Source: Gammaproteobacteria bacterium (GTDB lineage Bacteria > Pseudomonadota > Gammaproteobacteria > Steroidobacterales > SZUA-146). From it: a stretch of DNA of 64,000 nt. The DNA is taken from positions 47,245-111,244 of the forward strand of contig JBGCFV010000001.1 of the NCBI GenBank assembly GCA_045107075.1. Direction: 5' to 3'. Below, one piece after another: positions 1 to 64,000 of the stretch (position 1 is the first letter of the stretch; every line of letters starts with the position of its first letter). A program made the position numbers and the translations under genes. A model generated the notes under the pieces. The model was given only the letters and a program-made list of their open reading frames with translations. It had not been told where the DNA came from and ran no database searches.

Positions 1-284
1 GGCCCCGCCGTTTGGCGGTTTTGGATTGCGCTCAATCGCACGTGCCATTGAGTGGCAGTCGTCTCAGGCTTGTAAAGGTCAACCTGAATCTCGGCACTGC
101 TGACGCGCACCTCTTGCCCGCCTGACAACACAACACCTTTTGGCAGCGTGTCGTGGTATCGGACTAGCGTGTTATCTGTTTCGTAAACCGGGCGCACTTG
201 AAGTGCGACCACGAGAATCAGCAGCGTTGCTAACGCGCTGGCCACAATCATGGCGCGATGCCGTCGGCGAAGAGAGTGAATCAT
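1..284 (-). CDS. Partial hypothetical membrane-anchored protein (runs off the window start)
   Basis: Read manually: ATG at 284 overlaps the TGA of the upstream ORF (ATGA). The frame MIHSLRRRHRAMIVASALATLLILVVALQVRP... stays open to the window edge, with a basic N-terminus and one hydrophobic helix. Confidence 0.7.
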   Translation of the reverse strand, partial: MIHSLRRRHRAMIVASALATLLILVVALQVRPVYETDNTLVRYHDTLPKGVVLSGGQEVRVSSAEIQVDLYKPETTATQWHVRLSAIQNRQTAG

Positions 285-565
285 GGCGTCTTGTGCGCCG
301 TTGCTGCACGCCGGTGCGCGTTGCACTCCGATGGTGGCTCTGAGACATCGCTCAGCCATCGTTTTAGCAGCAGAGGCCAAAGCGCAATCGCGCCGGGTAA
401 AATTAACAGACGAAAGCCTGGCGTCCCCTCGCGCGCAGAAGGATCGATACGGTTGGCGCCGATAAACACAAAGGCAATGCCAATAAGCACCCCAACAACT
501 ACCCACGCCGTCAGCGCGTAGACAATGTACGATGCAAACGTAATGGCTAACGAATTCTCCATCAA
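281..565 (-). CDS. Small hypothetical membrane protein
   Basis: 94-aa ORF with two hydrophobic segments (…GFRLLILPGAIALWPLLLKRW), translationally coupled to the next gene. Confidence 0.7.
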   Translation of the reverse strand: MMENSLAITFASYIVYALTAWVVVGVLIGIAFVFIGANRIDPSAREGTPGFRLLILPGAIALWPLLLKRWLSDVSEPPSECNAHRRAATAHKTP

Positions 566-805
566 ACGGGCTCCGTCTTCGTGATGGTTCTACAGGGTGC
601 ACGATCGCCGTGCGTTACGGTTATTGACCAGAGCAGCGACGTAAATATTTCAGTACGCCAGGTCTCGCTTTGCATAGGCTCGCAAAGAGCGGGTTTCATT
701 CTAAAGCGGGTGGGCATGCTTACTCCTGTTTGAATCATCCGATTTCCGGTCGAATGTAGCTTTCGTTTTCGCGAGGCGCTTCTGACGCGGGCTGGCAGAG
801 TATAA

Positions 806-1669
806 CTAAGGCGAGATATTTTGGCTCCGGCGATAGTGTTGCTGCGCTCTGACGGCGTCTTCCACTGAAATAGCTACGCCGGCTCCCGTAAATACAACTG
901 TTTCTCCAGTGTAGTCCTTATGGATTCGATCGGCTTTGTTAGCCAGTTTTGGCAGCACTCCCGAGAGCTGCCGCGAGGCAAAATTCGCAACCCAGCTGTC
1001 CGGAATCCAGCCGCCCATATCGGCGGTTGTTTGTGCGGCCACTAATGTTACGTCGTCGGTAATTGAGAACATTGTCCACGCACCGCGGTTGGCGGGCAGG
1101 TAGATGGCTTTTTCATAGTTGGAGGCATCGAGGTTCTTTACTTTGTTGTTCACCAGCAGATTAAACGCAATAGCCTCACCTCGCTCTGTTAGCCGCCAGT
1201 TGTGCTCCCAGACCAAGTCGTTTGTATCGCGTGCAATCTGAGTGTCTTTTACGTTGCTAATGACCCAGTGCCGATTGCTGACAGGCCACGGGGTGTCGAG
1301 ATGCTGGTACCAGATGCTGCTGCCTGACTCGTCAATGTCGACCAAGTATTCGTCTAGTCGCTTGGTGTGCTGAGTGGTCGGATTCAGCGTGGCAAGCCAG
1401 ACAAGCAAACGAGGACGTTCGACCAGCTGATAGGCGACAACGCGAATCGTATCTTGAGATTGACCGCCCGTAACAATGGAAGTGCGTTGTCGTAAGTTAA
1501 TCATGTCGCCGAGAATAATGGTCTCAAGCTCCTCGTTCGAGGGGACAGGTAACACGGTGTCAGAGACCTGATTATACTCCAGTAGAGCGCTCGTCAGTTT
1601 TTCTATTGTCGGCTCGTCAGCTGCTGCGAGGCCGCTCATGCTCAGCATGGCAGCGAAAGCGAGACTCAT
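806..1669 (-). CDS. Secreted START/SRPBCC-fold lipid-binding protein
   Basis: START-like motifs YQHLDTPWPVSNRHW and DMGGWIPDSWVAN. Signal-peptide-like MSLAFAAMLSMSGLAAA taken as the start; the ORF extends to 1786. Confidence 0.6.
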   Translation of the reverse strand: MSLAFAAMLSMSGLAAADEPTIEKLTSALLEYNQVSDTVLPVPSNEELETIILGDMINLRQRTSIVTGGQSQDTIRVVAYQLVERPRLLVWLATLNPTTQHTKRLDEYLVDIDESGSSIWYQHLDTPWPVSNRHWVISNVKDTQIARDTNDLVWEHNWRLTERGEAIAFNLLVNNKVKNLDASNYEKAIYLPANRGAWTMFSITDDVTLVAAQTTADMGGWIPDSWVANFASRQLSGVLPKLANKADRIHKDYTGETVVFTGAGVAISVEDAVRAQQHYRRSQNISP

Positions 1670-1953
1670 TAACCCTGAATTATAAGACAAAAACTGGCCC
1701 CTCCCGCTGAGTTTTGTGTGCCGTGGTTGCCAAACATACCGCACCGTATCACTCTTTGCGGTCTCCAAACCTCCTGATTTACTCAAACGCGGGAATTCGA
1801 AGGGCGGTGTACTGGATAAAGTGTTGCACGTTCTGGCAACATATAGCCACTGCGTCGCTTAGCGTAACAGAAGACGTGGAGTGCCCGTTTGTTCTAAACT
1901 TCGCGCCGCAGAACTCGAAAAACGTAACCGCCATGACATGAAAGGACAGAGCA

Positions 1954-2406
1954 ATGGACTTTATTAAGAAACACGCCGATTGGATTCCAGCCATTATCAT
2001 CGCAATTATTTTGGGTGGCAGCTTGCCTTTCAAATTCACTGGATCACCCATAACTGATCATATATTCGACGTAGTCGGCCAGTTTCTTGGTCTGGATTTC
2101 TTTCGTACGTCGGGTGGGTACATTATTGGCGTAGCCGAATTGATCGCCGTTATTTTGGTATTGATTCCCCGGACGCGTGGTTTTGGTGGCCTTTTAACCT
2201 GCGGCATTATGACCGGAGCTATTTTCTTCCACCTTGCGACACCGCTGGGCGTCACGGTTAAGTACGATGACGCGGGTGTACCAATGGAAGACGGCACGCT
2301 TTTTTACACCGCTATTTTGGCCTTCGTCTGCGGCTTGATTTTGCTCATTCGAAATAAGAACTCTGTGCTTTCTCTTGTCGGTTTGGGCGGGGTTAAAGGC
2401 GCCTAA
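1954..2406 (+). CDS. DoxX-family membrane protein
   Basis: Four TM segments; FKFTG…IGVAELIA…GAIFFHL pattern typical of DoxX; purine-rich RBS (AAGGA) upstream. Confidence 0.75.
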   Translation: MDFIKKHADWIPAIIIAIILGGSLPFKFTGSPITDHIFDVVGQFLGLDFFRTSGGYIIGVAELIAVILVLIPRTRGFGGLLTCGIMTGAIFFHLATPLGVTVKYDDAGVPMEDGTLFYTAILAFVCGLILLIRNKNSVLSLVGLGGVKGA

Positions 2407-2604
2407 AGCAAGATGGCCAAGGCCAGTTTCGCGTTTGCACGGTGTTTGTTTAAGATGGTGCACGCGATCCAAAGCTATAAATAAAATGTGCTCCGGGTGC
2501 GAAACTGGCCGTTCCAGTCGTGGCCGCTTGATTAAATTAGATGCTTTGCTCCGTGTTTTGATTGCAAAAAAACGCTTTGCAACGGGTTAGTCGATATAGC
2601 CGTT

Positions 2605-3570
2605 TTATCGAACCAGGTTCCCGGAGTCGCGTGAAGGTAGCGAGCACACTGGGCCAGGTACAGTCAGGAAAAACCGGCGAATGGTGTTCAGGTCCAAGAA
2701 ATTTACGACTCCATCACTATTAAAATCAGCGTCTGGGTTAGTAGTTAGGAAAAGCGGCACGAACGTACTGAGATCAATAAAGTTGGTAACACCGTCATTG
2801 TTTAAGTCAGTGTCGCACGCGTTGCCAAAGCCGTCGCCGTCAGAGTCTGTTTGAGACGGGTTACTCTCAAACGTGCAGTTGTCCGCGGCATCCAGTATGC
2901 CGTCGGCGTCTGAATCCTCACCCGCGACAAGACCGCAGGCAAAGCCGTATTGAATGTGGTCGATTTCCATGCCACCACCACTACCGCTGACGCTCACGGA
3001 TGCAATGCCTTCGTCATGGGAAATGCCCATGAAATTGTCATCAAGTGCGCTGCCGTTAGCAACGAAATTGGTTGAGCCATTGACTTCGTCGACTTGTAAG
3101 CCGTCGGCGTTAAAAGCCCGGAACGTGAAGTCGTTAAAATTGTTCACCAGGGCAAGACCGACGTGAGTCGGTAGGCGCCCACCCAGCTGCTGGTCATCGA
3201 AATTAAGCGCAATTGTCGGCGCACCCGAACTGATACCAAATGACGCATTGTTTTGCAGGTTTATACCGTCAATGACACCGTCGTCTTCGTCTACAGAGTC
3301 CTGAAACAAATTGTTCAGCATGAATACGTTGCCCGCTACTGGCGTAATCCCCGGAACATTGAACATCGCGTCCTCAAAGTCTTCGAGGTAGAAGTACGCA
3401 AACGTCAGTTGGGAAAACGGGCTTTGTTGTTCGTTAAGACAGCCGCTGATTTGAGTGCTATCAAAACAACGATAATTAGCAGGCCCAAATGTATCGGCTT
3501 GAGCGGGTAGGGCGCTAAGAGCCAGTAAGGCAAGCGGTGCGTAGAGCGTATGCGATTTATTTAATAACAT
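2605..3570 (-). CDS. Secreted protein with C-terminal TSP3-repeat/dockerin-like module
   Basis: Signal peptide ending AQA; C-terminal DSDADGILDAADNC…GDGFGNACDTDLNNDGVTNFID…DFNSDGVVNFLD…FFLTVPGP. Confidence 0.8.
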   Translation of the reverse strand: MLLNKSHTLYAPLALLALSALPAQADTFGPANYRCFDSTQISGCLNEQQSPFSQLTFAYFYLEDFEDAMFNVPGITPVAGNVFMLNNLFQDSVDEDDGVIDGINLQNNASFGISSGAPTIALNFDDQQLGGRLPTHVGLALVNNFNDFTFRAFNADGLQVDEVNGSTNFVANGSALDDNFMGISHDEGIASVSVSGSGGGMEIDHIQYGFACGLVAGEDSDADGILDAADNCTFESNPSQTDSDGDGFGNACDTDLNNDGVTNFIDLSTFVPLFLTTNPDADFNSDGVVNFLDLNTIRRFFLTVPGPVCSLPSRDSGNLVR

Positions 3571-3685
3571 GATGTTGGATATCCCTGTGAGCTGTTTTTT
3601 TTAAAGCTTACTGTACTAGGCGCAGCTTGCATAAAAAACAGTTCATGTTGTCCATATAAAAAGCGGCTCGAACGCAAAATCATGC

Positions 3686-3931
3686 CTAAAGGGTGCTACC
3701 AGCCTTGTTCCTTGGGGCTAAGTGGAGTGAGTAAGCCAAGGGCACTTCCAGGCTTGTCCCTTCGGGACAAGTAGAGTGCGTACCCCAAGGGCACTTCCAG
3801 GCTTGTCCCTCCGGGGCAAGTAGAGTGCGTACCCCAAGGGCACTTCCAGGCTTGTCCCTTCGGGGCAAGTAGAGTGCGTACCCCAAGGACACTTCCAGGC
3901 TTGGGCCCTCGGATCAAGTAGAGTGCATGGG
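3686..3931. repeat. Tandem array of 49-bp palindromic units (4 conserved + 1 degenerate)
   Basis: The unit CCAAGGGCACTTCCAGGCTTGTCCCTTCGGGACAAGTAGAGTGCGTACC starts at 3736, 3785, 3834 and 3883, with a degenerate copy near 3686. Each unit has nested stems GCACT/AGTGC and CTTGTCCC/GGGACAAG. Confidence 0.9.
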
Positions 3932-3949
3932 AGTGCACCAAAGGCATTT

Positions 3950-4060
3950 GCCTGTCCGGCCGTTGGCCGGACAGGCTGCACGGCTTATCTTGCCGCGATA
4001 GGCGTTTCAATATTCAACGCCGTCGCGTATTTCATCGCGGCTGGAAGCCGCTTCTTTACA
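3950..4060. repeat. Perfect 12-bp hairpin plus inverted REP-like pair
   Basis: GCCTGTCCGGCC-GTT-GGCCGGACAGGC at 3950-3976, then CGGCTTATCTTGCCGCGAT…ATCGCGGCTGGAAGCCGCTTCTTTAC; shares sequence with 44934-44972. Confidence 0.75.
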
Positions 4061-4111
4061 GTTTGGGATGGGTTCGATTGCAGTGCGTTTGGTGCGCTTT
4101 GCGGGCAGGCG

Positions 4112-5197
4112 TTAGTGAGTAGCGAGCTCGGCCAGTTCTTCGGCCTGGTGTTCCTGACGCAATGGATCAACGAGGTGATCAAGACCGCCGGCCAGGATTT
4201 CGTCGAGTTTGTAGAGGGTCAGGTTGATACGGTGGTCGGTCACGCGCCCCTGCGGATAGTTGTACGTGCGAATGCGTTCGGAACGGTCGCCGCTACCTAC
4301 TTGTAATTTGCGCTGCTGAGCCTGGGCCGACTGTTGCTTTTGTTGTTCGGCGTCTAACAAACGCGACTGCAACAAGCTCATGGCGCGGGCACGGTTCTTG
4401 TGCTGTGAACGTTCGTCCTGGCACTCAACCACGACGCCCGTTGGAAGGTGAGTCAGGCGTACGGCTGAATCGGTTTTGTTAACGTGCTGTCCACCGGCGC
4501 CTGATGCGCGGTAGGTGTCAACGCGAAGGTCAGCAGGGTTAATATCGATTTCGTTAATGGCTTCAACTTCAGGCAGCACAGCCACGGTGCAAGCCGACGT
4601 GTGAATGCGGCCCTGCGACTCGGTTTCGGGTACTCGTTGAACCCGGTGTGTGCCGGACTCAAACTTGAATCGTGAGAACACGCTTTGACCAACAAGGCGT
4701 GCAATGATTTCTTTAAAACCGCCGTGGTCGCCTTCAGACTGACTCACAATTTCAACGCTGAATTTTTGTTGATCGGCGTAGCGTGAGTACATGCGAAACA
4801 GGTCGCCGGCAAAAATAGCGGCTTCGTCGCCGCCCGTGCCAGCTCGAATTTCGATAAACGTATTGGCGTCGTCGTTAGGATCAACCGGTATCAGATGCTG
4901 CATGAGCGTGCCGCTCAGGTCGTCGATTTGTGTGGCAACCGTCTGCAGTTCTTCTTTGCCCATTGCGGCCATTTCGGCGTCGCTGTCTTTGCTCAGCTCC
5001 TCGGCTGAACGCTGGTCCTCGAGGAGAGCTTGATAGCGCATAACGTCCTGCGCAACCGGTTCGAGGCGAGAGTATTCCTTCGACAGATCGCGGAACTGAT
5101 CTTGATCGCCAATAACGTCCGGATCAGCCAGCAGCGCCTGAACTTCGTCAAAGCGTTCCTGCAGCTGAAAGAGCTTCATCTGAATGGAGGATTTCAT
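4112..5197 (-). CDS. prfA: Peptide chain release factor 1
   Basis: GGQ motif ([17 protein letters not shown]), RF1-specific PET/PxT (RVPETE), [11 protein letters not shown]; start placed at MKSSIQMKL. Confidence 0.97.
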
Positions 5198-5315
5198 GGA
5201 GCGTATAGTGCCAGATTGCGCGTTGTGTCGCTGTGCTTTTTCATGCTCCGGTGAAGCGTGAGGCAACATTTTGAGTTTAACTTGGCTTTTCTGATTGGGT
5301 CAGTGGTAAACGGAC

Positions 5316-5620
5316 GGAGATTGCCACGCCCGCGGTGCGGGCTCGCTATGACTGGGTTCTGAACAGAAGCAGTATTTCAAGCGTGACCCGATACTGTCAT
5401 TGCGAGCGCGAAGCGCGCGGCAATCTCCTGCTGCAACTATGGCGTTTTTTATTGAAGTGATAGCACCCGGAGGGGGATTGCCACGCCCGCTGTGCGGGCT
5501 CGCAATGATACGGCTCTGTATAGACGTCGTACGTATTCGCAATGACATGGCTCTGCATAAGCGTCGTACGTATTCGTAATGACAGGTTTCTGAATAGGCG
5601 TCGTACGTATTAGCAATGAC
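5316..5620. repeat. Palindromic repeat cluster (GTCATTGCGAG…GGCAATCTC family) plus three 37-bp tandem units
   Basis: GGAGATTGCCACGCCCGC..GCGGGCTCGC.ATGA at about 5316 and 5473; inverted copy TGTCATTGCGAGCGCGAAGCGCGCGGCAATCTCC at 5395-5428. AATGA recurs at 5504, 5541, 5578 and 5615 (period 37) with core CGTCGTACGTATT. Confidence 0.85.
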
Positions 5621-5645
5621 CGAAGTCTGGAAGCGCAGTCAGTGA

Positions 5646-6905
5646 CTAGAGCTTGCGGCCGCGTCTACCGAAAAAGCGGCGGGCGACCTCGAGTACCTGT
5701 TCGTCGGCTTCTTCGGCGGCCTTGCGCATTTCGATGCTTGGAACGTGGAGCAGGCGGTTGGCCAGTCGGTCAGCCATCCATTGCACGGTTTCCATCGGGG
5801 CCTTGCCGGCGTTCAGGTGTTTTTCGGCTTGCTCGAGAAGCTCGCGTTTAATTTCATTGCTTTGAGCATGCAGGTCGCTAATGAGGGGCGCTGCGTCCAG
5901 TCCGTCGGTGTCGCGTGCGTAGCGTTCGCCGTGCTCGGCGATAATGCTTTCGGCCATTTTCGCCGCTTCACGTCGTGCGTCCAGGTTCTCGTCGACGGCC
6001 TGATGCAGGTCGTCAATCGTGTACAGAAACACGTCGTCGAACTCGGAGCTTGCCGGGTCGATGTCGCGCGGTACAGCCAAATCGACGATGAACATGGGGC
6101 GCCTCTTACGCGCACTCAAAGCCTGCTTGAGTTCCTCGGCCTGCACGACGTAATCGGGGCTTGCCGTGCTCGAGAAAATCAGGTCGGCTTTGGGCAGTAG
6201 CTCAGGCAGTTTGTCCAGCGTGTACGAGCTGCAGTTGAGGGTCTTGGCCAGCTTGCGTCCGCGTCCCTCACTGCGGTTGGCAATGGAAAGGGTGCCAACG
6301 TTATGGGTTTTGAGGTGGGTGGCCGCAATTTCGATCATTTCGCCTGCGCCGATCATTAACGCGTGTTTATTCGAGAATTCTCCAAATACCTGCTGCGCGA
6401 GCCGAATGGAGGCGCTGGCCGCCGAAGTAGAGGCGACACCAATAGCTGTTTCTGTGCGGATTCGCTTGGCCACGGCGAAGGCGTGGGGCAGCAGTCTGTG
6501 CAGCTGAGCCGCTACGGTGCCGGAGTCCCGGGCCAAACGAAACGCTGTTTTCAGCTGTCCCAGGATCTGCGGTTCGCCCAAAATAAGCGAATCAAGGCCT
6601 ACGGCTACGCGGCAAAGGTGCTCTATGACGTCGTCATCACGTTTGACATATAAACATTTCATCACTTCGTCGGAACGATTGCTGTTCTGAAGCATCCAAG
6701 TTTTCAGGGAGTCTTCGGTGGCATCGGATCCGTAGCAGTAGATTTCAGTGCGATTACAGGTAGACAGGACCAGAGCTTCCTCCACGCCGTCGAGAGCGCA
6801 GATGTTTTTCAGTTTTGCAGAAAGCGTGGTGGCATCAAACGCGACCTGCTCACGCAGTTCGAGCGGCGCGGTGTGGTGGTTGATGCCAATGACGTGTAAA
6901 CCCAT
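5646..6905 (-). CDS. hemA: Glutamyl-tRNA reductase
   Basis: GINHHTAP, STCNRTEIY, LDSLILGEPQILGQ, IGAGEM and DLAVPRDI motifs; start at MGLHVIG. Confidence 0.97.
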   Translation of the reverse strand: MGLHVIGINHHTAPLELREQVAFDATTLSAKLKNICALDGVEEALVLSTCNRTEIYCYGSDATEDSLKTWMLQNSNRSDEVMKCLYVKRDDDVIEHLCRVAVGLDSLILGEPQILGQLKTAFRLARDSGTVAAQLHRLLPHAFAVAKRIRTETAIGVASTSAASASIRLAQQVFGEFSNKHALMIGAGEMIEIAATHLKTHNVGTLSIANRSEGRGRKLAKTLNCSSYTLDKLPELLPKADLIFSSTASPDYVVQAEELKQALSARKRRPMFIVDLAVPRDIDPASSEFDDVFLYTIDDLHQAVDENLDARREAAKMAESIIAEHGERYARDTDGLDAAPLISDLHAQSNEIKRELLEQAEKHLNAGKAPMETVQWMADRLANRLLHVPSIEMRKAAEEADEQVLEVARRFFGRRGRKL

Positions 6906-7088
6906 AGAGATGTAGAAGTGCGTAGTTGGCCTTGTGATTATCGGTCCAATTGTCCGGGATGGTCGAGGCAATAACAAGTACTGAAACGGAGTCGGAGCGA
7001 ACGGCGACGGCTTTTATCGGCAGCGGCCCCTTCGGGTGTTTGCTATAGTAAGTAGAAATAAACGGCCGAGCGGCCAGGCGAGAACGTT

Positions 7089-8819
7089 ATGAAGCTAAAA
7101 ACCCCACATCTAATTGGCTGGACAGCCCTGTGCTGCTTGTCTCTGAGCGGCTGCGCTTCCGGTACGGCTGAGGCCGATGCGACCAAATCGTCGAGCTCGG
7201 CAGCCGATTTGGCCGCGGTGGGTGAGGTAGACGCCTCTCCGGGTTCCGTCGAGTATTACCTTCTTCTGGCCGAGACGGCCCGGCAGAAACAGCTTTTCGA
7301 TATTGCGGCCGAGAACTACCTGAAAGCGGCACGCATGAGCGATGACCCGGCGGTCGCCAAGCGCTCTACCGAAGTGTCCTTTGAGCTTGGACGAGACGAA
7401 GAAGCACTCGCCAGCGCTCTGCGTTGGGAGTCGCTGGACAAAAACGACGAATACCCGCAGGTGCACAGCTACCTGGCGCGGCTCTACACCCGCTTTGGTA
7501 AAACCAAAAAGGTTGTAACCAACTTGCGCGCTCTGTTGAAGTCCTCGGACGGCGACCTCGGCGACTCGCTGCTGGCACTGTCTACCGTGCTGTCCGATGA
7601 AGAAAATACCGACGTAGCGCTCGACGCCTACAAGAAAGTGGCGACCAAGTACAAGCGCAACCCGCAGGCCCACTACGCCGTCGGCCTTCAGGCTCTGCGA
7701 AGTGGTGAGTTCGATCAGGCTATTGTCAGTGCAAAACGCGCCACCGAGCTCGACGACGCTTGGGGCCCTGGCCACCTTTTATACGCTCGGTCGCTCATGG
7801 CAAACGGTGAAGTCGACGCGGGCATTGATTACGCAGGCGAACACATTGGCGGCACTAACACACCAGGCGAGCGTCTCGAATACGGCATGTTGCTAGCGGC
7901 GGTTGACCGGGATATTGAAGCGAGTGTTGTCCTCGAGCAGGTTCTTATGGACGACCCGAGCAGCGGTCAAGCCGCCAGAGCACTCGGCATTTTGGCCCTC
8001 AAAGCCGGCGAGCTCGAACTGGCCGACCGTTATTTCACGCAGCTACTTCAAAGCGGGCAGTCGACCTACGACGCGCTCTACTACCTCGGTGGCATTGCGG
8101 AGTCTAACGAGAACGAGCGACGCGCCTACCGCCTGTACAGCGAGGTTCGTGGAGGCGACAACGTAGTAACCGCGCAACTACGCGCGGCGTATATTCTGTT
8201 TCGTCAGGAAAAAATTGACGAAGCACTCCAGCACCTGGAGCGCTTTGCCGCACAGGCTCCCCGGTACACCAAAGAAATGGCATTAGGGCAGGGCGAAATA
8301 CTGGCTCGCGGCGACCGCGCCGACGAAGCGCTCATGTTGTACGACAACATGCTCGAACAGGATCCGGAAGACTCACGCACTCAATACGCCCGCGCATTCC
8401 TGCTGGAACAGCTCGACCGGGTGGACGAAGCTATTCACCAAATGCGGCTGATACTGGCGCAAGACCCAACAGATCCTACTGCGTTAAACGCGCTGGGTTA
8501 CACGCTGGCCGACCGTACCGACCAGCTCGACGAAGCGTACGAGCTGATAAAACTGGCCTTCGAAAAATCTCCTGAAAGCGGTCCCATTGCCGACAGCATG
8601 GGCTGGGTTGAGTTTCGACGTGGAAATCTTGAGCACGCCGACGAGCTGCTAACCAAAGCCTTTGACCTGCTGCCCGACGGCGAAGTTGCCGCGCACCTGC
8701 TGGAAGTGCTCTATACCCGCGGTGAAACCACTCGTTTGCAAGAGCTTCTCGACACCGTGGCTGAAGATTTCGAGGGCGACGAGCGCATTGAAGAAGTACG
8801 TCAGCGACTTGGTCTGTAA
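7089..8819 (+). CDS. Tetratricopeptide-repeat lipoprotein (the hemA-lolB neighbour)
   Basis: Lipobox LSGC; TPRs including ALNALGYTLAD and IADSMGWVEFRRG; conserved position upstream of lolB. Confidence 0.88.
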   Translation: MKLKTPHLIGWTALCCLSLSGCASGTAEADATKSSSSAADLAAVGEVDASPGSVEYYLLLAETARQKQLFDIAAENYLKAARMSDDPAVAKRSTEVSFELGRDEEALASALRWESLDKNDEYPQVHSYLARLYTRFGKTKKVVTNLRALLKSSDGDLGDSLLALSTVLSDEENTDVALDAYKKVATKYKRNPQAHYAVGLQALRSGEFDQAIVSAKRATELDDAWGPGHLLYARSLMANGEVDAGIDYAGEHIGGTNTPGERLEYGMLLAAVDRDIEASVVLEQVLMDDPSSGQAARALGILALKAGELELADRYFTQLLQSGQSTYDALYYLGGIAESNENERRAYRLYSEVRGGDNVVTAQLRAAYILFRQEKIDEALQHLERFAAQAPRYTKEMALGQGEILARGDRADEALMLYDNMLEQDPEDSRTQYARAFLLEQLDRVDEAIHQMRLILAQDPTDPTALNALGYTLADRTDQLDEAYELIKLAFEKSPESGPIADSMGWVEFRRGNLEHADELLTKAFDLLPDGEVAAHLLEVLYTRGETTRLQELLDTVAEDFEGDERIEEVRQRLGL

Positions 8820-9452
8820 TTGAGAGCTGTCGCCAGCCAAAAGCAGGGTTGGTGGCTACTGCTGGTCATTCTGGGCGCCGGCCTCGGCGGCTGCCAAACG
8901 GTTCCGCAGTCCGGAAGCGAGCTTGGGTGGCCAGACAGAGAAAAGCTTCTGCGCCGCCAGACGTCGTTCGAAACCACGGGAAGGCTCAGCCTGACTGTGC
9001 CGTCCACTACCAATCAGGCTAGTTTCGCTCTAAGCGTCGACAAGCGCGATTTAGGTCTGAAGCTGTCCGGTCCTTTCGGCATTGGGGCCATCCGGCTGGA
9101 AGTAACCGACGGCAAAGGGCGCTTAATTAGCGCTAAACACGGCAATATTGCGCTGGACAACACCGAAGAGGACCTGTTGGAGCTTCTGGGTTATCCGGTG
9201 CCCCTAAATGCCATCCGATATTGGGCGCTGGGGCTGCCTCAGCCCAAGGTGCCGTCGGAGCGGACCTACTCGGACGACTGGCGCTTGCTGAAAACCCTTG
9301 ATCAGCAGGGCTGGAAGGTCAAATTTGAGAGTTATCGGGCAGTTGCGTTAGACCCGGACAAGCCTGATGTTCAGATAGAACTGCCGCGCAAAGTGCGGTT
9401 GGAAGGGCCAGATGTTAGTATTTTGATGGTGTTTCGGCACTGGCGTTTCTAG
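8820..9452 (+). CDS. lolB: Outer-membrane lipoprotein insertion protein LolB
   Basis: Lipobox LGGC; GRLSL, LSGPFG, LGYPVPL…YWALG, LDQQGWKV and LPRKV motifs; synteny. Confidence 0.88.
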   Translation: MRAVASQKQGWWLLLVILGAGLGGCQTVPQSGSELGWPDREKLLRRQTSFETTGRLSLTVPSTTNQASFALSVDKRDLGLKLSGPFGIGAIRLEVTDGKGRLISAKHGNIALDNTEEDLLELLGYPVPLNAIRYWALGLPQPKVPSERTYSDDWRLLKTLDQQGWKVKFESYRAVALDPDKPDVQIELPRKVRLEGPDVSILMVFRHWRF

Positions 9453-9479
9453 GAGACGCAACGGAGTCGACAATGTCCA

Positions 9480-9508
9480 TTGACAGGCATTGATTTGCAC
9501 CGCAAAAT
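9480..9508 (+). promoter_or_regulatory. Sigma70 promoter for tRNA-Gln-prs
   Basis: TTGACA, 17 bp, CAAAAT, followed by a GC-rich discriminator-like stretch. Confidence 0.7.
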
Positions 9509-9561
9509 ACCGCCCTCGCGGATGGCTGAGACTCAGTCATATCCGCCGATTTCAAGACAGT

Positions 9562-9636
9562 TGGGGTGTAGCCAAGCGGTAAGGCATCGGGTTTTGATCC
9601 CGTGTACCGTAGGTTCGAATCCTACCGCCCCAGCCA
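9562..9636 (+). tRNA. tRNA-Gln (TTG)
   Basis: TGGGGTG/CGCCCCA acceptor stem, D-loop GCCAAGCGGTAAGGC, anticodon loop TTTTGAT, GGTTCGAATCC T-arm, CCA end; 75 nt. Confidence 0.96.
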
Positions 9637-9660
9637 TTTTTTTAAAGTAGAGGACACGCG

Positions 9661-10620
9661 GTGGACATAGGTCGAGGGTCTATGGTGGTTTTCGCAGGTA
9701 ATGCGAACCCGCCGCTGGCGCAAAATATTGCGCGGTGTCTGATGCTGCCACTGGGTCGCGCCAACGTGAGCACGTTCAGTGACGGCGAAATTAACGTCGA
9801 GATTATGGAAAACGTCCGTGGTCGTGACGTCTTTTTGGTGCAAAGCACCTGTCCGCCGGCTAACGACAACCTCATGGAACTGCTCATTATGGCCGACGCC
9901 TGTCGTCGTGCCTCAGCTCACAGCATCACTGCTGTCATTCCTTACTTTGGCTACTCGCGTCAGGACCGACGTCCTCGCGCCAGTCGTGTGCCGATTACGT
10001 CGAAGCTCATTGCCGACATGGTAGTCACTGCAGGTATCGACCGGGTGCTGACACTCGATTTACACGCTGACCAAATTCAGGGGTTCTTTTCAATTCCGGT
10101 CGACAACGTCTACGCGTCACCGGTGTTGCTGGGCGACGCCTGGCGGCAGAAGTACGAGAACATTGTGGTGGTCTCGCCTGACGTCGGCGGTGTGGTTAGA
10201 GCTCGCGCTCTGGCCAAACGTCTTGACGACGCAGATCTTGCCATTATCGACAAACGTCGACCGCGTGCCAACGAATCCAAAGTGATGAACATTATTGGTG
10301 AAGTAAAAGGCAAGGTGTGCATTTTGATCGACGACCTGGTCGACACAGCCGGAACCTTGTGCCAGGCCGCCGCGGCGCTCAAAGAAGAGGGCGCTGAAAA
10401 AGTAGTGGCCTACATTACTCACCCGGTGTTGTCAGGGCCTGCTGTAGAACGCATTCAGAATTCCGCCATCGACGAACTCGTGGTGACGGACACCATTCCG
10501 TTGGACGAGGCCGCTGAAAAGTGTGACCGCATTCGACAACTTAGTACCGCCGAGCTGCTGGCTGAAACCATGCGCCGTATTGTCAACGACGAATCGGTAA
10601 GTTCGCTGTACTTAGACTAA
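9661..10620 (+). CDS. prs: Ribose-phosphate pyrophosphokinase
   Basis: [35 protein letters not shown] and [10 protein letters not shown] motifs. Confidence 0.98.
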
Positions 10621-10636
10621 AGACCACATTTTGTAG

Positions 10637-10664
10637 GCAGTGAACCTGGTCGCGGGTTTGCTGC
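10637..10664 (+). promoter_or_regulatory. Putative L25 (rplY) mRNA leader hairpin
   Basis: Stem GCAGTGAACC/GGTTTGCTGC with a TGGTCGCG loop just upstream of rplY, resembling proteobacterial rplY leaders. Confidence 0.55.
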
Positions 10665-10688
10665 ATTTTTGTAAACGAGGAGAAAGGC

Positions 10689-11354
10689 ATGTCAACTGCT
10701 AAAGTTACGTTAGAAGCAGAACTACGTGAAGACGAGGGGAAGGGTGCGAGCCGCCGCCTTCGTCATCACAAGAAAGTTCCTGCTGTGTTGTACGGTGGTG
10801 AGCGCAAACCGCGTTCCATTACTTTGAACGAAAATGAGCTCATGAATAAAGCTCGTCACGAATCGTTCTTTTCACAAGTCCTGACCATTGAAGTCGGCGA
10901 CATCAAGCAAAGCGCTATTGTGAAAGACGTGCAGGTTCACCCTGCGAAGTCACGCATTATGCACGTTGACTTTCAGCGTGTCAGTGACGACGTCGTTATT
11001 ACCATGTCAGTACCGCTTCACTTCACAAACGAAGAGAAAGCACCTGGTATCGCGCTGAAAGGCGGCGTAGCGTCTCACCTTAAGAACGAAGTCGAGATTG
11101 CGTGTTTGCCTGGCGATTTGCCTGAGTACATTGAAGTTGATTGCAGCAGCCTTGAACTGGACGTCATGCTTCACATGTCAGACATCGTGTTGCCGGAAGG
11201 CGTTTCGATTCCTGAATTGGCTCAGGGCGAAGACTACGATCAACCGATTCTTTCTATATCGGTGCCTAAGAAAGTGGTTGAGCCAGATCCTGATGAAGCC
11301 GCAGCAGCTGACGGTGATGCAGCCGCTGGCGGTGAGGAAGAGTCTGCAGATTAA
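10689..11354 (+). CDS. rplY: 50S ribosomal protein L25/Ctc
   Basis: GKGASRRLR, VPAVLYG, HVDFQRV and LPEYIEVD motifs; acidic tail. Confidence 0.97.
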   Translation: MSTAKVTLEAELREDEGKGASRRLRHHKKVPAVLYGGERKPRSITLNENELMNKARHESFFSQVLTIEVGDIKQSAIVKDVQVHPAKSRIMHVDFQRVSDDVVITMSVPLHFTNEEKAPGIALKGGVASHLKNEVEIACLPGDLPEYIEVDCSSLELDVMLHMSDIVLPEGVSIPELAQGEDYDQPILSISVPKKVVEPDPDEAAAADGDAAAGGEEESAD

Positions 11355-11494
11355 TGCGGGTTTGACCTTGTTAGTGCGATAAAGCATTAGCGATATATGA
11401 GCCGTTGCGCGTGCGCAGCGGCTCAGTTCGTTCCAGCTTCGCAAAATTAACCGCTGGCAAAACATAACGAGCTTAAAAACTGGCGTGACAACCA

Positions 11495-12286
11495 ATGAGT
11501 GACTCACACATACAATTAATCGTTGGTCTGGGTAACCCGGGCGGCAAATACGAAGCGACGCGACACAACGCGGGCTTTTGGTTTGTGGATCAGCTTGTGC
11601 GTCGACACGGTGGCACGTTTACTCACGAAAACAAATTTCACGGCGAGCTGTGTCGTTTAGACATAGACGGCGCCGACGTGCGTGTTTTACGACCCGACAC
11701 CTACATGAACGAAAGCGGTAGAGCCGTTCGGGCTGTGGCGCAGTTTTATAAAATTCCCATGTCTGAAGTTCTGGTTGCCTACGACGAAATTGACCTGCCT
11801 CCGGGTAAAGTCAAACTCAAAATGGGCGGCGGGCACGGCGGACATAACGGCATACGCGATATTATCGCGCAAGAAAGCGCCGGGTTTTTACGCCTGCGTC
11901 TTGGAGTTGGCCACCCGGGCGACAAGTCGCTGGTGGTGAACTACGTGCTGGGTGCGCCTGGCCGTAAAGAAGCCGACTTAATTGAAGCGACTATTGACGA
12001 CTCACTCAACGTGATTCCGGTGTTGCTCAAAGACGGTGTGCAAAAAGCCACCATGCAGCTGCACACGTCGAACGCCGCGCCTGCTCAAAAGACAGACGAC
12101 GTTCCACGTAAAAAGAAAGCGCCGGTTAAACAAGACGGTGCAACGAACGAAGTGCAGCCAAAGAAAGTTAAGCCTAAGAAAACACCGAAACCGTCGCGAC
12201 GGGAATCGGTTGACGAATCGGCGGCGACAGAGCGAACCAGTCTTAAAGACCAGCTCGTGTCACTGCTTAAACGAAATAATAAATAG
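11495..12286 (+). CDS. pth: Peptidyl-tRNA hydrolase with Lys-rich C-terminal extension
   Basis: IVGLGNPG, TRHNAGF, TYMNESG, GGHNG and RLRLGVGHPG motifs. Confidence 0.96.
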   Translation: MSDSHIQLIVGLGNPGGKYEATRHNAGFWFVDQLVRRHGGTFTHENKFHGELCRLDIDGADVRVLRPDTYMNESGRAVRAVAQFYKIPMSEVLVAYDEIDLPPGKVKLKMGGGHGGHNGIRDIIAQESAGFLRLRLGVGHPGDKSLVVNYVLGAPGRKEADLIEATIDDSLNVIPVLLKDGVQKATMQLHTSNAAPAQKTDDVPRKKKAPVKQDGATNEVQPKKVKPKKTPKPSRRESVDESAATERTSLKDQLVSLLKRNNK

Positions 12287-12318
12287 TCGTTTAACCACGA
12301 CTCTGGAGTACCGCGTAC

Positions 12319-13410
12319 ATGGCCATTCAATGTGGAATCGTAGGGTTACCTAACGTAGGTAAGTCGACGCTGTTTAACTCGCTTACCGCTGGCGAAATTG
12401 CAGCTGAGAACTATCCGTTTTGTACCATCGAGCCGAACACCGGCATTGTGTTGGTGCCGGACCCAAGGTTGCAGTCGCTCGCAGGCATTGTGGACCCACA
12501 AAAAATTCTGCCAACCACCATGGAGTTTGTCGACATTGCCGGTTTGGTTGAGGGTGCGGCCTCCGGTGAAGGTCTTGGTAACAAGTTCCTCGCGAACATT
12601 CGTGAGACCGACGCCATTGCTCACGTGGTGCGTTGTTTTGAAGACGACGACGTCACACACGTTGCAGGCAAAATTGATCCGCTCAGTGACATTGAGACCA
12701 TTAACACAGAGCTTGCACTGGCCGACCTTGAGAGCATTGACAAGGCGCTGGTAAAAGCGGTGCGTAATGCAAAAACAAACAACAAAGACGACCTGTACAT
12801 TAAAAGCGTTCTGGAAAAAGCCAAAGCGCATTTAGACCAGGTACTGCCAATGCGTTCGTTAGAGCTAGACGAAAACGAACTCGAAGTGTTGTATCCGTAT
12901 CACTTGCTCACAGCCAAGCGCACCATGTACGTAGCCAACGTCGCCGAAGACGGGTTCGAAAACAATCCGCACCTCGACGCGCTCACAAAATACGCTGAAG
13001 CCGAAGGCGCTCAGGTGGTTGTCATTTGCGCTTCCATTGAAGCAGAGATTTCGCAGCTTGACGACGAAGACAAGGAAGCGTTTCTGGAAGACATTGGTCA
13101 AACAGAACCTGGTCTGAACCGCGTTATTCGTACGGCGTACACGCTCCTGGGTTTGCAAACCTACTTCACGGCCGGGCCAAAAGAAGTGCGCGCCTGGACC
13201 ACCAAAATTGGCGCTACGGCGCCTCAAGCCGCCGGTGAAATTCACACCGACTTTGAAAAAGGCTTTATTCGCGCCGAAGTCATTGCGTATGATGACTACA
13301 TTGCAGGCTCAGGCGAGAAGGGTGCCAAAGAAGCTGGCAAGATGAGACTGGAAGGCAAGGAGTACATTGTGAACGAAGGCGATGTCATGCACTTCCGGTT
13401 TAACGTTTAA
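12319..13410 (+). CDS. ychF: Redox-regulated ATPase YchF
   Basis: [28 protein letters not shown]; C-terminal TGS domain ending FRFNV. Confidence 0.98.
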
Positions 13411-13486
13411 GAACGCTCTGACTCACTTGCACGGCCCGAGAGTCACTGCGTAGTTAAAAAGGCACGTTTAACCCTGGAGCAGAGTT

Positions 13487-14539
13487 TTGGATCCCCTCAT
13501 ATTAGCCATCAAGAGTATTGTCTACGGCGGTTTTGTACTGGGGGGTGCGTACTTTGTTCACAAGATGCTTACCGCTCGCATTGTCGAACCGGTTGGCCGT
13601 AGCTATCGCCTTCAGTTACTCACGCTCGGCGTTTCTCTTGCAACCATTTTGATCTTGCTGGTTGTGCTGCCGTTTAACGACACGCTTCGAGGTCAGCTTC
13701 TCAGTCTGACCGGTATTTTGCTCAGTGCCGTGATTGCACTCTCCTCAACGACGTTCGTTGGTAACGTAATGGCCGGTGCCATGTTGCGTTCCATTAAGTG
13801 TTGTTCACCCGGAGATTATGTTCATGTGGGTGATTACTTCGGGCGCATTTCCGAAATGGATTTACTGCACGTCGAAGTGCAAACCGAAGACCGTGACCTC
13901 GTAACGCTGCCGAACTTGTATACCGTAACGAACCCGATGAAGGTGTTACGTTCTTCGGGCACGATTATCAGCGCTGAGCTGTCGCTGGGTTACGACGTTA
14001 GCCATAAGACGGTAGAGACCAACTTGCTCCTGGCCGCCGAAGCAGCTGGCCTGGAGCAGCCGTTCGTGCACATAAAGCAGCTCGGTGACTACTCCATTGT
14101 TTACCGCATTAACGGGCTTCTGAAGGACCTGAATGTGTTGCTGTCTACACGGTCTCGTCTTAGAGCTAAAGTCATAGAGCAGCTCCACGGAGCGGGCATT
14201 GAGATTGTGTCGCCAACCTTCATGAACCAGCGCCAGTACAAACCAGACGTTACGTTCATTCCGATCAAAGAATTTGGTGATGAGCAGGACCTGGAAGAGC
14301 GAGCATCAGACTCGGTCGTGTTCGACAAAGGCGCCAAAGCCGAGTCCCTCAAAGAAGTAAAAGACCGCCACATGAAGATTGTGGAGGAGATTCGAGAGCT
14401 TGAGACCCTCAAAAAGGCCACAGAAGACGAAACTCTAAAGCGTGGATTTCAGGAGCGAATAGAGAATTTGGGTGCTCAGGCCCTACGCTGGCAGCAGGTC
14501 GTCACCAAGCGCGAGGAAATTCTTCACAATGAGGACTAA
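13487..14539 (+). CDS. MscS-family mechanosensitive channel with coiled-coil C-terminus
   Basis: Three TM helices, GNVMAG, PGDYV…GRISEM…TLPN, GIEIVSP. Confidence 0.85.
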   Translation: MDPLILAIKSIVYGGFVLGGAYFVHKMLTARIVEPVGRSYRLQLLTLGVSLATILILLVVLPFNDTLRGQLLSLTGILLSAVIALSSTTFVGNVMAGAMLRSIKCCSPGDYVHVGDYFGRISEMDLLHVEVQTEDRDLVTLPNLYTVTNPMKVLRSSGTIISAELSLGYDVSHKTVETNLLLAAEAAGLEQPFVHIKQLGDYSIVYRINGLLKDLNVLLSTRSRLRAKVIEQLHGAGIEIVSPTFMNQRQYKPDVTFIPIKEFGDEQDLEERASDSVVFDKGAKAESLKEVKDRHMKIVEEIRELETLKKATEDETLKRGFQERIENLGAQALRWQQVVTKREEILHNED

Positions 14540-14557
14540 AAAAGCCCCTCAGGCGTC

Positions 14558-14586
14558 TTGACACTAGAGGGTAGAGTCCGCAGAAT
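14558..14586 (+). promoter_or_regulatory. Sigma70 promoter for tRNA-Met
   Basis: TTGACA, 17 bp, CAGAAT upstream of the tRNA. Confidence 0.7.
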
Positions 14587-14623
14587 CCCATCTCTCAAAC
14601 GGGCCGTTCGGCCCAGGCACCAA

Positions 14624-14700
14624 GGCTATATAGCTCAGCTGGTTAGAGCGCGGGACTCATAATCTCGAGGTCGGTGGTTCGAGTCCACCTATAGCCACCA
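14624..14700 (+). tRNA. tRNA-Met (CAT), elongator type
   Basis: GGCTATA/TATAGCC acceptor stem, TAGCTCAGCTGGTTAGAGC D-arm, loop CTCATAA, GGTTCGAGTCC, ACCA end; 77 nt; resembles elongator metT. Confidence 0.93.
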
Positions 14701-14955
14701 TTCTATTTCTATCCATGATCACTATGACGGACTGTGCGGCTCATAGCTTCCGCCTCAAACTGGTCTCTGATCACCAGAAATGTTCTCTGACCCCATTACC
14801 CCGTTATCAAACCGTGATCAATTCGTTACCACTGCGAAAGCCCGTAGATCCAGCGTTTCCGCTGGTTTAAAAAGATTATTGGAAGCATTCGAATAGTAAC
14901 GCATACCGCTGCTGTTAATGCCTCCAGAACTTTATAAATCAATTGGAGAACTAAA

Positions 14956-16668
14956 GTGGACAGGTTAACGGAACGAAAACTATCTGGGATGCATGCTTTT
15001 AGCGTATCGCTGCTTATCGCCATGTCATTCTATCTTTGCTCGAGCGCATACGCCGATTCCGGCCACAAAGCCAAGCTCGATTCGGTCGTTACGACCGGGA
15101 CATTGCAGGTATACGTTGTGGAGGGGCTTGACGGCACTGCGCCGCGTTACGAGTACTTTTTGGATACAGGCGACGAGGAAATTGAGCTGGTTAATTTCGC
15201 AGACAGCTCAGCGACAACTGGCGATCAGCTTCGTGTTGTCGGAAGCAATGTGGGTGATGCAATCAGTGTTACCCGGACAGAGTCTATTTCCCAAGCGGCT
15301 GGGCGCTCTTTGGGAACGCCTTTGACTGGAGCGAGGAAGGTGGCTGTGGTCATGGTTAATTTTCAAAACCACGCGCTGACTAATCAGCAGGTAACTAACT
15401 TGCGCAAGGCCATGTATGAATACATTGACTACCCGTATTCGTGGAATGGTGACTATCAAACATCTACCGAGGCATCGGTCAAAGCGAGTCTCGAACGCTA
15501 CTCGTTTGGTCAGCTTTCGATTAATTCAGACACCGATGCCGACGGCGAATACGATATTTTCGGGCCTTACGATACGAATGAGATTCGCGACGACTGCTCG
15601 TATAACACTTGGGACAATGCCGGATTCGCGGCGGCGACAGCCGACGGCGTTGATATGTCGGTATACGAACATCGCATATACGTTACGCCGTCTCACTTTT
15701 GTAATTTCAGGGGGCGAGGATTATTAAATTGCGGTGACAACTGCACGGCGTGGGCTTCGGCGCAAACTATCGACGGTAACGTCCACACAATTACTCATGA
15801 GCTCGGGCACAATTTCGGTCTTTACCACACCGGCGCTGATCTTGACGATAATCCGTCCACCTGGACAAACGATGAAGCGATCGCCGACAGATTTACGCTT
15901 ATGTCCGTTGGTTCTCACCCGGGTGGTGACGACGTGATCGCTCTGCAACGCGATACGTTGGGATGGTTCGACGCAGTTCCAGGAGCAAAGCAGACTATTT
16001 CGAGTACGGGCACGTATGTCATTAACGATTTGGGCGAGCTTGCATCTGACCCGATTACCTTGCGACTGGACGCCTTGGTTCCGCCTAGCTCTACTGCGAC
16101 ACGTGAGTTCTACATTTCGTACCGTCGTTCAACCATCGACCAGTACGGCACAAAGCCAGGTTTCTTTGACGCTAACCCAGAGATTGCCGATACCGTACGC
16201 GTGCACGAATGTCGGAACAACGCTTGCACCATATCCGAGCTGAGAGCGCAGCTTGGTGCTGGCGAGTCGTACCTTGAGGACCAGTCTCAGTGGAACGCAG
16301 TGCCATTGTTTATTCAGGCAAGTGACTTTGCTACCGGAGCACAAACGGCGAGCGTGGACGTTTACGTTGGCGACACTGACCAGGATGGCATCAACGACTA
16401 CGAAGACAACTGTTACCTAGTCCCCAATGCCAATCAGGCCGATGCGGACTGCGACGGATACGGGAACATGTGCGATGCCGATTTGAATAACGACAACGTG
16501 GTGAATGTAATCGACATGGGTATTCTGCTGTCTAATATGTCGAGCAGCGACCCAGTGTCTGACCTGAACAGTGACGGAATTGTCGACAGCGCCGATCAAG
16601 CAATTCTCTCATCCATGTTTTTCAAAGCTCCGGGTCCTTCAGGACCAACGGCCCAATGTTCGCCCTAA
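14956..16668 (+). CDS. Secreted metzincin zinc metalloprotease (M11-like) with C-terminal TSP3/dockerin-like module
   Basis: Signal peptide ending AYA; HELGHNFGLYH (HExxHxxGxxH) and Met-turn TLMS; C-terminal DTDQDGINDYEDNC…DLNNDNVVN…FFKAPGPSG. Confidence 0.85.
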   Translation: MDRLTERKLSGMHAFSVSLLIAMSFYLCSSAYADSGHKAKLDSVVTTGTLQVYVVEGLDGTAPRYEYFLDTGDEEIELVNFADSSATTGDQLRVVGSNVGDAISVTRTESISQAAGRSLGTPLTGARKVAVVMVNFQNHALTNQQVTNLRKAMYEYIDYPYSWNGDYQTSTEASVKASLERYSFGQLSINSDTDADGEYDIFGPYDTNEIRDDCSYNTWDNAGFAAATADGVDMSVYEHRIYVTPSHFCNFRGRGLLNCGDNCTAWASAQTIDGNVHTITHELGHNFGLYHTGADLDDNPSTWTNDEAIADRFTLMSVGSHPGGDDVIALQRDTLGWFDAVPGAKQTISSTGTYVINDLGELASDPITLRLDALVPPSSTATREFYISYRRSTIDQYGTKPGFFDANPEIADTVRVHECRNNACTISELRAQLGAGESYLEDQSQWNAVPLFIQASDFATGAQTASVDVYVGDTDQDGINDYEDNCYLVPNANQADADCDGYGNMCDADLNNDNVVNVIDMGILLSNMSSSDPVSDLNSDGIVDSADQAILSSMFFKAPGPSGPTAQCSP

Positions 16669-16803
16669 GCCAGGTTTGAGTAGGTGCAAGCGGTCGATCT
16701 AAACTCGACCAAACTCCCGACAATTACGTGAAAAGCTAGAAAGCGAAATGCAAAGAGGCAGGGCTGAATGGCATTAGGCCGTGTACGGAATTACGGCGAG
16801 GAA

Positions 16804-16842
16804 CTGCCCTGGGGTGAAGTAAGAGTGTTCACCCCAAGGCAG
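16804..16842. terminator. Hairpin between convergent genes
   Basis: CTGCCCTGGGGTGAA…TTCACCCCAAGGCAG stem followed by GTTTT. Confidence 0.55.
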
Positions 16843-16874
16843 GTTTTCTTAACAAGTTAGGTAGACAAACAGGT

Positions 16875-17438
16875 TTAAGTAGCTGACGCTGTTTCTCTTC
16901 CGGATTTCCCAAAGGCAAACGTAAGCAGCCCTGACATCAAAAAGAATATGGCAGGTGGTACAGGAATCGTAACGGCTGAGTAGTTTCCGAAAAAGTCCGA
17001 CGTTCCGTAGAAGTCTCCTCCGTCAACTCCAGGTTCAAAGCTTAAATTTGAGCCTGTTCCGTTAAAGAAATCGAACGAGCCGTTTATGTTGCCACCGCTA
17101 TTTCCGTTAACGTTTCCAAAGCGCAGTCGCTGAATGCCGTTTTCGGTTGTAATTACCGCAAGCACTTCGTTGAGTAAGTCTTCAGTATCGATCAGTTCGA
17201 ATGATTCGCCGTTGATAAAGCTCACATCGAAAATAACGTTGGTAAGAGAGTCCAGCGTGTACGAACCGTCGGAAAGATCCTCATCAAAACTGAATACCCC
17301 GGAACCTACCGTTTCTCCGAGGGCAATGTCGTCAAACGACAGATTGAATGATAGAGCGTTCGCAGATTGCGATAGCAGCGCTCCGCTTAAAAGCAGTAAC
17401 GTGGCGGCAAGAAGGGGGTTCTTGATTTTATTTTTCAT
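16875..17438 (-). CDS. PEP-CTERM/VPxPA-CTERM sorting-domain protein
   Basis: Signal peptide ending ANA; C-terminal IPVPPA + TM helix + basic residues; start at MKNKIKNP after an RBS (GAGGA). Confidence 0.75.
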   Translation of the reverse strand: MKNKIKNPLLAATLLLLSGALLSQSANALSFNLSFDDIALGETVGSGVFSFDEDLSDGSYTLDSLTNVIFDVSFINGESFELIDTEDLLNEVLAVITTENGIQRLRFGNVNGNSGGNINGSFDFFNGTGSNLSFEPGVDGGDFYGTSDFFGNYSAVTIPVPPAIFFLMSGLLTFAFGKSGRETASAT

Positions 17439-17809
17439 TGTATTCCTCTGTTTCTTATTAGACGTGATCAATGCACACATTTTGGTCGCCGTTTTCGGTT
17501 GGTCTTATTGGACTGTGTCCGGATCTGTTCTGTAAAGCGTACCAATTTTCGCCCGGCATTCTAGGCTTACCAATCAACTAGAGCATGACTGTGTAACACC
17601 TTAAACCTAACATTATGACGTCCGGTAACCAGCACTGTTTTTGTGATTATTTTGTTATCCGATGGCTTATAGCATCAGAAGTAGTAGGAGCAATTCCGGG
17701 AGAAAGCAATCGAGGATCTCATATCACAAGAGAGTCGGTCTACTGCGGACGGCACTCTGTGCTGTGATCAACGCACGTGTAAAGGGGGGAGTAGAAGTGA
17801 AAAATTTGC

Positions 17810-19144
17810 CTATTTATCTACATAAAACGGAACGTTATGCGCCGCAGCTCCACCTTGGCCGTCGAAAACGGTAACGAACAATCGATAAGCACCAGCACGT
17901 CGCGGTGCTCTAAAAGTGACCCGTGGAGTTCCCTGTCCGGACCGAATGGCCTCTGAAAATGAAGGCGGGGCCGCCTCGGCGTCGCCACCCGTTCGGCGGT
18001 CGGTGCTTTCGGCTCGAACGTCCCATACGTAGCGTAGTTCGTCATTCTCACGATCAGCGGCGTCCACTGTAGCGCGGGCTTTGGCGCCGGGCTTCACCGT
18101 TTTGTGTGCAAATTTGGAGTCCAGTGAGCGTATTCCAGGGGCGCGATTGGCGGGCCATTTTCCCGTCCAGGCGAAAGACATGGCGTCAACGGCTGGTTGC
18201 TTTTCGCCGGTTTCTAAAAACATACCGAACCACGTTGCAGTAGCCTCTTGTTTGTTTCCCCAGTAAAAAGCATAGGAGCCCAGCGAGCGTCCAACGTTGT
18301 TGTCACGATCCAAAACGTAGATGGAATAAAACGACTCGGCTTTGCTCGCCGGATCAGGCTCTATGGGTGCGCCCCAGGCCGTGTTGGCGACTTCCCAATG
18401 TCCGTTCGTGCCGAACTCGGTGAGCATGTACGGACCGTCCCAACCCATTTCAGTCAGCGTCTGACCGGTTCCGGCAGCACCTCCGTACGCGTTAACGCCG
18501 AGAATATCGATGCGAGGATAGTACTGCTTGATGCTATCAATGGTTTGCTGCCGGGTGCCAGCTACAACTGTCATCACCGGGTGGTGTGGGTCCAGGTCTT
18601 TGATGATGCCAGCCAGATGATTGAGTTCCTGCCAGACGAGCGGGTTGTTCTGCCGCTCACCGAAGGCTTCCATTTCGTTACCGAGCCCCCACATGAGTAG
18701 CGCCGGGTGGTCTTTGTATTTTTGCACTGCTTCACGCAGCCGGGCTCGCTGTTGTTCGATGCTTGCCTCGTCTTCGTAATTAAAACCATGACGCTCGTGT
18801 TGAACCCAAAAACCAACCGTTACCGAGATGCCCAGTTCGTGAGCGGCATCAAGAAGCGGCTTACCCTCGAACGTTTGTTCGAGATGCTCAATGCCCCAGG
18901 TGCGTATCGAGTTACCGCCGGATGCCTTCAGTAGACGTAAATATTTGAAGCCGCCGACCCCCTTTACTGAGTAGGGCTGGTTGTTTCGCATGAGTGTGAA
19001 CGCGCCAGACTCGTCTTTGATGACCTCTACCTGACCATTTTCTGATAATACGGACGCGTCGTTTTCCGTCGCCTGAGCGTTACTCACAAGTAGAGCTATA
19101 GCGAAAAGAAAGCAGACCGGTACAGGCAGCGCTATTCGAAGCAT
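17810..19144 (-). CDS. Secreted clan GH-A glycoside hydrolase (GH2-TIM-barrel-like) with C-terminal Ig-like domain
   Basis: Signal peptide; GGNSIRTWG, acid/base WGLGNE, nucleophile MLTEFG. Confidence 0.82.
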   Translation of the reverse strand: MLRIALPVPVCFLFAIALLVSNAQATENDASVLSENGQVEVIKDESGAFTLMRNNQPYSVKGVGGFKYLRLLKASGGNSIRTWGIEHLEQTFEGKPLLDAAHELGISVTVGFWVQHERHGFNYEDEASIEQQRARLREAVQKYKDHPALLMWGLGNEMEAFGERQNNPLVWQELNHLAGIIKDLDPHHPVMTVVAGTRQQTIDSIKQYYPRIDILGVNAYGGAAGTGQTLTEMGWDGPYMLTEFGTNGHWEVANTAWGAPIEPDPASKAESFYSIYVLDRDNNVGRSLGSYAFYWGNKQEATATWFGMFLETGEKQPAVDAMSFAWTGKWPANRAPGIRSLDSKFAHKTVKPGAKARATVDAADRENDELRYVWDVRAESTDRRTGGDAEAAPPSFSEAIRSGQGTPRVTFRAPRRAGAYRLFVTVFDGQGGAAAHNVPFYVDK

Positions 19145-19162
19145 CAGCTGTCTTCAATCCGG

Positions 19163-19648
19163 TTAATACTGACCGGTCTTGCGAAAGTTAATGATCGCAA
19201 TTTTCTGACTAGCCGCACTAGCTGGAGACCAGAACCAGCCTTTGGGATCCCATGCTTGAGAATACCCATAGTTGTCAACCACAGCCTGGTAAGCATTCAA
19301 TGCGTCGTTGCTTCGGCCCAGTTTCATGAACGCTTCGCCCTGAATGAAGTAGCACGTGCCCACGTCGTTCAACGCCCAGTAGTCGTGCACGACATCTTCT
19401 TTTGGTTTGGCCGTGAGCGACTGCTGCATTTGCTTTGCGGTGTTTTCATAAAGTGTTCCACAACGTTCCGTGTACTTCACGGCGTTTTCCAATTGGCCAT
19501 CACCTAGCGCTTCCCATGCCTTGGCCTGGAGTGTCGCGGAGGTTTGGTCGCCGTAGTCGAGCACAGAACTAACCGATGAAGAAGGCCCTGACGCGCAGCC
19601 CAGTAGAGTCAGACAAGCTGTAACGAGTAGTAACGCAGGTTTGTTCAT
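19163..19648 (-). CDS. TPR-like lipoprotein
   Basis: Lipobox LLGC; LNDVGTCYFIQGE…QAWDPKGWFWSP; co-oriented 18 bp upstream of the GH gene. Confidence 0.75.
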   Translation of the reverse strand: MNKPALLLVTACLTLLGCASGPSSSVSSVLDYGDQTSATLQAKAWEALGDGQLENAVKYTERCGTLYENTAKQMQQSLTAKPKEDVVHDYWALNDVGTCYFIQGEAFMKLGRSNDALNAYQAVVDNYGYSQAWDPKGWFWSPASAASQKIAIINFRKTGQY

Positions 19649-19723
19649 CAGAGTTCTCCAAAATGTAGGTCGCGACATCAGTTTCAGGTATGCGGCAGAG
19701 CACTGCAGTTCCCTTAAGTCCGA

Positions 19724-19739
19724 ATGCGTTTAAACGCAT
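19724..19739. promoter_or_regulatory. Perfect 16-bp palindrome, candidate operator
   Basis: ATGCGTTTAAACGCAT about 75 bp upstream of the lipoprotein-GH operon. Confidence 0.45.
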
Positions 19740-19970
19740 CTGGAATGCCGAGCGTGTCTTTCTTTAGAAAGGATAAGCGCTTTGTCTAGCGAAGTTCAAG
19801 CGCGTATATTCGATTTAAAGCGTCGAGAAACAGTTTGCAGCGTGCCATAGTGGGTGCAAGGACAGCGTGAAACAGGAAGTGACGGTCAAAAGAGTCGAGC
19901 CCGGGTCTCGTGTCATCGCAGCCGCGTCTGCTGTGGTATCTTGAGCAACACTCTACTAAAAGCGCTTGAT

Positions 19971-20297
19971 ATGAACGATCTTGAACAGTCGGCAATAGTT
20001 GGCAGGCTCAACGGGCTAATACTCAAAGCTGCGCCGACGGCAAAAACGGTCAGTAAATACGGCGGCACTCTATACACGTTAAAACCTGATCAGAAAGAAG
20101 GCCAGTTCTGCGGAATTTTCGAGTACAAAGGCCACGTTCAACTGGCGTTTAGTCAAGGAACCCAGCTGAGTGATCCGAAACATTTGCTCGAGGGTTCCGG
20201 TAAGTATCGAAGACACGTTAATGTGAAAACGGAGCAGGAAATTGACGAGACGAGTTTGGTTCGGCTAGTGAAACAAGCGGCGAAAATATCGATTTAA
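19971..20297 (+). CDS. DUF1801 (YdhG-like) protein
   Basis: KYGG…FCGIF.YKGHVQLAFSQG..LSDPKHLLEGSGK.RRHV pattern. Confidence 0.8.
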   Translation: MNDLEQSAIVGRLNGLILKAAPTAKTVSKYGGTLYTLKPDQKEGQFCGIFEYKGHVQLAFSQGTQLSDPKHLLEGSGKYRRHVNVKTEQEIDETSLVRLVKQAAKISI

Positions 20298-20568
20298 TAC
20301 GCTTGCCCGTCCCGTAAGCAGCGGTCGAGATATCTGCTGTGCTTACTGGTACGCTCTCTGAGGGTTTGGCAATAGAGGTTGATACGCCTTGTGGGTTTTG
20401 CCGTTAGGCCTCTGGCTGTCGGCACTGAGGCGATAAAAGCCCAAAATGAGCCTTTTCTAGTTACATTAAGAGTTGTGTATCTATCTGAATACTATAAGTA
20501 TTATGAATTAGTTGTCACAAACTCTTCTGTGAGGCGATAACTATAACAGGCACACGCTAGGAGCAAAT

Positions 20569-21780
20569 ATGGCTCGTTCGACAAATAACCCGAAAACAAA
20601 CAGCGCCCCGGGGTTAAACGAAGGGTTTGATTCTTCTTTAATACTCGATACAGACTCGGCCGATAATGACGTCGATCTCTACGAAGACCTGTTTCAATTG
20701 TTTGCGCTAAAAGTCGAGCCCTTCATTCATGAGTCGCTCCGTACAAGCTGGTCTGAAACCGAGGCTGAAGGGTGGGTCGAGTTGGCCGACGTCATGGCTC
20801 AAGGTTTACTGGAGTCCGACAATATTGCCGAGTCCAGCGAGCTCACATCATCCCAGATAAAACAGGCCAGGCAGACTATGACTGACGTTATCAGTCAGCA
20901 GTTGGCCACCGATATTAATCCTGACCCCACCGAGACCCGTGCCTTGTCATATAACCTGTCGCGATTAGTGGTGGCTGAGTGGCTCGATTTTCTGGAGCGT
21001 AATCTACGATCCGCGAATGCACCCGACCAAAACGTTCTTGGGCTGAACCGTTCGTTACTCCCTGGTGACATCAAACTTAAGCTATTCGGTCAAGCAATTT
21101 CTTCGTATCCTATTGACGAAATTTCCTTGCGCTTGGCGATGCAACATTTTGGGCGTGCTCTTTTGGAAGCAGAGGGTCACTGTGAATTGCCAATGGGCCT
21201 TTATGTTTCGACCAGTAATATTGACTCAAGCACAATGCCGTACCTGGCTGGCCTTCAGAGTAATCGGCCTGAGTTATCTGTCGAAAATGCGGCTAGTATT
21301 GCGATAAGACACTCGGTACAGGAAAACAGATTTACCGAATTGCGACGCCAGATAGCCGAGCTTCAGGTGGAGCCTGTCGCTGACACGCTGTTTAGTGTTT
21401 GGGAGCACTCAATAGCAATGTACTGTTCCCAAAGAAGTGATCGTGAGGAAGACTGGGCGTTGACGTCGGGCGTTTTGCCAAGAATGCCTGAGTTACGTGA
21501 GTTTTTTTATTCCGACGCTACGGCTCAATTGAGTGATATACCTAACCTCGATTTATCAGAAGAATTGATTGATGAAATTATGCACAACGTGCATGAAACG
21601 CTTCTATCCTCCGAGGAGCCTGTGGCTCTACCTGACTATATTTTTACGCAGGCTTCAGATGGCCTTGCGGTTCAACCTTCCAGTGACCACGACGACTTGG
21701 CACCTCACGATCAGGCAAGGGGCGAAAAATTTGTTGTTGGTGCTTTTATAAGTGCGGTCGAAGCGGGTTTAACCAGCTAG
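20569..21780 (+). CDS. Acidic, probably helical hypothetical protein
   Basis: 403-aa ORF with a strong RBS (AGGAG); no motif recognised. Confidence 0.75.
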   Translation: MARSTNNPKTNSAPGLNEGFDSSLILDTDSADNDVDLYEDLFQLFALKVEPFIHESLRTSWSETEAEGWVELADVMAQGLLESDNIAESSELTSSQIKQARQTMTDVISQQLATDINPDPTETRALSYNLSRLVVAEWLDFLERNLRSANAPDQNVLGLNRSLLPGDIKLKLFGQAISSYPIDEISLRLAMQHFGRALLEAEGHCELPMGLYVSTSNIDSSTMPYLAGLQSNRPELSVENAASIAIRHSVQENRFTELRRQIAELQVEPVADTLFSVWEHSIAMYCSQRSDREEDWALTSGVLPRMPELREFFYSDATAQLSDIPNLDLSEELIDEIMHNVHETLLSSEEPVALPDYIFTQASDGLAVQPSSDHDDLAPHDQARGEKFVVGAFISAVEAGLTS

Positions 21781-21781
21781 A

Positions 21782-23008
21782 CTAAAAGTCTAAATGCATC
21801 GATTCGGCAATTCGACCATTTTTACGCAAGAGCAGAAACGGGCCCGAGCCATAGGCGCGGGCAGCGACCAGCCTGTCTAGACGAATCTGATTCGGGTTGC
21901 CCGGATTGTAGTAGAAGCGCAGTAACTCGCACTGGTGCGGGTACTGCGAGTTGTACGACTGGTGTAGTGCCTTGTCGGGTTTATGACTGGTGGCAAAGTT
22001 GGAAAATTGGTAGGCGTATTGTTTGCTGAGACTGCCAACAACCAGCTGAGCCGGCGAAACCGGCTCGCCCGAAAGCTCTCCCTGTGCCGGAAACAATTCA
22101 TGCGTGTGACCGCTCATGACAAGATGTGCCAGCTGATTTATGGATAAGCCTTTCGGCGCTTTGCCCAAAATCTTGAATACTTCAGAGTCGTTAATCAAGC
22201 GCATTGACAGTCGATAGTCAAAATGACCCGGCTCGTAGATGGGGTGGTGGCTGAGCACGATACGCAAAGAGCGGCCATTTTCCTCGCGGTCTACGGCATC
22301 TTCCAACAGCTTCTGGATTTGTTCGCCCGGATGCGGGAAATCTTGTTTCTCCCAGTAACGGTCGTGTTGTATTTCCCCCAGTGCCAGCGTGTTTCTAAAT
22401 CGATCATGAAGAACGCTGTTGAGTCTGTACACCGCAATGCGCGCCTCTCCACCTGGAAGGTTGATTTCCAGTGGATCTGAAGGCGCGGTGTAGCTGTAAA
22501 CGTCTTCACGTAGTTCTTTACGATGTGCTGCTATTTCTTCGCGCTTGGCGAAAATAGGTTGCATGGTCGGCCATGCATCGTGATTTCCGTAAACAGACAC
22601 CGTGCTGTCGCACAGGCCTGACAGCTGGTTAAGGAAATCATGACCTTCAGTGAGCGACGCCTTGTCCCCGAAAGTAGTCAGGTCTCCAGTATCAATCAGA
22701 CATGTAGGCACACCCTTCCACTTAGCATCGTTAGACGTCACGGCTCTTACGAAATCAGAGAATCTGTCTAACGCAGAAGGTGCGTGACCAAACATGCCAT
22801 TTTCAAGGCCGCGTACCATTTCTTGCGCACGCTCGATCAAGCGGGGCGCTAACATTTTTGGTAATAGTTTAGACAGCTGCGCACTGCGCTGATCAATCTT
22901 GCGTAGCCTTCGCATTAAACTCAGATCTTTTGGCGAAACGGCGTGCTGTTCGTTTTTTACGTGCAAATCGGAAATGTGAATCAGCTGCAGGACAGGTTGT
23001 TCAGTCAT
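21782..23008 (-). CDS. Calcineurin-like metallophosphoesterase
   Basis: Complete motif set HISDLH, TGDLT, GNHD, LSHHP, SGHTH. Confidence 0.88.
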   Translation of the reverse strand: MTEQPVLQLIHISDLHVKNEQHAVSPKDLSLMRRLRKIDQRSAQLSKLLPKMLAPRLIERAQEMVRGLENGMFGHAPSALDRFSDFVRAVTSNDAKWKGVPTCLIDTGDLTTFGDKASLTEGHDFLNQLSGLCDSTVSVYGNHDAWPTMQPIFAKREEIAAHRKELREDVYSYTAPSDPLEINLPGGEARIAVYRLNSVLHDRFRNTLALGEIQHDRYWEKQDFPHPGEQIQKLLEDAVDREENGRSLRIVLSHHPIYEPGHFDYRLSMRLINDSEVFKILGKAPKGLSINQLAHLVMSGHTHELFPAQGELSGEPVSPAQLVVGSLSKQYAYQFSNFATSHKPDKALHQSYNSQYPHQCELLRFYYNPGNPNQIRLDRLVAARAYGSGPFLLLRKNGRIAESMHLDF

Positions 23009-23014
23009 GGAGTT

Positions 23015-23632
23015 TTATTCCGCTTTTTCTGGTTCACTGGATGACAGTAGTTGCGTAAGCGACATGTTTAAGTCGCGCTCAATTTCGGCTTTCAATTTTT
23101 TTCGGAGCCGACTCATTCGCGTGCGATCTTGCATGGATAGCTGAGAGGCGTCCGAGTCGATCAGATATTTTGTGACCACAGCACGATCGACTTTTGAAAA
23201 GCTCGACAGACGCCGGACGCAGGCCGCCAAAAGTAACTGGTAGGCGACTTGGCTCTCTAGTGGTCCAGTAGCGTGCAGTTTTTCAACATCAATCTGCAAA
23301 TCGGAAAAAAGGGGCTCACGGGAGCGGCGAAGGTGATCGATCATTCGACGTTTTAAAATGGTTACGCCGAGTTTACGAGCCGCAATCGCACTCATGCGCA
23401 GGGTTTTATTGGAGTCAAAGCTTGGTGGGTCAGTATTGTCCACAGACGATTCGCGTCTCATTAAATCAATAAGAGCGTCATGAACAATGTCTTCGTGGTG
23501 CGCTTTGATGTGGCCAGCATGACGTTGCAGGTATTGATGCAAGTAAGCTCTCAAACTGGACCAGGTAATATCCCTGTCCTTTCCACTCACATCGGCTTCC
23601 TCATATTGCAAGCTACTCGGCTGATTGGTCAA
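23015..23632 (-). CDS. ECF-type sigma-factor-like protein
   Basis: Region-2-like LRAYL…HEDIVHDAL…ILKRRMIDHLRR; short, degenerate region 4 (RTRMSRLRKKL). Confidence 0.6.
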   Translation of the reverse strand: MTNQPSSLQYEEADVSGKDRDITWSSLRAYLHQYLQRHAGHIKAHHEDIVHDALIDLMRRESSVDNTDPPSFDSNKTLRMSAIAARKLGVTILKRRMIDHLRRSREPLFSDLQIDVEKLHATGPLESQVAYQLLLAACVRRLSSFSKVDRAVVTKYLIDSDASQLSMQDRTRMSRLRKKLKAEIERDLNMSLTQLLSSSEPEKAE

Positions 23633-24321
23633 AACTGCAGAGGTTTGAACATGCAGTGGACGGGTAGAGTATAGCGCACCTTATTTATGCTCGTTGTCTC
23701 ATTTGTGGTTGGAGCTATATCCTCGAGGCTGCATGTTAGGCTTTTGCCAGTCTGGACAAAATATGATCAACAGGTCCGGCTGTTCCTTCTATCAGAGTGT
23801 TTGTCGGTCGACTAATCATTTAGTTTTACGCTTGCTGTTACGCAGCAATTCGCGATGTCGGTGAACCGTTTTCGAATGGGTCAGGCTGATTTTGAAGAGC
23901 GTTATCGAGACGTAACGCCGATCGAAAAAATATGGTATTTTCCTTTTTGAAAGAACCCGCTATGCCTCGGGGGGGAGTGTAAACGCGCTCCGCATAGCGA
24001 TGAATCCAGACCGATCAGTTCGAGTCGCCGATTCGTAAATACATGAAGATTAACGGCATCTAAAACCTGAGCAGAGTGGTCTCGTTTTCAAAAATAGAAG
24101 GCGTGCTTACTGGTATGAGATTACTACATTGTTTGAATCGCACAGAACCGGTAATCAATTCAGTTCGGGGTGCGTTTCGCCTGCACAGCACGCTTGTCGA
24201 TGTAAATTGACAGTATGAAAATCGTGGCTACTTGCAAGCCGCCTTGAACCTTGACGATACGACTAGCATCGAACTACCTCATGTATTGTTGACCTAATAT
24301 AAGTTGCACAGGGAATAATTA

Positions 24322-25308
24322 ATGACAGATTTGCCGTCCTATGTAGAAAACAAAAACGACTACGCAAAATTCAGTCCGCTGTTAGTCTCGAATTCCAAAG
24401 GCCACCCTCGTATGCGCGTCGGGGTAACGCTCGAGCTGTGGTTGCTGGATGGTTGGACTGACGAAAAACGTAACGCCAGCCTGACTGTGTTGCAAGAGTA
24501 CTGTGAGCTTTTCGAAGGCCAGGTCGACAGCTACATGATCAATGACGATACGCAGCCAAGAATAATGCACAACCGCTTCATCGATGACTTCAAGAACGCC
24601 CTGCAGGACTGCAATACCAAAAAGAACTTTAGTTTTGTGGTTAACAACTCTAAGGAGCGAGTGCCTCTGCATCAGGTGAGCACCGTCTTGGTTGCGAGTG
24701 GTCGCCGGAAACGAAAACCCTTGAGTCGTTTTCGTGTTCAATTTGACCCGGCATGGGTTGCGAAAGACCCCGAGGCTTTTGTGTCGTTGGCTACGTCGTG
24801 GTGCAGTACCCTGAGACCCGTTCATGGGACCGTCGGTCTGGCCCCGATTATTTGGGGCGGCATGGACGTTGATTTTCCGGAGCTCTACGTGCCATTTTTG
24901 AAACGGTTCCCAGGCTTGGACTTTAATAACGCCGCTTTTGGATTGTTGGCAAAAACAAGTCGACACATTAAAGCGGTGAACTGGTTAACCGTCATTGATA
25001 ATCAATGGGTGATTGAGTTAGGCGGATCAGACTGGCTTGCCAAGTCGTTTTCCGATCAGGTAACGCTTCATGACTTTGGTGCCGGTTTTCTGATTCAGGC
25101 CGGCGCCGAGCCACAGGTTGGCGATATGAATAGTCACATTTGGCCTCAGGAATACATTGAGGTGAACAGAATGTTAAAGCCGATTCGTTTTGAGGGCTAC
25201 GAACAACGTGGTTTGTTTGCGGTTGAAAGCCCAATGGAAGAACTGGACGAGACCATGAGCTGGATTCGACGTTTCGACCGTGAAGATGACAATGCGCCGT
25301 TCTTTTAG
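24322..25308 (+). CDS. Type VI secretion immunity family protein (DUF3396/TsiV-like)
   Basis: RFPGLD, IKAVNWLT, GFLIQAGAEPQVGD, Y.EVNRMLKPIR and WIRRFD motifs. Confidence 0.82.
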   Translation: MTDLPSYVENKNDYAKFSPLLVSNSKGHPRMRVGVTLELWLLDGWTDEKRNASLTVLQEYCELFEGQVDSYMINDDTQPRIMHNRFIDDFKNALQDCNTKKNFSFVVNNSKERVPLHQVSTVLVASGRRKRKPLSRFRVQFDPAWVAKDPEAFVSLATSWCSTLRPVHGTVGLAPIIWGGMDVDFPELYVPFLKRFPGLDFNNAAFGLLAKTSRHIKAVNWLTVIDNQWVIELGGSDWLAKSFSDQVTLHDFGAGFLIQAGAEPQVGDMNSHIWPQEYIEVNRMLKPIRFEGYEQRGLFAVESPMEELDETMSWIRRFDREDDNAPFF

Positions 25309-25843
25309 ACGACAATCAAGCGGTGAGGCGTTACTGAACGAGAGCCTGGCTGCGGCTTAGTTCGCGTCTAAGATCTCGACAGGTTTGGCCGAAAAGGTAG
25401 CGGCTCTGACGTAGGTCAAACTTTACTGCAGCGAGCGTCCGCTCCTGCGAAATCTGACTGTCCCGATTAATTTCATTTCTTACGATGCTTTTCAAAGAGC
25501 TTTGTCGCTGTATTGGATGAAGCACAATTAGATCCATCGTACTGACAGTCAATTCTCACTTAAAACAACACGAATTTCAGAGAATTAGCTTCCGGTTGAA
25601 GCCAAACGGTCAGTTTTGGGAGGTTTCCAGACTCAATCTACGCATGTGGTTTCGTCGCCAACCCAACGGCAGCCGCACTGCGTAGATGTGAGTCAGTAAA
25701 TGACTCAATTCACTGTCGGGTACGACACATACTAAACAGTCTTCAGTCATGGCGCTTGCGACAAGCCGTACGCTGTGATTCATGACGACTAATGTGTGCT
25801 AACCGAAATTGAATTCAGTCCAGGGAAACACGAGGACCAAAAA

Positions 25844-28800
25844 ATGAAACAGTCAACATTGTCACACTATTATCTAGCGGCACTCATTTTCACATCAAGC
25901 TGCTATCTGACGACGACAAGCGCGGATACGGTTGTGGGCGAAGATGGGCAAGCCTATTACGTACAAGATACTAAACCGAAAGAAGGGCTCGAAAAGATCG
26001 CGCCGAGTTTGCGGTTAGCCTCTTCCGATAAGGAAATCGATGTCATTATCTATTTGGCACGGCCAACACAGCAGGCCGGTAAATCAAGTCCAATTGCGCA
26101 AGTGAAGGCCGATCATCTCGCCATTCTTGAGCGTCTGGATGAAGAGATACGCAGTATTAAGAGAGACGACCGGCCTACCAGGTCACTGACAGAAGCTGAG
26201 GAGCAAGAGTACGTACGCTCAATAGCAGGCACCCCAATGTCAGCGGCAAAACAAAGTCGACTCGATTCACTCAAACGCGAAATAGATGAGGCGAGAACGG
26301 CCATGCACAAAGCAGTCAGTGCCGCCATCGACGCAGCCGGACGTAACGAGCGGGCCGCCATGCGCAGCGACATTCAGAGCGCAGGTGGCCAGATCACGTC
26401 CGAAATTTCGTTAGTCAATGCGTTGGGTGCCACCATAAGGGCTGACATGCTTCAGTCTCTGGCGTTTGACAACCGTGTCGTCGAGGTACTTCCCAATCTG
26501 CCTGCCGACTACGAGTTGGAAGTCAGCCGACAAGCAGTTGGATTTCCGACTTACCACAATAACGGTTTCGATGGGAGCGGCATCTTTGATATCGGTATCA
26601 TCGATTCAGGTGTGCAGGAAAACCATCCCAACCTGTCTCCGGCGGAGGGCTTTTTTACTAATTCGTCGTCACCTACCGATCCCGATATGGAAGTGGGTCA
26701 CGGAACTCACGTAACCGGCATTGTGGCCAGTAATCACGGATCGGTCAGGGGTGGTGTTCCAAATGTTGGTGCCATTATTTGGGAGAGATCCGGTAGCCAG
26801 GGTACGACCATGAGTCGAATGCACAACCTGGCGTCAGACTTTACACAGTCTCCAGAGGCGGTTAACCACAGCCTTGGTTACGGTACGGCAAACGACGTTG
26901 ACTACAACGCCAACGACAGCTTTTACGACGCTTACGTCGAAAATTTTGGCATCATGGTGACCAAGTCAACCGGAAACGGGGGCTGGACGACATCTGATCC
27001 CGGTGACCCCTCGATCACAATTACCCATCCGGCATCGGCTTATAACTTGCTGGCCGTGGCCAACATGAATGACCGCAACACCGTGACCCGGGACGACGAC
27101 ATTCGCAGTTCCGGATCAAGCGTTGGTCCAACGGTTGGGGGTCGACGAAAGCCCGATATAGCCGCACCCGGTACAGGCATTAATTCAACCAACTTTTTTT
27201 GGCCGGGAGCCGGATCGCTTCCATACAACGCGTGTAACGGACCGGCTCGCTTTGGCGCCGACAACATCGATGACTTCTGCATACTGTCAGGCACCAGTAT
27301 GGCTGCGCCTCACGTTGCGGCCGGTATTCTCCTGATGGAAGATGCGGGCAACACCATTCCACGCTCCCAAAAAGCGGTTATGTTGAATACCGCTGATGCC
27401 TGGGATAGCAATGAAACATCTACGTCGTCCGATGACGGTGAGCAGCAAGCGCCGACGTGTTCTGCCAGCGACTGTGACACCCTGTGGGACAAGGCCTACG
27501 GCTGGGGGTACATGGATATGACCGAGGCGCATTTCAACAACAACGACTACTTCAACGACAGCGTTGTCGGTCGAAACGATGACGCCATTGAAAACGACTA
27601 CAAGCTCTACAAAGGTTTCATGTTTGCTAACGAAAAGGCCACACTTACCTGGCAGAAACGTGCCGACAATTATATTGACGGCGGCCCGGCAACCGGACAG
27701 CGTGCGATTGGAGATCTGAACATTCGGCTTTACTCCAATTCTAACGGTGACCTGATGGACCTTGATTTGACTGCTACTGATAACGTTCAGCAAGTGGTTG
27801 CCCCAACCGGTGCGACGGCGGTAGTTAAAGTCTATGCGTGGAGCTCAGCCTTCGATGGTATTACAGCCATGCCGTATTCTTTGGCGACCGAGGAAAACTT
27901 TCAGCGGGTTGATCCGCCGAGCTTTGCTGCGACGCCACTCATTCCGGTTGTGGGACCGTTTCAAACCTTTACAGCGGCGACGCTCATCGCCAATAACGGT
28001 ACAACGGGTGCGCATTCCACCAACGTAGCCATCGGCAACGTGGGTGGCGTAATCGGTGACGGCACGAGCCAGAACGTTGGTACGATTTTGGACGGGGATT
28101 CAGAGCAGGTTTCTTTTACTCTGACTACCAGTGGCCTTAGCGCAGGCACACAGTTTATCCCGGTTACGGTAACGAGCAATAGCTACAATGAAACCTATAC
28201 GGGTAACTTCCCGAACGGCATCCGCTTTACCGTTGAGACAACGGCTCCAACCAGCGACTGCACTACTAGTGGTACGTATACCAATGACGACGAGATTGCC
28301 GTTGACTGGACAGGCTCTGACGGGTTTGGTACCGGCGTAGACTTTGCGCGTCTTTATGTAAGAGCACCTGGCAGCGCAGTCTATCAGAACACCGGATTGC
28401 AGCAGAACGGTACATCGGGCACGTTTAACTTCCCGGCCGCAAGCGGCGATGGTACGTATTTCTTTGCCATTAGAGCGCGCGACAACGGAGGTAACTGGGA
28501 ATCCATACCAACCAGTAACGAATGCTTCGTCGTCCGCGATTCAGTCGATCCCGTTTCCACACTCAGTGCACCAAACTTCGTGCCCGCTGGTGCTATTCCA
28601 TTAACGTTTTCGGTCTCCGATGCGTCGCCATCTAGTGGTCTTGAATTTGTAGATTTTTGGTACTACGAAGCGCCTAACGGACCTTGGACGTATACCGGAC
28701 AGTTTTCAACAAACGCAAATGGCTTAATTAACTGGGTGCCACCTGGGCCCGGCGTTTATTACTTTTCTTCAAGAGCTAAAGACAATGCGCAAAACGTTGA

Positions 28801-29146
28801 GTCCGATGTGTTTGCACCACCACCCGTAGAGACCGTTACCAACTACGGCGGCATTGACTCCGACGGTGACGGTGTTCTTGATTTAGCGGATAACTGCACG
28901 TTGCTATCCAATCCAGGTCAGCGAGACACGAATGGCGACGGTTACGGAAACATGTGTGATCCCGACTTAAATAACGACGGCGTCGTTAACTTCGTCGACA
29001 TTCAGGCCTGGACTTCGTTCTTTAACGTCGCCTGCGGTAACGTGGACGAAGACATCAACGGAGACGGGTTGTGTAACTTCATCGACTATCAGGCCTTTGG
29101 GAATTTCTTCCTCCAGCCTCCCGGTCCCAGTGGAGTCGCTCCCTGA
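25844..29146 (+). CDS. Secreted S8 subtilase with Ig-like repeats and C-terminal TSP3/dockerin-like module
   Basis: Catalytic triad IIDSG, HGTHVTG, GTSMAAPHV; KPDIAAPG; C-terminal DSDGDGVLDLADNC…FFLQPPGPSG; start at MKQSTL. Confidence 0.92.
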   Translation: MKQSTLSHYYLAALIFTSSCYLTTTSADTVVGEDGQAYYVQDTKPKEGLEKIAPSLRLASSDKEIDVIIYLARPTQQAGKSSPIAQVKADHLAILERLDEEIRSIKRDDRPTRSLTEAEEQEYVRSIAGTPMSAAKQSRLDSLKREIDEARTAMHKAVSAAIDAAGRNERAAMRSDIQSAGGQITSEISLVNALGATIRADMLQSLAFDNRVVEVLPNLPADYELEVSRQAVGFPTYHNNGFDGSGIFDIGIIDSGVQENHPNLSPAEGFFTNSSSPTDPDMEVGHGTHVTGIVASNHGSVRGGVPNVGAIIWERSGSQGTTMSRMHNLASDFTQSPEAVNHSLGYGTANDVDYNANDSFYDAYVENFGIMVTKSTGNGGWTTSDPGDPSITITHPASAYNLLAVANMNDRNTVTRDDDIRSSGSSVGPTVGGRRKPDIAAPGTGINSTNFFWPGAGSLPYNACNGPARFGADNIDDFCILSGTSMAAPHVAAGILLMEDAGNTIPRSQKAVMLNTADAWDSNETSTSSDDGEQQAPTCSASDCDTLWDKAYGWGYMDMTEAHFNNNDYFNDSVVGRNDDAIENDYKLYKGFMFANEKATLTWQKRADNYIDGGPATGQRAIGDLNIRLYSNSNGDLMDLDLTATDNVQQVVAPTGATAVVKVYAWSSAFDGITAMPYSLATEENFQRVDPPSFAATPLIPVVGPFQTFTAATLIANNGTTGAHSTNVAIGNVGGVIGDGTSQNVGTILDGDSEQVSFTLTTSGLSAGTQFIPVTVTSNSYNETYTGNFPNGIRFTVETTAPTSDCTTSGTYTNDDEIAVDWTGSDGFGTGVDFARLYVRAPGSAVYQNTGLQQNGTSGTFNFPAASGDGTYFFAIRARDNGGNWESIPTSNECFVVRDSVDPVSTLSAPNFVPAGAIPLTFSVSDASPSSGLEFVDFWYYEAPNGPWTYTGQFSTNANGLINWVPPGPGVYYFSSRAKDNAQNVESDVFAPPPVETVTNYGGIDSDGDGVLDLADNCTLLSNPGQRDTNGDGYGNMCDPDLNNDGVVNFVDIQAWTSFFNVACGNVDEDINGDGLCNFIDYQAFGNFFLQPPGPSGVAP

Positions 29147-29169
29147 GCTACTGGTGTTTTGCAATAAAG

Positions 29170-29199
29170 AAAAAGCCCCTTGAAAAAGGGGCTTTTTTT
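29170..29199. terminator. Bidirectional rho-independent terminator
   Basis: AAAAAGCCCCTT-GAAA-AAGGGGCTTTTTTT between convergent genes. Confidence 0.88.
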
Positions 29200-29293
29200 A
29201 TTTGGGACCTCGCAGCTAATGGCCTGAGTGTCGAGCAGCGGATCTTTATCTTCGCTGTTCGCGTTTACAAAAGGCTTGGCCGCGAGTTCACTA

Positions 29294-29800
29294 CTAGCCT
29301 GCAGGTCGGTAGTTAACCACTTTCGTGTTGGCAATCAGATCATGCACGCATCGTTTGTCGCTGCGAAAAATGAACAAGGCGTCTACCAGGCTGGCAATTT
29401 GACCAACAACAGGAACCTGGCCTACGACCCAGAGTGGTACGTACCTGAGGCCGATCAGTTTGGCCAGAGGCAGGAGGCGACCGTCGTCAAACGACACAAT
29501 TTGGGTGCGCACTAACAGCTTGCCAATTGTTTGTCCTTTCGTACTGAGCAAATAGCCGTTTAAGGCGAGAAAGATTGCCAGGCCGGCGATGCCCATCAGA
29601 GCTGTTTCAAGCAGAGTTTGTGAAGCGGTGCTGGCACGTTCAAAGTACCCAGTCATTAGCACCAGCGGAATCGTTATAACGCCAATAAGCAGCCCGTCAA
29701 TGAGTGAGCCAAAGAATCGTCGCCACCGGCTGGCAAGTTCGCCTGGTGCTGAGTCAGCTAGCTCGGCGCTAGGTGGGCTGTATGGATTTTCGGTGGACAT
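29294..29800 (-). CDS. RDD-family membrane protein
   Basis: NPYSPP, LASRWRRFFGSLID, GQTIGK and RCVHDLIANT motifs. Confidence 0.88.
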   Translation of the reverse strand: MSTENPYSPPSAELADSAPGELASRWRRFFGSLIDGLLIGVITIPLVLMTGYFERASTASQTLLETALMGIAGLAIFLALNGYLLSTKGQTIGKLLVRTQIVSFDDGRLLPLAKLIGLRYVPLWVVGQVPVVGQIASLVDALFIFRSDKRCVHDLIANTKVVNYRPAG

Positions 29801-30028
29801 GAGGCTTTCCTTCTAAATGTTGGTGTTGGTACTAAGAGTTAGGTCACGTCGTGAGTCTACCTGAAAGAGTCTGGTATGGGGCGGCGCGTAAATGGCCCGC
29901 TCAACAGAGAATAAGCAATGTGTCGTTAATGCTGAACACGGAGCGCGGGCTCATCAAAGCGCTGGACAGCAGATTAATGAGGCCGGCTCATTTTGTGGCC
30001 GTTCCCGAATAAGCTTGTAAGTCGGGTC

Positions 30029-32419
30029 TTACAAGCTGTTCAAGAAATCCAGCAGGGTGGACTGTTGTTCTGCTGACAATGCTTCGTAGGCAAGTCTTGA
30101 CGCATCCGCTTCACCGCCATGCCAACGAATGGCCTCATCAATGGTGCGGGCGCGGCCATCATGCAAAAAGCCAATGCGATTAACGTCGTCGGGGCTACCG
30201 GCCAACGAGACCAGGTCGTTTGCTTTGGCATCTCCGAGCATCACGCTACGCGAATGACCCAGACCCCAAAGTGGCGTCGTGCGCCACTCAGAGCCGGTGG
30301 CTGTGCCGTCGTCAAGATTATCGGCGAGTCCCGGACCCATGTCGTGCAACAACATATCGCTGTAAGGGTAAATAGTTTGGCTGCGCAATTCCGCCATGGG
30401 GGAAAAGCTGCTTGTTGTCATCGATTTTCTATGACAGCCGCCACAACCTGCATTGGCAAATAGCTCTTCGCCAGCGCTGTCGTCGTAGTTGCGCCGTGCA
30501 CCGACGCCAAGCAGGCTTAAGTAGGTAACCAGATCGTCAAGCTGATTATCGGCCAGCTCGGACCCGGACGTGCCACAGCTGGTTTGATTGCTACCGCAGT
30601 CCGGATTGGGAAGTACGCTTGTCATCACACCCATGTCGGTGTTGAACGCTTCTGCTGCCTGATGTTTGACGCTCATTGTTGAAGCCTTGTAACCAAAGCG
30701 ACCAAGTCGAACGTCGTTGGTTTCAGGGTCTGTGACAACAGACGGACGCCCGGAAATGCCGTCACCGTCTGAGTCGCCTGCGTCAGCCCATTCAAGAATT
30801 ACTGACTCTGGAACGGCTTCAAGCAAGCCAAGACCAACCAGCTGCGGAGCTATTCGCGCTGAGAAGCGTTCGGGCGCGCCGTTGCTGAATACGTAATTTG
30901 GAGAGCGCAGTCCATTTGGCAAATCGGTCCACTGACCCAGGCTTACCGTTCCTTCCGATGTGCCAGCGCCGATTTTGTTAGGCTGTAATACACGGCCTAT
31001 CTGCGCATCCGGGTCACCGTTTGCGTCACCCACTTTGAACACCCATTTGTCGAGGTCGGCACCGACATCCGCCACCAAAGCGCGTCCATTACGAACGTGG
31101 CACAGAGCGCAAGACAAGTTAACGTAGTGATTTCCGGCTTTGCCTAGCTGCTCTGTCCACACCGGGTTGTCTGCGCGTTCATCGTGAATGCCGTCGTTAA
31201 AGTTTGTGTGATGTACGCGACGTCCCCGAACAAAAGGCTGTGCATTGCCTGGACTCAGGTTGGTAGCCATTTGCATAAAACGACCAGCTGGCTCTTCGCT
31301 GTAGTTATAGCCAAGTGTGGTGTCGCCACCAGATAATCCTTCCGGGGGAATGGGCGTGCCGTCGTTAACGCCAAGCGGCCTATTAACTCCACGTTGCCAT
31401 TCAAAGGGTCTTAAGCCGGGCGTACCTATTGTGTAGACGTAAGAAGTGCCGTAGTAGTTCTTGCGTAAGCCAGCCGGTGGGGCAAGTAGGAATTGACTAA
31501 TTTCGAATTCCATATTTGTGCCGACGGTAAGCGGACCATTGAACGTAGCCACGTTTTTCCATTGTTCCGTAATGTCGATTCTGTAGGCGAACTGTTGCCC
31601 CTGACTGCTGGTTTGAACGAAATCATCGCTAAACGTTCCCTGGGCGACTTGAACCGCGGTCGGGTTGTAGTGAAACTGCCCTGTTGTGGTGAGACCGTGG
31701 TACCAGACGCGAAATTCTTTTGCCCCCAGACGACTCTCCGTAATATAAGTCGCCCGTATCAGGCTTACGCCGTTAAGCGTGTGGTCTTCAAGCAGAATTC
31801 TTGCCGTGCGGTATTCCCAGTAGTGGGCGAGCCAGTGATCGTAGTGATCTGAATTTTGAATGTTGTTTGGGTCGTATATGCCGATGTCTTTGGCATGGCG
31901 ATCACGCCCACGGTCACCAAAGCGAGTGACGACCACACCGTCCTCTCTGATAAACGAGGAAATGGGCGCGAGCTGTGATGTGTCGTCAAAGAGCGGTTTG
32001 AAGGGGATGGCAGCAGGTCCTGGCGGCTGCAAAAAAAAGTCCGGAATCATGGCATAGTCCAGAAAATTGGCAGCTCCGTCGCCGTTAAAGTCGGCGTCGC
32101 CATTGGTTGTGGTGTTGAAGCTGGCTGCCCATATCGACACGTCAACGAAGTTTATGATGCCGTTGTTATCCAAATCGGGATCGCACGCGTTTCCAAATCC
32201 GTCCTGATTTGTGTCGCGCTGATTCGCGTTTGATACCAGCGTGCAGTTATCAGTCAAATCGCCAATCCCGTCACCATCTGTATCGAGCGCTCCTGCGCCT
32301 GTCATAAGAATAGAGGTGACAAACGTCGCTCCGTAGGACGGCATCATGATGGAGGCCGTCAACGCCGTAATAACAGCGACACCAAGTGAGCAGCGCAGGG
32401 TGCGATTAGATAGCCTCAT
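30029..32419 (-). CDS. Secreted di-heme oxidoreductase (DHOR-family) with N-terminal TSP3/dockerin-like module
   Basis: Two heme motifs, CALCH and CGGCH; GLGLLEAVP, GRFGYKA, SDMLLHDMG, WRTTPLWGLG, LHDGRART. Confidence 0.88.
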   Translation of the reverse strand: MRLSNRTLRCSLGVAVITALTASIMMPSYGATFVTSILMTGAGALDTDGDGIGDLTDNCTLVSNANQRDTNQDGFGNACDPDLDNNGIINFVDVSIWAASFNTTTNGDADFNGDGAANFLDYAMIPDFFLQPPGPAAIPFKPLFDDTSQLAPISSFIREDGVVVTRFGDRGRDRHAKDIGIYDPNNIQNSDHYDHWLAHYWEYRTARILLEDHTLNGVSLIRATYITESRLGAKEFRVWYHGLTTTGQFHYNPTAVQVAQGTFSDDFVQTSSQGQQFAYRIDITEQWKNVATFNGPLTVGTNMEFEISQFLLAPPAGLRKNYYGTSYVYTIGTPGLRPFEWQRGVNRPLGVNDGTPIPPEGLSGGDTTLGYNYSEEPAGRFMQMATNLSPGNAQPFVRGRRVHHTNFNDGIHDERADNPVWTEQLGKAGNHYVNLSCALCHVRNGRALVADVGADLDKWVFKVGDANGDPDAQIGRVLQPNKIGAGTSEGTVSLGQWTDLPNGLRSPNYVFSNGAPERFSARIAPQLVGLGLLEAVPESVILEWADAGDSDGDGISGRPSVVTDPETNDVRLGRFGYKASTMSVKHQAAEAFNTDMGVMTSVLPNPDCGSNQTSCGTSGSELADNQLDDLVTYLSLLGVGARRNYDDSAGEELFANAGCGGCHRKSMTTSSFSPMAELRSQTIYPYSDMLLHDMGPGLADNLDDGTATGSEWRTTPLWGLGHSRSVMLGDAKANDLVSLAGSPDDVNRIGFLHDGRARTIDEAIRWHGGEADASRLAYEALSAEQQSTLLDFLNSL

Positions 32420-32479
32420 TAGAGTATTCCTCGATAGATTTAGCCAGGCAGCCGTATGGGATAGCTGCGTTCAAGATTA

Positions 32480-32508
32480 AATCTAAGTGCTGCTGACAAC
32501 GTTGTCAA
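32480..32508 (-). promoter_or_regulatory. Sigma70 promoter overlapped by a LacI-type operator
   Basis: Minus strand reads TTGACA, 17 bp, TAGATT; the perfect palindrome TGACAACGTTGTCA (32494-32507) covers the -35. Confidence 0.75.
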
Positions 32509-32913
32509 TCATTTAGGGTCTCGACTCTCTATGCGATAGGGCCGGGACCGTGAAGTTGTGACTCGTGCCGTTAGTTAGAGTCAGGTACTGCCAAATGGGT
32601 TGTCACCAGATTACTAAAGTAGTGCCGTTGGTGGTCGCTATATTTCGATAGCCGGTGAAAAAATAGTTGAATAAACACGTATCAGATTGCGTTGATCCGA
32701 ACAGTCGACTGCGTCACAAACTAGTCAGTAAATTATTAAGCAAATCAGCTCCAAAAGAATCAATCCTCATGCGTAGTCAACGTTAAGAAAAGTGATTTTC
32801 AGTGCTTATGTAACGGTCTCTGTGACGCCATAATTTACACGTAAAGTCAGAAAGTGAGGACACCGAAAAAGTGCTCTGCGGATTCACGCCGTCACTACTG
32901 GCGAACTAAAGTC

Positions 32914-32929
32914 TGGCACGTGTTTTGCA
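32914..32929 (+). promoter_or_regulatory. Sigma54 -24/-12 promoter
   Basis: TGGCACGTGTTTTGCA (GG-N10-GC) about 80 bp upstream of a PEP-CTERM gene, the usual arrangement for such genes. Confidence 0.8.
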
Positions 32930-33006
32930 TTTACACAGATAAGAAACTTTCTAATCTTCTGAAAGTTACAGGACGAAAATATATGTCACATGGAGGCTTA
33001 AATTTA

Positions 33007-33624
33007 ATGCACAAGAACATTGTAAAAATGTTTGCCATCGCTGTTGCCGGGTTAGTTGCGTCGGATGCATTGGCGGCATACATAACGTACGAAACTCGCC
33101 ATACGAACAACGGTGTGAACACGTCGGATTATCTAGCGTCATGGAATCAGCAGACAAGCACGGTTAACACGTCAAGTCTGCCCAACTTCAATTCAAGGCG
33201 CGTGGGCTCTCGAAATTCACATTCGCACTTACAGGTTGAGTTCACTACGAATCTGATTCAAGACTTGGTGTTTGAATTTGCACCCGATGCCGGATTGGGC
33301 GGGGCGATTTACGTAAACAACGATTTGGTTCAACGTCGAGCTGCAGATTTGTGGTGGGGCTACAACTGGAATCGCACGAATGAAATCCTGTCAAGCAACG
33401 GGACAGACTTTTCGATGGGAACCAACGTAATTGACTTGTATTGGGCTGAGCGATGCTGTGACGGTCGTCAGAGCGGTCGTTTCAGTTTAAACGGGGGGCA
33501 GGACTGGATGAGCCTCTCCGTAGCTAATCTGGCAAGCATGCCCGTGCCGGAGCCTGGCATATTAGTCCTGATTGCGGGTGGTATGGTCGGTCTTGGTTTG
33601 GCGCGGCGTAGAAAAAACGCCTGA
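33007..33624 (+). CDS. PEP-CTERM protein (CCxG-motif type)
   Basis: Signal peptide; YWAERCCDG; C-terminal VPEP + TM + RRRK; GGAGG RBS before MHKNIV. Confidence 0.88.
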   Translation: MHKNIVKMFAIAVAGLVASDALAAYITYETRHTNNGVNTSDYLASWNQQTSTVNTSSLPNFNSRRVGSRNSHSHLQVEFTTNLIQDLVFEFAPDAGLGGAIYVNNDLVQRRAADLWWGYNWNRTNEILSSNGTDFSMGTNVIDLYWAERCCDGRQSGRFSLNGGQDWMSLSVANLASMPVPEPGILVLIAGGMVGLGLARRRKNA

Positions 33625-33649
33625 TAAAAGCGTGAAGTTGACGATTGAG

Positions 33650-33674
33650 AAACGGGGCGTTATCGCCCCGTTTT
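33650..33674. terminator. Rho-independent terminator
   Basis: AAACGGGGCG-TTAT-CGCCCCGTTTT. Confidence 0.8.
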
Positions 33675-33753
33675 GCGTTTCCCCCAGTTCGATTCGAACG
33701 GATTGTCGACGCTGACAGCCCGAATAGCTGGGTGTCTCAAGTGGGGCGCTTGC

Positions 33754-35061
33754 TTAAAGAATGCCTGCACGTTTAATCGCCATATACTGATCCGTGAGTA
33801 CACCCGGCAGTGAGTCGCAGTCTGTGTCGTGCATGTAAACGCCGCGTCGACTTACGGTTGTCTGAGCTGAGCGTCTTCGTGCAACGTAGTCGTGAGTAGC
33901 GGCAAAGTGCAGCGCGTCGTCGAACGTTGTTACGGGGGCTTCCAGTCGATCAGCAATGGCGTTCTCGGTGAGGCTTGCGACAACCAGAAGATGTTTCTGC
34001 CGCAATAGTCCAATCGCTTTATGAAGGTCCTGGCTGTCTTCGTCGCGAACGTTCGTGACCAAAATAACCAGAGCTCGGCGACGCTGCCGTTTGGCTAATT
34101 CAGTGGCGGCTTGCCAGTAATCAGTTGCCTCGGGCCGGGGCTGCATATCGAATAGTTGCCGACTAAGTGTGTTGATGGTTGAACGCCCCTTTGTTGCAGG
34201 CAACCAGCGCGGGTCCGGTTCACAAGTCATATAGCCGACCGCATCGCCCTGCCGGAGAGCTATGTAGCCCAGAAGCATGACCGTATTAAGCACGTGGTCA
34301 AAATGGCTAAGATCACCGTCCCGTGCCAGCATGCGACGACCGCTGTCGAGCAGAAAAATGACCTGCTGATCTCGTTCTTCCTGAAACTCTTTGCTGATTA
34401 GTTTGTGTGAGCGAGTAGAGGCTTTCCAGTCGATTTGCCTGAATGTATCGCCGACGCGGTATTCACGCAGTTGGTGAAAATCGAGGCCTTCGCCACGGCG
34501 TTGGCGCACGTGGCTGGCAGCCATAGCTTGCAGTGAATCGGCTCCGCGCAGTGCGTACTTGCTAATCGCCGTGAAGTTAGGAAACACGCGGGTAGTCTGC
34601 GCTTCACCAAGGTTGTGACGAATTGTCCAGAAGCCCCACGGTGAGTAGCGCCTCACTTGTACCAGATCGAATTCATGCTGCCCGCGCTCGGTGGGTTGCA
34701 CCCGGTAGCGAAGGGATTTCGTGACTTCGGGTTCAAGGCGCAGTTCTGTGAGCCGGGCATCTGATTTGTAGCTGGACGGGTGATGGTCAATCACGTCAAT
34801 TCTTTCGTGGTTTCGGCCACTATTTGTGAGGTCAATTGAAACATCGTGCCAGGCCCCAAGCGACAGTGTGTCACTAGTAGTTCGCTCAGCTTTAATGACG
34901 CGAGATTGTAGCAATGCGGCCATGGCGTCAAAGCAAAATATCAGTAGCACAAAAGCTGAGCACGCGGTCCAGATTCCAAGCGTTTCTTGAAACCACAAGG
35001 TAACGAAGCCGAACAGAAAAACGGCCATAACGGTAAGCATAAGCCGTCGCGTCGGATTCAC
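33754..35061 (-). CDS. DUF58 domain protein (MoxR partner, vWA-like)
   Basis: [32 protein letters not shown]. Confidence 0.9.
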
Positions 35062-36029
35062 GTGCGCGGAGCTTCTACCGTAGACAACAGTTCGAGCAGC
35101 ATGCTGTCAGTGTTAACGCCCTCAATTTCCATTTCGGGAGCAAGAATTACGCGATGACGCAGTGCTGGCAACGTGACACGTTTGATGTCGTCAGGTGTGA
35201 CGAAGTCGCGCTGGTCAATATACGCGTAAGCGCGCGCCGCACGCAGTAAAGAAATGCTTCCGCGTGGGCCGCAGCCGACGCTGAATCCTTGCCAGGTGCG
35301 AGTGGCTTGAGCGATTTGAACCGCGTAACTATGCACCTGTGCGTCAATACGCACTTCAGCCGCTTTTTGTTGCACAGCGACCAGTTCTTCAGCTGTGATG
35401 ACGGGCTTTACACGTTCAAGGTCGAAGTCGTTGCCGACTGAGTTATCGAGCACGCTCTGGGTTAGCCTGGTTTCCTCTTCGAGTGACGGATAGTTAATCA
35501 ATACTTTGCACAGGAAACGGTCAAGTTGGGCCTCAGGCAGGGGATACGTGCCTTCGCTTTCAATCGGGTTTTGCGTCGCTATGACGATAAAAGGTGGTGG
35601 AAGTACAAAAGATTTGCCTTCAATCGTAACCTGTCGCTCCTGCATGGCCTCTAACAGCGACGCCTGAGTCTTGGCCGGCGCGCGATTTATTTCGTCTCCG
35701 AGAAGCAGGTTGGTAAAAATGGGGCCTTTACGAATTTTAAATGTACCGCTTTGGCTGTCGTACATGGCGTGGCCTGTGACGTCGCTGGGCATCAGGTCTG
35801 GCGTAAACTGAATGCGCCCAAATTTCATGTGCAGTGCTTTAGAAAGAGCGCGCGCTAGCAGGGTTTTACCAAGACCGGGTACGCCCTCGAGGAGCACGTG
35901 GCCGCCTGCTACAATGGTTATCAGGACCTCTTCAAGCACTTGATCCTGGCCTATCATGGCGTTTTTTACGGCCGCAATAACCTGTTCAATTTTACTGGTT
36001 GGTGATGACGGTTCTACAGTATTGTCCAT
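35058..36029 (-). CDS. MoxR-family AAA+ ATPase
   Basis: [47 protein letters not shown]. Confidence 0.95.
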
Positions 36030-37255
36030 AGTTTCTGTATCGCTTTTATTTGTTCAAGAAATTGTGGTTTCGAATACGTTTCGGGTTTGCTCATGGCAAA
36101 CGTCCATAGCGCGTAATCTTGTTCGAGCAATTTTTTCATGTGCATGTCGGCCTGATTACCCTTTAACGCATGTAGTCTCGGGTGGCGTTGCCGTGCGTGG
36201 CCGCGTAAGGCTTCCTGAGCGCCGTTCAGGAGCTTATCGCGCTTCTTGTGACTCCATAAAAACCGACCGCTGGCAACGAGGTGTTCGTTAAACTCACGAC
36301 GCTCGAGACCCGGATTGGGTAGTATGCGTCCTATTCGCTGACCGGACCACCAGAAAAACAGAATGATGGCGAGCCCGAGCCATAAAATAAGATGAGCGGC
36401 GTTACGCCAAATGAGTTCGAGCAAACCGGATCGGCTGATGGTCTGCACGTACCAGACTGTTCCGGGGGGTCTGACGTATGACAGCATGGCCAACGACATC
36501 AGTGCGTTGTCGTGCTCGTGAAAGTTGTCGTTGTTCCAGTGTGCGTAATCGCTTAGCAAGGACACGGTGCCCAGGCCATACTGAAAGCCCAGAGCGTAAG
36601 TACGCTTGTCAACAGGTTCGTCTTCGTCGTCAGGCACTTGGTGGTTTTTACGTTCTAGTCCTATCGTCCACAGTGTTTCCCGATTGCTGTACAGGTCATC
36701 ATATACTTTGTAATGAAGTGAGAATTCGCCCAGTGGAGCTGAGTTGATTGTCGCGTCGTACAGGAAGCGATCAGGTATTTCCATGGACTCTTCATTGCCG
36801 TCGCTTTCGGGTACGGGCTCCCCGCCAAACACCGTTTCGCCGCTGTCTTCCTCGTCTTCCTCGTCCTCGTCGAGATCGGTATGAATATTAAAATATTCGA
36901 GCAACGAACCTTCGGTAGCGTAGGGCAAAGGCAGTACCAAATGCCCGCCTGCTGCGACCCAGTCAGCGATGACCACGGTTTCAGTCTCGGTCATGTAAAT
37001 TGCATCGAATTCCACAATTAACGTATCAGAGTACTCCGGCATTTGTAGGCGCGTGTTTAAAGTAGGTAGCCGTTGAACCTTGATGTCATAACGCTCCAGA
37101 AATTTGCTCAATCCGTAAACAGGATTGGCTCGGACCACAGCCGACATTTGACCTCGTTCGTTTACGTCTACACGTTCGTATAACATGAGAAACCACGTTA
37201 CGCAGCCGCCTATAAAGACGGCGGCAAGTATTAGAACAAGGAGCTTGTCACGCAC
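36014..37255 (-). CDS. DUF4350-like membrane-anchored protein
   Basis: N-terminal TM helix, [10 protein letters not shown]-terminal TM + [16 protein letters not shown]; position in the RDD-SpoIIM-DUF4129-DUF4350-MoxR-DUF58 operon. Confidence 0.75.
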
Positions 37256-38801
37256 TGGTCGCTGTCCCAACCGATGCTCTCGACGGAATATCAGCAAGCT
37301 GTGTCCAGCGCGCGCACAAGTCGCTTACCATTGAGTCTTCGGGTTTACGTTTACCGTAAGCCAGTAGTCTCCATTGGCGGGTGATATCGGAAAAGTACAA
37401 GCTCACCTGTTCACTCGCGTTGGCGCGAACAAGTTGCAGGCAGTCTTCTTCCGTAGCGTGATCACCAATGAGTAACTCGTGACGTGTCACAAGAAAAGAC
37501 AGTGCGCTGCGATACAGGTAGCTTAGGCTCTCACGCGCTTTGCCTTCTTCCCACAGTTTTCTGACTACCTCTGGAACATCGGCGTCAGGCACAAAAAGTT
37601 GCTCTTCTTCAGCTTCAATTACGTCATTTGAAGTGTCGACTTTTTTCGCAGGGCTCTTCAGTTGGAGAAGGCGTTTGCGCTCTTTAATGAACCAGACGAC
37701 GATAGCAATGACAACAACAGCAATGAGCAGGTATTTGAGCAATTTGGCAAACAGGGCAATGATGGGTCCAATCGATCTAAGCATGTCCGAGTCAGCCTGT
37801 GTGGTGTCTTCGTCCGTCTCTTTCAGTCGCCAGACTCGGTCGTTAATTTGCTCGCCAAACTCATCACCTGCGTATATTTCCTTAACCGTTTGCCTCGCTT
37901 GTTCGGTCGAAGGTAGTTCGTAAGAGCTGTCTGGTGCTGCCGGAGTCTCTTGCGCCTGAATCTCAGTAGGAGAAATCACGCTTAAAGCGACACACAGAAT
38001 CGCGGCTGTTATCGTGGCTAATGTTGTTGTGCCTCGACTCAAGCGTTCTGACAAACGACGGAACGACAGCTCGATGTCCCAGGCTTCAAGGTGTGTGCGG
38101 CGGTTGAGATACAGTGCAAATCCGGCGCCCACGAAGAACAATTCGAATAACCCCGTAACGAGGTAGTACATCAGCATGTGCAGCCAAAGCAGCGGCCCGG
38201 TAAAAAGCTCTTCTGTTTCCAAGAACCGGTCAAAAATATTGGCGTCTTGCAGAATGATAGGCTCCGGATGGAGCCAGTGTGTCAACTGGGCGAGAATGAC
38301 AGTGAGCAATGTCGAGCTCAGAAAAAAGAATACGACCGTTAGCCAGGCTGACGCGCCGTAGTCTCGATTTACCAGCGTGCGAATGCGTTCACCGCTATTG
38401 CCTGAGGCGCCTTCAAGTTGATAGACCGGCAAGGTAAACGTACGCGCAAGACTAAAGCGTAAATAGGTTAATTGCCTCCATGCCGCCGCCGAAAAAGGAA
38501 GTCGGAACCACAGATCGAATGGTCCCGGGTCCTGCACTCCCGGGCTAAACAGGCGCTGACTCAGGTAGTCAAGAATGACGCGATCAAAGGCCGGTTTCAT
38601 CCACCAAAACAGCAGGACGCCTAAGCCAACGCTGCCAAACAGATGCCCAGCAGATAAGAACATTACGTACCAGGGCAAAGTGGCGACTATCCAGCGTCTT
38701 GCTAATGCCACGAAGTCGCGTTGGATCATACGCACTCCGAGGTCGATAGCCTCCCAGCCACGTCGGGGTCGAATAACGGCTGTCGAGTGCGAGAGCTTCA
38801 T
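37248..38801 (-). CDS. DUF4129 domain membrane protein
   Basis: RPRRGWEAIDLG, LYLNRRTHLEAWDIEL, ATEEDCL and W…AYG motifs. Confidence 0.8.
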   Translation of the reverse strand: MKLSHSTAVIRPRRGWEAIDLGVRMIQRDFVALARRWIVATLPWYVMFLSAGHLFGSVGLGVLLFWWMKPAFDRVILDYLSQRLFSPGVQDPGPFDLWFRLPFSAAAWRQLTYLRFSLARTFTLPVYQLEGASGNSGERIRTLVNRDYGASAWLTVVFFFLSSTLLTVILAQLTHWLHPEPIILQDANIFDRFLETEELFTGPLLWLHMLMYYLVTGLFELFFVGAGFALYLNRRTHLEAWDIELSFRRLSERLSRGTTTLATITAAILCVALSVISPTEIQAQETPAAPDSSYELPSTEQARQTVKEIYAGDEFGEQINDRVWRLKETDEDTTQADSDMLRSIGPIIALFAKLLKYLLIAVVVIAIVVWFIKERKRLLQLKSPAKKVDTSNDVIEAEEEQLFVPDADVPEVVRKLWEEGKARESLSYLYRSALSFLVTRHELLIGDHATEEDCLQLVRANASEQVSLYFSDITRQWRLLAYGKRKPEDSMVSDLCARWTQLADIPSRASVGTATSA

Positions 38802-39751
38802 GTGTTGTCGTCACCACCACGGCCAACCAGCGTTAAATAGCCGATGACGAAAACCCACAACAAAGTTCCAACAATAAATTTAACGTTGTTTGGGATGGTT
38901 GCGCTGGGTGACCAAAATGCTTCAATGGCGGCTGCGATCACGAGCATGGCGACAAAACCATAAATCATGGGTGCGATATCCAGCGCGGCTTGTTTGATGG
39001 ACTGGCCCCGGGTCAACCGGCCCGGTAGTAACAAAGCGAAGCCGATTTTCATACCGGTGGCGCCGGCCAGCACGATGGCTGTCAGTTCGAAGCTGCCGTG
39101 ACCGATAACAAATGACCAGAACGTTTCGCCGTAGCCCGACGTCGCAATGAGTCCGCTCACCGCGCCGATGTATACGCCGTTGAACAGTATAATGAAGATT
39201 GCGCCCACGCCCAGCAGCAGTCCTGACGCAAATGTTCTGAGCGCAATGCTTACGTTGTTCCAAATGTAGTGGCCGAACATTCTTACATCGTCAACCGCGG
39301 TTCGACCGTTTTCCTGATGGTTTTCACTGTACATCGAGGTATACGTGCCGGCGGTTTCCGGATCAATTATCGAATAAACAAACGCTGGGTCGTTAATAAC
39401 GGCCAGAGTGATTACGATGAGTGGGCCAAAGAACAGCAAAGACGAAACCAGAACGTACCATTTATGCTGGCGCACGCAGCGTGGAAAGTCACGGACAAAT
39501 ACTTTGCTGAGGTCGGTAGCACGATCATTGTTACCGGCGTACAGGTACTGGTGGCCTTTCAAGGCAATTTGATTGAGTCGTTCCTGAAGCCCCGGACTGT
39601 AGTTGCGAAGTTTGGCTAAGGACAGATGATGGCAAATTGTTCGGTAACTCGCCGGTAGGTCTTCGAGACTGTCACTGTCACCAATGAGTAAGGCCTTCTC
39701 AAAGGTTTCCCAAAGCGGCTCATAGCGCCGGATAAATTCGTTTTGCTTCAC
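38798..39751 (-). CDS. SpoIIM/DUF95-family membrane protein
   Basis: YIWNN, HGSFELTAIVLAG and AAAIEAFWS motifs; start at GTG (KQNEF). Confidence 0.88.
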   Translation of the reverse strand: MKQNEFIRRYEPLWETFEKALLIGDSDSLEDLPASYRTICHHLSLAKLRNYSPGLQERLNQIALKGHQYLYAGNNDRATDLSKVFVRDFPRCVRQHKWYVLVSSLLFFGPLIVITLAVINDPAFVYSIIDPETAGTYTSMYSENHQENGRTAVDDVRMFGHYIWNNVSIALRTFASGLLLGVGAIFIILFNGVYIGAVSGLIATSGYGETFWSFVIGHGSFELTAIVLAGATGMKIGFALLLPGRLTRGQSIKQAALDIAPMIYGFVAMLVIAAAIEAFWSPSATIPNNVKFIVGTLLWVFVIGYLTLVGRGGDDNT

Positions 39752-40434
39752 GTTTGTTCTCCGCTGAGCCACGCAGCGTGGGAGCGTAAACGATCGCGAA
39801 TAGCCTCCGGAGAACCGTCGATATGTTCTTTAAGTTGAGATGCCAATTCAACCGCTCTTTCAGCCGTAAGAGAGTCAAGGCGTTCAGCGTATAGCATCAC
39901 GGCGTGGTGATCGCTGGCTTTGAGTGCTATTGGCAGTTGCATCGCCGGGTTGAAGTCGGGCGTACTGACTGCTCCGGCTGTTTCGTCGTAAGCCACCACG
40001 GTGTCGGCAACCAGGTCGCCCAAACGAGAAAACGACTTGGTAAACAAGGTCGACAATATTCCGATGAGATAGGCGAACGGCAGAAAATCGACTACTCGAA
40101 TCAGGTTCCGTAACAACGACGCTGTGAATTTCACAGGGGCGCCGTTGCTGCGCATTACCCTAATGCCCATGACCTTTTTACCCGGCGTCTGACCGTAGTA
40201 GAAAACTTCAAACAGTACGTTGTAAAGCCAGAACAGAACAAACATAACAATTAACAAAAGACCGTCGCCCAGCACGCTGAGTACGTTCACGAAGATAAGA
40301 TCAGCCGCGATGTAGAGCACGACTTTAATAAGGGTGTCCAGTAGCCAAGCCAAACCGCGCGGCAACAAGCCTGCCGGAGTGAGGGCAAGTTCTATACCTT
40401 CGGGAGTTTGCAAATGAATTCGGGTATCTAGCAT
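39748..40434 (-). CDS. RDD-family membrane protein
   Basis: TPEGIEL, R..AWLLD, GQTPGK, RLGDLVADT. Confidence 0.9.
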   Translation of the reverse strand: MLDTRIHLQTPEGIELALTPAGLLPRGLAWLLDTLIKVVLYIAADLIFVNVLSVLGDGLLLIVMFVLFWLYNVLFEVFYYGQTPGKKVMGIRVMRSNGAPVKFTASLLRNLIRVVDFLPFAYLIGILSTLFTKSFSRLGDLVADTVVAYDETAGAVSTPDFNPAMQLPIALKASDHHAVMLYAERLDSLTAERAVELASQLKEHIDGSPEAIRDRLRSHAAWLSGEQT

Positions 40435-41026
40435 GAGGCCTGGTGTGACGCGCCGTACTTCGGGCGCTTATTAGAGTGATTGGATGTTAGCAGAACTGAA
40501 GTCGAACCGGTGCTATCAGCTGCTGTTATCGATAAAGAGCCGGATAAAGAGATTCGGTCGCCCATTTTTGGCTCGTAGGCCAATTCGGTTTCCCAAGTGA
40601 CCGTTCTTTATATCCATGACCGGGAGACTACTTTGCCCGGTCGAGTATCAACGTGAACGGTTAGGGCAGAGTGGCGGTCGTATTTCTTTTTCCGGGTTTC
40701 CGGGTCGGTCGAGTAGGCTCTGACACCCCAGACATTATGGTTAAATTAGGATGATTCGTCCATTCAGCCACAGGCATTCTGTAGGGGGCTGTCGGTGCTA
40801 TTTTCGGTTAATAGACTGATTTAGATACTAAAAAAGTAAAAACGTACATTATGGACACAGTCTAATAAATATCGTTGCTGTGGCTAATTAGCCCCATCCC
40901 AAAGGCGATTCCAAACAGTACGTTATGCATAAGCGGTGAGAGTGTGTAGCTCAGAGGCCGCGATAAAGCAGTCGTTTATTTCGCTGATTTTTCATAACGC
41001 CATAAATAACATGAATATTATTTTAG

Positions 41027-41042
41027 TGGCATAGATCTTGTA
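41027..41042 (+). promoter_or_regulatory. Probable sigma54 promoter (variant -12)
   Basis: TGGCATAGATCTTGTA (GG-N10-GT) preceded by an AT-rich tract, upstream of the EF-hand gene and next to a sigma54 activator gene. Confidence 0.5.
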
Positions 41043-41107
41043 GTGATGACTTCGAGTTCGTTTGAAACTCGCTTTCAATCACAGCCATAGCGGCTCAAGG
41101 AGAAATC

Positions 41108-41353
41108 ATGAAGAAGCGACTATTAACTATACCAACCAGTTTGTTGTTGACCGGCGCCGTTTGGCCGGTAGTGACGATGGCAGAAGAAGCCGACTCGGCT
41201 CGAAGTCTGGATCGCAATCAGGATGGGTTCATCTCTCTTGCTGAAGCAGACGCCGACGTCTACCTGGCTGATCAATTTGCCATACTCGACGTCAATGGAG
41301 ACGGGCTGCTCGATCCTAAAGAGCTGGCAGCTCAACACGCCAAAGACGAGTAG
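41108..41353 (+). CDS. Small secreted EF-hand protein
   Basis: Signal peptide; two EF loops, DRNQDGFISLAE and DVNGDGLLDPKE; AGGAG RBS. Confidence 0.85.
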   Translation: MKKRLLTIPTSLLLTGAVWPVVTMAEEADSARSLDRNQDGFISLAEADADVYLADQFAILDVNGDGLLDPKELAAQHAKDE

Positions 41354-41522
41354 TGCAACGACTGTTGTAGGTTTTGCGGGGATGGCGGTAGCTTGGGGCT
41401 GCCGCCATGTCGCCTCACGATGGAGAGTGGTAGTTATGACAGGTCGAGCTTATAGTGGTGGAGTCTTAGGTAACGCAGCAACACAGGCGGCTCACAGCCC
41501 GTCGGTGTCACTTCTAAAACCC

Positions 41523-42869
41523 ATGAAAGAATTTAACGGTCGGGTATTACTGGTCGACGATGATCCCGGTTTACTCAAACTGCTGAGCTACCGTTTACGC
41601 TCTGCAGGTTTTGAAGTTAAGGCCGTTGGCTGTGGGCAGGACGCGCTTGACGCGCTCGATACCTATCATCCGCGACTCGTCATAAGCGACCTTCGCATGG
41701 ATGGTATGGACGGCATGGCGCTGTTCGACAGCATTCACAGCCAGCGACCAGCGCTACCTGTGATTATTCTTACCGCACACGGCACCATTCCCGACGCTGT
41801 TGACGCAACGCGTCGCGGTCTTTTCGGCTTTCTCACCAAGCCATTTGACAGCGATCAGCTGCTGGACTGCGTGCGACGCGCGGTATCTTTAAACTCCAGT
41901 TCGACCGATTCAATCGATTCCGACGAATGGCAAAAAGACATCATTACCCGTAGTCCTCAAATGCTGGCGCTGTTGGAGCGTGGCAGACTGGCGGCGCGTA
42001 CTCCCACTCCGGTGTTTATTCACGGTGACAGCGGCACGGGCAAGGAGCTTTTGGCGAGTGCGATTCACAATGCAAGCGATCGAAAAGACAAACCTTTCGT
42101 TCCGATAAACTGCACGGCCATTCCTGAAAACTTGCTCGAGTCGGAGCTGTTTGGTCATGCCAAAGGAGCGTTTACAGGAGCCACAGAGTCGCGTGGAGGT
42201 TTGTTCCGGGCGGCGAATGGCGGCACGTTGTTTTTGGATGAAATTGGCGATATGTCGATGGCGTTCCAGGGCAAACTGTTGCGCGCCCTTCAGGAAAAAG
42301 AAATTCGACCGGTAGGCAGCAGTAAAACCACGCCCGTTGACGTGCGAATTATTTCCGCAACGCATCGTGACCTCGACGCTGCTGTGGCGGCGGGCGAGTT
42401 TCGTGAAGATTTATACTACCGGCTGAAGGTGGTCGATTTGGAATTGCCACCACTCAGTCAGCGCCGGGAAGATATAGCGCTTCTGGCAGCGCACTTTCTT
42501 GACAGAGTGCGACAGAGCTACGAAACGCCGGTTACCGGCTTTGCTCCGAAAGCTATGGAAACGCTACTCGAAGCGAGCTGGCCGGGTAACGTGCGTCAGT
42601 TGCAAAACGTGATTGAGCAAACCGCTGCGTTGTCGACCACGCCTGTTATTCCGCAAACGCTCGTTCAGGCTGCGTTGAATGAAGACGACATTGGATTTAC
42701 CACTCTTACTGAAGCGCGGAACCGCTTTGAACGCCAGTATCTTGTCAGGCTGCTACGAGCTACCCGTGGCAACGTGAGTCGCGCTGCCCGACTAGCGGGA
42801 CGCGATCGCAGTAAGTTTTATCAGCTTCTGCGCAGGCACCACCTGGATCCGGCTCAGTTTCGCGACTAA
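41523..42869 (+). CDS. glrR: Sigma54-dependent response regulator, GlrR/QseF-like
   Basis: Receiver [11 protein letters not shown]…SDLRMD…[10 protein letters not shown]; [14 protein letters not shown]; Fis [19 protein letters not shown]. Confidence 0.8.
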
Positions 42870-43080
42870 CGGTTGCTAAATCCCTGAATTGTCGTATCTT
42901 TGCTGTACGTGGTTGAGAATTCTTAATAGTGCGTGAGAGATAGGGTCCGCGGCTTGCCAGAACTGTGAAGCAGTTCCTGTTGGAGCATCGGGCAGACCCT
43001 GACAATCAGGGTACTCGTTAAGGAAAACGGTATCGATTGGGCACCGTGGCCTGAACGGTACGGCAAAGGGATAATAGACG

Positions 43081-44868
43081 ATGAGGCTTTCAGCACGAAC
43101 TGTGTTTGGCGCTCTTGGTTCAGCAAGTTTGCTGGCCCACGTTAACTCAATGGCGGCTTCTTCTTCGACGGCTACACAATTACCCTCTCTTACTGCCTTT
43201 GGCTCTGCAGTTACCGTATGCGTATTGACGCTTGCGGGTGGCGTGATGCTGCGCAGTCGTCTGCCCGTATTGTCGTCCGGCTTTGGTGTGGTCACAACGG
43301 CTTTTCTTTGGCTGTTGGTATGGAATCCGAGCGATGTCTCTCATGCTCTTCAGGCCGTTGTTACACTTGCACTGTGCGTTATCGCCATTGAGATCAGCCT
43401 GTCTTTGAGCGCCACTCCGTACCGCGGTGTTTTGCTACTGTCATTCAGAACTACTCAGATTATTTCACTGGCGCTTGGTGCGACCATTTTATTGGCCTCA
43501 CGCCAGTCGTTACTGGCGACCGTGAGTCTTGCGTGTTGCTCGACGGTGTTCATGGTGCTAGCCGCTAATGCCTTTTACATTGGAGTGTTCAAGCAACGTT
43601 TTACGCTGTTCTTCGCATTAGCGTGGGTAGCGATGGCTTTCGCCGCGCTCAAAATGATGGCTCTGGGTTACGTTAGTTTGTCTGTTGAGCCAGTAGGGCC
43701 TTCTGGCCTTCTCGGTTCGGCTCAACAAGTCCAATACTTGTTGACGTTAACGATCTTCTTGCTGGCGCTCGGACTCATGCAAAAAACCATGCGCTCGCAT
43801 TCGGCCTGGGCCAAAGAGCTGGCTGCATCCAAACAAACCGATCGCATGCTCAGGCTGGAGCAAACTCAGCGAGAGTTCTCCCGTGAGGTGGATGATTTTC
43901 TGGGTACCGTACTACCCAACGATTTCGAAGAGGTCGTGTTAAACAGTTTCCTGACGCACCTCGACCGTGTAATTGACGTGTCAGCGTCGGCTGTTGTGAT
44001 TGCGCATCGGGGACAGATGCGTGTGGTTAGTCGGTTTCCACAAGGTGACGATTTAAGCTTCAGCTCTGTTTTGGTAACGAGAGAGAATCTGCTCCAAAGT
44101 GTGTGTCTCTCTGACAAGGCGGCCGTGTTGCACTCTGACGATAATGGTTTACGAGTCGACAATGAATTGCTCTCAACGCTCTGTGTTGTTCCGGTCGAAG
44201 CGCCACGCAATGATTGGGCCGGCGTTGTTCTGGCACGAACGTCGGAGCATGTGTTTAATCTCGACGAGATGTTGCTGGTGAAGAGTTTTGCAGAGCACGT
44301 CAGAGCGTCGTTCGTCAGCGCCAACAAATACAACCGTATTCGCAGGCAGGCTGAAACGGATATGTTGACCGGGCTGATGAATCGACGCGCAATCACTGCC
44401 CGCGCCGAACGCGCCTTCAAGAAGGCTCGGTCGCTAAGACGTGAGCTTTCGATTCTGTTTATCGATATCGATAATTTCAAAGCGGTTAACGATTTACACG
44501 GCCACGAGGCGGGCGATCAGGCTTTATATAGCGTTGCCCAGCTATGCGAGAAATCGCTGAGAGACGAAGACAGGGTTGGTCGATTTGGAGGCGAAGAATT
44601 TATCGTGATACTGCCCGGAACTGGCGAAGAGCACGCTCACCTGGTAGCAGAACGCATTCGTGAGTCCGTAGCGCAATCACCTCTTAGTGTCGACGGTGCG
44701 CTGCTCGATCTGACCGTTAGTATTGGTATTTCGGAACTGGCGCCACGTTTTAAAACCACACAAGACATGCTCAATGCGGCTGACCGAGCACTTTACGCGG
44801 CCAAGCGTGACGGCCGTAATCGTGTGGTTCACCATATGCGTATTGTGAGTAGTAATACCGATCTCTAG
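43081..44868 (+). CDS. Membrane diguanylate cyclase (TM-GAF-GGDEF)
   Basis: Multiple TM helices; DMLTGLMNRR, DIDNFK, RDED I-site, GGEEF. Confidence 0.9.
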   Translation: MRLSARTVFGALGSASLLAHVNSMAASSSTATQLPSLTAFGSAVTVCVLTLAGGVMLRSRLPVLSSGFGVVTTAFLWLLVWNPSDVSHALQAVVTLALCVIAIEISLSLSATPYRGVLLLSFRTTQIISLALGATILLASRQSLLATVSLACCSTVFMVLAANAFYIGVFKQRFTLFFALAWVAMAFAALKMMALGYVSLSVEPVGPSGLLGSAQQVQYLLTLTIFLLALGLMQKTMRSHSAWAKELAASKQTDRMLRLEQTQREFSREVDDFLGTVLPNDFEEVVLNSFLTHLDRVIDVSASAVVIAHRGQMRVVSRFPQGDDLSFSSVLVTRENLLQSVCLSDKAAVLHSDDNGLRVDNELLSTLCVVPVEAPRNDWAGVVLARTSEHVFNLDEMLLVKSFAEHVRASFVSANKYNRIRRQAETDMLTGLMNRRAITARAERAFKKARSLRRELSILFIDIDNFKAVNDLHGHEAGDQALYSVAQLCEKSLRDEDRVGRFGGEEFIVILPGTGEEHAHLVAERIRESVAQSPLSVDGALLDLTVSIGISELAPRFKTTQDMLNAADRALYAAKRDGRNRVVHHMRIVSSNTDL

Positions 44869-44933
44869 CTTTGCAGTTGGATAAGGTAACTGTGACTCGT
44901 TGAAGCTCAGCCAAGCTTGTCCGAATGTGCTTT

Positions 44934-45020
44934 CAGGCTGCACGGCTCATCTTGCCGCGATGAAATACGCGATGCTCTCCTAATGTGAGAACCTGTTCGA
45001 GGCAGGATGCCGCTTCTACG
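44934..45020. repeat. REP-like inverted pair, same family as 3972-4060
   Basis: CAGGCTGCACGGCTCATCTTGCCGCGATGAAATACGCGA … TCGAGGCAGGATGCCGCTTCTAC. Confidence 0.7.
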
Positions 45021-45178
45021 AAACCTGTACTCCCGCTCATTTACCGCCGTCCGGAACTCGGTATCCGCTGCCTCAATTGGCCATAGTTAGCCCGCGCTTC
45101 GCCATTTGGTATCGGCGTCCTGCCCGAATGCTTTGTTTAACTGTACTCACTGAATTTGAGCCCACAGGAGAACTCAAC

Positions 45179-46006
45179 ATGAACCCTAACGAAAAAACGA
45201 ACGTAACTTTTAAGCAATCTGTTCTAACTTGCGCTGTCGCTTGCGCGCTGGCGTTATCACCGACCGTTAGTGCAACTGACCATGCCCGTACCGGTGCGTC
45301 AAAGAGTGAAGTGGCAGGAGTCAGCACCGGGGCCGTGATTGGTGGCGTGCTGGGCGGTCCGGTCGGCGTAATACTGGGCGCGGCCATTGGCGGTCACTAC
45401 GGCGACACCCGCCACCAGGCAAAAACGAATCAAAAGCTGGCGCGTGAATCGCTGAGTAGTCTGGACAGTACTCGCAATCGACTGAAAGCGGCCCTTGCTG
45501 AACAGGAGAGGCTCGACGTCGAACTTCTTGAGGCGAGTGAGGAAGTTTACGCTCTGAACCAGGAGATGGAGCAGCTTTTCGTCGAGCGAGCGCTAGTAGA
45601 CGGGCTCCAGTTCGATGTTCATTTCGATACCGATGAAGTAGTACTGGGCGACCTTGATCAGACGCGACTTGCGACGCTTTCGGAGCTCTTGAAATCGTTA
45701 CCGGAAGCTGAAGTTGCGCTTCACGGCTTTGCAGATTCTCGCGGGGGCAGAACATACAACGAGGTGCTTTCGCAGGACCGCGCTTACGCCGTTGCCGATA
45801 CGCTGAGTGCATTGGGTGTTGCTACAGCTCAGATCAAAACCTACGCTTTTGGTGAGAGTCAGTCCACTTACGCCGGTGACAACGTTGACTCTTATTCACA
45901 CGATCGAAGAGTGAGTATTCGTCTCAGCCTGCCCGCGCAGTCGGCTGAAGCTTCGACCGAAAACGAGGCGGTACCCGGCGTCGCCAACGTCGGAAGAGGT
46001 CAATAA
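45179..46006 (+). CDS. OmpA-family protein, PdsO-like
   Basis: Signal peptide, glycine zipper GAVIGGVLGGPVGVILGAAIGG, coiled coil, OmpA_C (HGFADSRG…N..LS..RA…DRRV). Confidence 0.8.
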   Translation: MNPNEKTNVTFKQSVLTCAVACALALSPTVSATDHARTGASKSEVAGVSTGAVIGGVLGGPVGVILGAAIGGHYGDTRHQAKTNQKLARESLSSLDSTRNRLKAALAEQERLDVELLEASEEVYALNQEMEQLFVERALVDGLQFDVHFDTDEVVLGDLDQTRLATLSELLKSLPEAEVALHGFADSRGGRTYNEVLSQDRAYAVADTLSALGVATAQIKTYAFGESQSTYAGDNVDSYSHDRRVSIRLSLPAQSAEASTENEAVPGVANVGRGQ

Positions 46007-46039
46007 AAAAAGGCCGCCTGATTGTCAGGCGGCCTTTTT
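46007..46039. terminator. Bidirectional rho-independent terminator
   Basis: AAAAAGGCCGCCTGA-TTG-TCAGGCGGCCTTTTT. Confidence 0.9.
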
Positions 46040-46126
46040 GTTTGTGTCCCCATGTGTGCCAGGGACGGCGCGCATTTTAATCACGCCAGCGCGGCGCCGG
46101 GAGGTTCCCGGTCGCTCGCAGACAGA

Positions 46127-46786
46127 CTATGGAATAGCGGCAATCATGTCGTTCTCGCCCAGTTCGTAAACTACGGCGTCTGACCAATCGCCTTTTTCAC
46201 AGAACGCCTCAGCTGTCGCTTGGTCGACAAAGTTAGGCACTTCAATAGCCGCACCGTTCTCACCGTCCATGCTGTTTGGTACAGCCCGAAATTGAACGTA
46301 ATTGCCCACGGCGTACTGGCCCGACTTAAACTTGTCAGCGGTGGATGAGTTCTCGGTAATTTTTCCGGATAACCAGATGCGACGATCCGCGCTGTTAATG
46401 CTGACGCAGCTCATCTCGCCATTGACGTCCATTTTGCCGCCTTCCTGAAACGAGTAGAAACGGAATCGACCGTAGCCTGAGTTGTCAGACAGCACAGAGC
46501 CTTCCAGTGTGAAGGTATAAGTTGCACCGCTGTTATCTTGAAAGCTGCCTTTACCGAAAGAGCTTGCAACGGTTTTTTCCAGTCGTTTCTGATCTTCGGC
46601 GGTCAGATTGCCAAAGGTATTAGCAGGTGGTTTTGGTTTGGCTACAGCTTCTGCAGGGTTTGGTTTAGCTTCCGCAGGGGCGTCTTTTGCCATGGCGTCG
46701 GCCGCCGGTGCAGGGGCCTCTTCTTTGGCGCAGCCCGTCAGGGCAATACACAGGCTTAATAAAAGAGCAGAAAAAGAATGGCGCAT
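46127..46786 (-). CDS. Hypothetical lipoprotein
   Basis: Lipobox LTGC, Ala/Pro linker, beta-rich domain with two Cys. Confidence 0.75.
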   Translation of the reverse strand: MRHSFSALLLSLCIALTGCAKEEAPAPAADAMAKDAPAEAKPNPAEAVAKPKPPANTFGNLTAEDQKRLEKTVASSFGKGSFQDNSGATYTFTLEGSVLSDNSGYGRFRFYSFQEGGKMDVNGEMSCVSINSADRRIWLSGKITENSSTADKFKSGQYAVGNYVQFRAVPNSMDGENGAAIEVPNFVDQATAEAFCEKGDWSDAVVYELGENDMIAAIP

Positions 46787-47120
46787 CGATCAGTCTCCAT
46801 TGTCGATTGAAACCGCACCAGCCGCGCGGTAAAGGGCCATTAGTTTAAATAGGCGGTTGCCTGAAAGAAAGGCCTCCAGACGGCAACATGCCTGCTTTTT
46901 GACGATTTTTTTGCCTCAAATGCTCGTATTGGTTCAAATGACGCAATTTAGCCACTTTTAAGCAAAGAGCTGGTTGAATATGTTAAGTCGCTTGTTGGGG
47001 AAGCAAAGGTTGTGAATTCCGCCAAATGGCGCGATAGGGCGATTCAGTATGGCCAACGGCGTCGTGTGTTTTATTGCGGCTGGAGCCCACTGCACCGCAG
47101 CTGGCCCAGCTGTTCGTTTT

Positions 47121-48929
47121 CTAGCTAGGAGTCAGGCCGTGAGCAGTCAAATCAGGACGAATGGGTGCGTACGGAAGAATGTCGATCACTTCGCCTGCCA
47201 GATGCCGCTGTTTGAGATCGTTCCAGTAATCAGCCGTTAATATTTCGCTGTGATGTTCCACAAGTACGTCAAGCAAGCTGTCGTCCAGACCAAGAAAAGT
47301 GGGGAATTGTTCGGGAAACACGTCGGCCTCACCGACATAAAACCAGGCCCCGGCCTTCATCTCTTCTTCGTGCGTTAAGGCTTTTGGCATGTCGCGGAAA
47401 TTACACTCGGTTACCAGGCAAAGTTCATCGTAGTCGTAAAATATAACGCGCCCGTGTCGCGTAACACCAAAGTTCTTTAGCAGCAGATCGCCCGGAAAAA
47501 TATTGGACGCGGCCAGGTCTCGAAGAGCATGACCGTAGTCGATGACGGCGCGAGCCGCCTGAGCGTGATCGACTTCACGCAGATACTGATTAAGAGGGCG
47601 GATTTTTCGCTCAACGTAAAGATGGTCGATGATGACGTCATCGCCGATAACTCGTACGGTGTTTTCGGTCTCGTCGAGCAGTTCTTTAAGCAATGCCGGA
47701 TCAAACTTGTTTTTGTGAAATTTTAAATGCTGAAATTCCTGTGCATCGATTAAACGACCTGCGCGGTCGCGCTTGAACACAAGTTTATAGGCGTCAATAA
47801 CGTCTTTACGAACGGTTGTTTTCGGATACGAGAATTTGTCACGAATGACTTTAAACACAACCGGGTAATTGGGCAAAGAAAAAACCACCATAACCATGCC
47901 ACGGTCGAATGCCGCGTCTTCAAACCTGTCCGTACTCGACCGTAAATGAAGGAACATGTCGCGGTAGCGCTCTGTCTTACCTTGTTTTGCTCGGCCAAGA
48001 AGCGTGTAAATTTCGCTAACAGGTTTACGTGGCAGAATTGACTTAATGAACGCGACAGCGTCTCGAACGACGTCGAGGTCAACGTGAATATAGGAGCGCG
48101 AGAAACTGAAAATAATGCTGACGTCGTCTTCGTTGGTGATCACGGCGTCAACTACGTTACCCGAGTCCGTGTTTCGTAAAGCGATAACGAGTGGCAACAT
48201 ATAGTCGCTGCCGTGAATCCGGCCAACGAGGTAGGCACGGTTGTCCCGATAAAAAACCTGCTTGATGACGTCTACTGATTGCAGGGAGAAGTTTCCGCCT
48301 GTGTTAATGCAGTCAATATTGATTTTCGAGGCGACAAGATTGCTGGCCGCTATCAGGTCCTGAAACTCGCCTAGTTGAGCGTAGTCTCTTAAAACGGTAT
48401 TTACCAGCTTCCATACTGAGCCGTGGTTTGTGTAAGTCCGGTAGCCACCGTACTGACGGAGTTTCCCGAGCTGGGTTTCCTCGCTTGCCGCGAATTCCAC
48501 CTCCGGATTGACGCCAACAATGTCGAGTACGCGTCGTGATATGGAGCTGAAAAACGTTCGTGTAAATTCGGCATCGAGGTAAGGGCTTATGACGTCTTCG
48601 TAGTGGTCTCTAATGCGGGCCCAGGCATCGAGCGAGGTTGAGTGTTGTTTCAGTTTGTCGTGTAAGTGAGCTACGGCCTGGTCAACGCAGTGGCCGTAAA
48701 TTTCGATTCTCTGTACCGCGTCTCGCCGTGTGCCGTGACGATCACGTTGCCGAAAACGTGTTCGGGCTCGTTGGGTAATGGCGTGGAAGTAGAGGTTGTA
48801 GCGAGAAAATTCTGTGTAAATGTAAGCAGCGCATTCTCGAGTGAGCCTGGACGACGCCTCGTCTGTCGGTGCGGCTTCGCTGGACTTTGCAAGGGTCGAC
48901 GAGGAGCGGGCAGGCGGTGTCTCAGACAT
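47121..48929 (-). CDS. aceK: Isocitrate dehydrogenase kinase/phosphatase
   Basis: TFFSS, GMVMVVF…VFKVIRD, DRAGRL, NIFPGDLLLKNFGVTRHGRVIFYDYDE, DVFPEQF. Confidence 0.95.
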   Translation of the reverse strand: MSETPPARSSSTLAKSSEAAPTDEASSRLTRECAAYIYTEFSRYNLYFHAITQRARTRFRQRDRHGTRRDAVQRIEIYGHCVDQAVAHLHDKLKQHSTSLDAWARIRDHYEDVISPYLDAEFTRTFFSSISRRVLDIVGVNPEVEFAASEETQLGKLRQYGGYRTYTNHGSVWKLVNTVLRDYAQLGEFQDLIAASNLVASKINIDCINTGGNFSLQSVDVIKQVFYRDNRAYLVGRIHGSDYMLPLVIALRNTDSGNVVDAVITNEDDVSIIFSFSRSYIHVDLDVVRDAVAFIKSILPRKPVSEIYTLLGRAKQGKTERYRDMFLHLRSSTDRFEDAAFDRGMVMVVFSLPNYPVVFKVIRDKFSYPKTTVRKDVIDAYKLVFKRDRAGRLIDAQEFQHLKFHKNKFDPALLKELLDETENTVRVIGDDVIIDHLYVERKIRPLNQYLREVDHAQAARAVIDYGHALRDLAASNIFPGDLLLKNFGVTRHGRVIFYDYDELCLVTECNFRDMPKALTHEEEMKAGAWFYVGEADVFPEQFPTFLGLDDSLLDVLVEHHSEILTADYWNDLKQRHLAGEVIDILPYAPIRPDLTAHGLTPS

Positions 48930-49380
48930 CGCCGTTTTCGAGTTCGCGAATACGCATGGCTACTCTTTCTGGAATGTGACTCTTGCTTCCTTTGTTGTAG
49001 TCGTAGCAGACGACTTTGCCGGAACCACACGCGGCCAGAACCGGTTTTTCGGATGCGATAAAAAGTCCATAGTCCATCGTAAAGCGATCGTCCTGGAGCT
49101 GGCTGATGCGCGTGCCAACATAAAGCGCCTGCGGATACATGAGCGGCTTCATAAAGTAGCATTCGGTGTGCGCCAAAATGGGCGCGAGACCGTCATTTTG
49201 CTTGGGATCCGTAAACTGTATCTTCTCAAAATACGCCATGCGCGCAGCCTCAAACAGCCGAAAAAATACGGTGTTGTTCATGTGGCCGTACGCGTCCATG
49301 TCTCCCCATCGAACATGTTCGTCAGCATAGACAGGCAACTGAGCGAGTTGGAGATTAAACAGTGCGGGTCGCTGCGACAT
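48922..49380 (-). CDS. Acyl-CoA thioesterase (4HBT/YbgC-like)
   Basis: VRWGDMDAYGHMNN…FEAAR hot-dog motif. Confidence 0.9.
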   Translation of the reverse strand: MSQRPALFNLQLAQLPVYADEHVRWGDMDAYGHMNNTVFFRLFEAARMAYFEKIQFTDPKQNDGLAPILAHTECYFMKPLMYPQALYVGTRISQLQDDRFTMDYGLFIASEKPVLAACGSGKVVCYDYNKGSKSHIPERVAMRIRELENGDV

Positions 49381-49387
49381 GCGGCTG

Positions 49388-49648
49388 CTATTTACCGGGT
49401 GCAGCGCGTTGCACGGAGGTGTAGTTCACGGCTGGTTCGTCTCCAATACGGGAAAATTCGTGACGCGTTGCAATGGTTGCCATGACGCGATCACGTTCCT
49501 CAGCCGTAGCGTACCAACGAACGGTTTCCCAATCGGCTCCGACAAGGGCTGCGAAACCATCATGTGGTCTTAACGTGGCCTTGATGCCGTAGAGTTCAGA
49601 CGGATTGTCAGAGATTCGGTTGGGGTCGAAATTTTCAGAAGACGGCAT
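49388..49648 (-). CDS. Small hypothetical protein
   Basis: Ends 7 bp before the thioesterase start, in an apparent operon; YGI…LVG.DWE..RWY..AEERD…SRIGD pattern. Confidence 0.6.
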   Translation of the reverse strand: MPSSENFDPNRISDNPSELYGIKATLRPHDGFAALVGADWETVRWYATAEERDRVMATIATRHEFSRIGDEPAVNYTSVQRAAPGK

Positions 49649-50070
49649 AGAGTGTGTACCTGCTGGGTTAAAATTGAATATCGCCAATCGGAAAGTAGTC
49701 CAAATGCGACATTAGTGACATATCCGATGTGCTTTACCGTAAAGATCGGGGTATTCCCGGAAACAATTACCCTAGTACAGGGCTTGAAAACGAGACATAA
49801 TCTGTACCTACGCAATGCTATGTGTCCCTCTTGGGGACGGTGCAACGGAAAGGCTACAGTACCTTCTTAATAAAGAATCAATACACCGCTTGTGTGCCGG
49901 GTAAGAATAAACGCACAAGCGGTCGGAGTCACCCCCAGTTTGGAGGTTTCTCTCTATAAGGAAATGGCCGGTCAGGAAGTATCCTGAGCGGATATGTACG
50001 TGAGTCGTTTGTAGGTAACGCGAATAGCTTATCACTGCGAGTTGCCGAAATTGCGGAGCCAAGCGAACCT

Positions 50071-51477
50071 TTGTTAAACCTGATCTCAGTCGTATCGGAC
50101 CCGTTGGTTGTTATCAGCGAAACGGGCGATATTAAGTCGGTTAACGAGCCGATGCTGGAGCTGCTTCGCATGAGTTTCAATACGGCGTCCTCATACAACG
50201 TCCGCGACTACGTATCAGATGAAACGTTCGATTCGCTGATTCGAAGCGGAATCCCAATGGCAAGAACTAAAGTGTTTCGCGCTCCGGTCGAACTTATTGA
50301 TACTCAGCATCAAACTCACCGGACAGAAGCTCGCTTGGTATTTTTAGGAGAGAACAAAGATTTTCCAAATTGTTTTGCGCTACTACTCGACGGGCGCTCG
50401 TTTGCGGTTCGCAAAGCCTACGGGTTGAACGCAACAGAAGTGCCTCATCGCATTCGTGTCAGAGATCACGGCGCGGGCCTGATTATTGAATTTAGTGCTG
50501 AAGGTGTAATTGACGCAATCAGCGATGACACGGAAATAATGACCGGCTGCGATCAACCAGCGGTTCCAGGTCAGGTCATCTGGGATCTGAATTGCTGGGC
50601 TGACAGCCCCGAGTTTGAAAAAGAAATCAAGAGCTGCCTCTACACGCTCACCAAGGCCGAAAAAGCATACATGCCGGCTCGTCTAAATCATGCTACTGGT
50701 GAAACCGTTTGGCTTGAACTGTGTATTTCCACGACGCGCGACGGCCGCTATTTAGTTGAAGGCTTTGACGTGACGTCTCGAGTAATTGCTGAAATGGGGC
50801 AGCGTCAGTACACGGAGCGACTGGCTCAATTGTCGCACCAGTTAATACGCGCTCAGGAATCCGAGCGACGTCGCATAGCACAGGAACTGCACGACCAGAT
50901 TGGGCAGCTACTGACGGCTCTGCGGCTTGGTTTGCACAGCGTTCGACGCAACGTAGAGACCGACAATATTCGGTCTCGAGTGGACGTCTCGATGGAAACG
51001 GTTGACAAGGTATTGGGACATGTTCGGTCTCTGTCACTTGATTTACGTCCGGCCATGCTCGACGACCTCGGGCTGGCGGCCGCCCTTAACTGGTTCGGAG
51101 CCCGGCAGTCAGAGCTGACCGGTCTTCGTGTTGAAGTGTTCACAGACCACCTCGAAACGCGTTTGCCGAATACCATTGAGATCGCTGGCTTTCGCATTGT
51201 TCAGGAAGCCGTGTCCAATGCCATGCGACACAGTCAGTCTGAAGAAATACACATTTCAATGCGCTCAATGAATCAAATGCTTGAGCTCGTTGTGGAAGAT
51301 TTTGGTAGAGGCTTTGATGCCGAAACGGCCATGCGGGGTTCGTCAACGACGGGCAGCGTGGGGCTTGAAAGTATGCAGCAGCGTGTTGCGCTGGTGGGTG
51401 GTGAGTTCAACTTAGCGTCGATGGAAGGGCGCGGGAGTCGCGTTCGTGTACGCATTCCGATTAATCAACAGATATAA
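50071..51477 (+). CDS. PAS-domain sensor histidine kinase (HisKA_3, NarX/UhpB type)
   Basis: QESERRRIAQELHDQIGQ, LRPAMLDDLGL, FRIVQEAVSNA, EDFGRGF, GLESM; no TM segment seen. Confidence 0.9.
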   Translation: MLNLISVVSDPLVVISETGDIKSVNEPMLELLRMSFNTASSYNVRDYVSDETFDSLIRSGIPMARTKVFRAPVELIDTQHQTHRTEARLVFLGENKDFPNCFALLLDGRSFAVRKAYGLNATEVPHRIRVRDHGAGLIIEFSAEGVIDAISDDTEIMTGCDQPAVPGQVIWDLNCWADSPEFEKEIKSCLYTLTKAEKAYMPARLNHATGETVWLELCISTTRDGRYLVEGFDVTSRVIAEMGQRQYTERLAQLSHQLIRAQESERRRIAQELHDQIGQLLTALRLGLHSVRRNVETDNIRSRVDVSMETVDKVLGHVRSLSLDLRPAMLDDLGLAAALNWFGARQSELTGLRVEVFTDHLETRLPNTIEIAGFRIVQEAVSNAMRHSQSEEIHISMRSMNQMLELVVEDFGRGFDAETAMRGSSTTGSVGLESMQQRVALVGGEFNLASMEGRGSRVRVRIPINQQI

Positions 51478-51489
51478 AAAGGTGGCAAA

Positions 51490-52140
51490 ATGACGATTAG
51501 AGTACTGCTTGCAGAAGATCACGCCATGGTTCGATCCGGTCTACGGTCGCTTCTAGACGACGTAGACGGCATTGAAGTTGTGGGTGAAGCCAGTAACGGA
51601 CGACAGGCATTACAGCTTGTTCGACAAACGCCGGTAGACGTGGTGGTTATGGACATTACCATGCCTGGCCTTAACGGCCTTGAGGCAACCTCACGGTTGA
51701 GTAAATCACACCCTGAAGTTAACGTATTAATGTTGTCGATGTTCGCCAACGAAGAGCACATTGTGCAGGCGCTGCGGCAAGGTGCTTCCGGGTATCTTGT
51801 AAAAGACGCAGCGGCTTCTGAACTTGAAATTGCCATTCAGACAGTCGCACGTGGAGACCGATACCTCGGTAACTCCATTGACGCCTTGCGAGTGGTCCGC
51901 CATCTCGAGGCTCCGGGCGGAGGTAGTAGTTCGCTCGATAGACTCACTCCTCGGCAGCGCGAAATTTTACAGTTGGTCGTTGAGGGCAACAAGACGCGGG
52001 AAATAGCAGAAATGCTCGCGGTCAGTGTTAAAACCGTGGAGACTCACCGCGCTCAGCTAATGGACCGATTGGGCATTCGTGACGTGGCGGGTCTGGTTAA
52101 ATATTCCATTCGCGTCGGTTTGCTGTCGGCTAACAGCTAG
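51490..52140 (+). CDS. NarL/LuxR-family response regulator
   Basis: AEDH…VVMDITMP…GYLVK receiver; LTPRQREIL…KTVETHR HTH. Confidence 0.93.
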   Translation: MTIRVLLAEDHAMVRSGLRSLLDDVDGIEVVGEASNGRQALQLVRQTPVDVVVMDITMPGLNGLEATSRLSKSHPEVNVLMLSMFANEEHIVQALRQGASGYLVKDAAASELEIAIQTVARGDRYLGNSIDALRVVRHLEAPGGGSSSLDRLTPRQREILQLVVEGNKTREIAEMLAVSVKTVETHRAQLMDRLGIRDVAGLVKYSIRVGLLSANS

Positions 52141-52445
52141 TCACCGCACATTTTGCAAAACCCCGGCTGATATACGCTCAACCCGCGCGATCTCAGCTGG
52201 GGACTTTTTCCCAGTTACAAAGCACATGCTTAAGCTATTGTTTTTTCAGGGTTAAAGGCTTTACCGGTTGGGAGCCTTTTCCCAACAGAGCACCGCGCTT
52301 CTCATTGCGCGCACCACTTGTACTATCAAGCTTATAAGAAGCACTGAACAAAAAGTGCAAAGGGTTGAGAGGTGTTGAAAGGATCAACATCGAATTCACA
52401 AGTGGGGGTGACGACAGGTCCGTCGTTAGTCTTGTGTAGTGCTAC

Positions 52446-52823
52446 ATGACAACAATAAAATTGATGGTGCTTGACGAAAACGCAGAGTTTCTCGAGTCAC
52501 TACAACAGTACGCGCAAATTATTCCGGAAGTGCGGGTGCTTGACGTCACGACTAATGTCTCAAAGGTAGTTGAGCTCTATAAGGGTGATGACCCGGACGT
52601 GATTTTTTACGCGTCGGGGCTCATTAAAGCGCTGGGGCCGGATACGTTTAACGAGATGAAGGCCAAGTGGCCTGAGGCGTTGTTCTATCGTTTAACCTTG
52701 TTCGACGAGTCGTTTTACGATGAATTCGCTTTGAATAAAGGTTTCGAAGGTTCCGTGCCACGCTCTCGCATTGAGCATCATTTCGAGAGAGTGATTGATG
52801 CTGTAAAGGCTTCCAGAGACTGA
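52446..52823 (+). CDS. Stand-alone pseudo-receiver domain protein
   Basis: Aligns by eye with the neighbouring receiver (IKLMVLDE…PDVIFYA…GFEGSVPR), but the phospho-Asp is replaced by Ala. Confidence 0.6.
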   Translation: MTTIKLMVLDENAEFLESLQQYAQIIPEVRVLDVTTNVSKVVELYKGDDPDVIFYASGLIKALGPDTFNEMKAKWPEALFYRLTLFDESFYDEFALNKGFEGSVPRSRIEHHFERVIDAVKASRD

Positions 52824-52857
52824 CGGCGCATTGGTAGTCGCCTTTGCGTTTTTATAA

Positions 52858-53541
52858 CTAAAGCTGCCGATCGTTTGCGCCTTCACGGTCGCTCCAGTGT
52901 AGAATACGCCGGGTGATAAACAGATAGAGACGTTTACCGGTTTGGCGCCACAGGCGTGAATGCAAGGCTGGCGTGTCTAATATTCGTCGCTCTCGCGCTG
53001 TAAGATGCTCCGGAATATAGCTGCGTTTGTGTTTGAGTAAATGACGGACGTCTTCCATTGCCAACACGCGAAACAAGCGGCTACGCTTGTGGAAGACGCC
53101 AGCTAGCTGAAAGTCAACCAGGCCTGCTGTACCGTCAGGTTGGACCAGCCAGTTGGGCTCTTTGGCGCTGTCGTTGTGTACGACACCGGCCTTGTGCAGC
53201 GAGCGTAGCAAGGTGCGGGCACTGCGAAAGTACTCGGGGTCGCGGGGTTTCACCGCCTGCATGGGTTCCCCATCCACAAAAGTGCGCCTTAACGAGCACT
53301 TGTCCCAGGACAGCAAAGCAGGTAAAGCTGGCGAGTGAGGTAACGCTGCAAGAGCTCGAGCTTCACGGTTAGCAAGCATTCTGGCCAGCGGTAAGGTCCA
53401 CCAACGTGCCGAGCGCAAGTCGCGGACGATGACAGGGCGAGCTTCATGCTGTTCGGCGGTGCGTTCCAGGTATATATGACCGAACAAATCGGTTTTCAGT
53501 ATAGTCTGTCCGGTTTTCAATTGTGGGTCTGCCGAGCTCAT
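52858..53541 (-). CDS. RIO-like/Ser-Thr kinase-family protein
   Basis: REARALAAL, LHKAGVVHNDSAKEPNWL, LVDFQLA. Confidence 0.8.
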   Translation of the reverse strand: MSSADPQLKTGQTILKTDLFGHIYLERTAEQHEARPVIVRDLRSARWWTLPLARMLANREARALAALPHSPALPALLSWDKCSLRRTFVDGEPMQAVKPRDPEYFRSARTLLRSLHKAGVVHNDSAKEPNWLVQPDGTAGLVDFQLAGVFHKRSRLFRVLAMEDVRHLLKHKRSYIPEHLTARERRILDTPALHSRLWRQTGKRLYLFITRRILHWSDREGANDRQL

Positions 53542-53705
53542 TGGATGGTTACCGAAGGAGGTTGATAAAGTCATGTCTGTTGATGCAATCGCTGCAAGTC
53601 GTTACCGTTCTGTCTGACTTGCCTTCGCGCCCTCTAGAGACTGCCTTTTTTGGAACAAAGATTATGGTCGAAAATGTTGTTTAATCTCGCGACGAGGAGT
53701 CGTGC

Positions 53706-54683
53706 ATGGTAACACTCATGGAGTCAGCACGAGCGCTGCTGGATAGCACGGGTGTGTTCACGACCGCGCGCCTTTTCGAAAGTGTAGCGCCAGACAGTAT
53801 TGAGCCGTATCTGCAGCAATGCGAAGTGCTGGAAATCGACGCGGGTGAGGTGCTTCTGACTCCTAAAAGTACCAACCTTAATCTCTATATTCTGACCAGT
53901 GGCGGACTTGAAGTCAGGCTGGATTCGCTTGACCAAGGACCTTTAACCCGCATATCGCCCGGGGAGTGTGTCGGGGAAATGTCGATGATTGAGGGTTGTT
54001 CACCATCCGCGTTTGTGGTCGCCTCAGTGCCTTCACAGGTCTTGGCCATATCGCGCGAGCTGCTGTGGGCGATGGTCGGAGCCAGCCACGCCATTGCCCG
54101 GAATTTGCTGGTGATACTAAGCGGGCGGCTGCGAACTGATAACGCCATCATCGCAGACAGCGCCGTTATTATCCGCCACTTTCAAAAAAAATCGTTCACC
54201 GACGCGCTCACCGGCCTGAATAATCGTCGCTGGATGGAGGACTATTTCACGCGTGAACTGGCGCGCTGCCAGACAGAGCGGCAGTCGGCCGTAATGGCTC
54301 TGGTGGACATAGATCACTTCAGCGTCTTCAATAACCAGTTCGGTCATCTGGTCGGTGATATGGCCCTGGGGGCCGTGGCCGAAGTGCTTACCGCTCGTTT
54401 TCGCACTGGCGATATGGTGGCCCGACACGGTGGAGATGAATTCGCTATTTTGCTACCCAACATCGATCTGGACGGAGCCCGCAGCATAGTCGAGCGCGTC
54501 CGGGCCGGACTCGTGAAAGCCAGTGACCGGTTGGCGACATCGGTGCCCGATTGCGTCGGTATTACCGTGTCGGTGGGTATTGCGGTGATCAGTAGTGGCG
54601 ACTCGTTGGAAACCCTGATGAGCAGAGCGGACAAAGCGCTTTACCGGGCCAAGGAAAAGGGGCGGAATAAAATCTCCGATTAG
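53706..54683 (+). CDS. cNMP-binding-domain diguanylate cyclase
   Basis: cNMP fold (LYILTSG…GECVGEMS…SAFV); DALTGLNNRR, RTGD, GGDEF. Confidence 0.9.
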   Translation: MVTLMESARALLDSTGVFTTARLFESVAPDSIEPYLQQCEVLEIDAGEVLLTPKSTNLNLYILTSGGLEVRLDSLDQGPLTRISPGECVGEMSMIEGCSPSAFVVASVPSQVLAISRELLWAMVGASHAIARNLLVILSGRLRTDNAIIADSAVIIRHFQKKSFTDALTGLNNRRWMEDYFTRELARCQTERQSAVMALVDIDHFSVFNNQFGHLVGDMALGAVAEVLTARFRTGDMVARHGGDEFAILLPNIDLDGARSIVERVRAGLVKASDRLATSVPDCVGITVSVGIAVISSGDSLETLMSRADKALYRAKEKGRNKISD

Positions 54684-54782
54684 ACGGAGTCGCTACGCTT
54701 TATTATCCGACAATGGTATTCTCTTACCGCGCTGCAGAAGTGGCGCTAAAATACCTCTAGACTAACAATTCGGAAGCCCTAA

Positions 54783-55106
54783 ATGTTAATAAGAATCAGC
54801 ATTTTAACAGTGTTGCTCAGTTTCATGAGTCTGTCAGCCCCCGCGGCACATGCCGACGGTGACGCGCAGGCCGGCCGCAAAAAGGCGGAAACCTGTATTG
54901 GATGCCACGGCATCGAAGGTTACAAAAATACCTATCCGACTTACAGAGTCCCCAAGTTAAAGGGTCAGCACGGTGCCTACATTGCACTCGCACTGAAAGC
55001 TTATCGTACTGGAGAACGCACTCATCCAACCATGCGTTCGCAGGCCGGCACGCTGTCCGATCAGGACATCGCCGATATTGCCGCCTACATCGATTCGCTG
55101 AAGTAA
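54783..55106 (+). CDS. Cytochrome c (c553/c4-like)
   Basis: Signal peptide, CIGCH, PKLKGQ, axial Met (PTM). Confidence 0.92.
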   Translation: MLIRISILTVLLSFMSLSAPAAHADGDAQAGRKKAETCIGCHGIEGYKNTYPTYRVPKLKGQHGAYIALALKAYRTGERTHPTMRSQAGTLSDQDIADIAAYIDSLK

Positions 55107-55117
55107 GGGAGAATACA

Positions 55118-55492
55118 GTGACCAAATTTCTGCACAATCTTATTAAAGTGAGCGCTATTGTGGCGCTCGTTACGGGTTCATCAATCGCGATTGCGAGCGA
55201 CGAAGCGGGTGGCCACGCGGCTGAAAAACCGGCTCGCTCGGGTGAAGAATTATCCAAGACGTGCTCAGCTTGTCACGGTGCCAAGGGCGTCTCGGTTTCA
55301 GCTGACTTTCCTAATCTGGCTGGTCAATACCCAAGCTACTTGCTACACGCTCTCAAGGGCTACCGCTCAGGCGAGCGTAATAACGCGATCATGCAAAGCT
55401 TCGTCAAAGACATGTCCGACGAGGAGCTTGAGAACCTGTCGACATTTTACGGTTCCGGAGACGGCTTGGGCACGCTTCCTAACGAAGACTGA
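55118..55492 (+). CDS. Cytochrome c (c553/c4-like)
   Basis: GTG start after a GGGAG RBS; signal peptide, CSACH, PNLAGQ, AIM. Confidence 0.9.
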   Translation: MTKFLHNLIKVSAIVALVTGSSIAIASDEAGGHAAEKPARSGEELSKTCSACHGAKGVSVSADFPNLAGQYPSYLLHALKGYRSGERNNAIMQSFVKDMSDEELENLSTFYGSGDGLGTLPNED

Positions 55493-55515
55493 TCGGCTAA
55501 CGCCTGTATTACCAT

Positions 55516-55721
55516 TTTACTCGGCGACGACTGTTTACGCCGGTACTACAATTTACTCAGCGACGACTGTAAGAGCGGCAGCTTGCCGAGAATGAGGTTT
55601 GTATTCGTAGGGGCCGCGTCTAGCCGCAAATGAGCATTTTTAGGAGCGGCATCTTGCCGCGCAGGCGCCATACAGCAAGAGCGGCATTGCGGGTTTGACC
55701 GCGGCAGGGCGCCGCTACTAC
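55516..55721. repeat. Direct repeat plus GTAG-type REP cluster
   Basis: TTTACTC.GCGACGACTGT twice (period 36); then GTAAGAGCGGCAGCTTGCCG, GTAGGGGCCGCGTCTAGCCGC, TAGGAGCGGCATCTTGCCGC and the inverted CCGCGGCAGGGCGCCGCTACTAC. Confidence 0.7.
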
Positions 55722-55944
55722 GCATGTGCCCGGCGCGACAGGGTAGCAGCAGAAGTTATCGCCCAGAGGCTGGTGCAATGACGCTTCGAACAAGAAAGTG
55801 CTGTTTATCCACGACCCAATTCAGATTGAATTTAGTCACCCCCATACTCTTTGCACGTTAGTTTGTCTGGGTAATAAAGTTGAGTCAGCGTACTGACTAA
55901 CATGCCGTCAGCAGGCAGGTGTCACACGACGGGAAAACGAAGCG

Positions 55945-57063
55945 ATGACGAGCGCTGATCCACCAATTATTAGACAGCAGGGAAACGAGCTTGCGCTAGG
56001 CGGTAACTGGCGTGCCGATCGCCTCACCGAACTGCCCAAAGCGCTTGCGGCGCACCGGGCAGAAACGTCCTCCACCTTAAAAATCGATGCCTCGGCAATC
56101 GAATCTCTCGACACAGCCGGTGCATGGTATTTCAGCAAAGCCTTGGCACAGCTGGCCGAAAGTGGCACTCGTGTCGAGGTGCAGGGTCTCCAAACGCATC
56201 ACGCAGCCATTGTTAAGCTGGTGAATGACAATGTGGTCCCGGAGTCAGAAATTCTGCGTGAGCAGCACCCTGGCTTTTTAGAATATCTCGGACGTGATGC
56301 CACCGAAACCTATCGCGGCTATCTGGCGTTCCTGGCGTTTATCGGCAAGCTAACGTTGTCCTCTTTGCGTATCGCATTAACGCCGGCACAGTTGCGCTGG
56401 TCTTCTGTCGTTAAACATATAGAAAGCGGTGGTTTCGATGCGCTCCCCATTATTGGTCTGCTGACATTTCTCTTGGGCGTAGTGATCGCTTATCAGGGTG
56501 GCAGCGCTCTGGCCGCCTACGGCGCCAGCATTTATACAGCAGACTTTGTTGCGCTCGCTATGGTGCGTGAACTGTCACCATTGATAACCGCGATTATCGT
56601 GGCTGGCCGAACAGGCTCTGCGTACACGGCCGAAATTGCCACTATGAAGGTCACCGAAGAAATCGACGCGCTGCGTACTATGGGCATATCGCCTCTGGAA
56701 GAGTTGGCGTTGCCGAAGTTTTTCGCGTTATTGGTATCGCTGCCGTTGTTAACGGTGTTTGGCGATATCATGGGGCTGGTAGGTGGAATGGTTATGACGA
56801 ATAATTTGCTGGATATTAGCTTTAGTCTTTTTGTTGACCGCGTAACGCACACAGTTTCACCAGTCGATATTCTGGTGGGCATTGGCAAGGCGCCGGTATT
56901 TGCATTAATGATAGCGGCCGTTGGCTGCTATCAAGGTTTTGAAGTAAAAGCCGGGGCCGAACAGGTCGGGCATCAAACCACGGTGAGCGTTGTTCAGGCA
57001 ATTTTTCTGGTGCTGGTTACCGATGCCTTGTTTTCTATTGTTTTCAGTAAGATCGGAATTTAA
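55945..57063 (+). CDS. MlaE-family ABC permease with N-terminal STAS-like domain
   Basis: LDTAGAW; RELSPLITAIIVAGRTGSA…EEIDALRTMG. Confidence 0.92.
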   Translation: MTSADPPIIRQQGNELALGGNWRADRLTELPKALAAHRAETSSTLKIDASAIESLDTAGAWYFSKALAQLAESGTRVEVQGLQTHHAAIVKLVNDNVVPESEILREQHPGFLEYLGRDATETYRGYLAFLAFIGKLTLSSLRIALTPAQLRWSSVVKHIESGGFDALPIIGLLTFLLGVVIAYQGGSALAAYGASIYTADFVALAMVRELSPLITAIIVAGRTGSAYTAEIATMKVTEEIDALRTMGISPLEELALPKFFALLVSLPLLTVFGDIMGLVGGMVMTNNLLDISFSLFVDRVTHTVSPVDILVGIGKAPVFALMIAAVGCYQGFEVKAGAEQVGHQTTVSVVQAIFLVLVTDALFSIVFSKIGI

Positions 57064-57065
57064 AC

Positions 57066-57830
57066 GTGAGCGAAACAACACACGAAAACATAGTTGAAGT
57101 GCGAGACGTCGTAACGCGTTTTGGTTCCAAGGTTGTGCACGACGGCGTGTCCTTTGATATTCGCCGCGGTGAAGTATTTGCCGTGGTAGGTGGCAGCGGC
57201 AGCGGAAAATCTACAATCATGCGACACATCGTCATGCTGTCCCAACCGAATTCAGGGTCTATTAAAGTATTCGGCGACGAGGTAACGCAGCTAGGCGAAA
57301 TCGAGTCGCTCTCTGTGCGCAAACGAATTGGAGTCATGTTCCAGTACGGCGCGTTGTTTTCAGACAAGAACGTGCTTGAAAATGTCGGCGTGCCGTTACG
57401 CGAGCACACCGACCTGGACGATGAATTCATCGACGAGCTTGCGGTTATCAAACTCAAGCTGTCGAATCTGGACGCGAGCGTGGCGCCCCTTATGTCGTCG
57501 GAGTTAAGTGGCGGTATGAGAAAGCGGGCTGCTCTGGCCCGAGCGATTGCCCTCGATCCGGAACTGCTGGTGCTCGATGAGCCGGGTTCCGGTCTCGACC
57601 CGGTCAGTGCACGGGCACTTGACGAATTAATTGTGCAACTCAAAGAGCTGCTGGGGCTGACTATTGTCATGATTACTCACGACATGAACTCGCTTTTAAA
57701 TGTGGCCGACAGGGCGGTCTTTCTCGGGCGAAAGATTGCGCTCGCGTGCGATTCACCGGAAGAGTTGGCAAATTCGGAGTACGAAGAAGTGGCCGAGTTT
57801 TTTGCGCCTGCCAGGCGGGAGCAAACGTGA
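57066..57830 (+). CDS. MlaF-family ABC ATPase
   Basis: GGSGSGKS, FQYGALF, LSGGMRKR, LDEP. Confidence 0.93.
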   Translation: MSETTHENIVEVRDVVTRFGSKVVHDGVSFDIRRGEVFAVVGGSGSGKSTIMRHIVMLSQPNSGSIKVFGDEVTQLGEIESLSVRKRIGVMFQYGALFSDKNVLENVGVPLREHTDLDDEFIDELAVIKLKLSNLDASVAPLMSSELSGGMRKRAALARAIALDPELLVLDEPGSGLDPVSARALDELIVQLKELLGLTIVMITHDMNSLLNVADRAVFLGRKIALACDSPEELANSEYEEVAEFFAPARREQT

Positions 57831-57969
57831 TTCTCCTCAGGTATTCAAAGGCGTTAAGTGGCCGCACTCGCGATGATACCGGTTGCCGTCGCCCCGGTTT
57901 TCGCGCACCAGTAACAAGTGCGTATACTTGCCGTAGTTTTTCAATTCAATTTAATCCAAAGGCTGTTCT

Positions 57970-58917
57970 ATGACGCCACGTTCCAGCTATGTTCTCGTCG
58001 GTGTTTTTGTGCTCATGCTTGGGGCCGCGCTGATCGCAGGACTGCTTTGGTTAACCACCGGCGGTCCGCCGCGCGATTACGCGGGCTATCTGGTCTACAT
58101 GACCGAATCGGTGTCTGGACTCAACGTAGACGCCGAGGTTAAGTACCGGGGCGTGAGCGTTGGCAGGGTAAGTGAAGTCAAGCTTGATCCCGAGAACTTC
58201 GAGCGTGTGCGCATTGTGTTGCTTGTATTGGAAGACATACCGATCAAGACCGACACTGTTGCCACGCTTGAGCTTCAAGGGATAACCGGCATCGCTATTA
58301 TTAACCTCACGGGCGGCTCTACGGAGGCCGGACAGGTCAAGCGCGTTGGTGACGAAGAATACCCAATCATTGCCAGTCGACCGTCACTGCTGATGAGGTT
58401 GGATGACAGCATCTCCGAACTGTTTACCAGTATTAAGGAAACCAGCGACCGTATGGCCGAAATGCTCAACAAAGAGAATCAAGCCACAATCACAGCAACG
58501 CTACACAACGCGGAGAGCATGACTGCCAGTCTCAGCGCTCGTGCGGATGAGCTGACCGAGTTAATGGCTAATACGAATACACTGGTTTCAAAACTGGATA
58601 CTGCGACGGCAAGGTTGCCTGATTTAGTGGATCAGTTTACCCGGACCGCCGGTGCGCTTGAGGCGATGGCAACGAACATGGCGGATGCCGCCGATACGCT
58701 GCTGGAGACAAGCAGTGACTTGAAAGTTACCGTTGCCAGTAGTGGTGCAGACGTACGCGCTTTTACGTCAAGTGCACTGCCTCAGGCCAGTCAACTCGTG
58801 CAAGAACTCAAAATTACGGCGGGTAATTTGCGTGCGGTCAGCGAATCACTCCAGGATGATCCGAGTCGTGTGCTGTTTGGTGGTCCTGAACGTGAACCTG
58901 GACCCGGAGAAAAATAA
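57970..58917 (+). CDS. MlaD/MCE-domain protein
   Basis: N-terminal TM helix; SVSGL…VKYRGVSVGRV…QGITG; helical C-terminus. Confidence 0.92.
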   Translation: MTPRSSYVLVGVFVLMLGAALIAGLLWLTTGGPPRDYAGYLVYMTESVSGLNVDAEVKYRGVSVGRVSEVKLDPENFERVRIVLLVLEDIPIKTDTVATLELQGITGIAIINLTGGSTEAGQVKRVGDEEYPIIASRPSLLMRLDDSISELFTSIKETSDRMAEMLNKENQATITATLHNAESMTASLSARADELTELMANTNTLVSKLDTATARLPDLVDQFTRTAGALEAMATNMADAADTLLETSSDLKVTVASSGADVRAFTSSALPQASQLVQELKITAGNLRAVSESLQDDPSRVLFGGPEREPGPGEK

Positions 58918-59609
58918 TGCCTGTGAATTACGTACCTTTTCGGGGAGAAGCTAGACCTTCACTGAGAAATGAACAAAGAAGCGCATTCAGGTTGGCGAGT
59001 CTCGCTCTTTGCTGTCTTGCGGTATCGGCTTGCGGCGTGCTGCCTTCTTTCGGTACGAAGAGTGAACGAAGAGAGCAGATATACACATTGGACCCAGCTA
59101 TTTCTGTTGTTCCGGTTAGCACAGAACAATGCACGAGCCTGGCGCTGGGTGATGCTCTGGCCGCTCCGGGCTACCGAACATCCCGAATGGCTTATAGCAC
59201 GGCCCCTTTCGAAATAAATTATTTCGCTTACGCGCGGTGGGCCGATTCGGTAGCAAGATTATTGCGCAGACCTTTGCAGCGGGCATTCGAAGCTCACGGT
59301 GGTTTTGCTGAAGTGTTGGCGGCACCTGCACTAGCGCCCACCGATTTCAGGGCAGAGCTTGGCGACGTGAGTCTTGTGCAACGGTTCGAGTCGCGACAAA
59401 GCGCACAGTCGATCGTTGAGCTGACCGCCAGTATTCGTGTTTTTTCGGTCAATCCGAATCAGGTTTTGGCATCCAAACTGGTACAGCTTAACCTACCGGC
59501 TCCGGGTGATCCGGCCAGTGGTGTGAACGTTGCTAATGATCTCGTGAGTCAATTAATTAACGAAGCCGTTTCACTTACATATCTGGCCTGCACTAGTGCG
59601 AAGCCGTAG
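58917..59609 (+). CDS. ABC-transport auxiliary lipoprotein (PqiC-like)
   Basis: Lipobox VSAC; MAYS…YFAYARWAD; last gene of the MCE operon. Confidence 0.8.
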   Translation: MPVNYVPFRGEARPSLRNEQRSAFRLASLALCCLAVSACGVLPSFGTKSERREQIYTLDPAISVVPVSTEQCTSLALGDALAAPGYRTSRMAYSTAPFEINYFAYARWADSVARLLRRPLQRAFEAHGGFAEVLAAPALAPTDFRAELGDVSLVQRFESRQSAQSIVELTASIRVFSVNPNQVLASKLVQLNLPAPGDPASGVNVANDLVSQLINEAVSLTYLACTSAKP

Positions 59610-59692
59610 CCGAGTCGCGTCACTTTGCTTTCATTTGGCTTATCTCGTTGCGGCCAAAGGTTGCCAAAGCGGCGGCGGGAGTAGGTAGCGCA

Positions 59693-60190
59693 ATGTCTGA
59701 ACATGAACCGGTTTCTCCCTCTCGCGGCCAGCATCCTGTAGCGACCCTGTTTGCGCGCATGAAGCGATGGCCATTGGGTGCCTGGTTGTTCTCCCGGGCA
59801 GTCAGTTTTAAAGCGCCTTACTTTTCCTCTATCGCCGGGCGTTTCATAGAGCTTGTTCCTGGCCGGGCTGTAGTTCGTGTGCGCAAGCGCAGGTCGGTAA
59901 CCAACCATATCGGTACCGTTCACGCCATTGCCATGGCTAATGCCTGCGAGTTGGCGGCCGGGACGCTTACTGTGATTACGATACCGCGCAGCATGCGCTG
60001 GATACCCAAGGGTATGACCATTCGCTATGAGCGCAAAGCTACGACCAGCGTGACCGCAACCGCTACCATTGACCACGTTTTTGATGAACAGGTCGCCGTC
60101 GACCTTGTGGTGCCTGTCAGCGTCACTGACGAAGCCGGCCAAGTCGTTGTTACCGCCGATATCACCATGTATGTGACGCCGAAACCCTGA
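59693..60190 (+). CDS. DUF4442/PaaI-like hot-dog thioesterase
   Basis: KAPYF.SI…NHIGTVHAIAMAN.CELAAG…WIPKGM. Confidence 0.85.
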   Translation: MSEHEPVSPSRGQHPVATLFARMKRWPLGAWLFSRAVSFKAPYFSSIAGRFIELVPGRAVVRVRKRRSVTNHIGTVHAIAMANACELAAGTLTVITIPRSMRWIPKGMTIRYERKATTSVTATATIDHVFDEQVAVDLVVPVSVTDEAGQVVVTADITMYVTPKP

Positions 60191-60255
60191 GTGACAGGGC
60201 GGGCTGTTGCGCAGGACTTCTGTGGCGCGTATAAAAACAGATGTAACTCGGTGCG

Positions 60256-61083
60256 ATGGAGCACAGCATGGGATTTGGTGACGCGCTTAAAAATCTGATT
60301 TTGTCCAAGGAAATGGCTGACCAGCTCGCCGCTATTCCGCGTGCTCCCGGTGACTTTGACAGTGACCCCTGGGGCATGGATAAAGAGCGAGCCTGGTTGA
60401 GTTTTGCGGTCAGCAAACGACTCTACGACGACTATTTTCGGGTCAAAGCAAACGGCCTTGAAAACGTACCTCAAAAGGGTCGGCTGCTGGTTATCGCCAA
60501 TCACAGCGGGCAGCTTCCTATGGACGGAATGATGATTGGCATGGCGCTCTCGACTAACCCTCACGGTGCTCGGGCACCCCGAGCCATGATCGAGCGATTT
60601 TTTCCGACCGTTCCGTTTGTTGGCACAGCTCTTAACCACATGGGTGCCGTTATTGGTGATCCGGTAAACTGTCAGCGCATGCTCGAACACGAGGCGTGCA
60701 TTGTGGTATTCCCCGAGGGCGTTCGCGGTTCCGGTAAGCCGTACAAGGATCGTTACCAGCTTCAGCGCTTTGGTACCGGCTTCATGCATTTGGCTATGAA
60801 TCACAATACCGCTATTTTGCCGGTCGGTGTTGTCGGCTGCGAAGAGACGATGCCTAGTGCGGGCAACATTAAACCACTAGCGAAAATGTTGGGCATTCCT
60901 TACTTTCCAATGGCACTACCGGTGCCGTTACCGGCCAGAGTTACGTTGAACTTTGGCGAACCGATGACGTTCAATGGTCCTCCTGAAAGTGAAGAAGAGG
61001 TAGTTGAAAACGTTGAGTCAGTCAAACATCGAATCAGAGAGTTAATTGACCTTGGGCTTTCCGAACGGACCAGTGTTTACTAA
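60256..61083 (+). CDS. Lysophospholipid acyltransferase family protein
   Basis: ANHSGQLPMD, VFPEG, ILPVGVVG. Confidence 0.88.
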   Translation: MEHSMGFGDALKNLILSKEMADQLAAIPRAPGDFDSDPWGMDKERAWLSFAVSKRLYDDYFRVKANGLENVPQKGRLLVIANHSGQLPMDGMMIGMALSTNPHGARAPRAMIERFFPTVPFVGTALNHMGAVIGDPVNCQRMLEHEACIVVFPEGVRGSGKPYKDRYQLQRFGTGFMHLAMNHNTAILPVGVVGCEETMPSAGNIKPLAKMLGIPYFPMALPVPLPARVTLNFGEPMTFNGPPESEEEVVENVESVKHRIRELIDLGLSERTSVY

Positions 61084-62261
61084 TGGCCAAGCAACCCGAA
61101 TCGCAAATGACCGAGTCCGAAGTGTCTGAATCGAAAGACGTAGGCTCCAAAGGCAAAGTGAAAAAAACCGCTTCATCGACCCGGAAAAAACCGCTCGTAA
61201 AGAAGGTAGCGAAGAAGCGCACGGCGACTAAAAAGGCCGTCAAGAAAACGTCGCCTGCTTCGCCAAAGTCGTCCTCCAGGGCATCCAAATCCAGTAAGGA
61301 TAATAAAAAGAAGGCAACTGTTCTGGTCACCGGAGCGGCGGGATCATTAGCTCGGCAAGTGATTAAAGGGCTGCGCAAGAAATACAATATTGTCGCCGTT
61401 GACTTTCGCCGGCAGCCGAAGTTTGATGACAGCATTCCGTCTTACGCTGGCGATATGAACAAGCGTCAGTTTGAGGATATTTTTCGCAAACACGAAATTG
61501 ACGGAGTCATTCATTTGGGTCGCATGGAGTCCAATGAAACAACCCCGGAGAGACGTTACAACGCCAACGTGCTGGGAACACAGCGCCTTTTAAATTTGTG
61601 CGTAGATTATAAAATTCAAAGAGTGGTTGTGCTGTCGACTTTCTTCGTTTACGGCGCCAGCCCCTACAATCCGGCGCTGCTTAACGAAAGTGCACCGCTC
61701 AAGGCGGTCGGTCTTACCAAAGACCTTGTGGACTCGGTTGAGCTTGAGAATCTGGCTAACGTGTTTTTGTGGAAGCACCCGGATTTAAACATGACCATAT
61801 TGAGGCCCTGTCATATTGCTGGTCCTAAAGTTAAAAATTCCATGAGTCTGCTGTTGTCCCGACCTGTGTCGCCGGTGCTGGCTGGCTTTTCACCCATGAT
61901 GCAGTTTGTTCATTTGAACGATATGGCGCGAGCAATTGAATTGGCGTTCGCCAAAAACGTGCCTGGCATTTACAACATAGCGCCCAAAGAATGGATGGAC
62001 TACGGAGCTGTACTTGAAGCGGCCGGTTGTAGACCGTTTTATATTCCGTCCATACCGCCGGCCGTTCCAAAACTGATCAGCCGCCTGATGCGATGGAAAG
62101 CGTTTCCGGCTTTTCTTATCGACTACTTTAAATATTCGGTTGTGATCGACGGCTCCTTGTTTGAAGACACGTTTGATTATCAGCCGGAATATTCGCTGGA
62201 AGATATTCTGGGCCACTACCGCACTGTGAAGCAGCGCCAGAGCACCACCGCTCGCTATTAG
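61083..62261 (+). CDS. NAD-dependent epimerase/dehydratase family protein with Lys-rich N-terminal extension
   Basis: VLVTGAAGSLA, NVLGT, VYGA, QFVHLND. Confidence 0.85.
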   Translation: MAKQPESQMTESEVSESKDVGSKGKVKKTASSTRKKPLVKKVAKKRTATKKAVKKTSPASPKSSSRASKSSKDNKKKATVLVTGAAGSLARQVIKGLRKKYNIVAVDFRRQPKFDDSIPSYAGDMNKRQFEDIFRKHEIDGVIHLGRMESNETTPERRYNANVLGTQRLLNLCVDYKIQRVVVLSTFFVYGASPYNPALLNESAPLKAVGLTKDLVDSVELENLANVFLWKHPDLNMTILRPCHIAGPKVKNSMSLLLSRPVSPVLAGFSPMMQFVHLNDMARAIELAFAKNVPGIYNIAPKEWMDYGAVLEAAGCRPFYIPSIPPAVPKLISRLMRWKAFPAFLIDYFKYSVVIDGSLFEDTFDYQPEYSLEDILGHYRTVKQRQSTTARY

Positions 62262-62284
62262 TTTGACGGCCAGAGGAAATCGTT

Positions 62285-62731
62285 ATGTCAACTCATAAGG
62301 CGACGGTCAAATGGACTCTCGATAGCGATTCATTTGCCTACCAAGACTATTCACGCAACCACAAATGGGACTTTCACAGCGTTGAGTTGCTCGCTTCGGC
62401 CGCACCCGAATACCTTGGTGATGCACATTGCGTCGACCCGGAGCAGGCGTTCGTCGCCTCTGTTGCGTCGTGCCATATGCTAACGCTTTTGGCTATTGCC
62501 AGCCGCAAGCGTATTCGGGTGGAGTCCTATTCTGACGAAGCGGTGGGTTACATGAATAAAAACGGGCAGGGCCGCTTGGCTATTACGTTGATTGAGCTTC
62601 GTCCCAAGATTGTCTTTTCGGGCGAACGACGTGTTAGCGCCGAGCAGCTTCAACAAATGCACGAACTGGCCCACAAAGAATGCTTTATCGCCAACTCTGT
62701 GACGACCGAAATCGTCGTCGTATCTGACTGA
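62285..62731 (+). CDS. OsmC-family protein
   Basis: YSRNH.W, DPEQAFVAS.ASCHML, AHKECFIANSV. Confidence 0.9.
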   Translation: MSTHKATVKWTLDSDSFAYQDYSRNHKWDFHSVELLASAAPEYLGDAHCVDPEQAFVASVASCHMLTLLAIASRKRIRVESYSDEAVGYMNKNGQGRLAITLIELRPKIVFSGERRVSAEQLQQMHELAHKECFIANSVTTEIVVVSD

Positions 62732-62973
62732 AAACAAGAAGAAACTGACTAATAAGTAGTCATTCTGTCTGGTCGTGACACAGACGGGAACTCTCGGCGA
62801 TTGCGCCCCTCAAAAGAACTCGCAGAGTGCGAGTCTCAATCGACTTAAATCAGCCACGCCTCTTCGACTGCGCGGCTGTTGGCCTTAAAAAAACCGGCGC
62901 TTAGTCGTGTTTGGGGTTGGCCTGAGCCTGTACCTGCATTACACTGTGCATCTCATTCGAAAAGCGATTAATT

Positions 62974-63933
62974 ATGCAACAAATACAAGAGCTTAAGAGT
63001 TACATTTCGCGGTTTATTCTGGGTCAGGAAGAATTGGTAGAACGATTGCTGATCGCCTTGCTGTGCGACGGACACCTGTTGGTTGAAGGGGCGCCGGGGC
63101 TCGCCAAGACCCGTGCCATTAAAGTGATGGGGCAGGGCCTTGAAGGTGACTTTCAACGTATTCAGTTCACTCCCGATTTACTTCCATCCGATTTAACGGG
63201 CACCGAGATTTATCGACCGAACGAAGGCAAGTTTCAGTTTGAAACCGGACCGTTGTTCCACAATCTTATTTTGGCTGACGAAATTAACCGCGCGCCGGCC
63301 AAGGTTCAGTCGGCCTTGTTGGAAGCAATGGAAGAACGTCAAATTACAGTGGGCTCCGAGACCTACCCGTTGCCTCGTCTCTACCTTGTCATGGCTACCC
63401 AGAATCCAATTGAGCAAGAGGGAACCTATCCGCTGCCTGAAGCGCAGATGGACCGCTTCCTCATTCACGTCCGAATTGGCTATCCAAGCGGTGACTCTGA
63501 AAGAGAAATACTGCGGTTGAATCGCAAAGAAGCCAAAGCGCTGCACGATGGCGACAAGCCGGAAGCGATGATGGTAAATCAGGAAACCATTTTCGCTGCG
63601 CGACAAGAGGTTCTGGCTATCCACATGGCGGACGAGCTAGAGGACTACATTCTAAATATTGTGCTTGCTACTCGAGATGCCAGTGCGTACGGCGAAGACA
63701 TTAGCCGTGCGATTCAGTACGGCGCCAGCCCGCGAGCAACGATCGCTCTCGACCGATGTGCTCGCGCCAGAGCCTGGTTGGACGGTCGCGATTTCGTCTC
63801 GCCGGAAGATGTGCAAGCTATGGCGCCCGATGTTCTGCGTCATCGCATCATCTTGAATTTCGAAGCCGAAGCCGAAGGCATTACACCCGACGATATGATT
63901 CAGGCGATTTTGCAAAGAGTAGGTGTGCCTTAA
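62974..63933 (+). CDS. MoxR-family AAA+ ATPase (second copy)
   Basis: [45 protein letters not shown]. Confidence 0.95.
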   Translation: MQQIQELKSYISRFILGQEELVERLLIALLCDGHLLVEGAPGLAKTRAIKVMGQGLEGDFQRIQFTPDLLPSDLTGTEIYRPNEGKFQFETGPLFHNLILADEINRAPAKVQSALLEAMEERQITVGSETYPLPRLYLVMATQNPIEQEGTYPLPEAQMDRFLIHVRIGYPSGDSEREILRLNRKEAKALHDGDKPEAMMVNQETIFAARQEVLAIHMADELEDYILNIVLATRDASAYGEDISRAIQYGASPRATIALDRCARARAWLDGRDFVSPEDVQAMAPDVLRHRIILNFEAEAEGITPDDMIQAILQRVGVP

Positions 63934-63942
63934 CGTTCGCTC

Positions 63943-64000
63943 ATGGATACTTCGACCGAATTACACCCAGCCAATCCATACGCACGCGTGCGGGTGAACA
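63943..64000 (+). CDS. Start of the next gene (possibly DUF58), truncated by the window
   Basis: ATG 9 bp after the moxR stop and open to the window end; identity inferred only from usual MoxR operon order. Confidence 0.35.
   Translation, partial: MDTSTELHPANPYARVRVN

Follow-up and report, generated by a model that had tools for sequence, protein, structure and literature searches.

We found evidence for a possible non-cellulosomal cohesin-dockerin system that displays exoproteins in a gammaproteobacterium. Its first component is a module, composed of a thrombospondin type-3 (TSP3) repeat, a dockerin and a PGP tail, that is carried by more than a hundred proteins of the genome under study (G000). 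The second is a small family of proteins with an exosortase-type sorting signal and a predicted cohesin fold. We put the probability of this reading, in which the module would bind the cohesins, at roughly 55%.

The TSP3-dockerin module and its host proteins

The window, i.e. the whole analyzed stretch of 64,000 nucleotides, encodes four copies of the module (Table 1). A preliminary description of this DNA had reported the module at four places; all four copies are present, two on the plus and, as had not been noted, two on the minus strand, and the positions are refined here to HMM envelopes. The envelope of copy 1 covers residues 226-320 of the stop-to-stop ORF. Pairwise identity among the copies is 44-55% with 32 invariant columns, and the four-copy alignment agrees with the consensus given earlier, with its two Ca loops and F..PGP end. 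When searched against six-frame ORFs, the four-copy HMM recovered each window copy with E-values of 3e-47 to 5e-45, which excludes chance. The four hosts had been described as secreted and otherwise unrelated, and indeed all four have signal-peptide-like N-termini (judged by eye) and no Pfam family common to them was found outside the module. That the window holds no cohesin was likewise borne out by our searches.

Table 1. Module copies and their host genes in the 64,000-nt window.
Feature	Position	Strand	Evidence and remarks
ORF, unknown family, 321 aa, secreted	2605..3570	-	Translation; module at C-terminus
Module copy 1 (TSP3-dockerin-PGP)	2638..2925	-	HMM E 8.7e-46 and alignment; followed by 11-residue tail
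HExxHxxGxxH zinc metalloprotease, 570 aa	14956..16668	+	Weak Peptidase_M11 and reprolysin-like matches; module C-terminal
Module copy 2	16363..16653	+	HMM E 4.5e-45 and alignment
S8 subtilase, 1116 aa	25796..29146	+	Peptidase_S8 102.3 bits; module C-terminal
Module copy 3	28844..29137	+	HMM E 3.7e-46; stop codon 2 residues further; copy modelled with AF2
DHOR di-haem oxidoreductase, 796 aa	30029..32419	-	DHOR 212 bits; module directly after signal peptide
Module copy 4, N-terminal placement	31994..32296	-	HMM E 3.2e-47; protein residues 42-142

The module comprises ~95 aa and was modelled by AF2 as one compact domain (copy 3, pLDDT 96.2, pTM 0.83), in which the TSP3 repeat is predicted to pack on the dockerin and helices at residues 50-57 and 79-88 lie directly behind the Ca loops. 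The idea of one portable unit is thus upheld by the predicted single domain as well as by separate profile matches for each half. Against PDB sequences, positions 5-59 of the module profile match thrombospondin and COMP (COMP with E 2.6e-54 over 7 repeats; COMP and TSP-2 together with 1e-47 to 1e-54), and the OmpA-family TSP3 chain 5wtl_A also matches (E 6e-10). Positions 41-94 match more than 20 dockerin chains with E-values of 2e-8 to 4e-4, and these rank above calmodulins. The N-terminal half has the Asp-rich Ca-binding motif and Cys pair of the TSP type 3 repeat (PF02412), with TSP_3 scores of 43.2, 25.8 and 28.8 bits in three of the four window hosts and 19.3 bits in the fourth (cut-off 25 bits). 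The C-terminal half is a dockerin by its similarity to solved dockerins and by a segment of ~22 residues that is present twice, both times as a DxNxDGxxNxxD Ca loop with a helix behind it. One of the four window copies passes the Dockerin_1 (PF00404) gathering cut-off of 22.9 bits, namely that of the 321-aa ORF (24.0 bits), in which Pfam matches only this domain and TSP_3. Dockerin_1 was found in 27 of 117 hosts genome-wide at E<=1e-5, whereby hosts unlisted at this filter may still pass. No single curated model in Pfam or NCBIfam spans the whole module; the term "undescribed" used previously holds only for these libraries and the literature searched.

Genome-wide, the four-copy HMM detected 117 full-length copies in 117 six-frame ORFs, and related genomes hold 45-116 matches, as expected from the large family that had been proposed. 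The tag thus occurs on about one gene in 40 (4.9-Mb genome, total gene number estimated). Both Cys residues of the TSP3 half and the G of PGP are kept in all 117 copies. Both dockerin Ca loops are conserved as well, with N-F at loop positions 9-10 in 112/117 and 111/108 of 117 copies; loop positions 10-11 read F-(I/L/V). The module is C-terminal in 91 hosts, N-terminal behind the signal peptide in 17 and internal in 9; this range of placements suits docking better than a role as terminal signal. Where a script located the PGP (111 copies), 0-14 residues follow it in 86. Peptidase catalytic domains (S8, M4, M10, M11, M12B, M14, M19, M23, trypsin) occur in 17 of the 117 hosts, versus few with glycosidase-like domains (GH16, BNR). 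Penicillin amidase, BNR/sortilin, arylsulfotransferase, GSDH, DHOR, haem peroxidase and LTD-nuclease domains were also found, and some hosts have no Pfam match at all.

A candidate partner family with predicted cohesin fold

A co-distributed and syntenic candidate partner, which the docking reading of the preliminary description had lacked, was found. A profile search of G000 identified exactly seven members of this family, all single-domain proteins with a signal peptide, a domain of ~150 aa predicted to adopt the cohesin fold and a VPLPA-CTERM signal. The domain was modelled by AF2 with a pLDDT of 90.3 and has the beta-sandwich of cohesins in the predicted structure; all Foldseek matches listed for this model are cohesins (best E 2.4e-8). 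The family would therefore be a cohesin by predicted structure, although this is not demonstrable by sequence. None of six members passes the 24.1 bits of Pfam Cohesin (PF00963; best score 15.6, in one of the six), the family profile gave nothing significant against PDB sequences (best cohesin E 0.27), and an hhalign comparison with the single Pfam-positive cohesin of the genome (C24:156-449, 29.2 bits) was null. Members are annotated only as "VPLPA-CTERM sorting domain-containing protein" or "hypothetical". We regard the family as previously unrecognized and as the likely docking partner of the module.

All seven members end with VPxPA, a TM helix and basic residues, and the genome encodes an XrtD (583.9 bits on TIGR04152, cut-off 400), which together place the family in the VPLPA-CTERM/XrtD context. 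TIGR03370 was passed by one of two cohesins tested (C91:9709-10323, 25.9 bits versus the cut-off of 25.35), and the copy on C41 had no NCBIfam match at E<=1e-5. The XrtD gene belongs to an exopolysaccharide (EPS) cluster; at a distance of ~4.6 kb from it are two cohesin genes, with an S8-dockerin gene behind them. This spacing recurs in G001, G015 (weak cohesin match) and G033, i.e. in four genomes including G000.

Nine distinct genomes contain a module-bearing gene followed immediately by one or two partner cohesin genes: G000 (two loci), G002, G004, G015, G022 and G033 from our panel of 41 genomes, and G041, G043 and G044 from outside it. Within the order, the genes upstream of the cohesins are orthologues of two S8+PA subtilases of G000 (C41:47888-51772 and C91:3713-8203), and the cohesins could therefore serve just those enzymes. 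For G041, G043 and G044, BLAST found no similarity to G000 hosts beyond the module in the upstream proteins, whose ORFs are cut by the locus ends; adjacency there follows the tag and not a recognizable subtilase. Two neighbouring ORFs of G022 each fuse the module and the partner cohesin domain in one protein.

Across the panel, the partner profile matched 10 genomes (G000-G004, G012, G015, G022, G031 and G033) and none of the other 31; these ten are the genomes with 22-122 module matches. As controls, Pfam Cohesin was detected in 6 of the 41 genomes without a module-linked pattern, exosortases in 24 and XrtD in 12. G018 and G035 encode XrtD and lack both strong modules and the partner cohesin. 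The ten positives fall in only four GTDB families and may therefore reflect few independent events; RpoB identities suggest that these families do not form an exclusive clade. Genomes with few modules often lack the partner; its profile had no match in seven of them, namely G045 (10 modules), G006 (2), the myxococcotal G046 (5), G048 (2), G049 (2), G050 (4) and G027 (5 at E<=1e-15, XrtD present), unlike G041, G043 and G044, in which it was found.

Proposed function and alternative explanations

In the proposed mechanism, the tag would be a disulfide-bonded, Ca-binding TSP3 repeat in rigid fusion with a two-F-hand dockerin, closed by an F-x-x-PGP turn. It is carried by some 117 Sec-exported proteins, with peptidases, oxidoreductases and glycosidases, one nuclease and many proteins of unknown function among them, and once outside the cytoplasm the Ca2+-loaded tag would bind the seven small single-cohesin proteins. 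The XrtD from the exopolysaccharide cluster beside two cohesin genes may process these cohesins and attach them to the cell envelope or matrix. The exoenzymes would thus stay on the cell surface or within the matrix instead of being lost by diffusion. Besides the binding and the exosortase anchoring, this scheme includes an outer-membrane route and an ecological benefit, which we infer; a GspD search gave a score below the cut-off. A bolder form of the proposal, to which we give somewhat less than even odds, is a Gram-negative "exoproteome socket", in which single cohesins, fixed by XrtD to the exopolysaccharide or the outer envelope, would be universal sockets that receive more than 100 TSP3-dockerin-tagged enzymes.

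TSP3 repeats and F-hands serve first of all as Ca-binding structural elements, and the module could simply be a Ca-dependent stabilizing or matrix-binding appendage that has no protein partner and binds exopolysaccharide, LPS or mineral surfaces or only rigidifies the protein end, with the cohesin-fold proteins being unrelated XrtD substrates. The match to the OmpA-family TSP3 chain, the seven genomes with 2-10 modules and no detectable partner cohesin, and the ratio of 117 tags to 7 cohesins in G000 are in keeping with such an appendage. We nevertheless consider it unlikely. It leaves unexplained the confinement of the cohesin family to the ten module-rich genomes of the panel, its absence from the XrtD-bearing but module-free G018 and G035, the immediate gene adjacency in nine genomes, and the module-cohesin fusions. 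Moreover, the helix-loop duplication that is protein-binding in every solved homologue among the matches listed is retained in the dockerin half.

Somewhat less probable again, in our estimate, is a dockerin with another general partner, which could be a canonical cohesin, a further copy of the module or a scaffold that escaped detection. The VPLPA-CTERM cohesins would then be dedicated anchors or chaperone/inhibitor-like partners of the two neighbouring S8+PA subtilases only, which is what the upstream orthologues within the order would suggest. A canonical partner might be sought in the Pfam-positive cohesin of G000, whose G031 homologue itself bears the module; used as query, however, this cohesin had no match in four same-genus genomes, and Pfam Cohesin does not co-distribute with the module. 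The restriction to two subtilases is at odds with the seven cohesin paralogues in G000, which face only two such loci, and with the unmatched upstream genes of G041, G043 and G044. Lastly, an export machine could recognize the module as a signal for secretion or sorting, similar to a T9SS C-terminal domain or, as the preliminary description had considered, running parallel to PEP-CTERM. The large number of cargo proteins, as with T9SS domains, and the many copies at the very C-terminus with few residues after the PGP would fit, yet we regard this as very improbable. The 26 of 117 copies at N-terminal or internal positions speak against it, as do the lack of a TM helix or basic tail after the PGP (no hydrophobic helix follows in the four window copies) and a fold of TSP3 and dockerin instead of the beta-sandwich of a T9SS domain. 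A non-systematic look also met no dedicated machinery gene. The PEP-CTERM idea is therefore not supported for the module, and docking onto anchored cohesins remains our preferred reading.

If the partner reading is true, exoenzymes would be held in a cellulosome-like manner at a Gram-negative cell surface. Tag, partner and exosortase make up a full candidate system in uncultured Gammaproteobacteria. To our knowledge, scattered non-cellulosomal modules have been described, but mostly not their partners and purpose. The proposal also brings in an exosortase whose substrates are, as far as we know, without a characterized role. If true, the socket form would join exosortase/PEP-CTERM sorting and cohesin-dockerin assembly, two principles so far studied apart, and give VPLPA-CTERM/XrtD a first proposed cargo logic. 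Confirmed binding would explain how a large, protease-rich exoproteome stays near the cell. It would also offer protein engineering new orthogonal cohesin-dockerin pairs and the exosortase field a tractable substrate class.

Comparison with known systems

Cohesin-dockerin assembly is the textbook organization of cellulases in Gram-positive anaerobes. The present organism is Gram-negative, in contrast to the Clostridia with their cellulosomal type I/II pairs (PDB 1ohz, 2y3n, 2b59), and its cargo consists mostly of peptidases, oxidoreductases and unknowns rather than plant-cell-wall enzymes. The system is not a cellulosome, as glycoside hydrolases are not the main cargo, all seven partner proteins have a single domain, and neither a multi-cohesin scaffoldin nor a CBM was found. 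Compared with cellulosomal components, the dockerin comes joined to a TSP3 repeat and a PGP tail, and the cohesins are invisible to Pfam and have VPLPA-CTERM where SLH or sortase anchors would be. In the Clostridium thermocellum dockerin, loop positions 10-11 are S-T, differing from the F-(I/L/V) of the module. Among the closest known systems are type II X-dockerin modules (PDB 2b59, 4u3s, 5m0y) and the non-cellulosomal Archaeoglobus fulgidus cohesin 2xdh and C. perfringens NagH/NagJ 2ozn. Non-cellulosomal cohesins and dockerins were reportedly surveyed by Peer et al. in 2009; papers on ANME and Omnitrophota also appear to bear on them. The literature searched contained neither a fixed TSP3-dockerin-PGP unit, nor module copy numbers above 100 in Gammaproteobacteria, nor cohesins with an exosortase signal. 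The term VPLPA-CTERM was scarce there, and the other "XrtD" matches listed belonged, by title, to unrelated fields.

The tails of the seven cohesins resemble those of the PEP-CTERM/exosortase system, specifically VPLPA-CTERM with XrtD (TIGR03370, TIGR04152), whereas the module itself is no such signal. With thrombospondin/COMP and bacterial OmpA TSP3 repeats (PDB 1ux6, 3fby, 5wtl) the module shares the pattern of its N-terminal 40 residues (DxDxDGxxDxxDNC...NxxQxDxDxDGxGDxCD with the Cys pair); unlike these arrays, it has a single repeat unit, always with the dockerin behind it. The T9SS C-terminal domain of Bacteroidota is likewise a folded, C-terminal unit (~90 aa), shared by tens to hundreds of secreted proteins per genome, but differs from the module in fold, in phylum and in its obligatory C-terminal place.

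Composition and expansion of the TSP3-dockerin-PGP module

All four copies of the ~95-aa module that the preliminary description had reported were confirmed in the window, copies 1 and 4 lying on the minus strand (see table). They share 44-55% identity, with 32 invariant columns in their alignment. The suspicion that no existing family covers the whole module also held for Pfam and NCBIfam, since Pfam recognises pieces only (TSP_3 spans the first ~40 residues and was over its cut-off in three of the four hosts, Dockerin_1 barely so in one) and the NCBIfam matches of the hosts, to MtsC, Omp28_seleno and dockerin_GC, were all far under cut-offs. The four genes are dispersed among the housekeeping genes prfA, hemA, lolB, prs, L25, pth and ychF and therefore do not form an island.

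Three further ORFs of the window are listed in the table. The one adjoining the DHOR gene carries a classical PEP-CTERM-like tail (PVPEP, hydrophobic helix, RRRK); it falls outside the cohesin family described below, and a Pfam scan at E≤1e-6 assigned it to no family. An ORF with a Pfam TsiV domain (type VI immunity for VRR-NUC effectors, 109 bits) sits just upstream of the S8-dockerin gene, and another with a weak Glyco_hydro_2_C TIM-barrel match (28.7 bits) has no module despite its position between module-bearing genes.

AF2 modelled the module (79-sequence alignment) as one compact domain with pLDDT 96.2 and pTM 0.83, in which each of two helices directly follows a Ca loop. Against PDB sequences, the module profile picked up COMP and thrombospondin with positions 5-59 and, with positions 41-94, dockerins (over 20 chains, E 2e-8 to 4e-4) that ranked above calmodulins. 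The best Foldseek match was the B. cellulosolvens dockerin 2y3n_B (TM 0.80 on target, rmsd 0.9 over 53 columns, E 1.1e-3), followed by other dockerins and thrombospondin repeats. On the predicted fold and these profile and structure matches, the module joins a TSP3 repeat to a dockerin.

In the source genome (4.94 Mb in 92 contigs, 97% complete), where the window occupies C1:47245-111244, an HMM built from the four window copies was applied to every six-frame ORF of at least 50 aa. It revealed 117 full-length copies in 117 ORFs, in agreement with the large genome-wide family that had been anticipated, and a separate profile search gave 116 matches at E≤1e-20. With start codons picked by a heuristic, the module comes out at the C-terminus in 91 ORFs, at the N-terminus after a signal peptide in 17 and internally in 9; signal peptides were called in 95 hosts by a crude regex on ATG starts, some calls being doubtful. 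Both Cys, the acidic Ca ligands, N-F of both dockerin loops and PGP are near-invariant over the 117 copies. The short tail after PGP holds a Cys in 53 copies overall, among them all 45 whose first dockerin loop contains a Cys, and in these it lies a few residues past PGP; this constant pairing points to an optional clamp disulfide, predicted to tie the tail back onto the loop.

Pfam domains at E≤1e-5 give an indication of the cargo. Peptidase catalytic domains occur in 17 of the 117 hosts (S8 in seven, M23 and M14 in two each, and M4, M10, M11, M12B, M19 and trypsin in one each). Further cargo comprises penicillin amidase, GH16, arylsulfotransferase, glucose/sorbosone dehydrogenase (2), DHOR (2), an animal-type haem peroxidase, BNR/sortilin propellers, an LTD protein with an endonuclease/exonuclease/phosphatase domain, Spondin_N (2), ThuA, DUF7948 (3), VWA and PKD/Ig arrays. 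In about two dozen hosts the scan recognised no family, or nothing beyond the tag. At the same threshold Dockerin_1 was found in 27 hosts and TSP_3 in 67.

A search of protein representatives with the module profile returned 87,897, 36,234 and 7,225 matches at E≤1e-3, 1e-10 and 1e-30. The 150 representatives listed are for the most part long proteins in which 13-46 stretches align to module positions ~5-50 only, i.e. TSP3 arrays, and the numbers were therefore rejected as a global count of the whole module. The source genome itself encodes an ORF on contig C64, outside the window, with 12 tandem TSP3-like repeats (first module half only) and a C-terminus of a Gly run, a hydrophobic helix and RRK, resembling a GlyGly-CTERM signal.

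Coordinates of module hosts, cohesin-related genes and neighbouring features (C, contig of the source genome; L, locus in another genome)
Feature	Sequence	Position	Strand	Remark
Host ORF, family unknown, 321 aa	window	2605-3570	-	module C-terminal
Host ORF, HExxHxxGxxH metalloprotease, 570 aa	window	14956-16668	+	module C-terminal
ORF with weak Glyco_hydro_2_C match, 444 aa	window	17810-19144	-	
TsiV ORF, 328 aa	window	24322-25308	+	
Host ORF, S8 subtilase, 1116 aa	window	25796-29146	+	module C-terminal
Host ORF, DHOR di-haem oxidoreductase, 796 aa	window	30029-32419	-	module directly behind signal peptide
ORF with PEP-CTERM-like tail, 256 aa	window	32854-33624	+	
ORF with TSP3-like repeats, 1057 aa	C64	100062-103232	+	
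Cohesin ORF	C24	3-542	-	cut by contig end
Pfam Cohesin match	C24	156-449		29.2 bits
Homologue of C24 cohesin, 593 aa	L115 (G031)	343-2124	-	
Sub-threshold Pfam Cohesin match	C41	47638-47775		15.9 bits
S8+PA subtilase	C41	47888-51772		
Cohesin behind it	C41	47272-47970		
S8+PA subtilase	C91	3713-8203		
First cohesin behind it	C91	8724-9227		
Second cohesin behind it	C91	9709-10323		
Cohesin-like/RTX protein	L237 (G031)	979-2193	-	
Module-cohesin-Ig fusion	L243 (G022)	1018-2751	+	second fusion in next ORF
Second exosortase	C33	108381-109130		

Candidate cohesin partners

Only one match in the source genome passed the Pfam Cohesin threshold, on contig C24. This cohesin was rejected as a general partner because it was not found in any of the four same-genus genomes when used as query, and Pfam Cohesin occurs without pattern in 6 of the 41 panel genomes. 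Its homologue in G031, a panel genome of family f9, combines signal peptide, cohesin and C-terminal module in one protein, reminiscent of an adaptor scaffoldin; since this homologue ends in the module, the C24 cohesin is itself probably one more cargo.

Starting from a sub-threshold Pfam match on C41, we identified seven ~200-aa paralogues in the source genome (two each on C16 and C91, one each on C40, C41 and C45). In every one a ~150-aa domain lies between a signal peptide and a VPxPAAxWLxLSG...R/K tail. A Pfam scan of six of them recognised nothing in five. Relatives in public records are named 'VPLPA-CTERM sorting domain-containing protein' or 'hypothetical', and 59 of the 60 found had no precomputed Pfam domain. 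Sequence-level tests of the family as cohesins were null or not significant. The AF2 model of the domain (23-sequence alignment) is all-beta with pLDDT 90.3 and pTM 0.85, and every chain among the Foldseek matches listed is a cohesin (best E 2.4e-8).

One protein of G031 joins a cohesin-like domain to six RTX nonapeptide repeat stretches that replace the VPLPA-CTERM tail, a fusion that may mark a variant using type I secretion. A C-terminal regex on the source genome detected 39 ORFs with PEP-CTERM/VPxPA-type tails, mostly ~200 aa and of unknown family; XrtD, the exosortase of the VPLPA-CTERM type, and the second exosortase of this genome therefore have many other substrates.

Linkage between module and cohesin family

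The panel covers 41 genomes of the same order, with module matches counted at E≤0.001. A co-distributed candidate partner, raised as a possibility in the preliminary description, did emerge: the cohesin profile matches 10 module-rich genomes (22-122 module matches each) and none of the other 31. Module and cohesin matches number 122 and 7 in the source genome (family f1), 45-79 and 3, 3, 4 and 1 in G001-G004 of its own genus, 116 and 4 in G015 and 68 and 3 in G033 (f12), 116 and 8 in G022 (f19), and 22 and 1 in G012 and 36 and 2 in G031 (f9). G027 (f24) has 45 module matches, only 5 at E≤1e-15, and the remaining genomes, of various families, have 0-8, mostly weak. From the unpublished G019 come only negative results and a single RpoB identity. 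Exosortase genes are spread far wider than the cohesin family (24 of 41 genomes); XrtD occurs in 12, including G027 as well as G018 and G035, which lack strong modules and the cohesin family.

RpoB identity to the source genome served as a crude kinship control. It is 90-96% within the genus, 86% for G015, 84% for G033 and 83% for G022, and likewise 84%, 83% and 83% for the module-poor G006, G014 and G009; the split-match pattern of f9 is common to the module-poor f4 and f20. By this measure the four positive families therefore form no exclusive clade; they nonetheless amount to only a few independent events.

Gene order provides a further link. In nine distinct genomes one or two cohesin genes follow a module-ending gene by ~0-130 bp: besides the C41 and C91 pairs of the source genome, in G002, G004, G015, G022 and G033, and outside the panel in G041, G043 and G044 (two loci). 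Each assembly was counted once, G042 being G033 and G047 being G002 by identical contig coordinates. Inside the order, every upstream gene is an orthologue of one or other of the two source-genome subtilases (50-79% identity); the upstream genes of G041, G043 and G044 gave no BLAST match to source-genome hosts outside the tag. Among sequencing runs, the C41 pair was listed in no RNA data set and in three DNA data sets of a single study. Of the tandem cohesins behind a module gene in G043 (L252) and G044 (L251), the first lacks a CTERM anchor and the second has one. Two neighbouring ORFs of G022 fuse an N-terminal module, a cohesin-family domain and HYDIN/VesB-like Ig domains, without a CTERM anchor. 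Upstream of the C91 cohesins, an EPS cluster holds XrtD (TIGR04152, 583.9 bits vs a cut-off of 400) together with a tyrosine kinase fragment, PEP-CTERM-system ATPase, flippase, Wzy-like polymerase, heparinase II/III-like protein, WecG-family glycosyltransferase, WecA-like GT4 and PrsT-like TPR protein; the spacing of ~4.6 kb from XrtD to a cohesin gene is seen again in G001, in G033 and, for a weak cohesin match, in G015.

Whole modules extend to other gammaproteobacterial MAGs (6, 4, 5 and 10 in G041, G043, G044 and G045) and, in 2-5 copies, to MAGs of Myxococcota, Oceanospirillaceae, Ignavibacteriales and Zixibacteria. The cohesin family went undetected in seven genomes with 2-10 modules (G045, G027, G006, G046, G048, G049 and G050). 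These seven genomes, the restriction of the within-order adjacency to two subtilase groups and the tag-to-cohesin ratio of 117:7 in the source genome were counted against docking. On balance we consider it somewhat more probable than the opposite, at roughly 55%, that the module docks tagged exoproteins onto the cohesin family.

Proposed mechanism and relation to known systems

Judging by sequence features, tagged proteins would be exported by Sec, after which the tag would fold oxidatively and load Ca. We infer that they would then reach the surface, where the tag might dock onto single-cohesin proteins that XrtD would have processed and anchored in envelope or exopolysaccharide, and the exoenzymes would thereby be kept near the cell. 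For the outer-membrane export route, GspD (TIGR02517) had five matches, none over cut-off. The anchoring of substrates by exosortases is drawn from the analogy with sortases and archaeosortases.

Literature searches did not find dockerin, 'thrombospondin type 3' and Gammaproteobacteria together, nor cohesin, dockerin and PEP-CTERM together. Of the 15 papers listed among 21 matches for XrtD/VPLPA-CTERM, one uses the term VPLPA-CTERM; the others share only the letters 'XrtD' and belong, by title, to unrelated fields. The literature searched yielded no TSP3-dockerin-PGP unit of fixed composition, no amplification of it beyond 100 copies in Gammaproteobacteria and no Pfam-undetected cohesin family with an exosortase signal. 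Non-cellulosomal cohesins and dockerins as a kind are already known. The S. degradans genome paper (PMC2386152) mentions two ORFs resembling dockerins and six resembling cohesins, their binding putative, and its module abbreviations include TSP3 and a COG3488 thiol-oxidoreductase-like domain; a preprint (10.1101/2023.11.21.568195) on giant genes of Omnitrophota reports proteins in which dockerin and TSP3 repeats abound. The X-dockerin unit is the nearest analogy to the TSP3-dockerin module.
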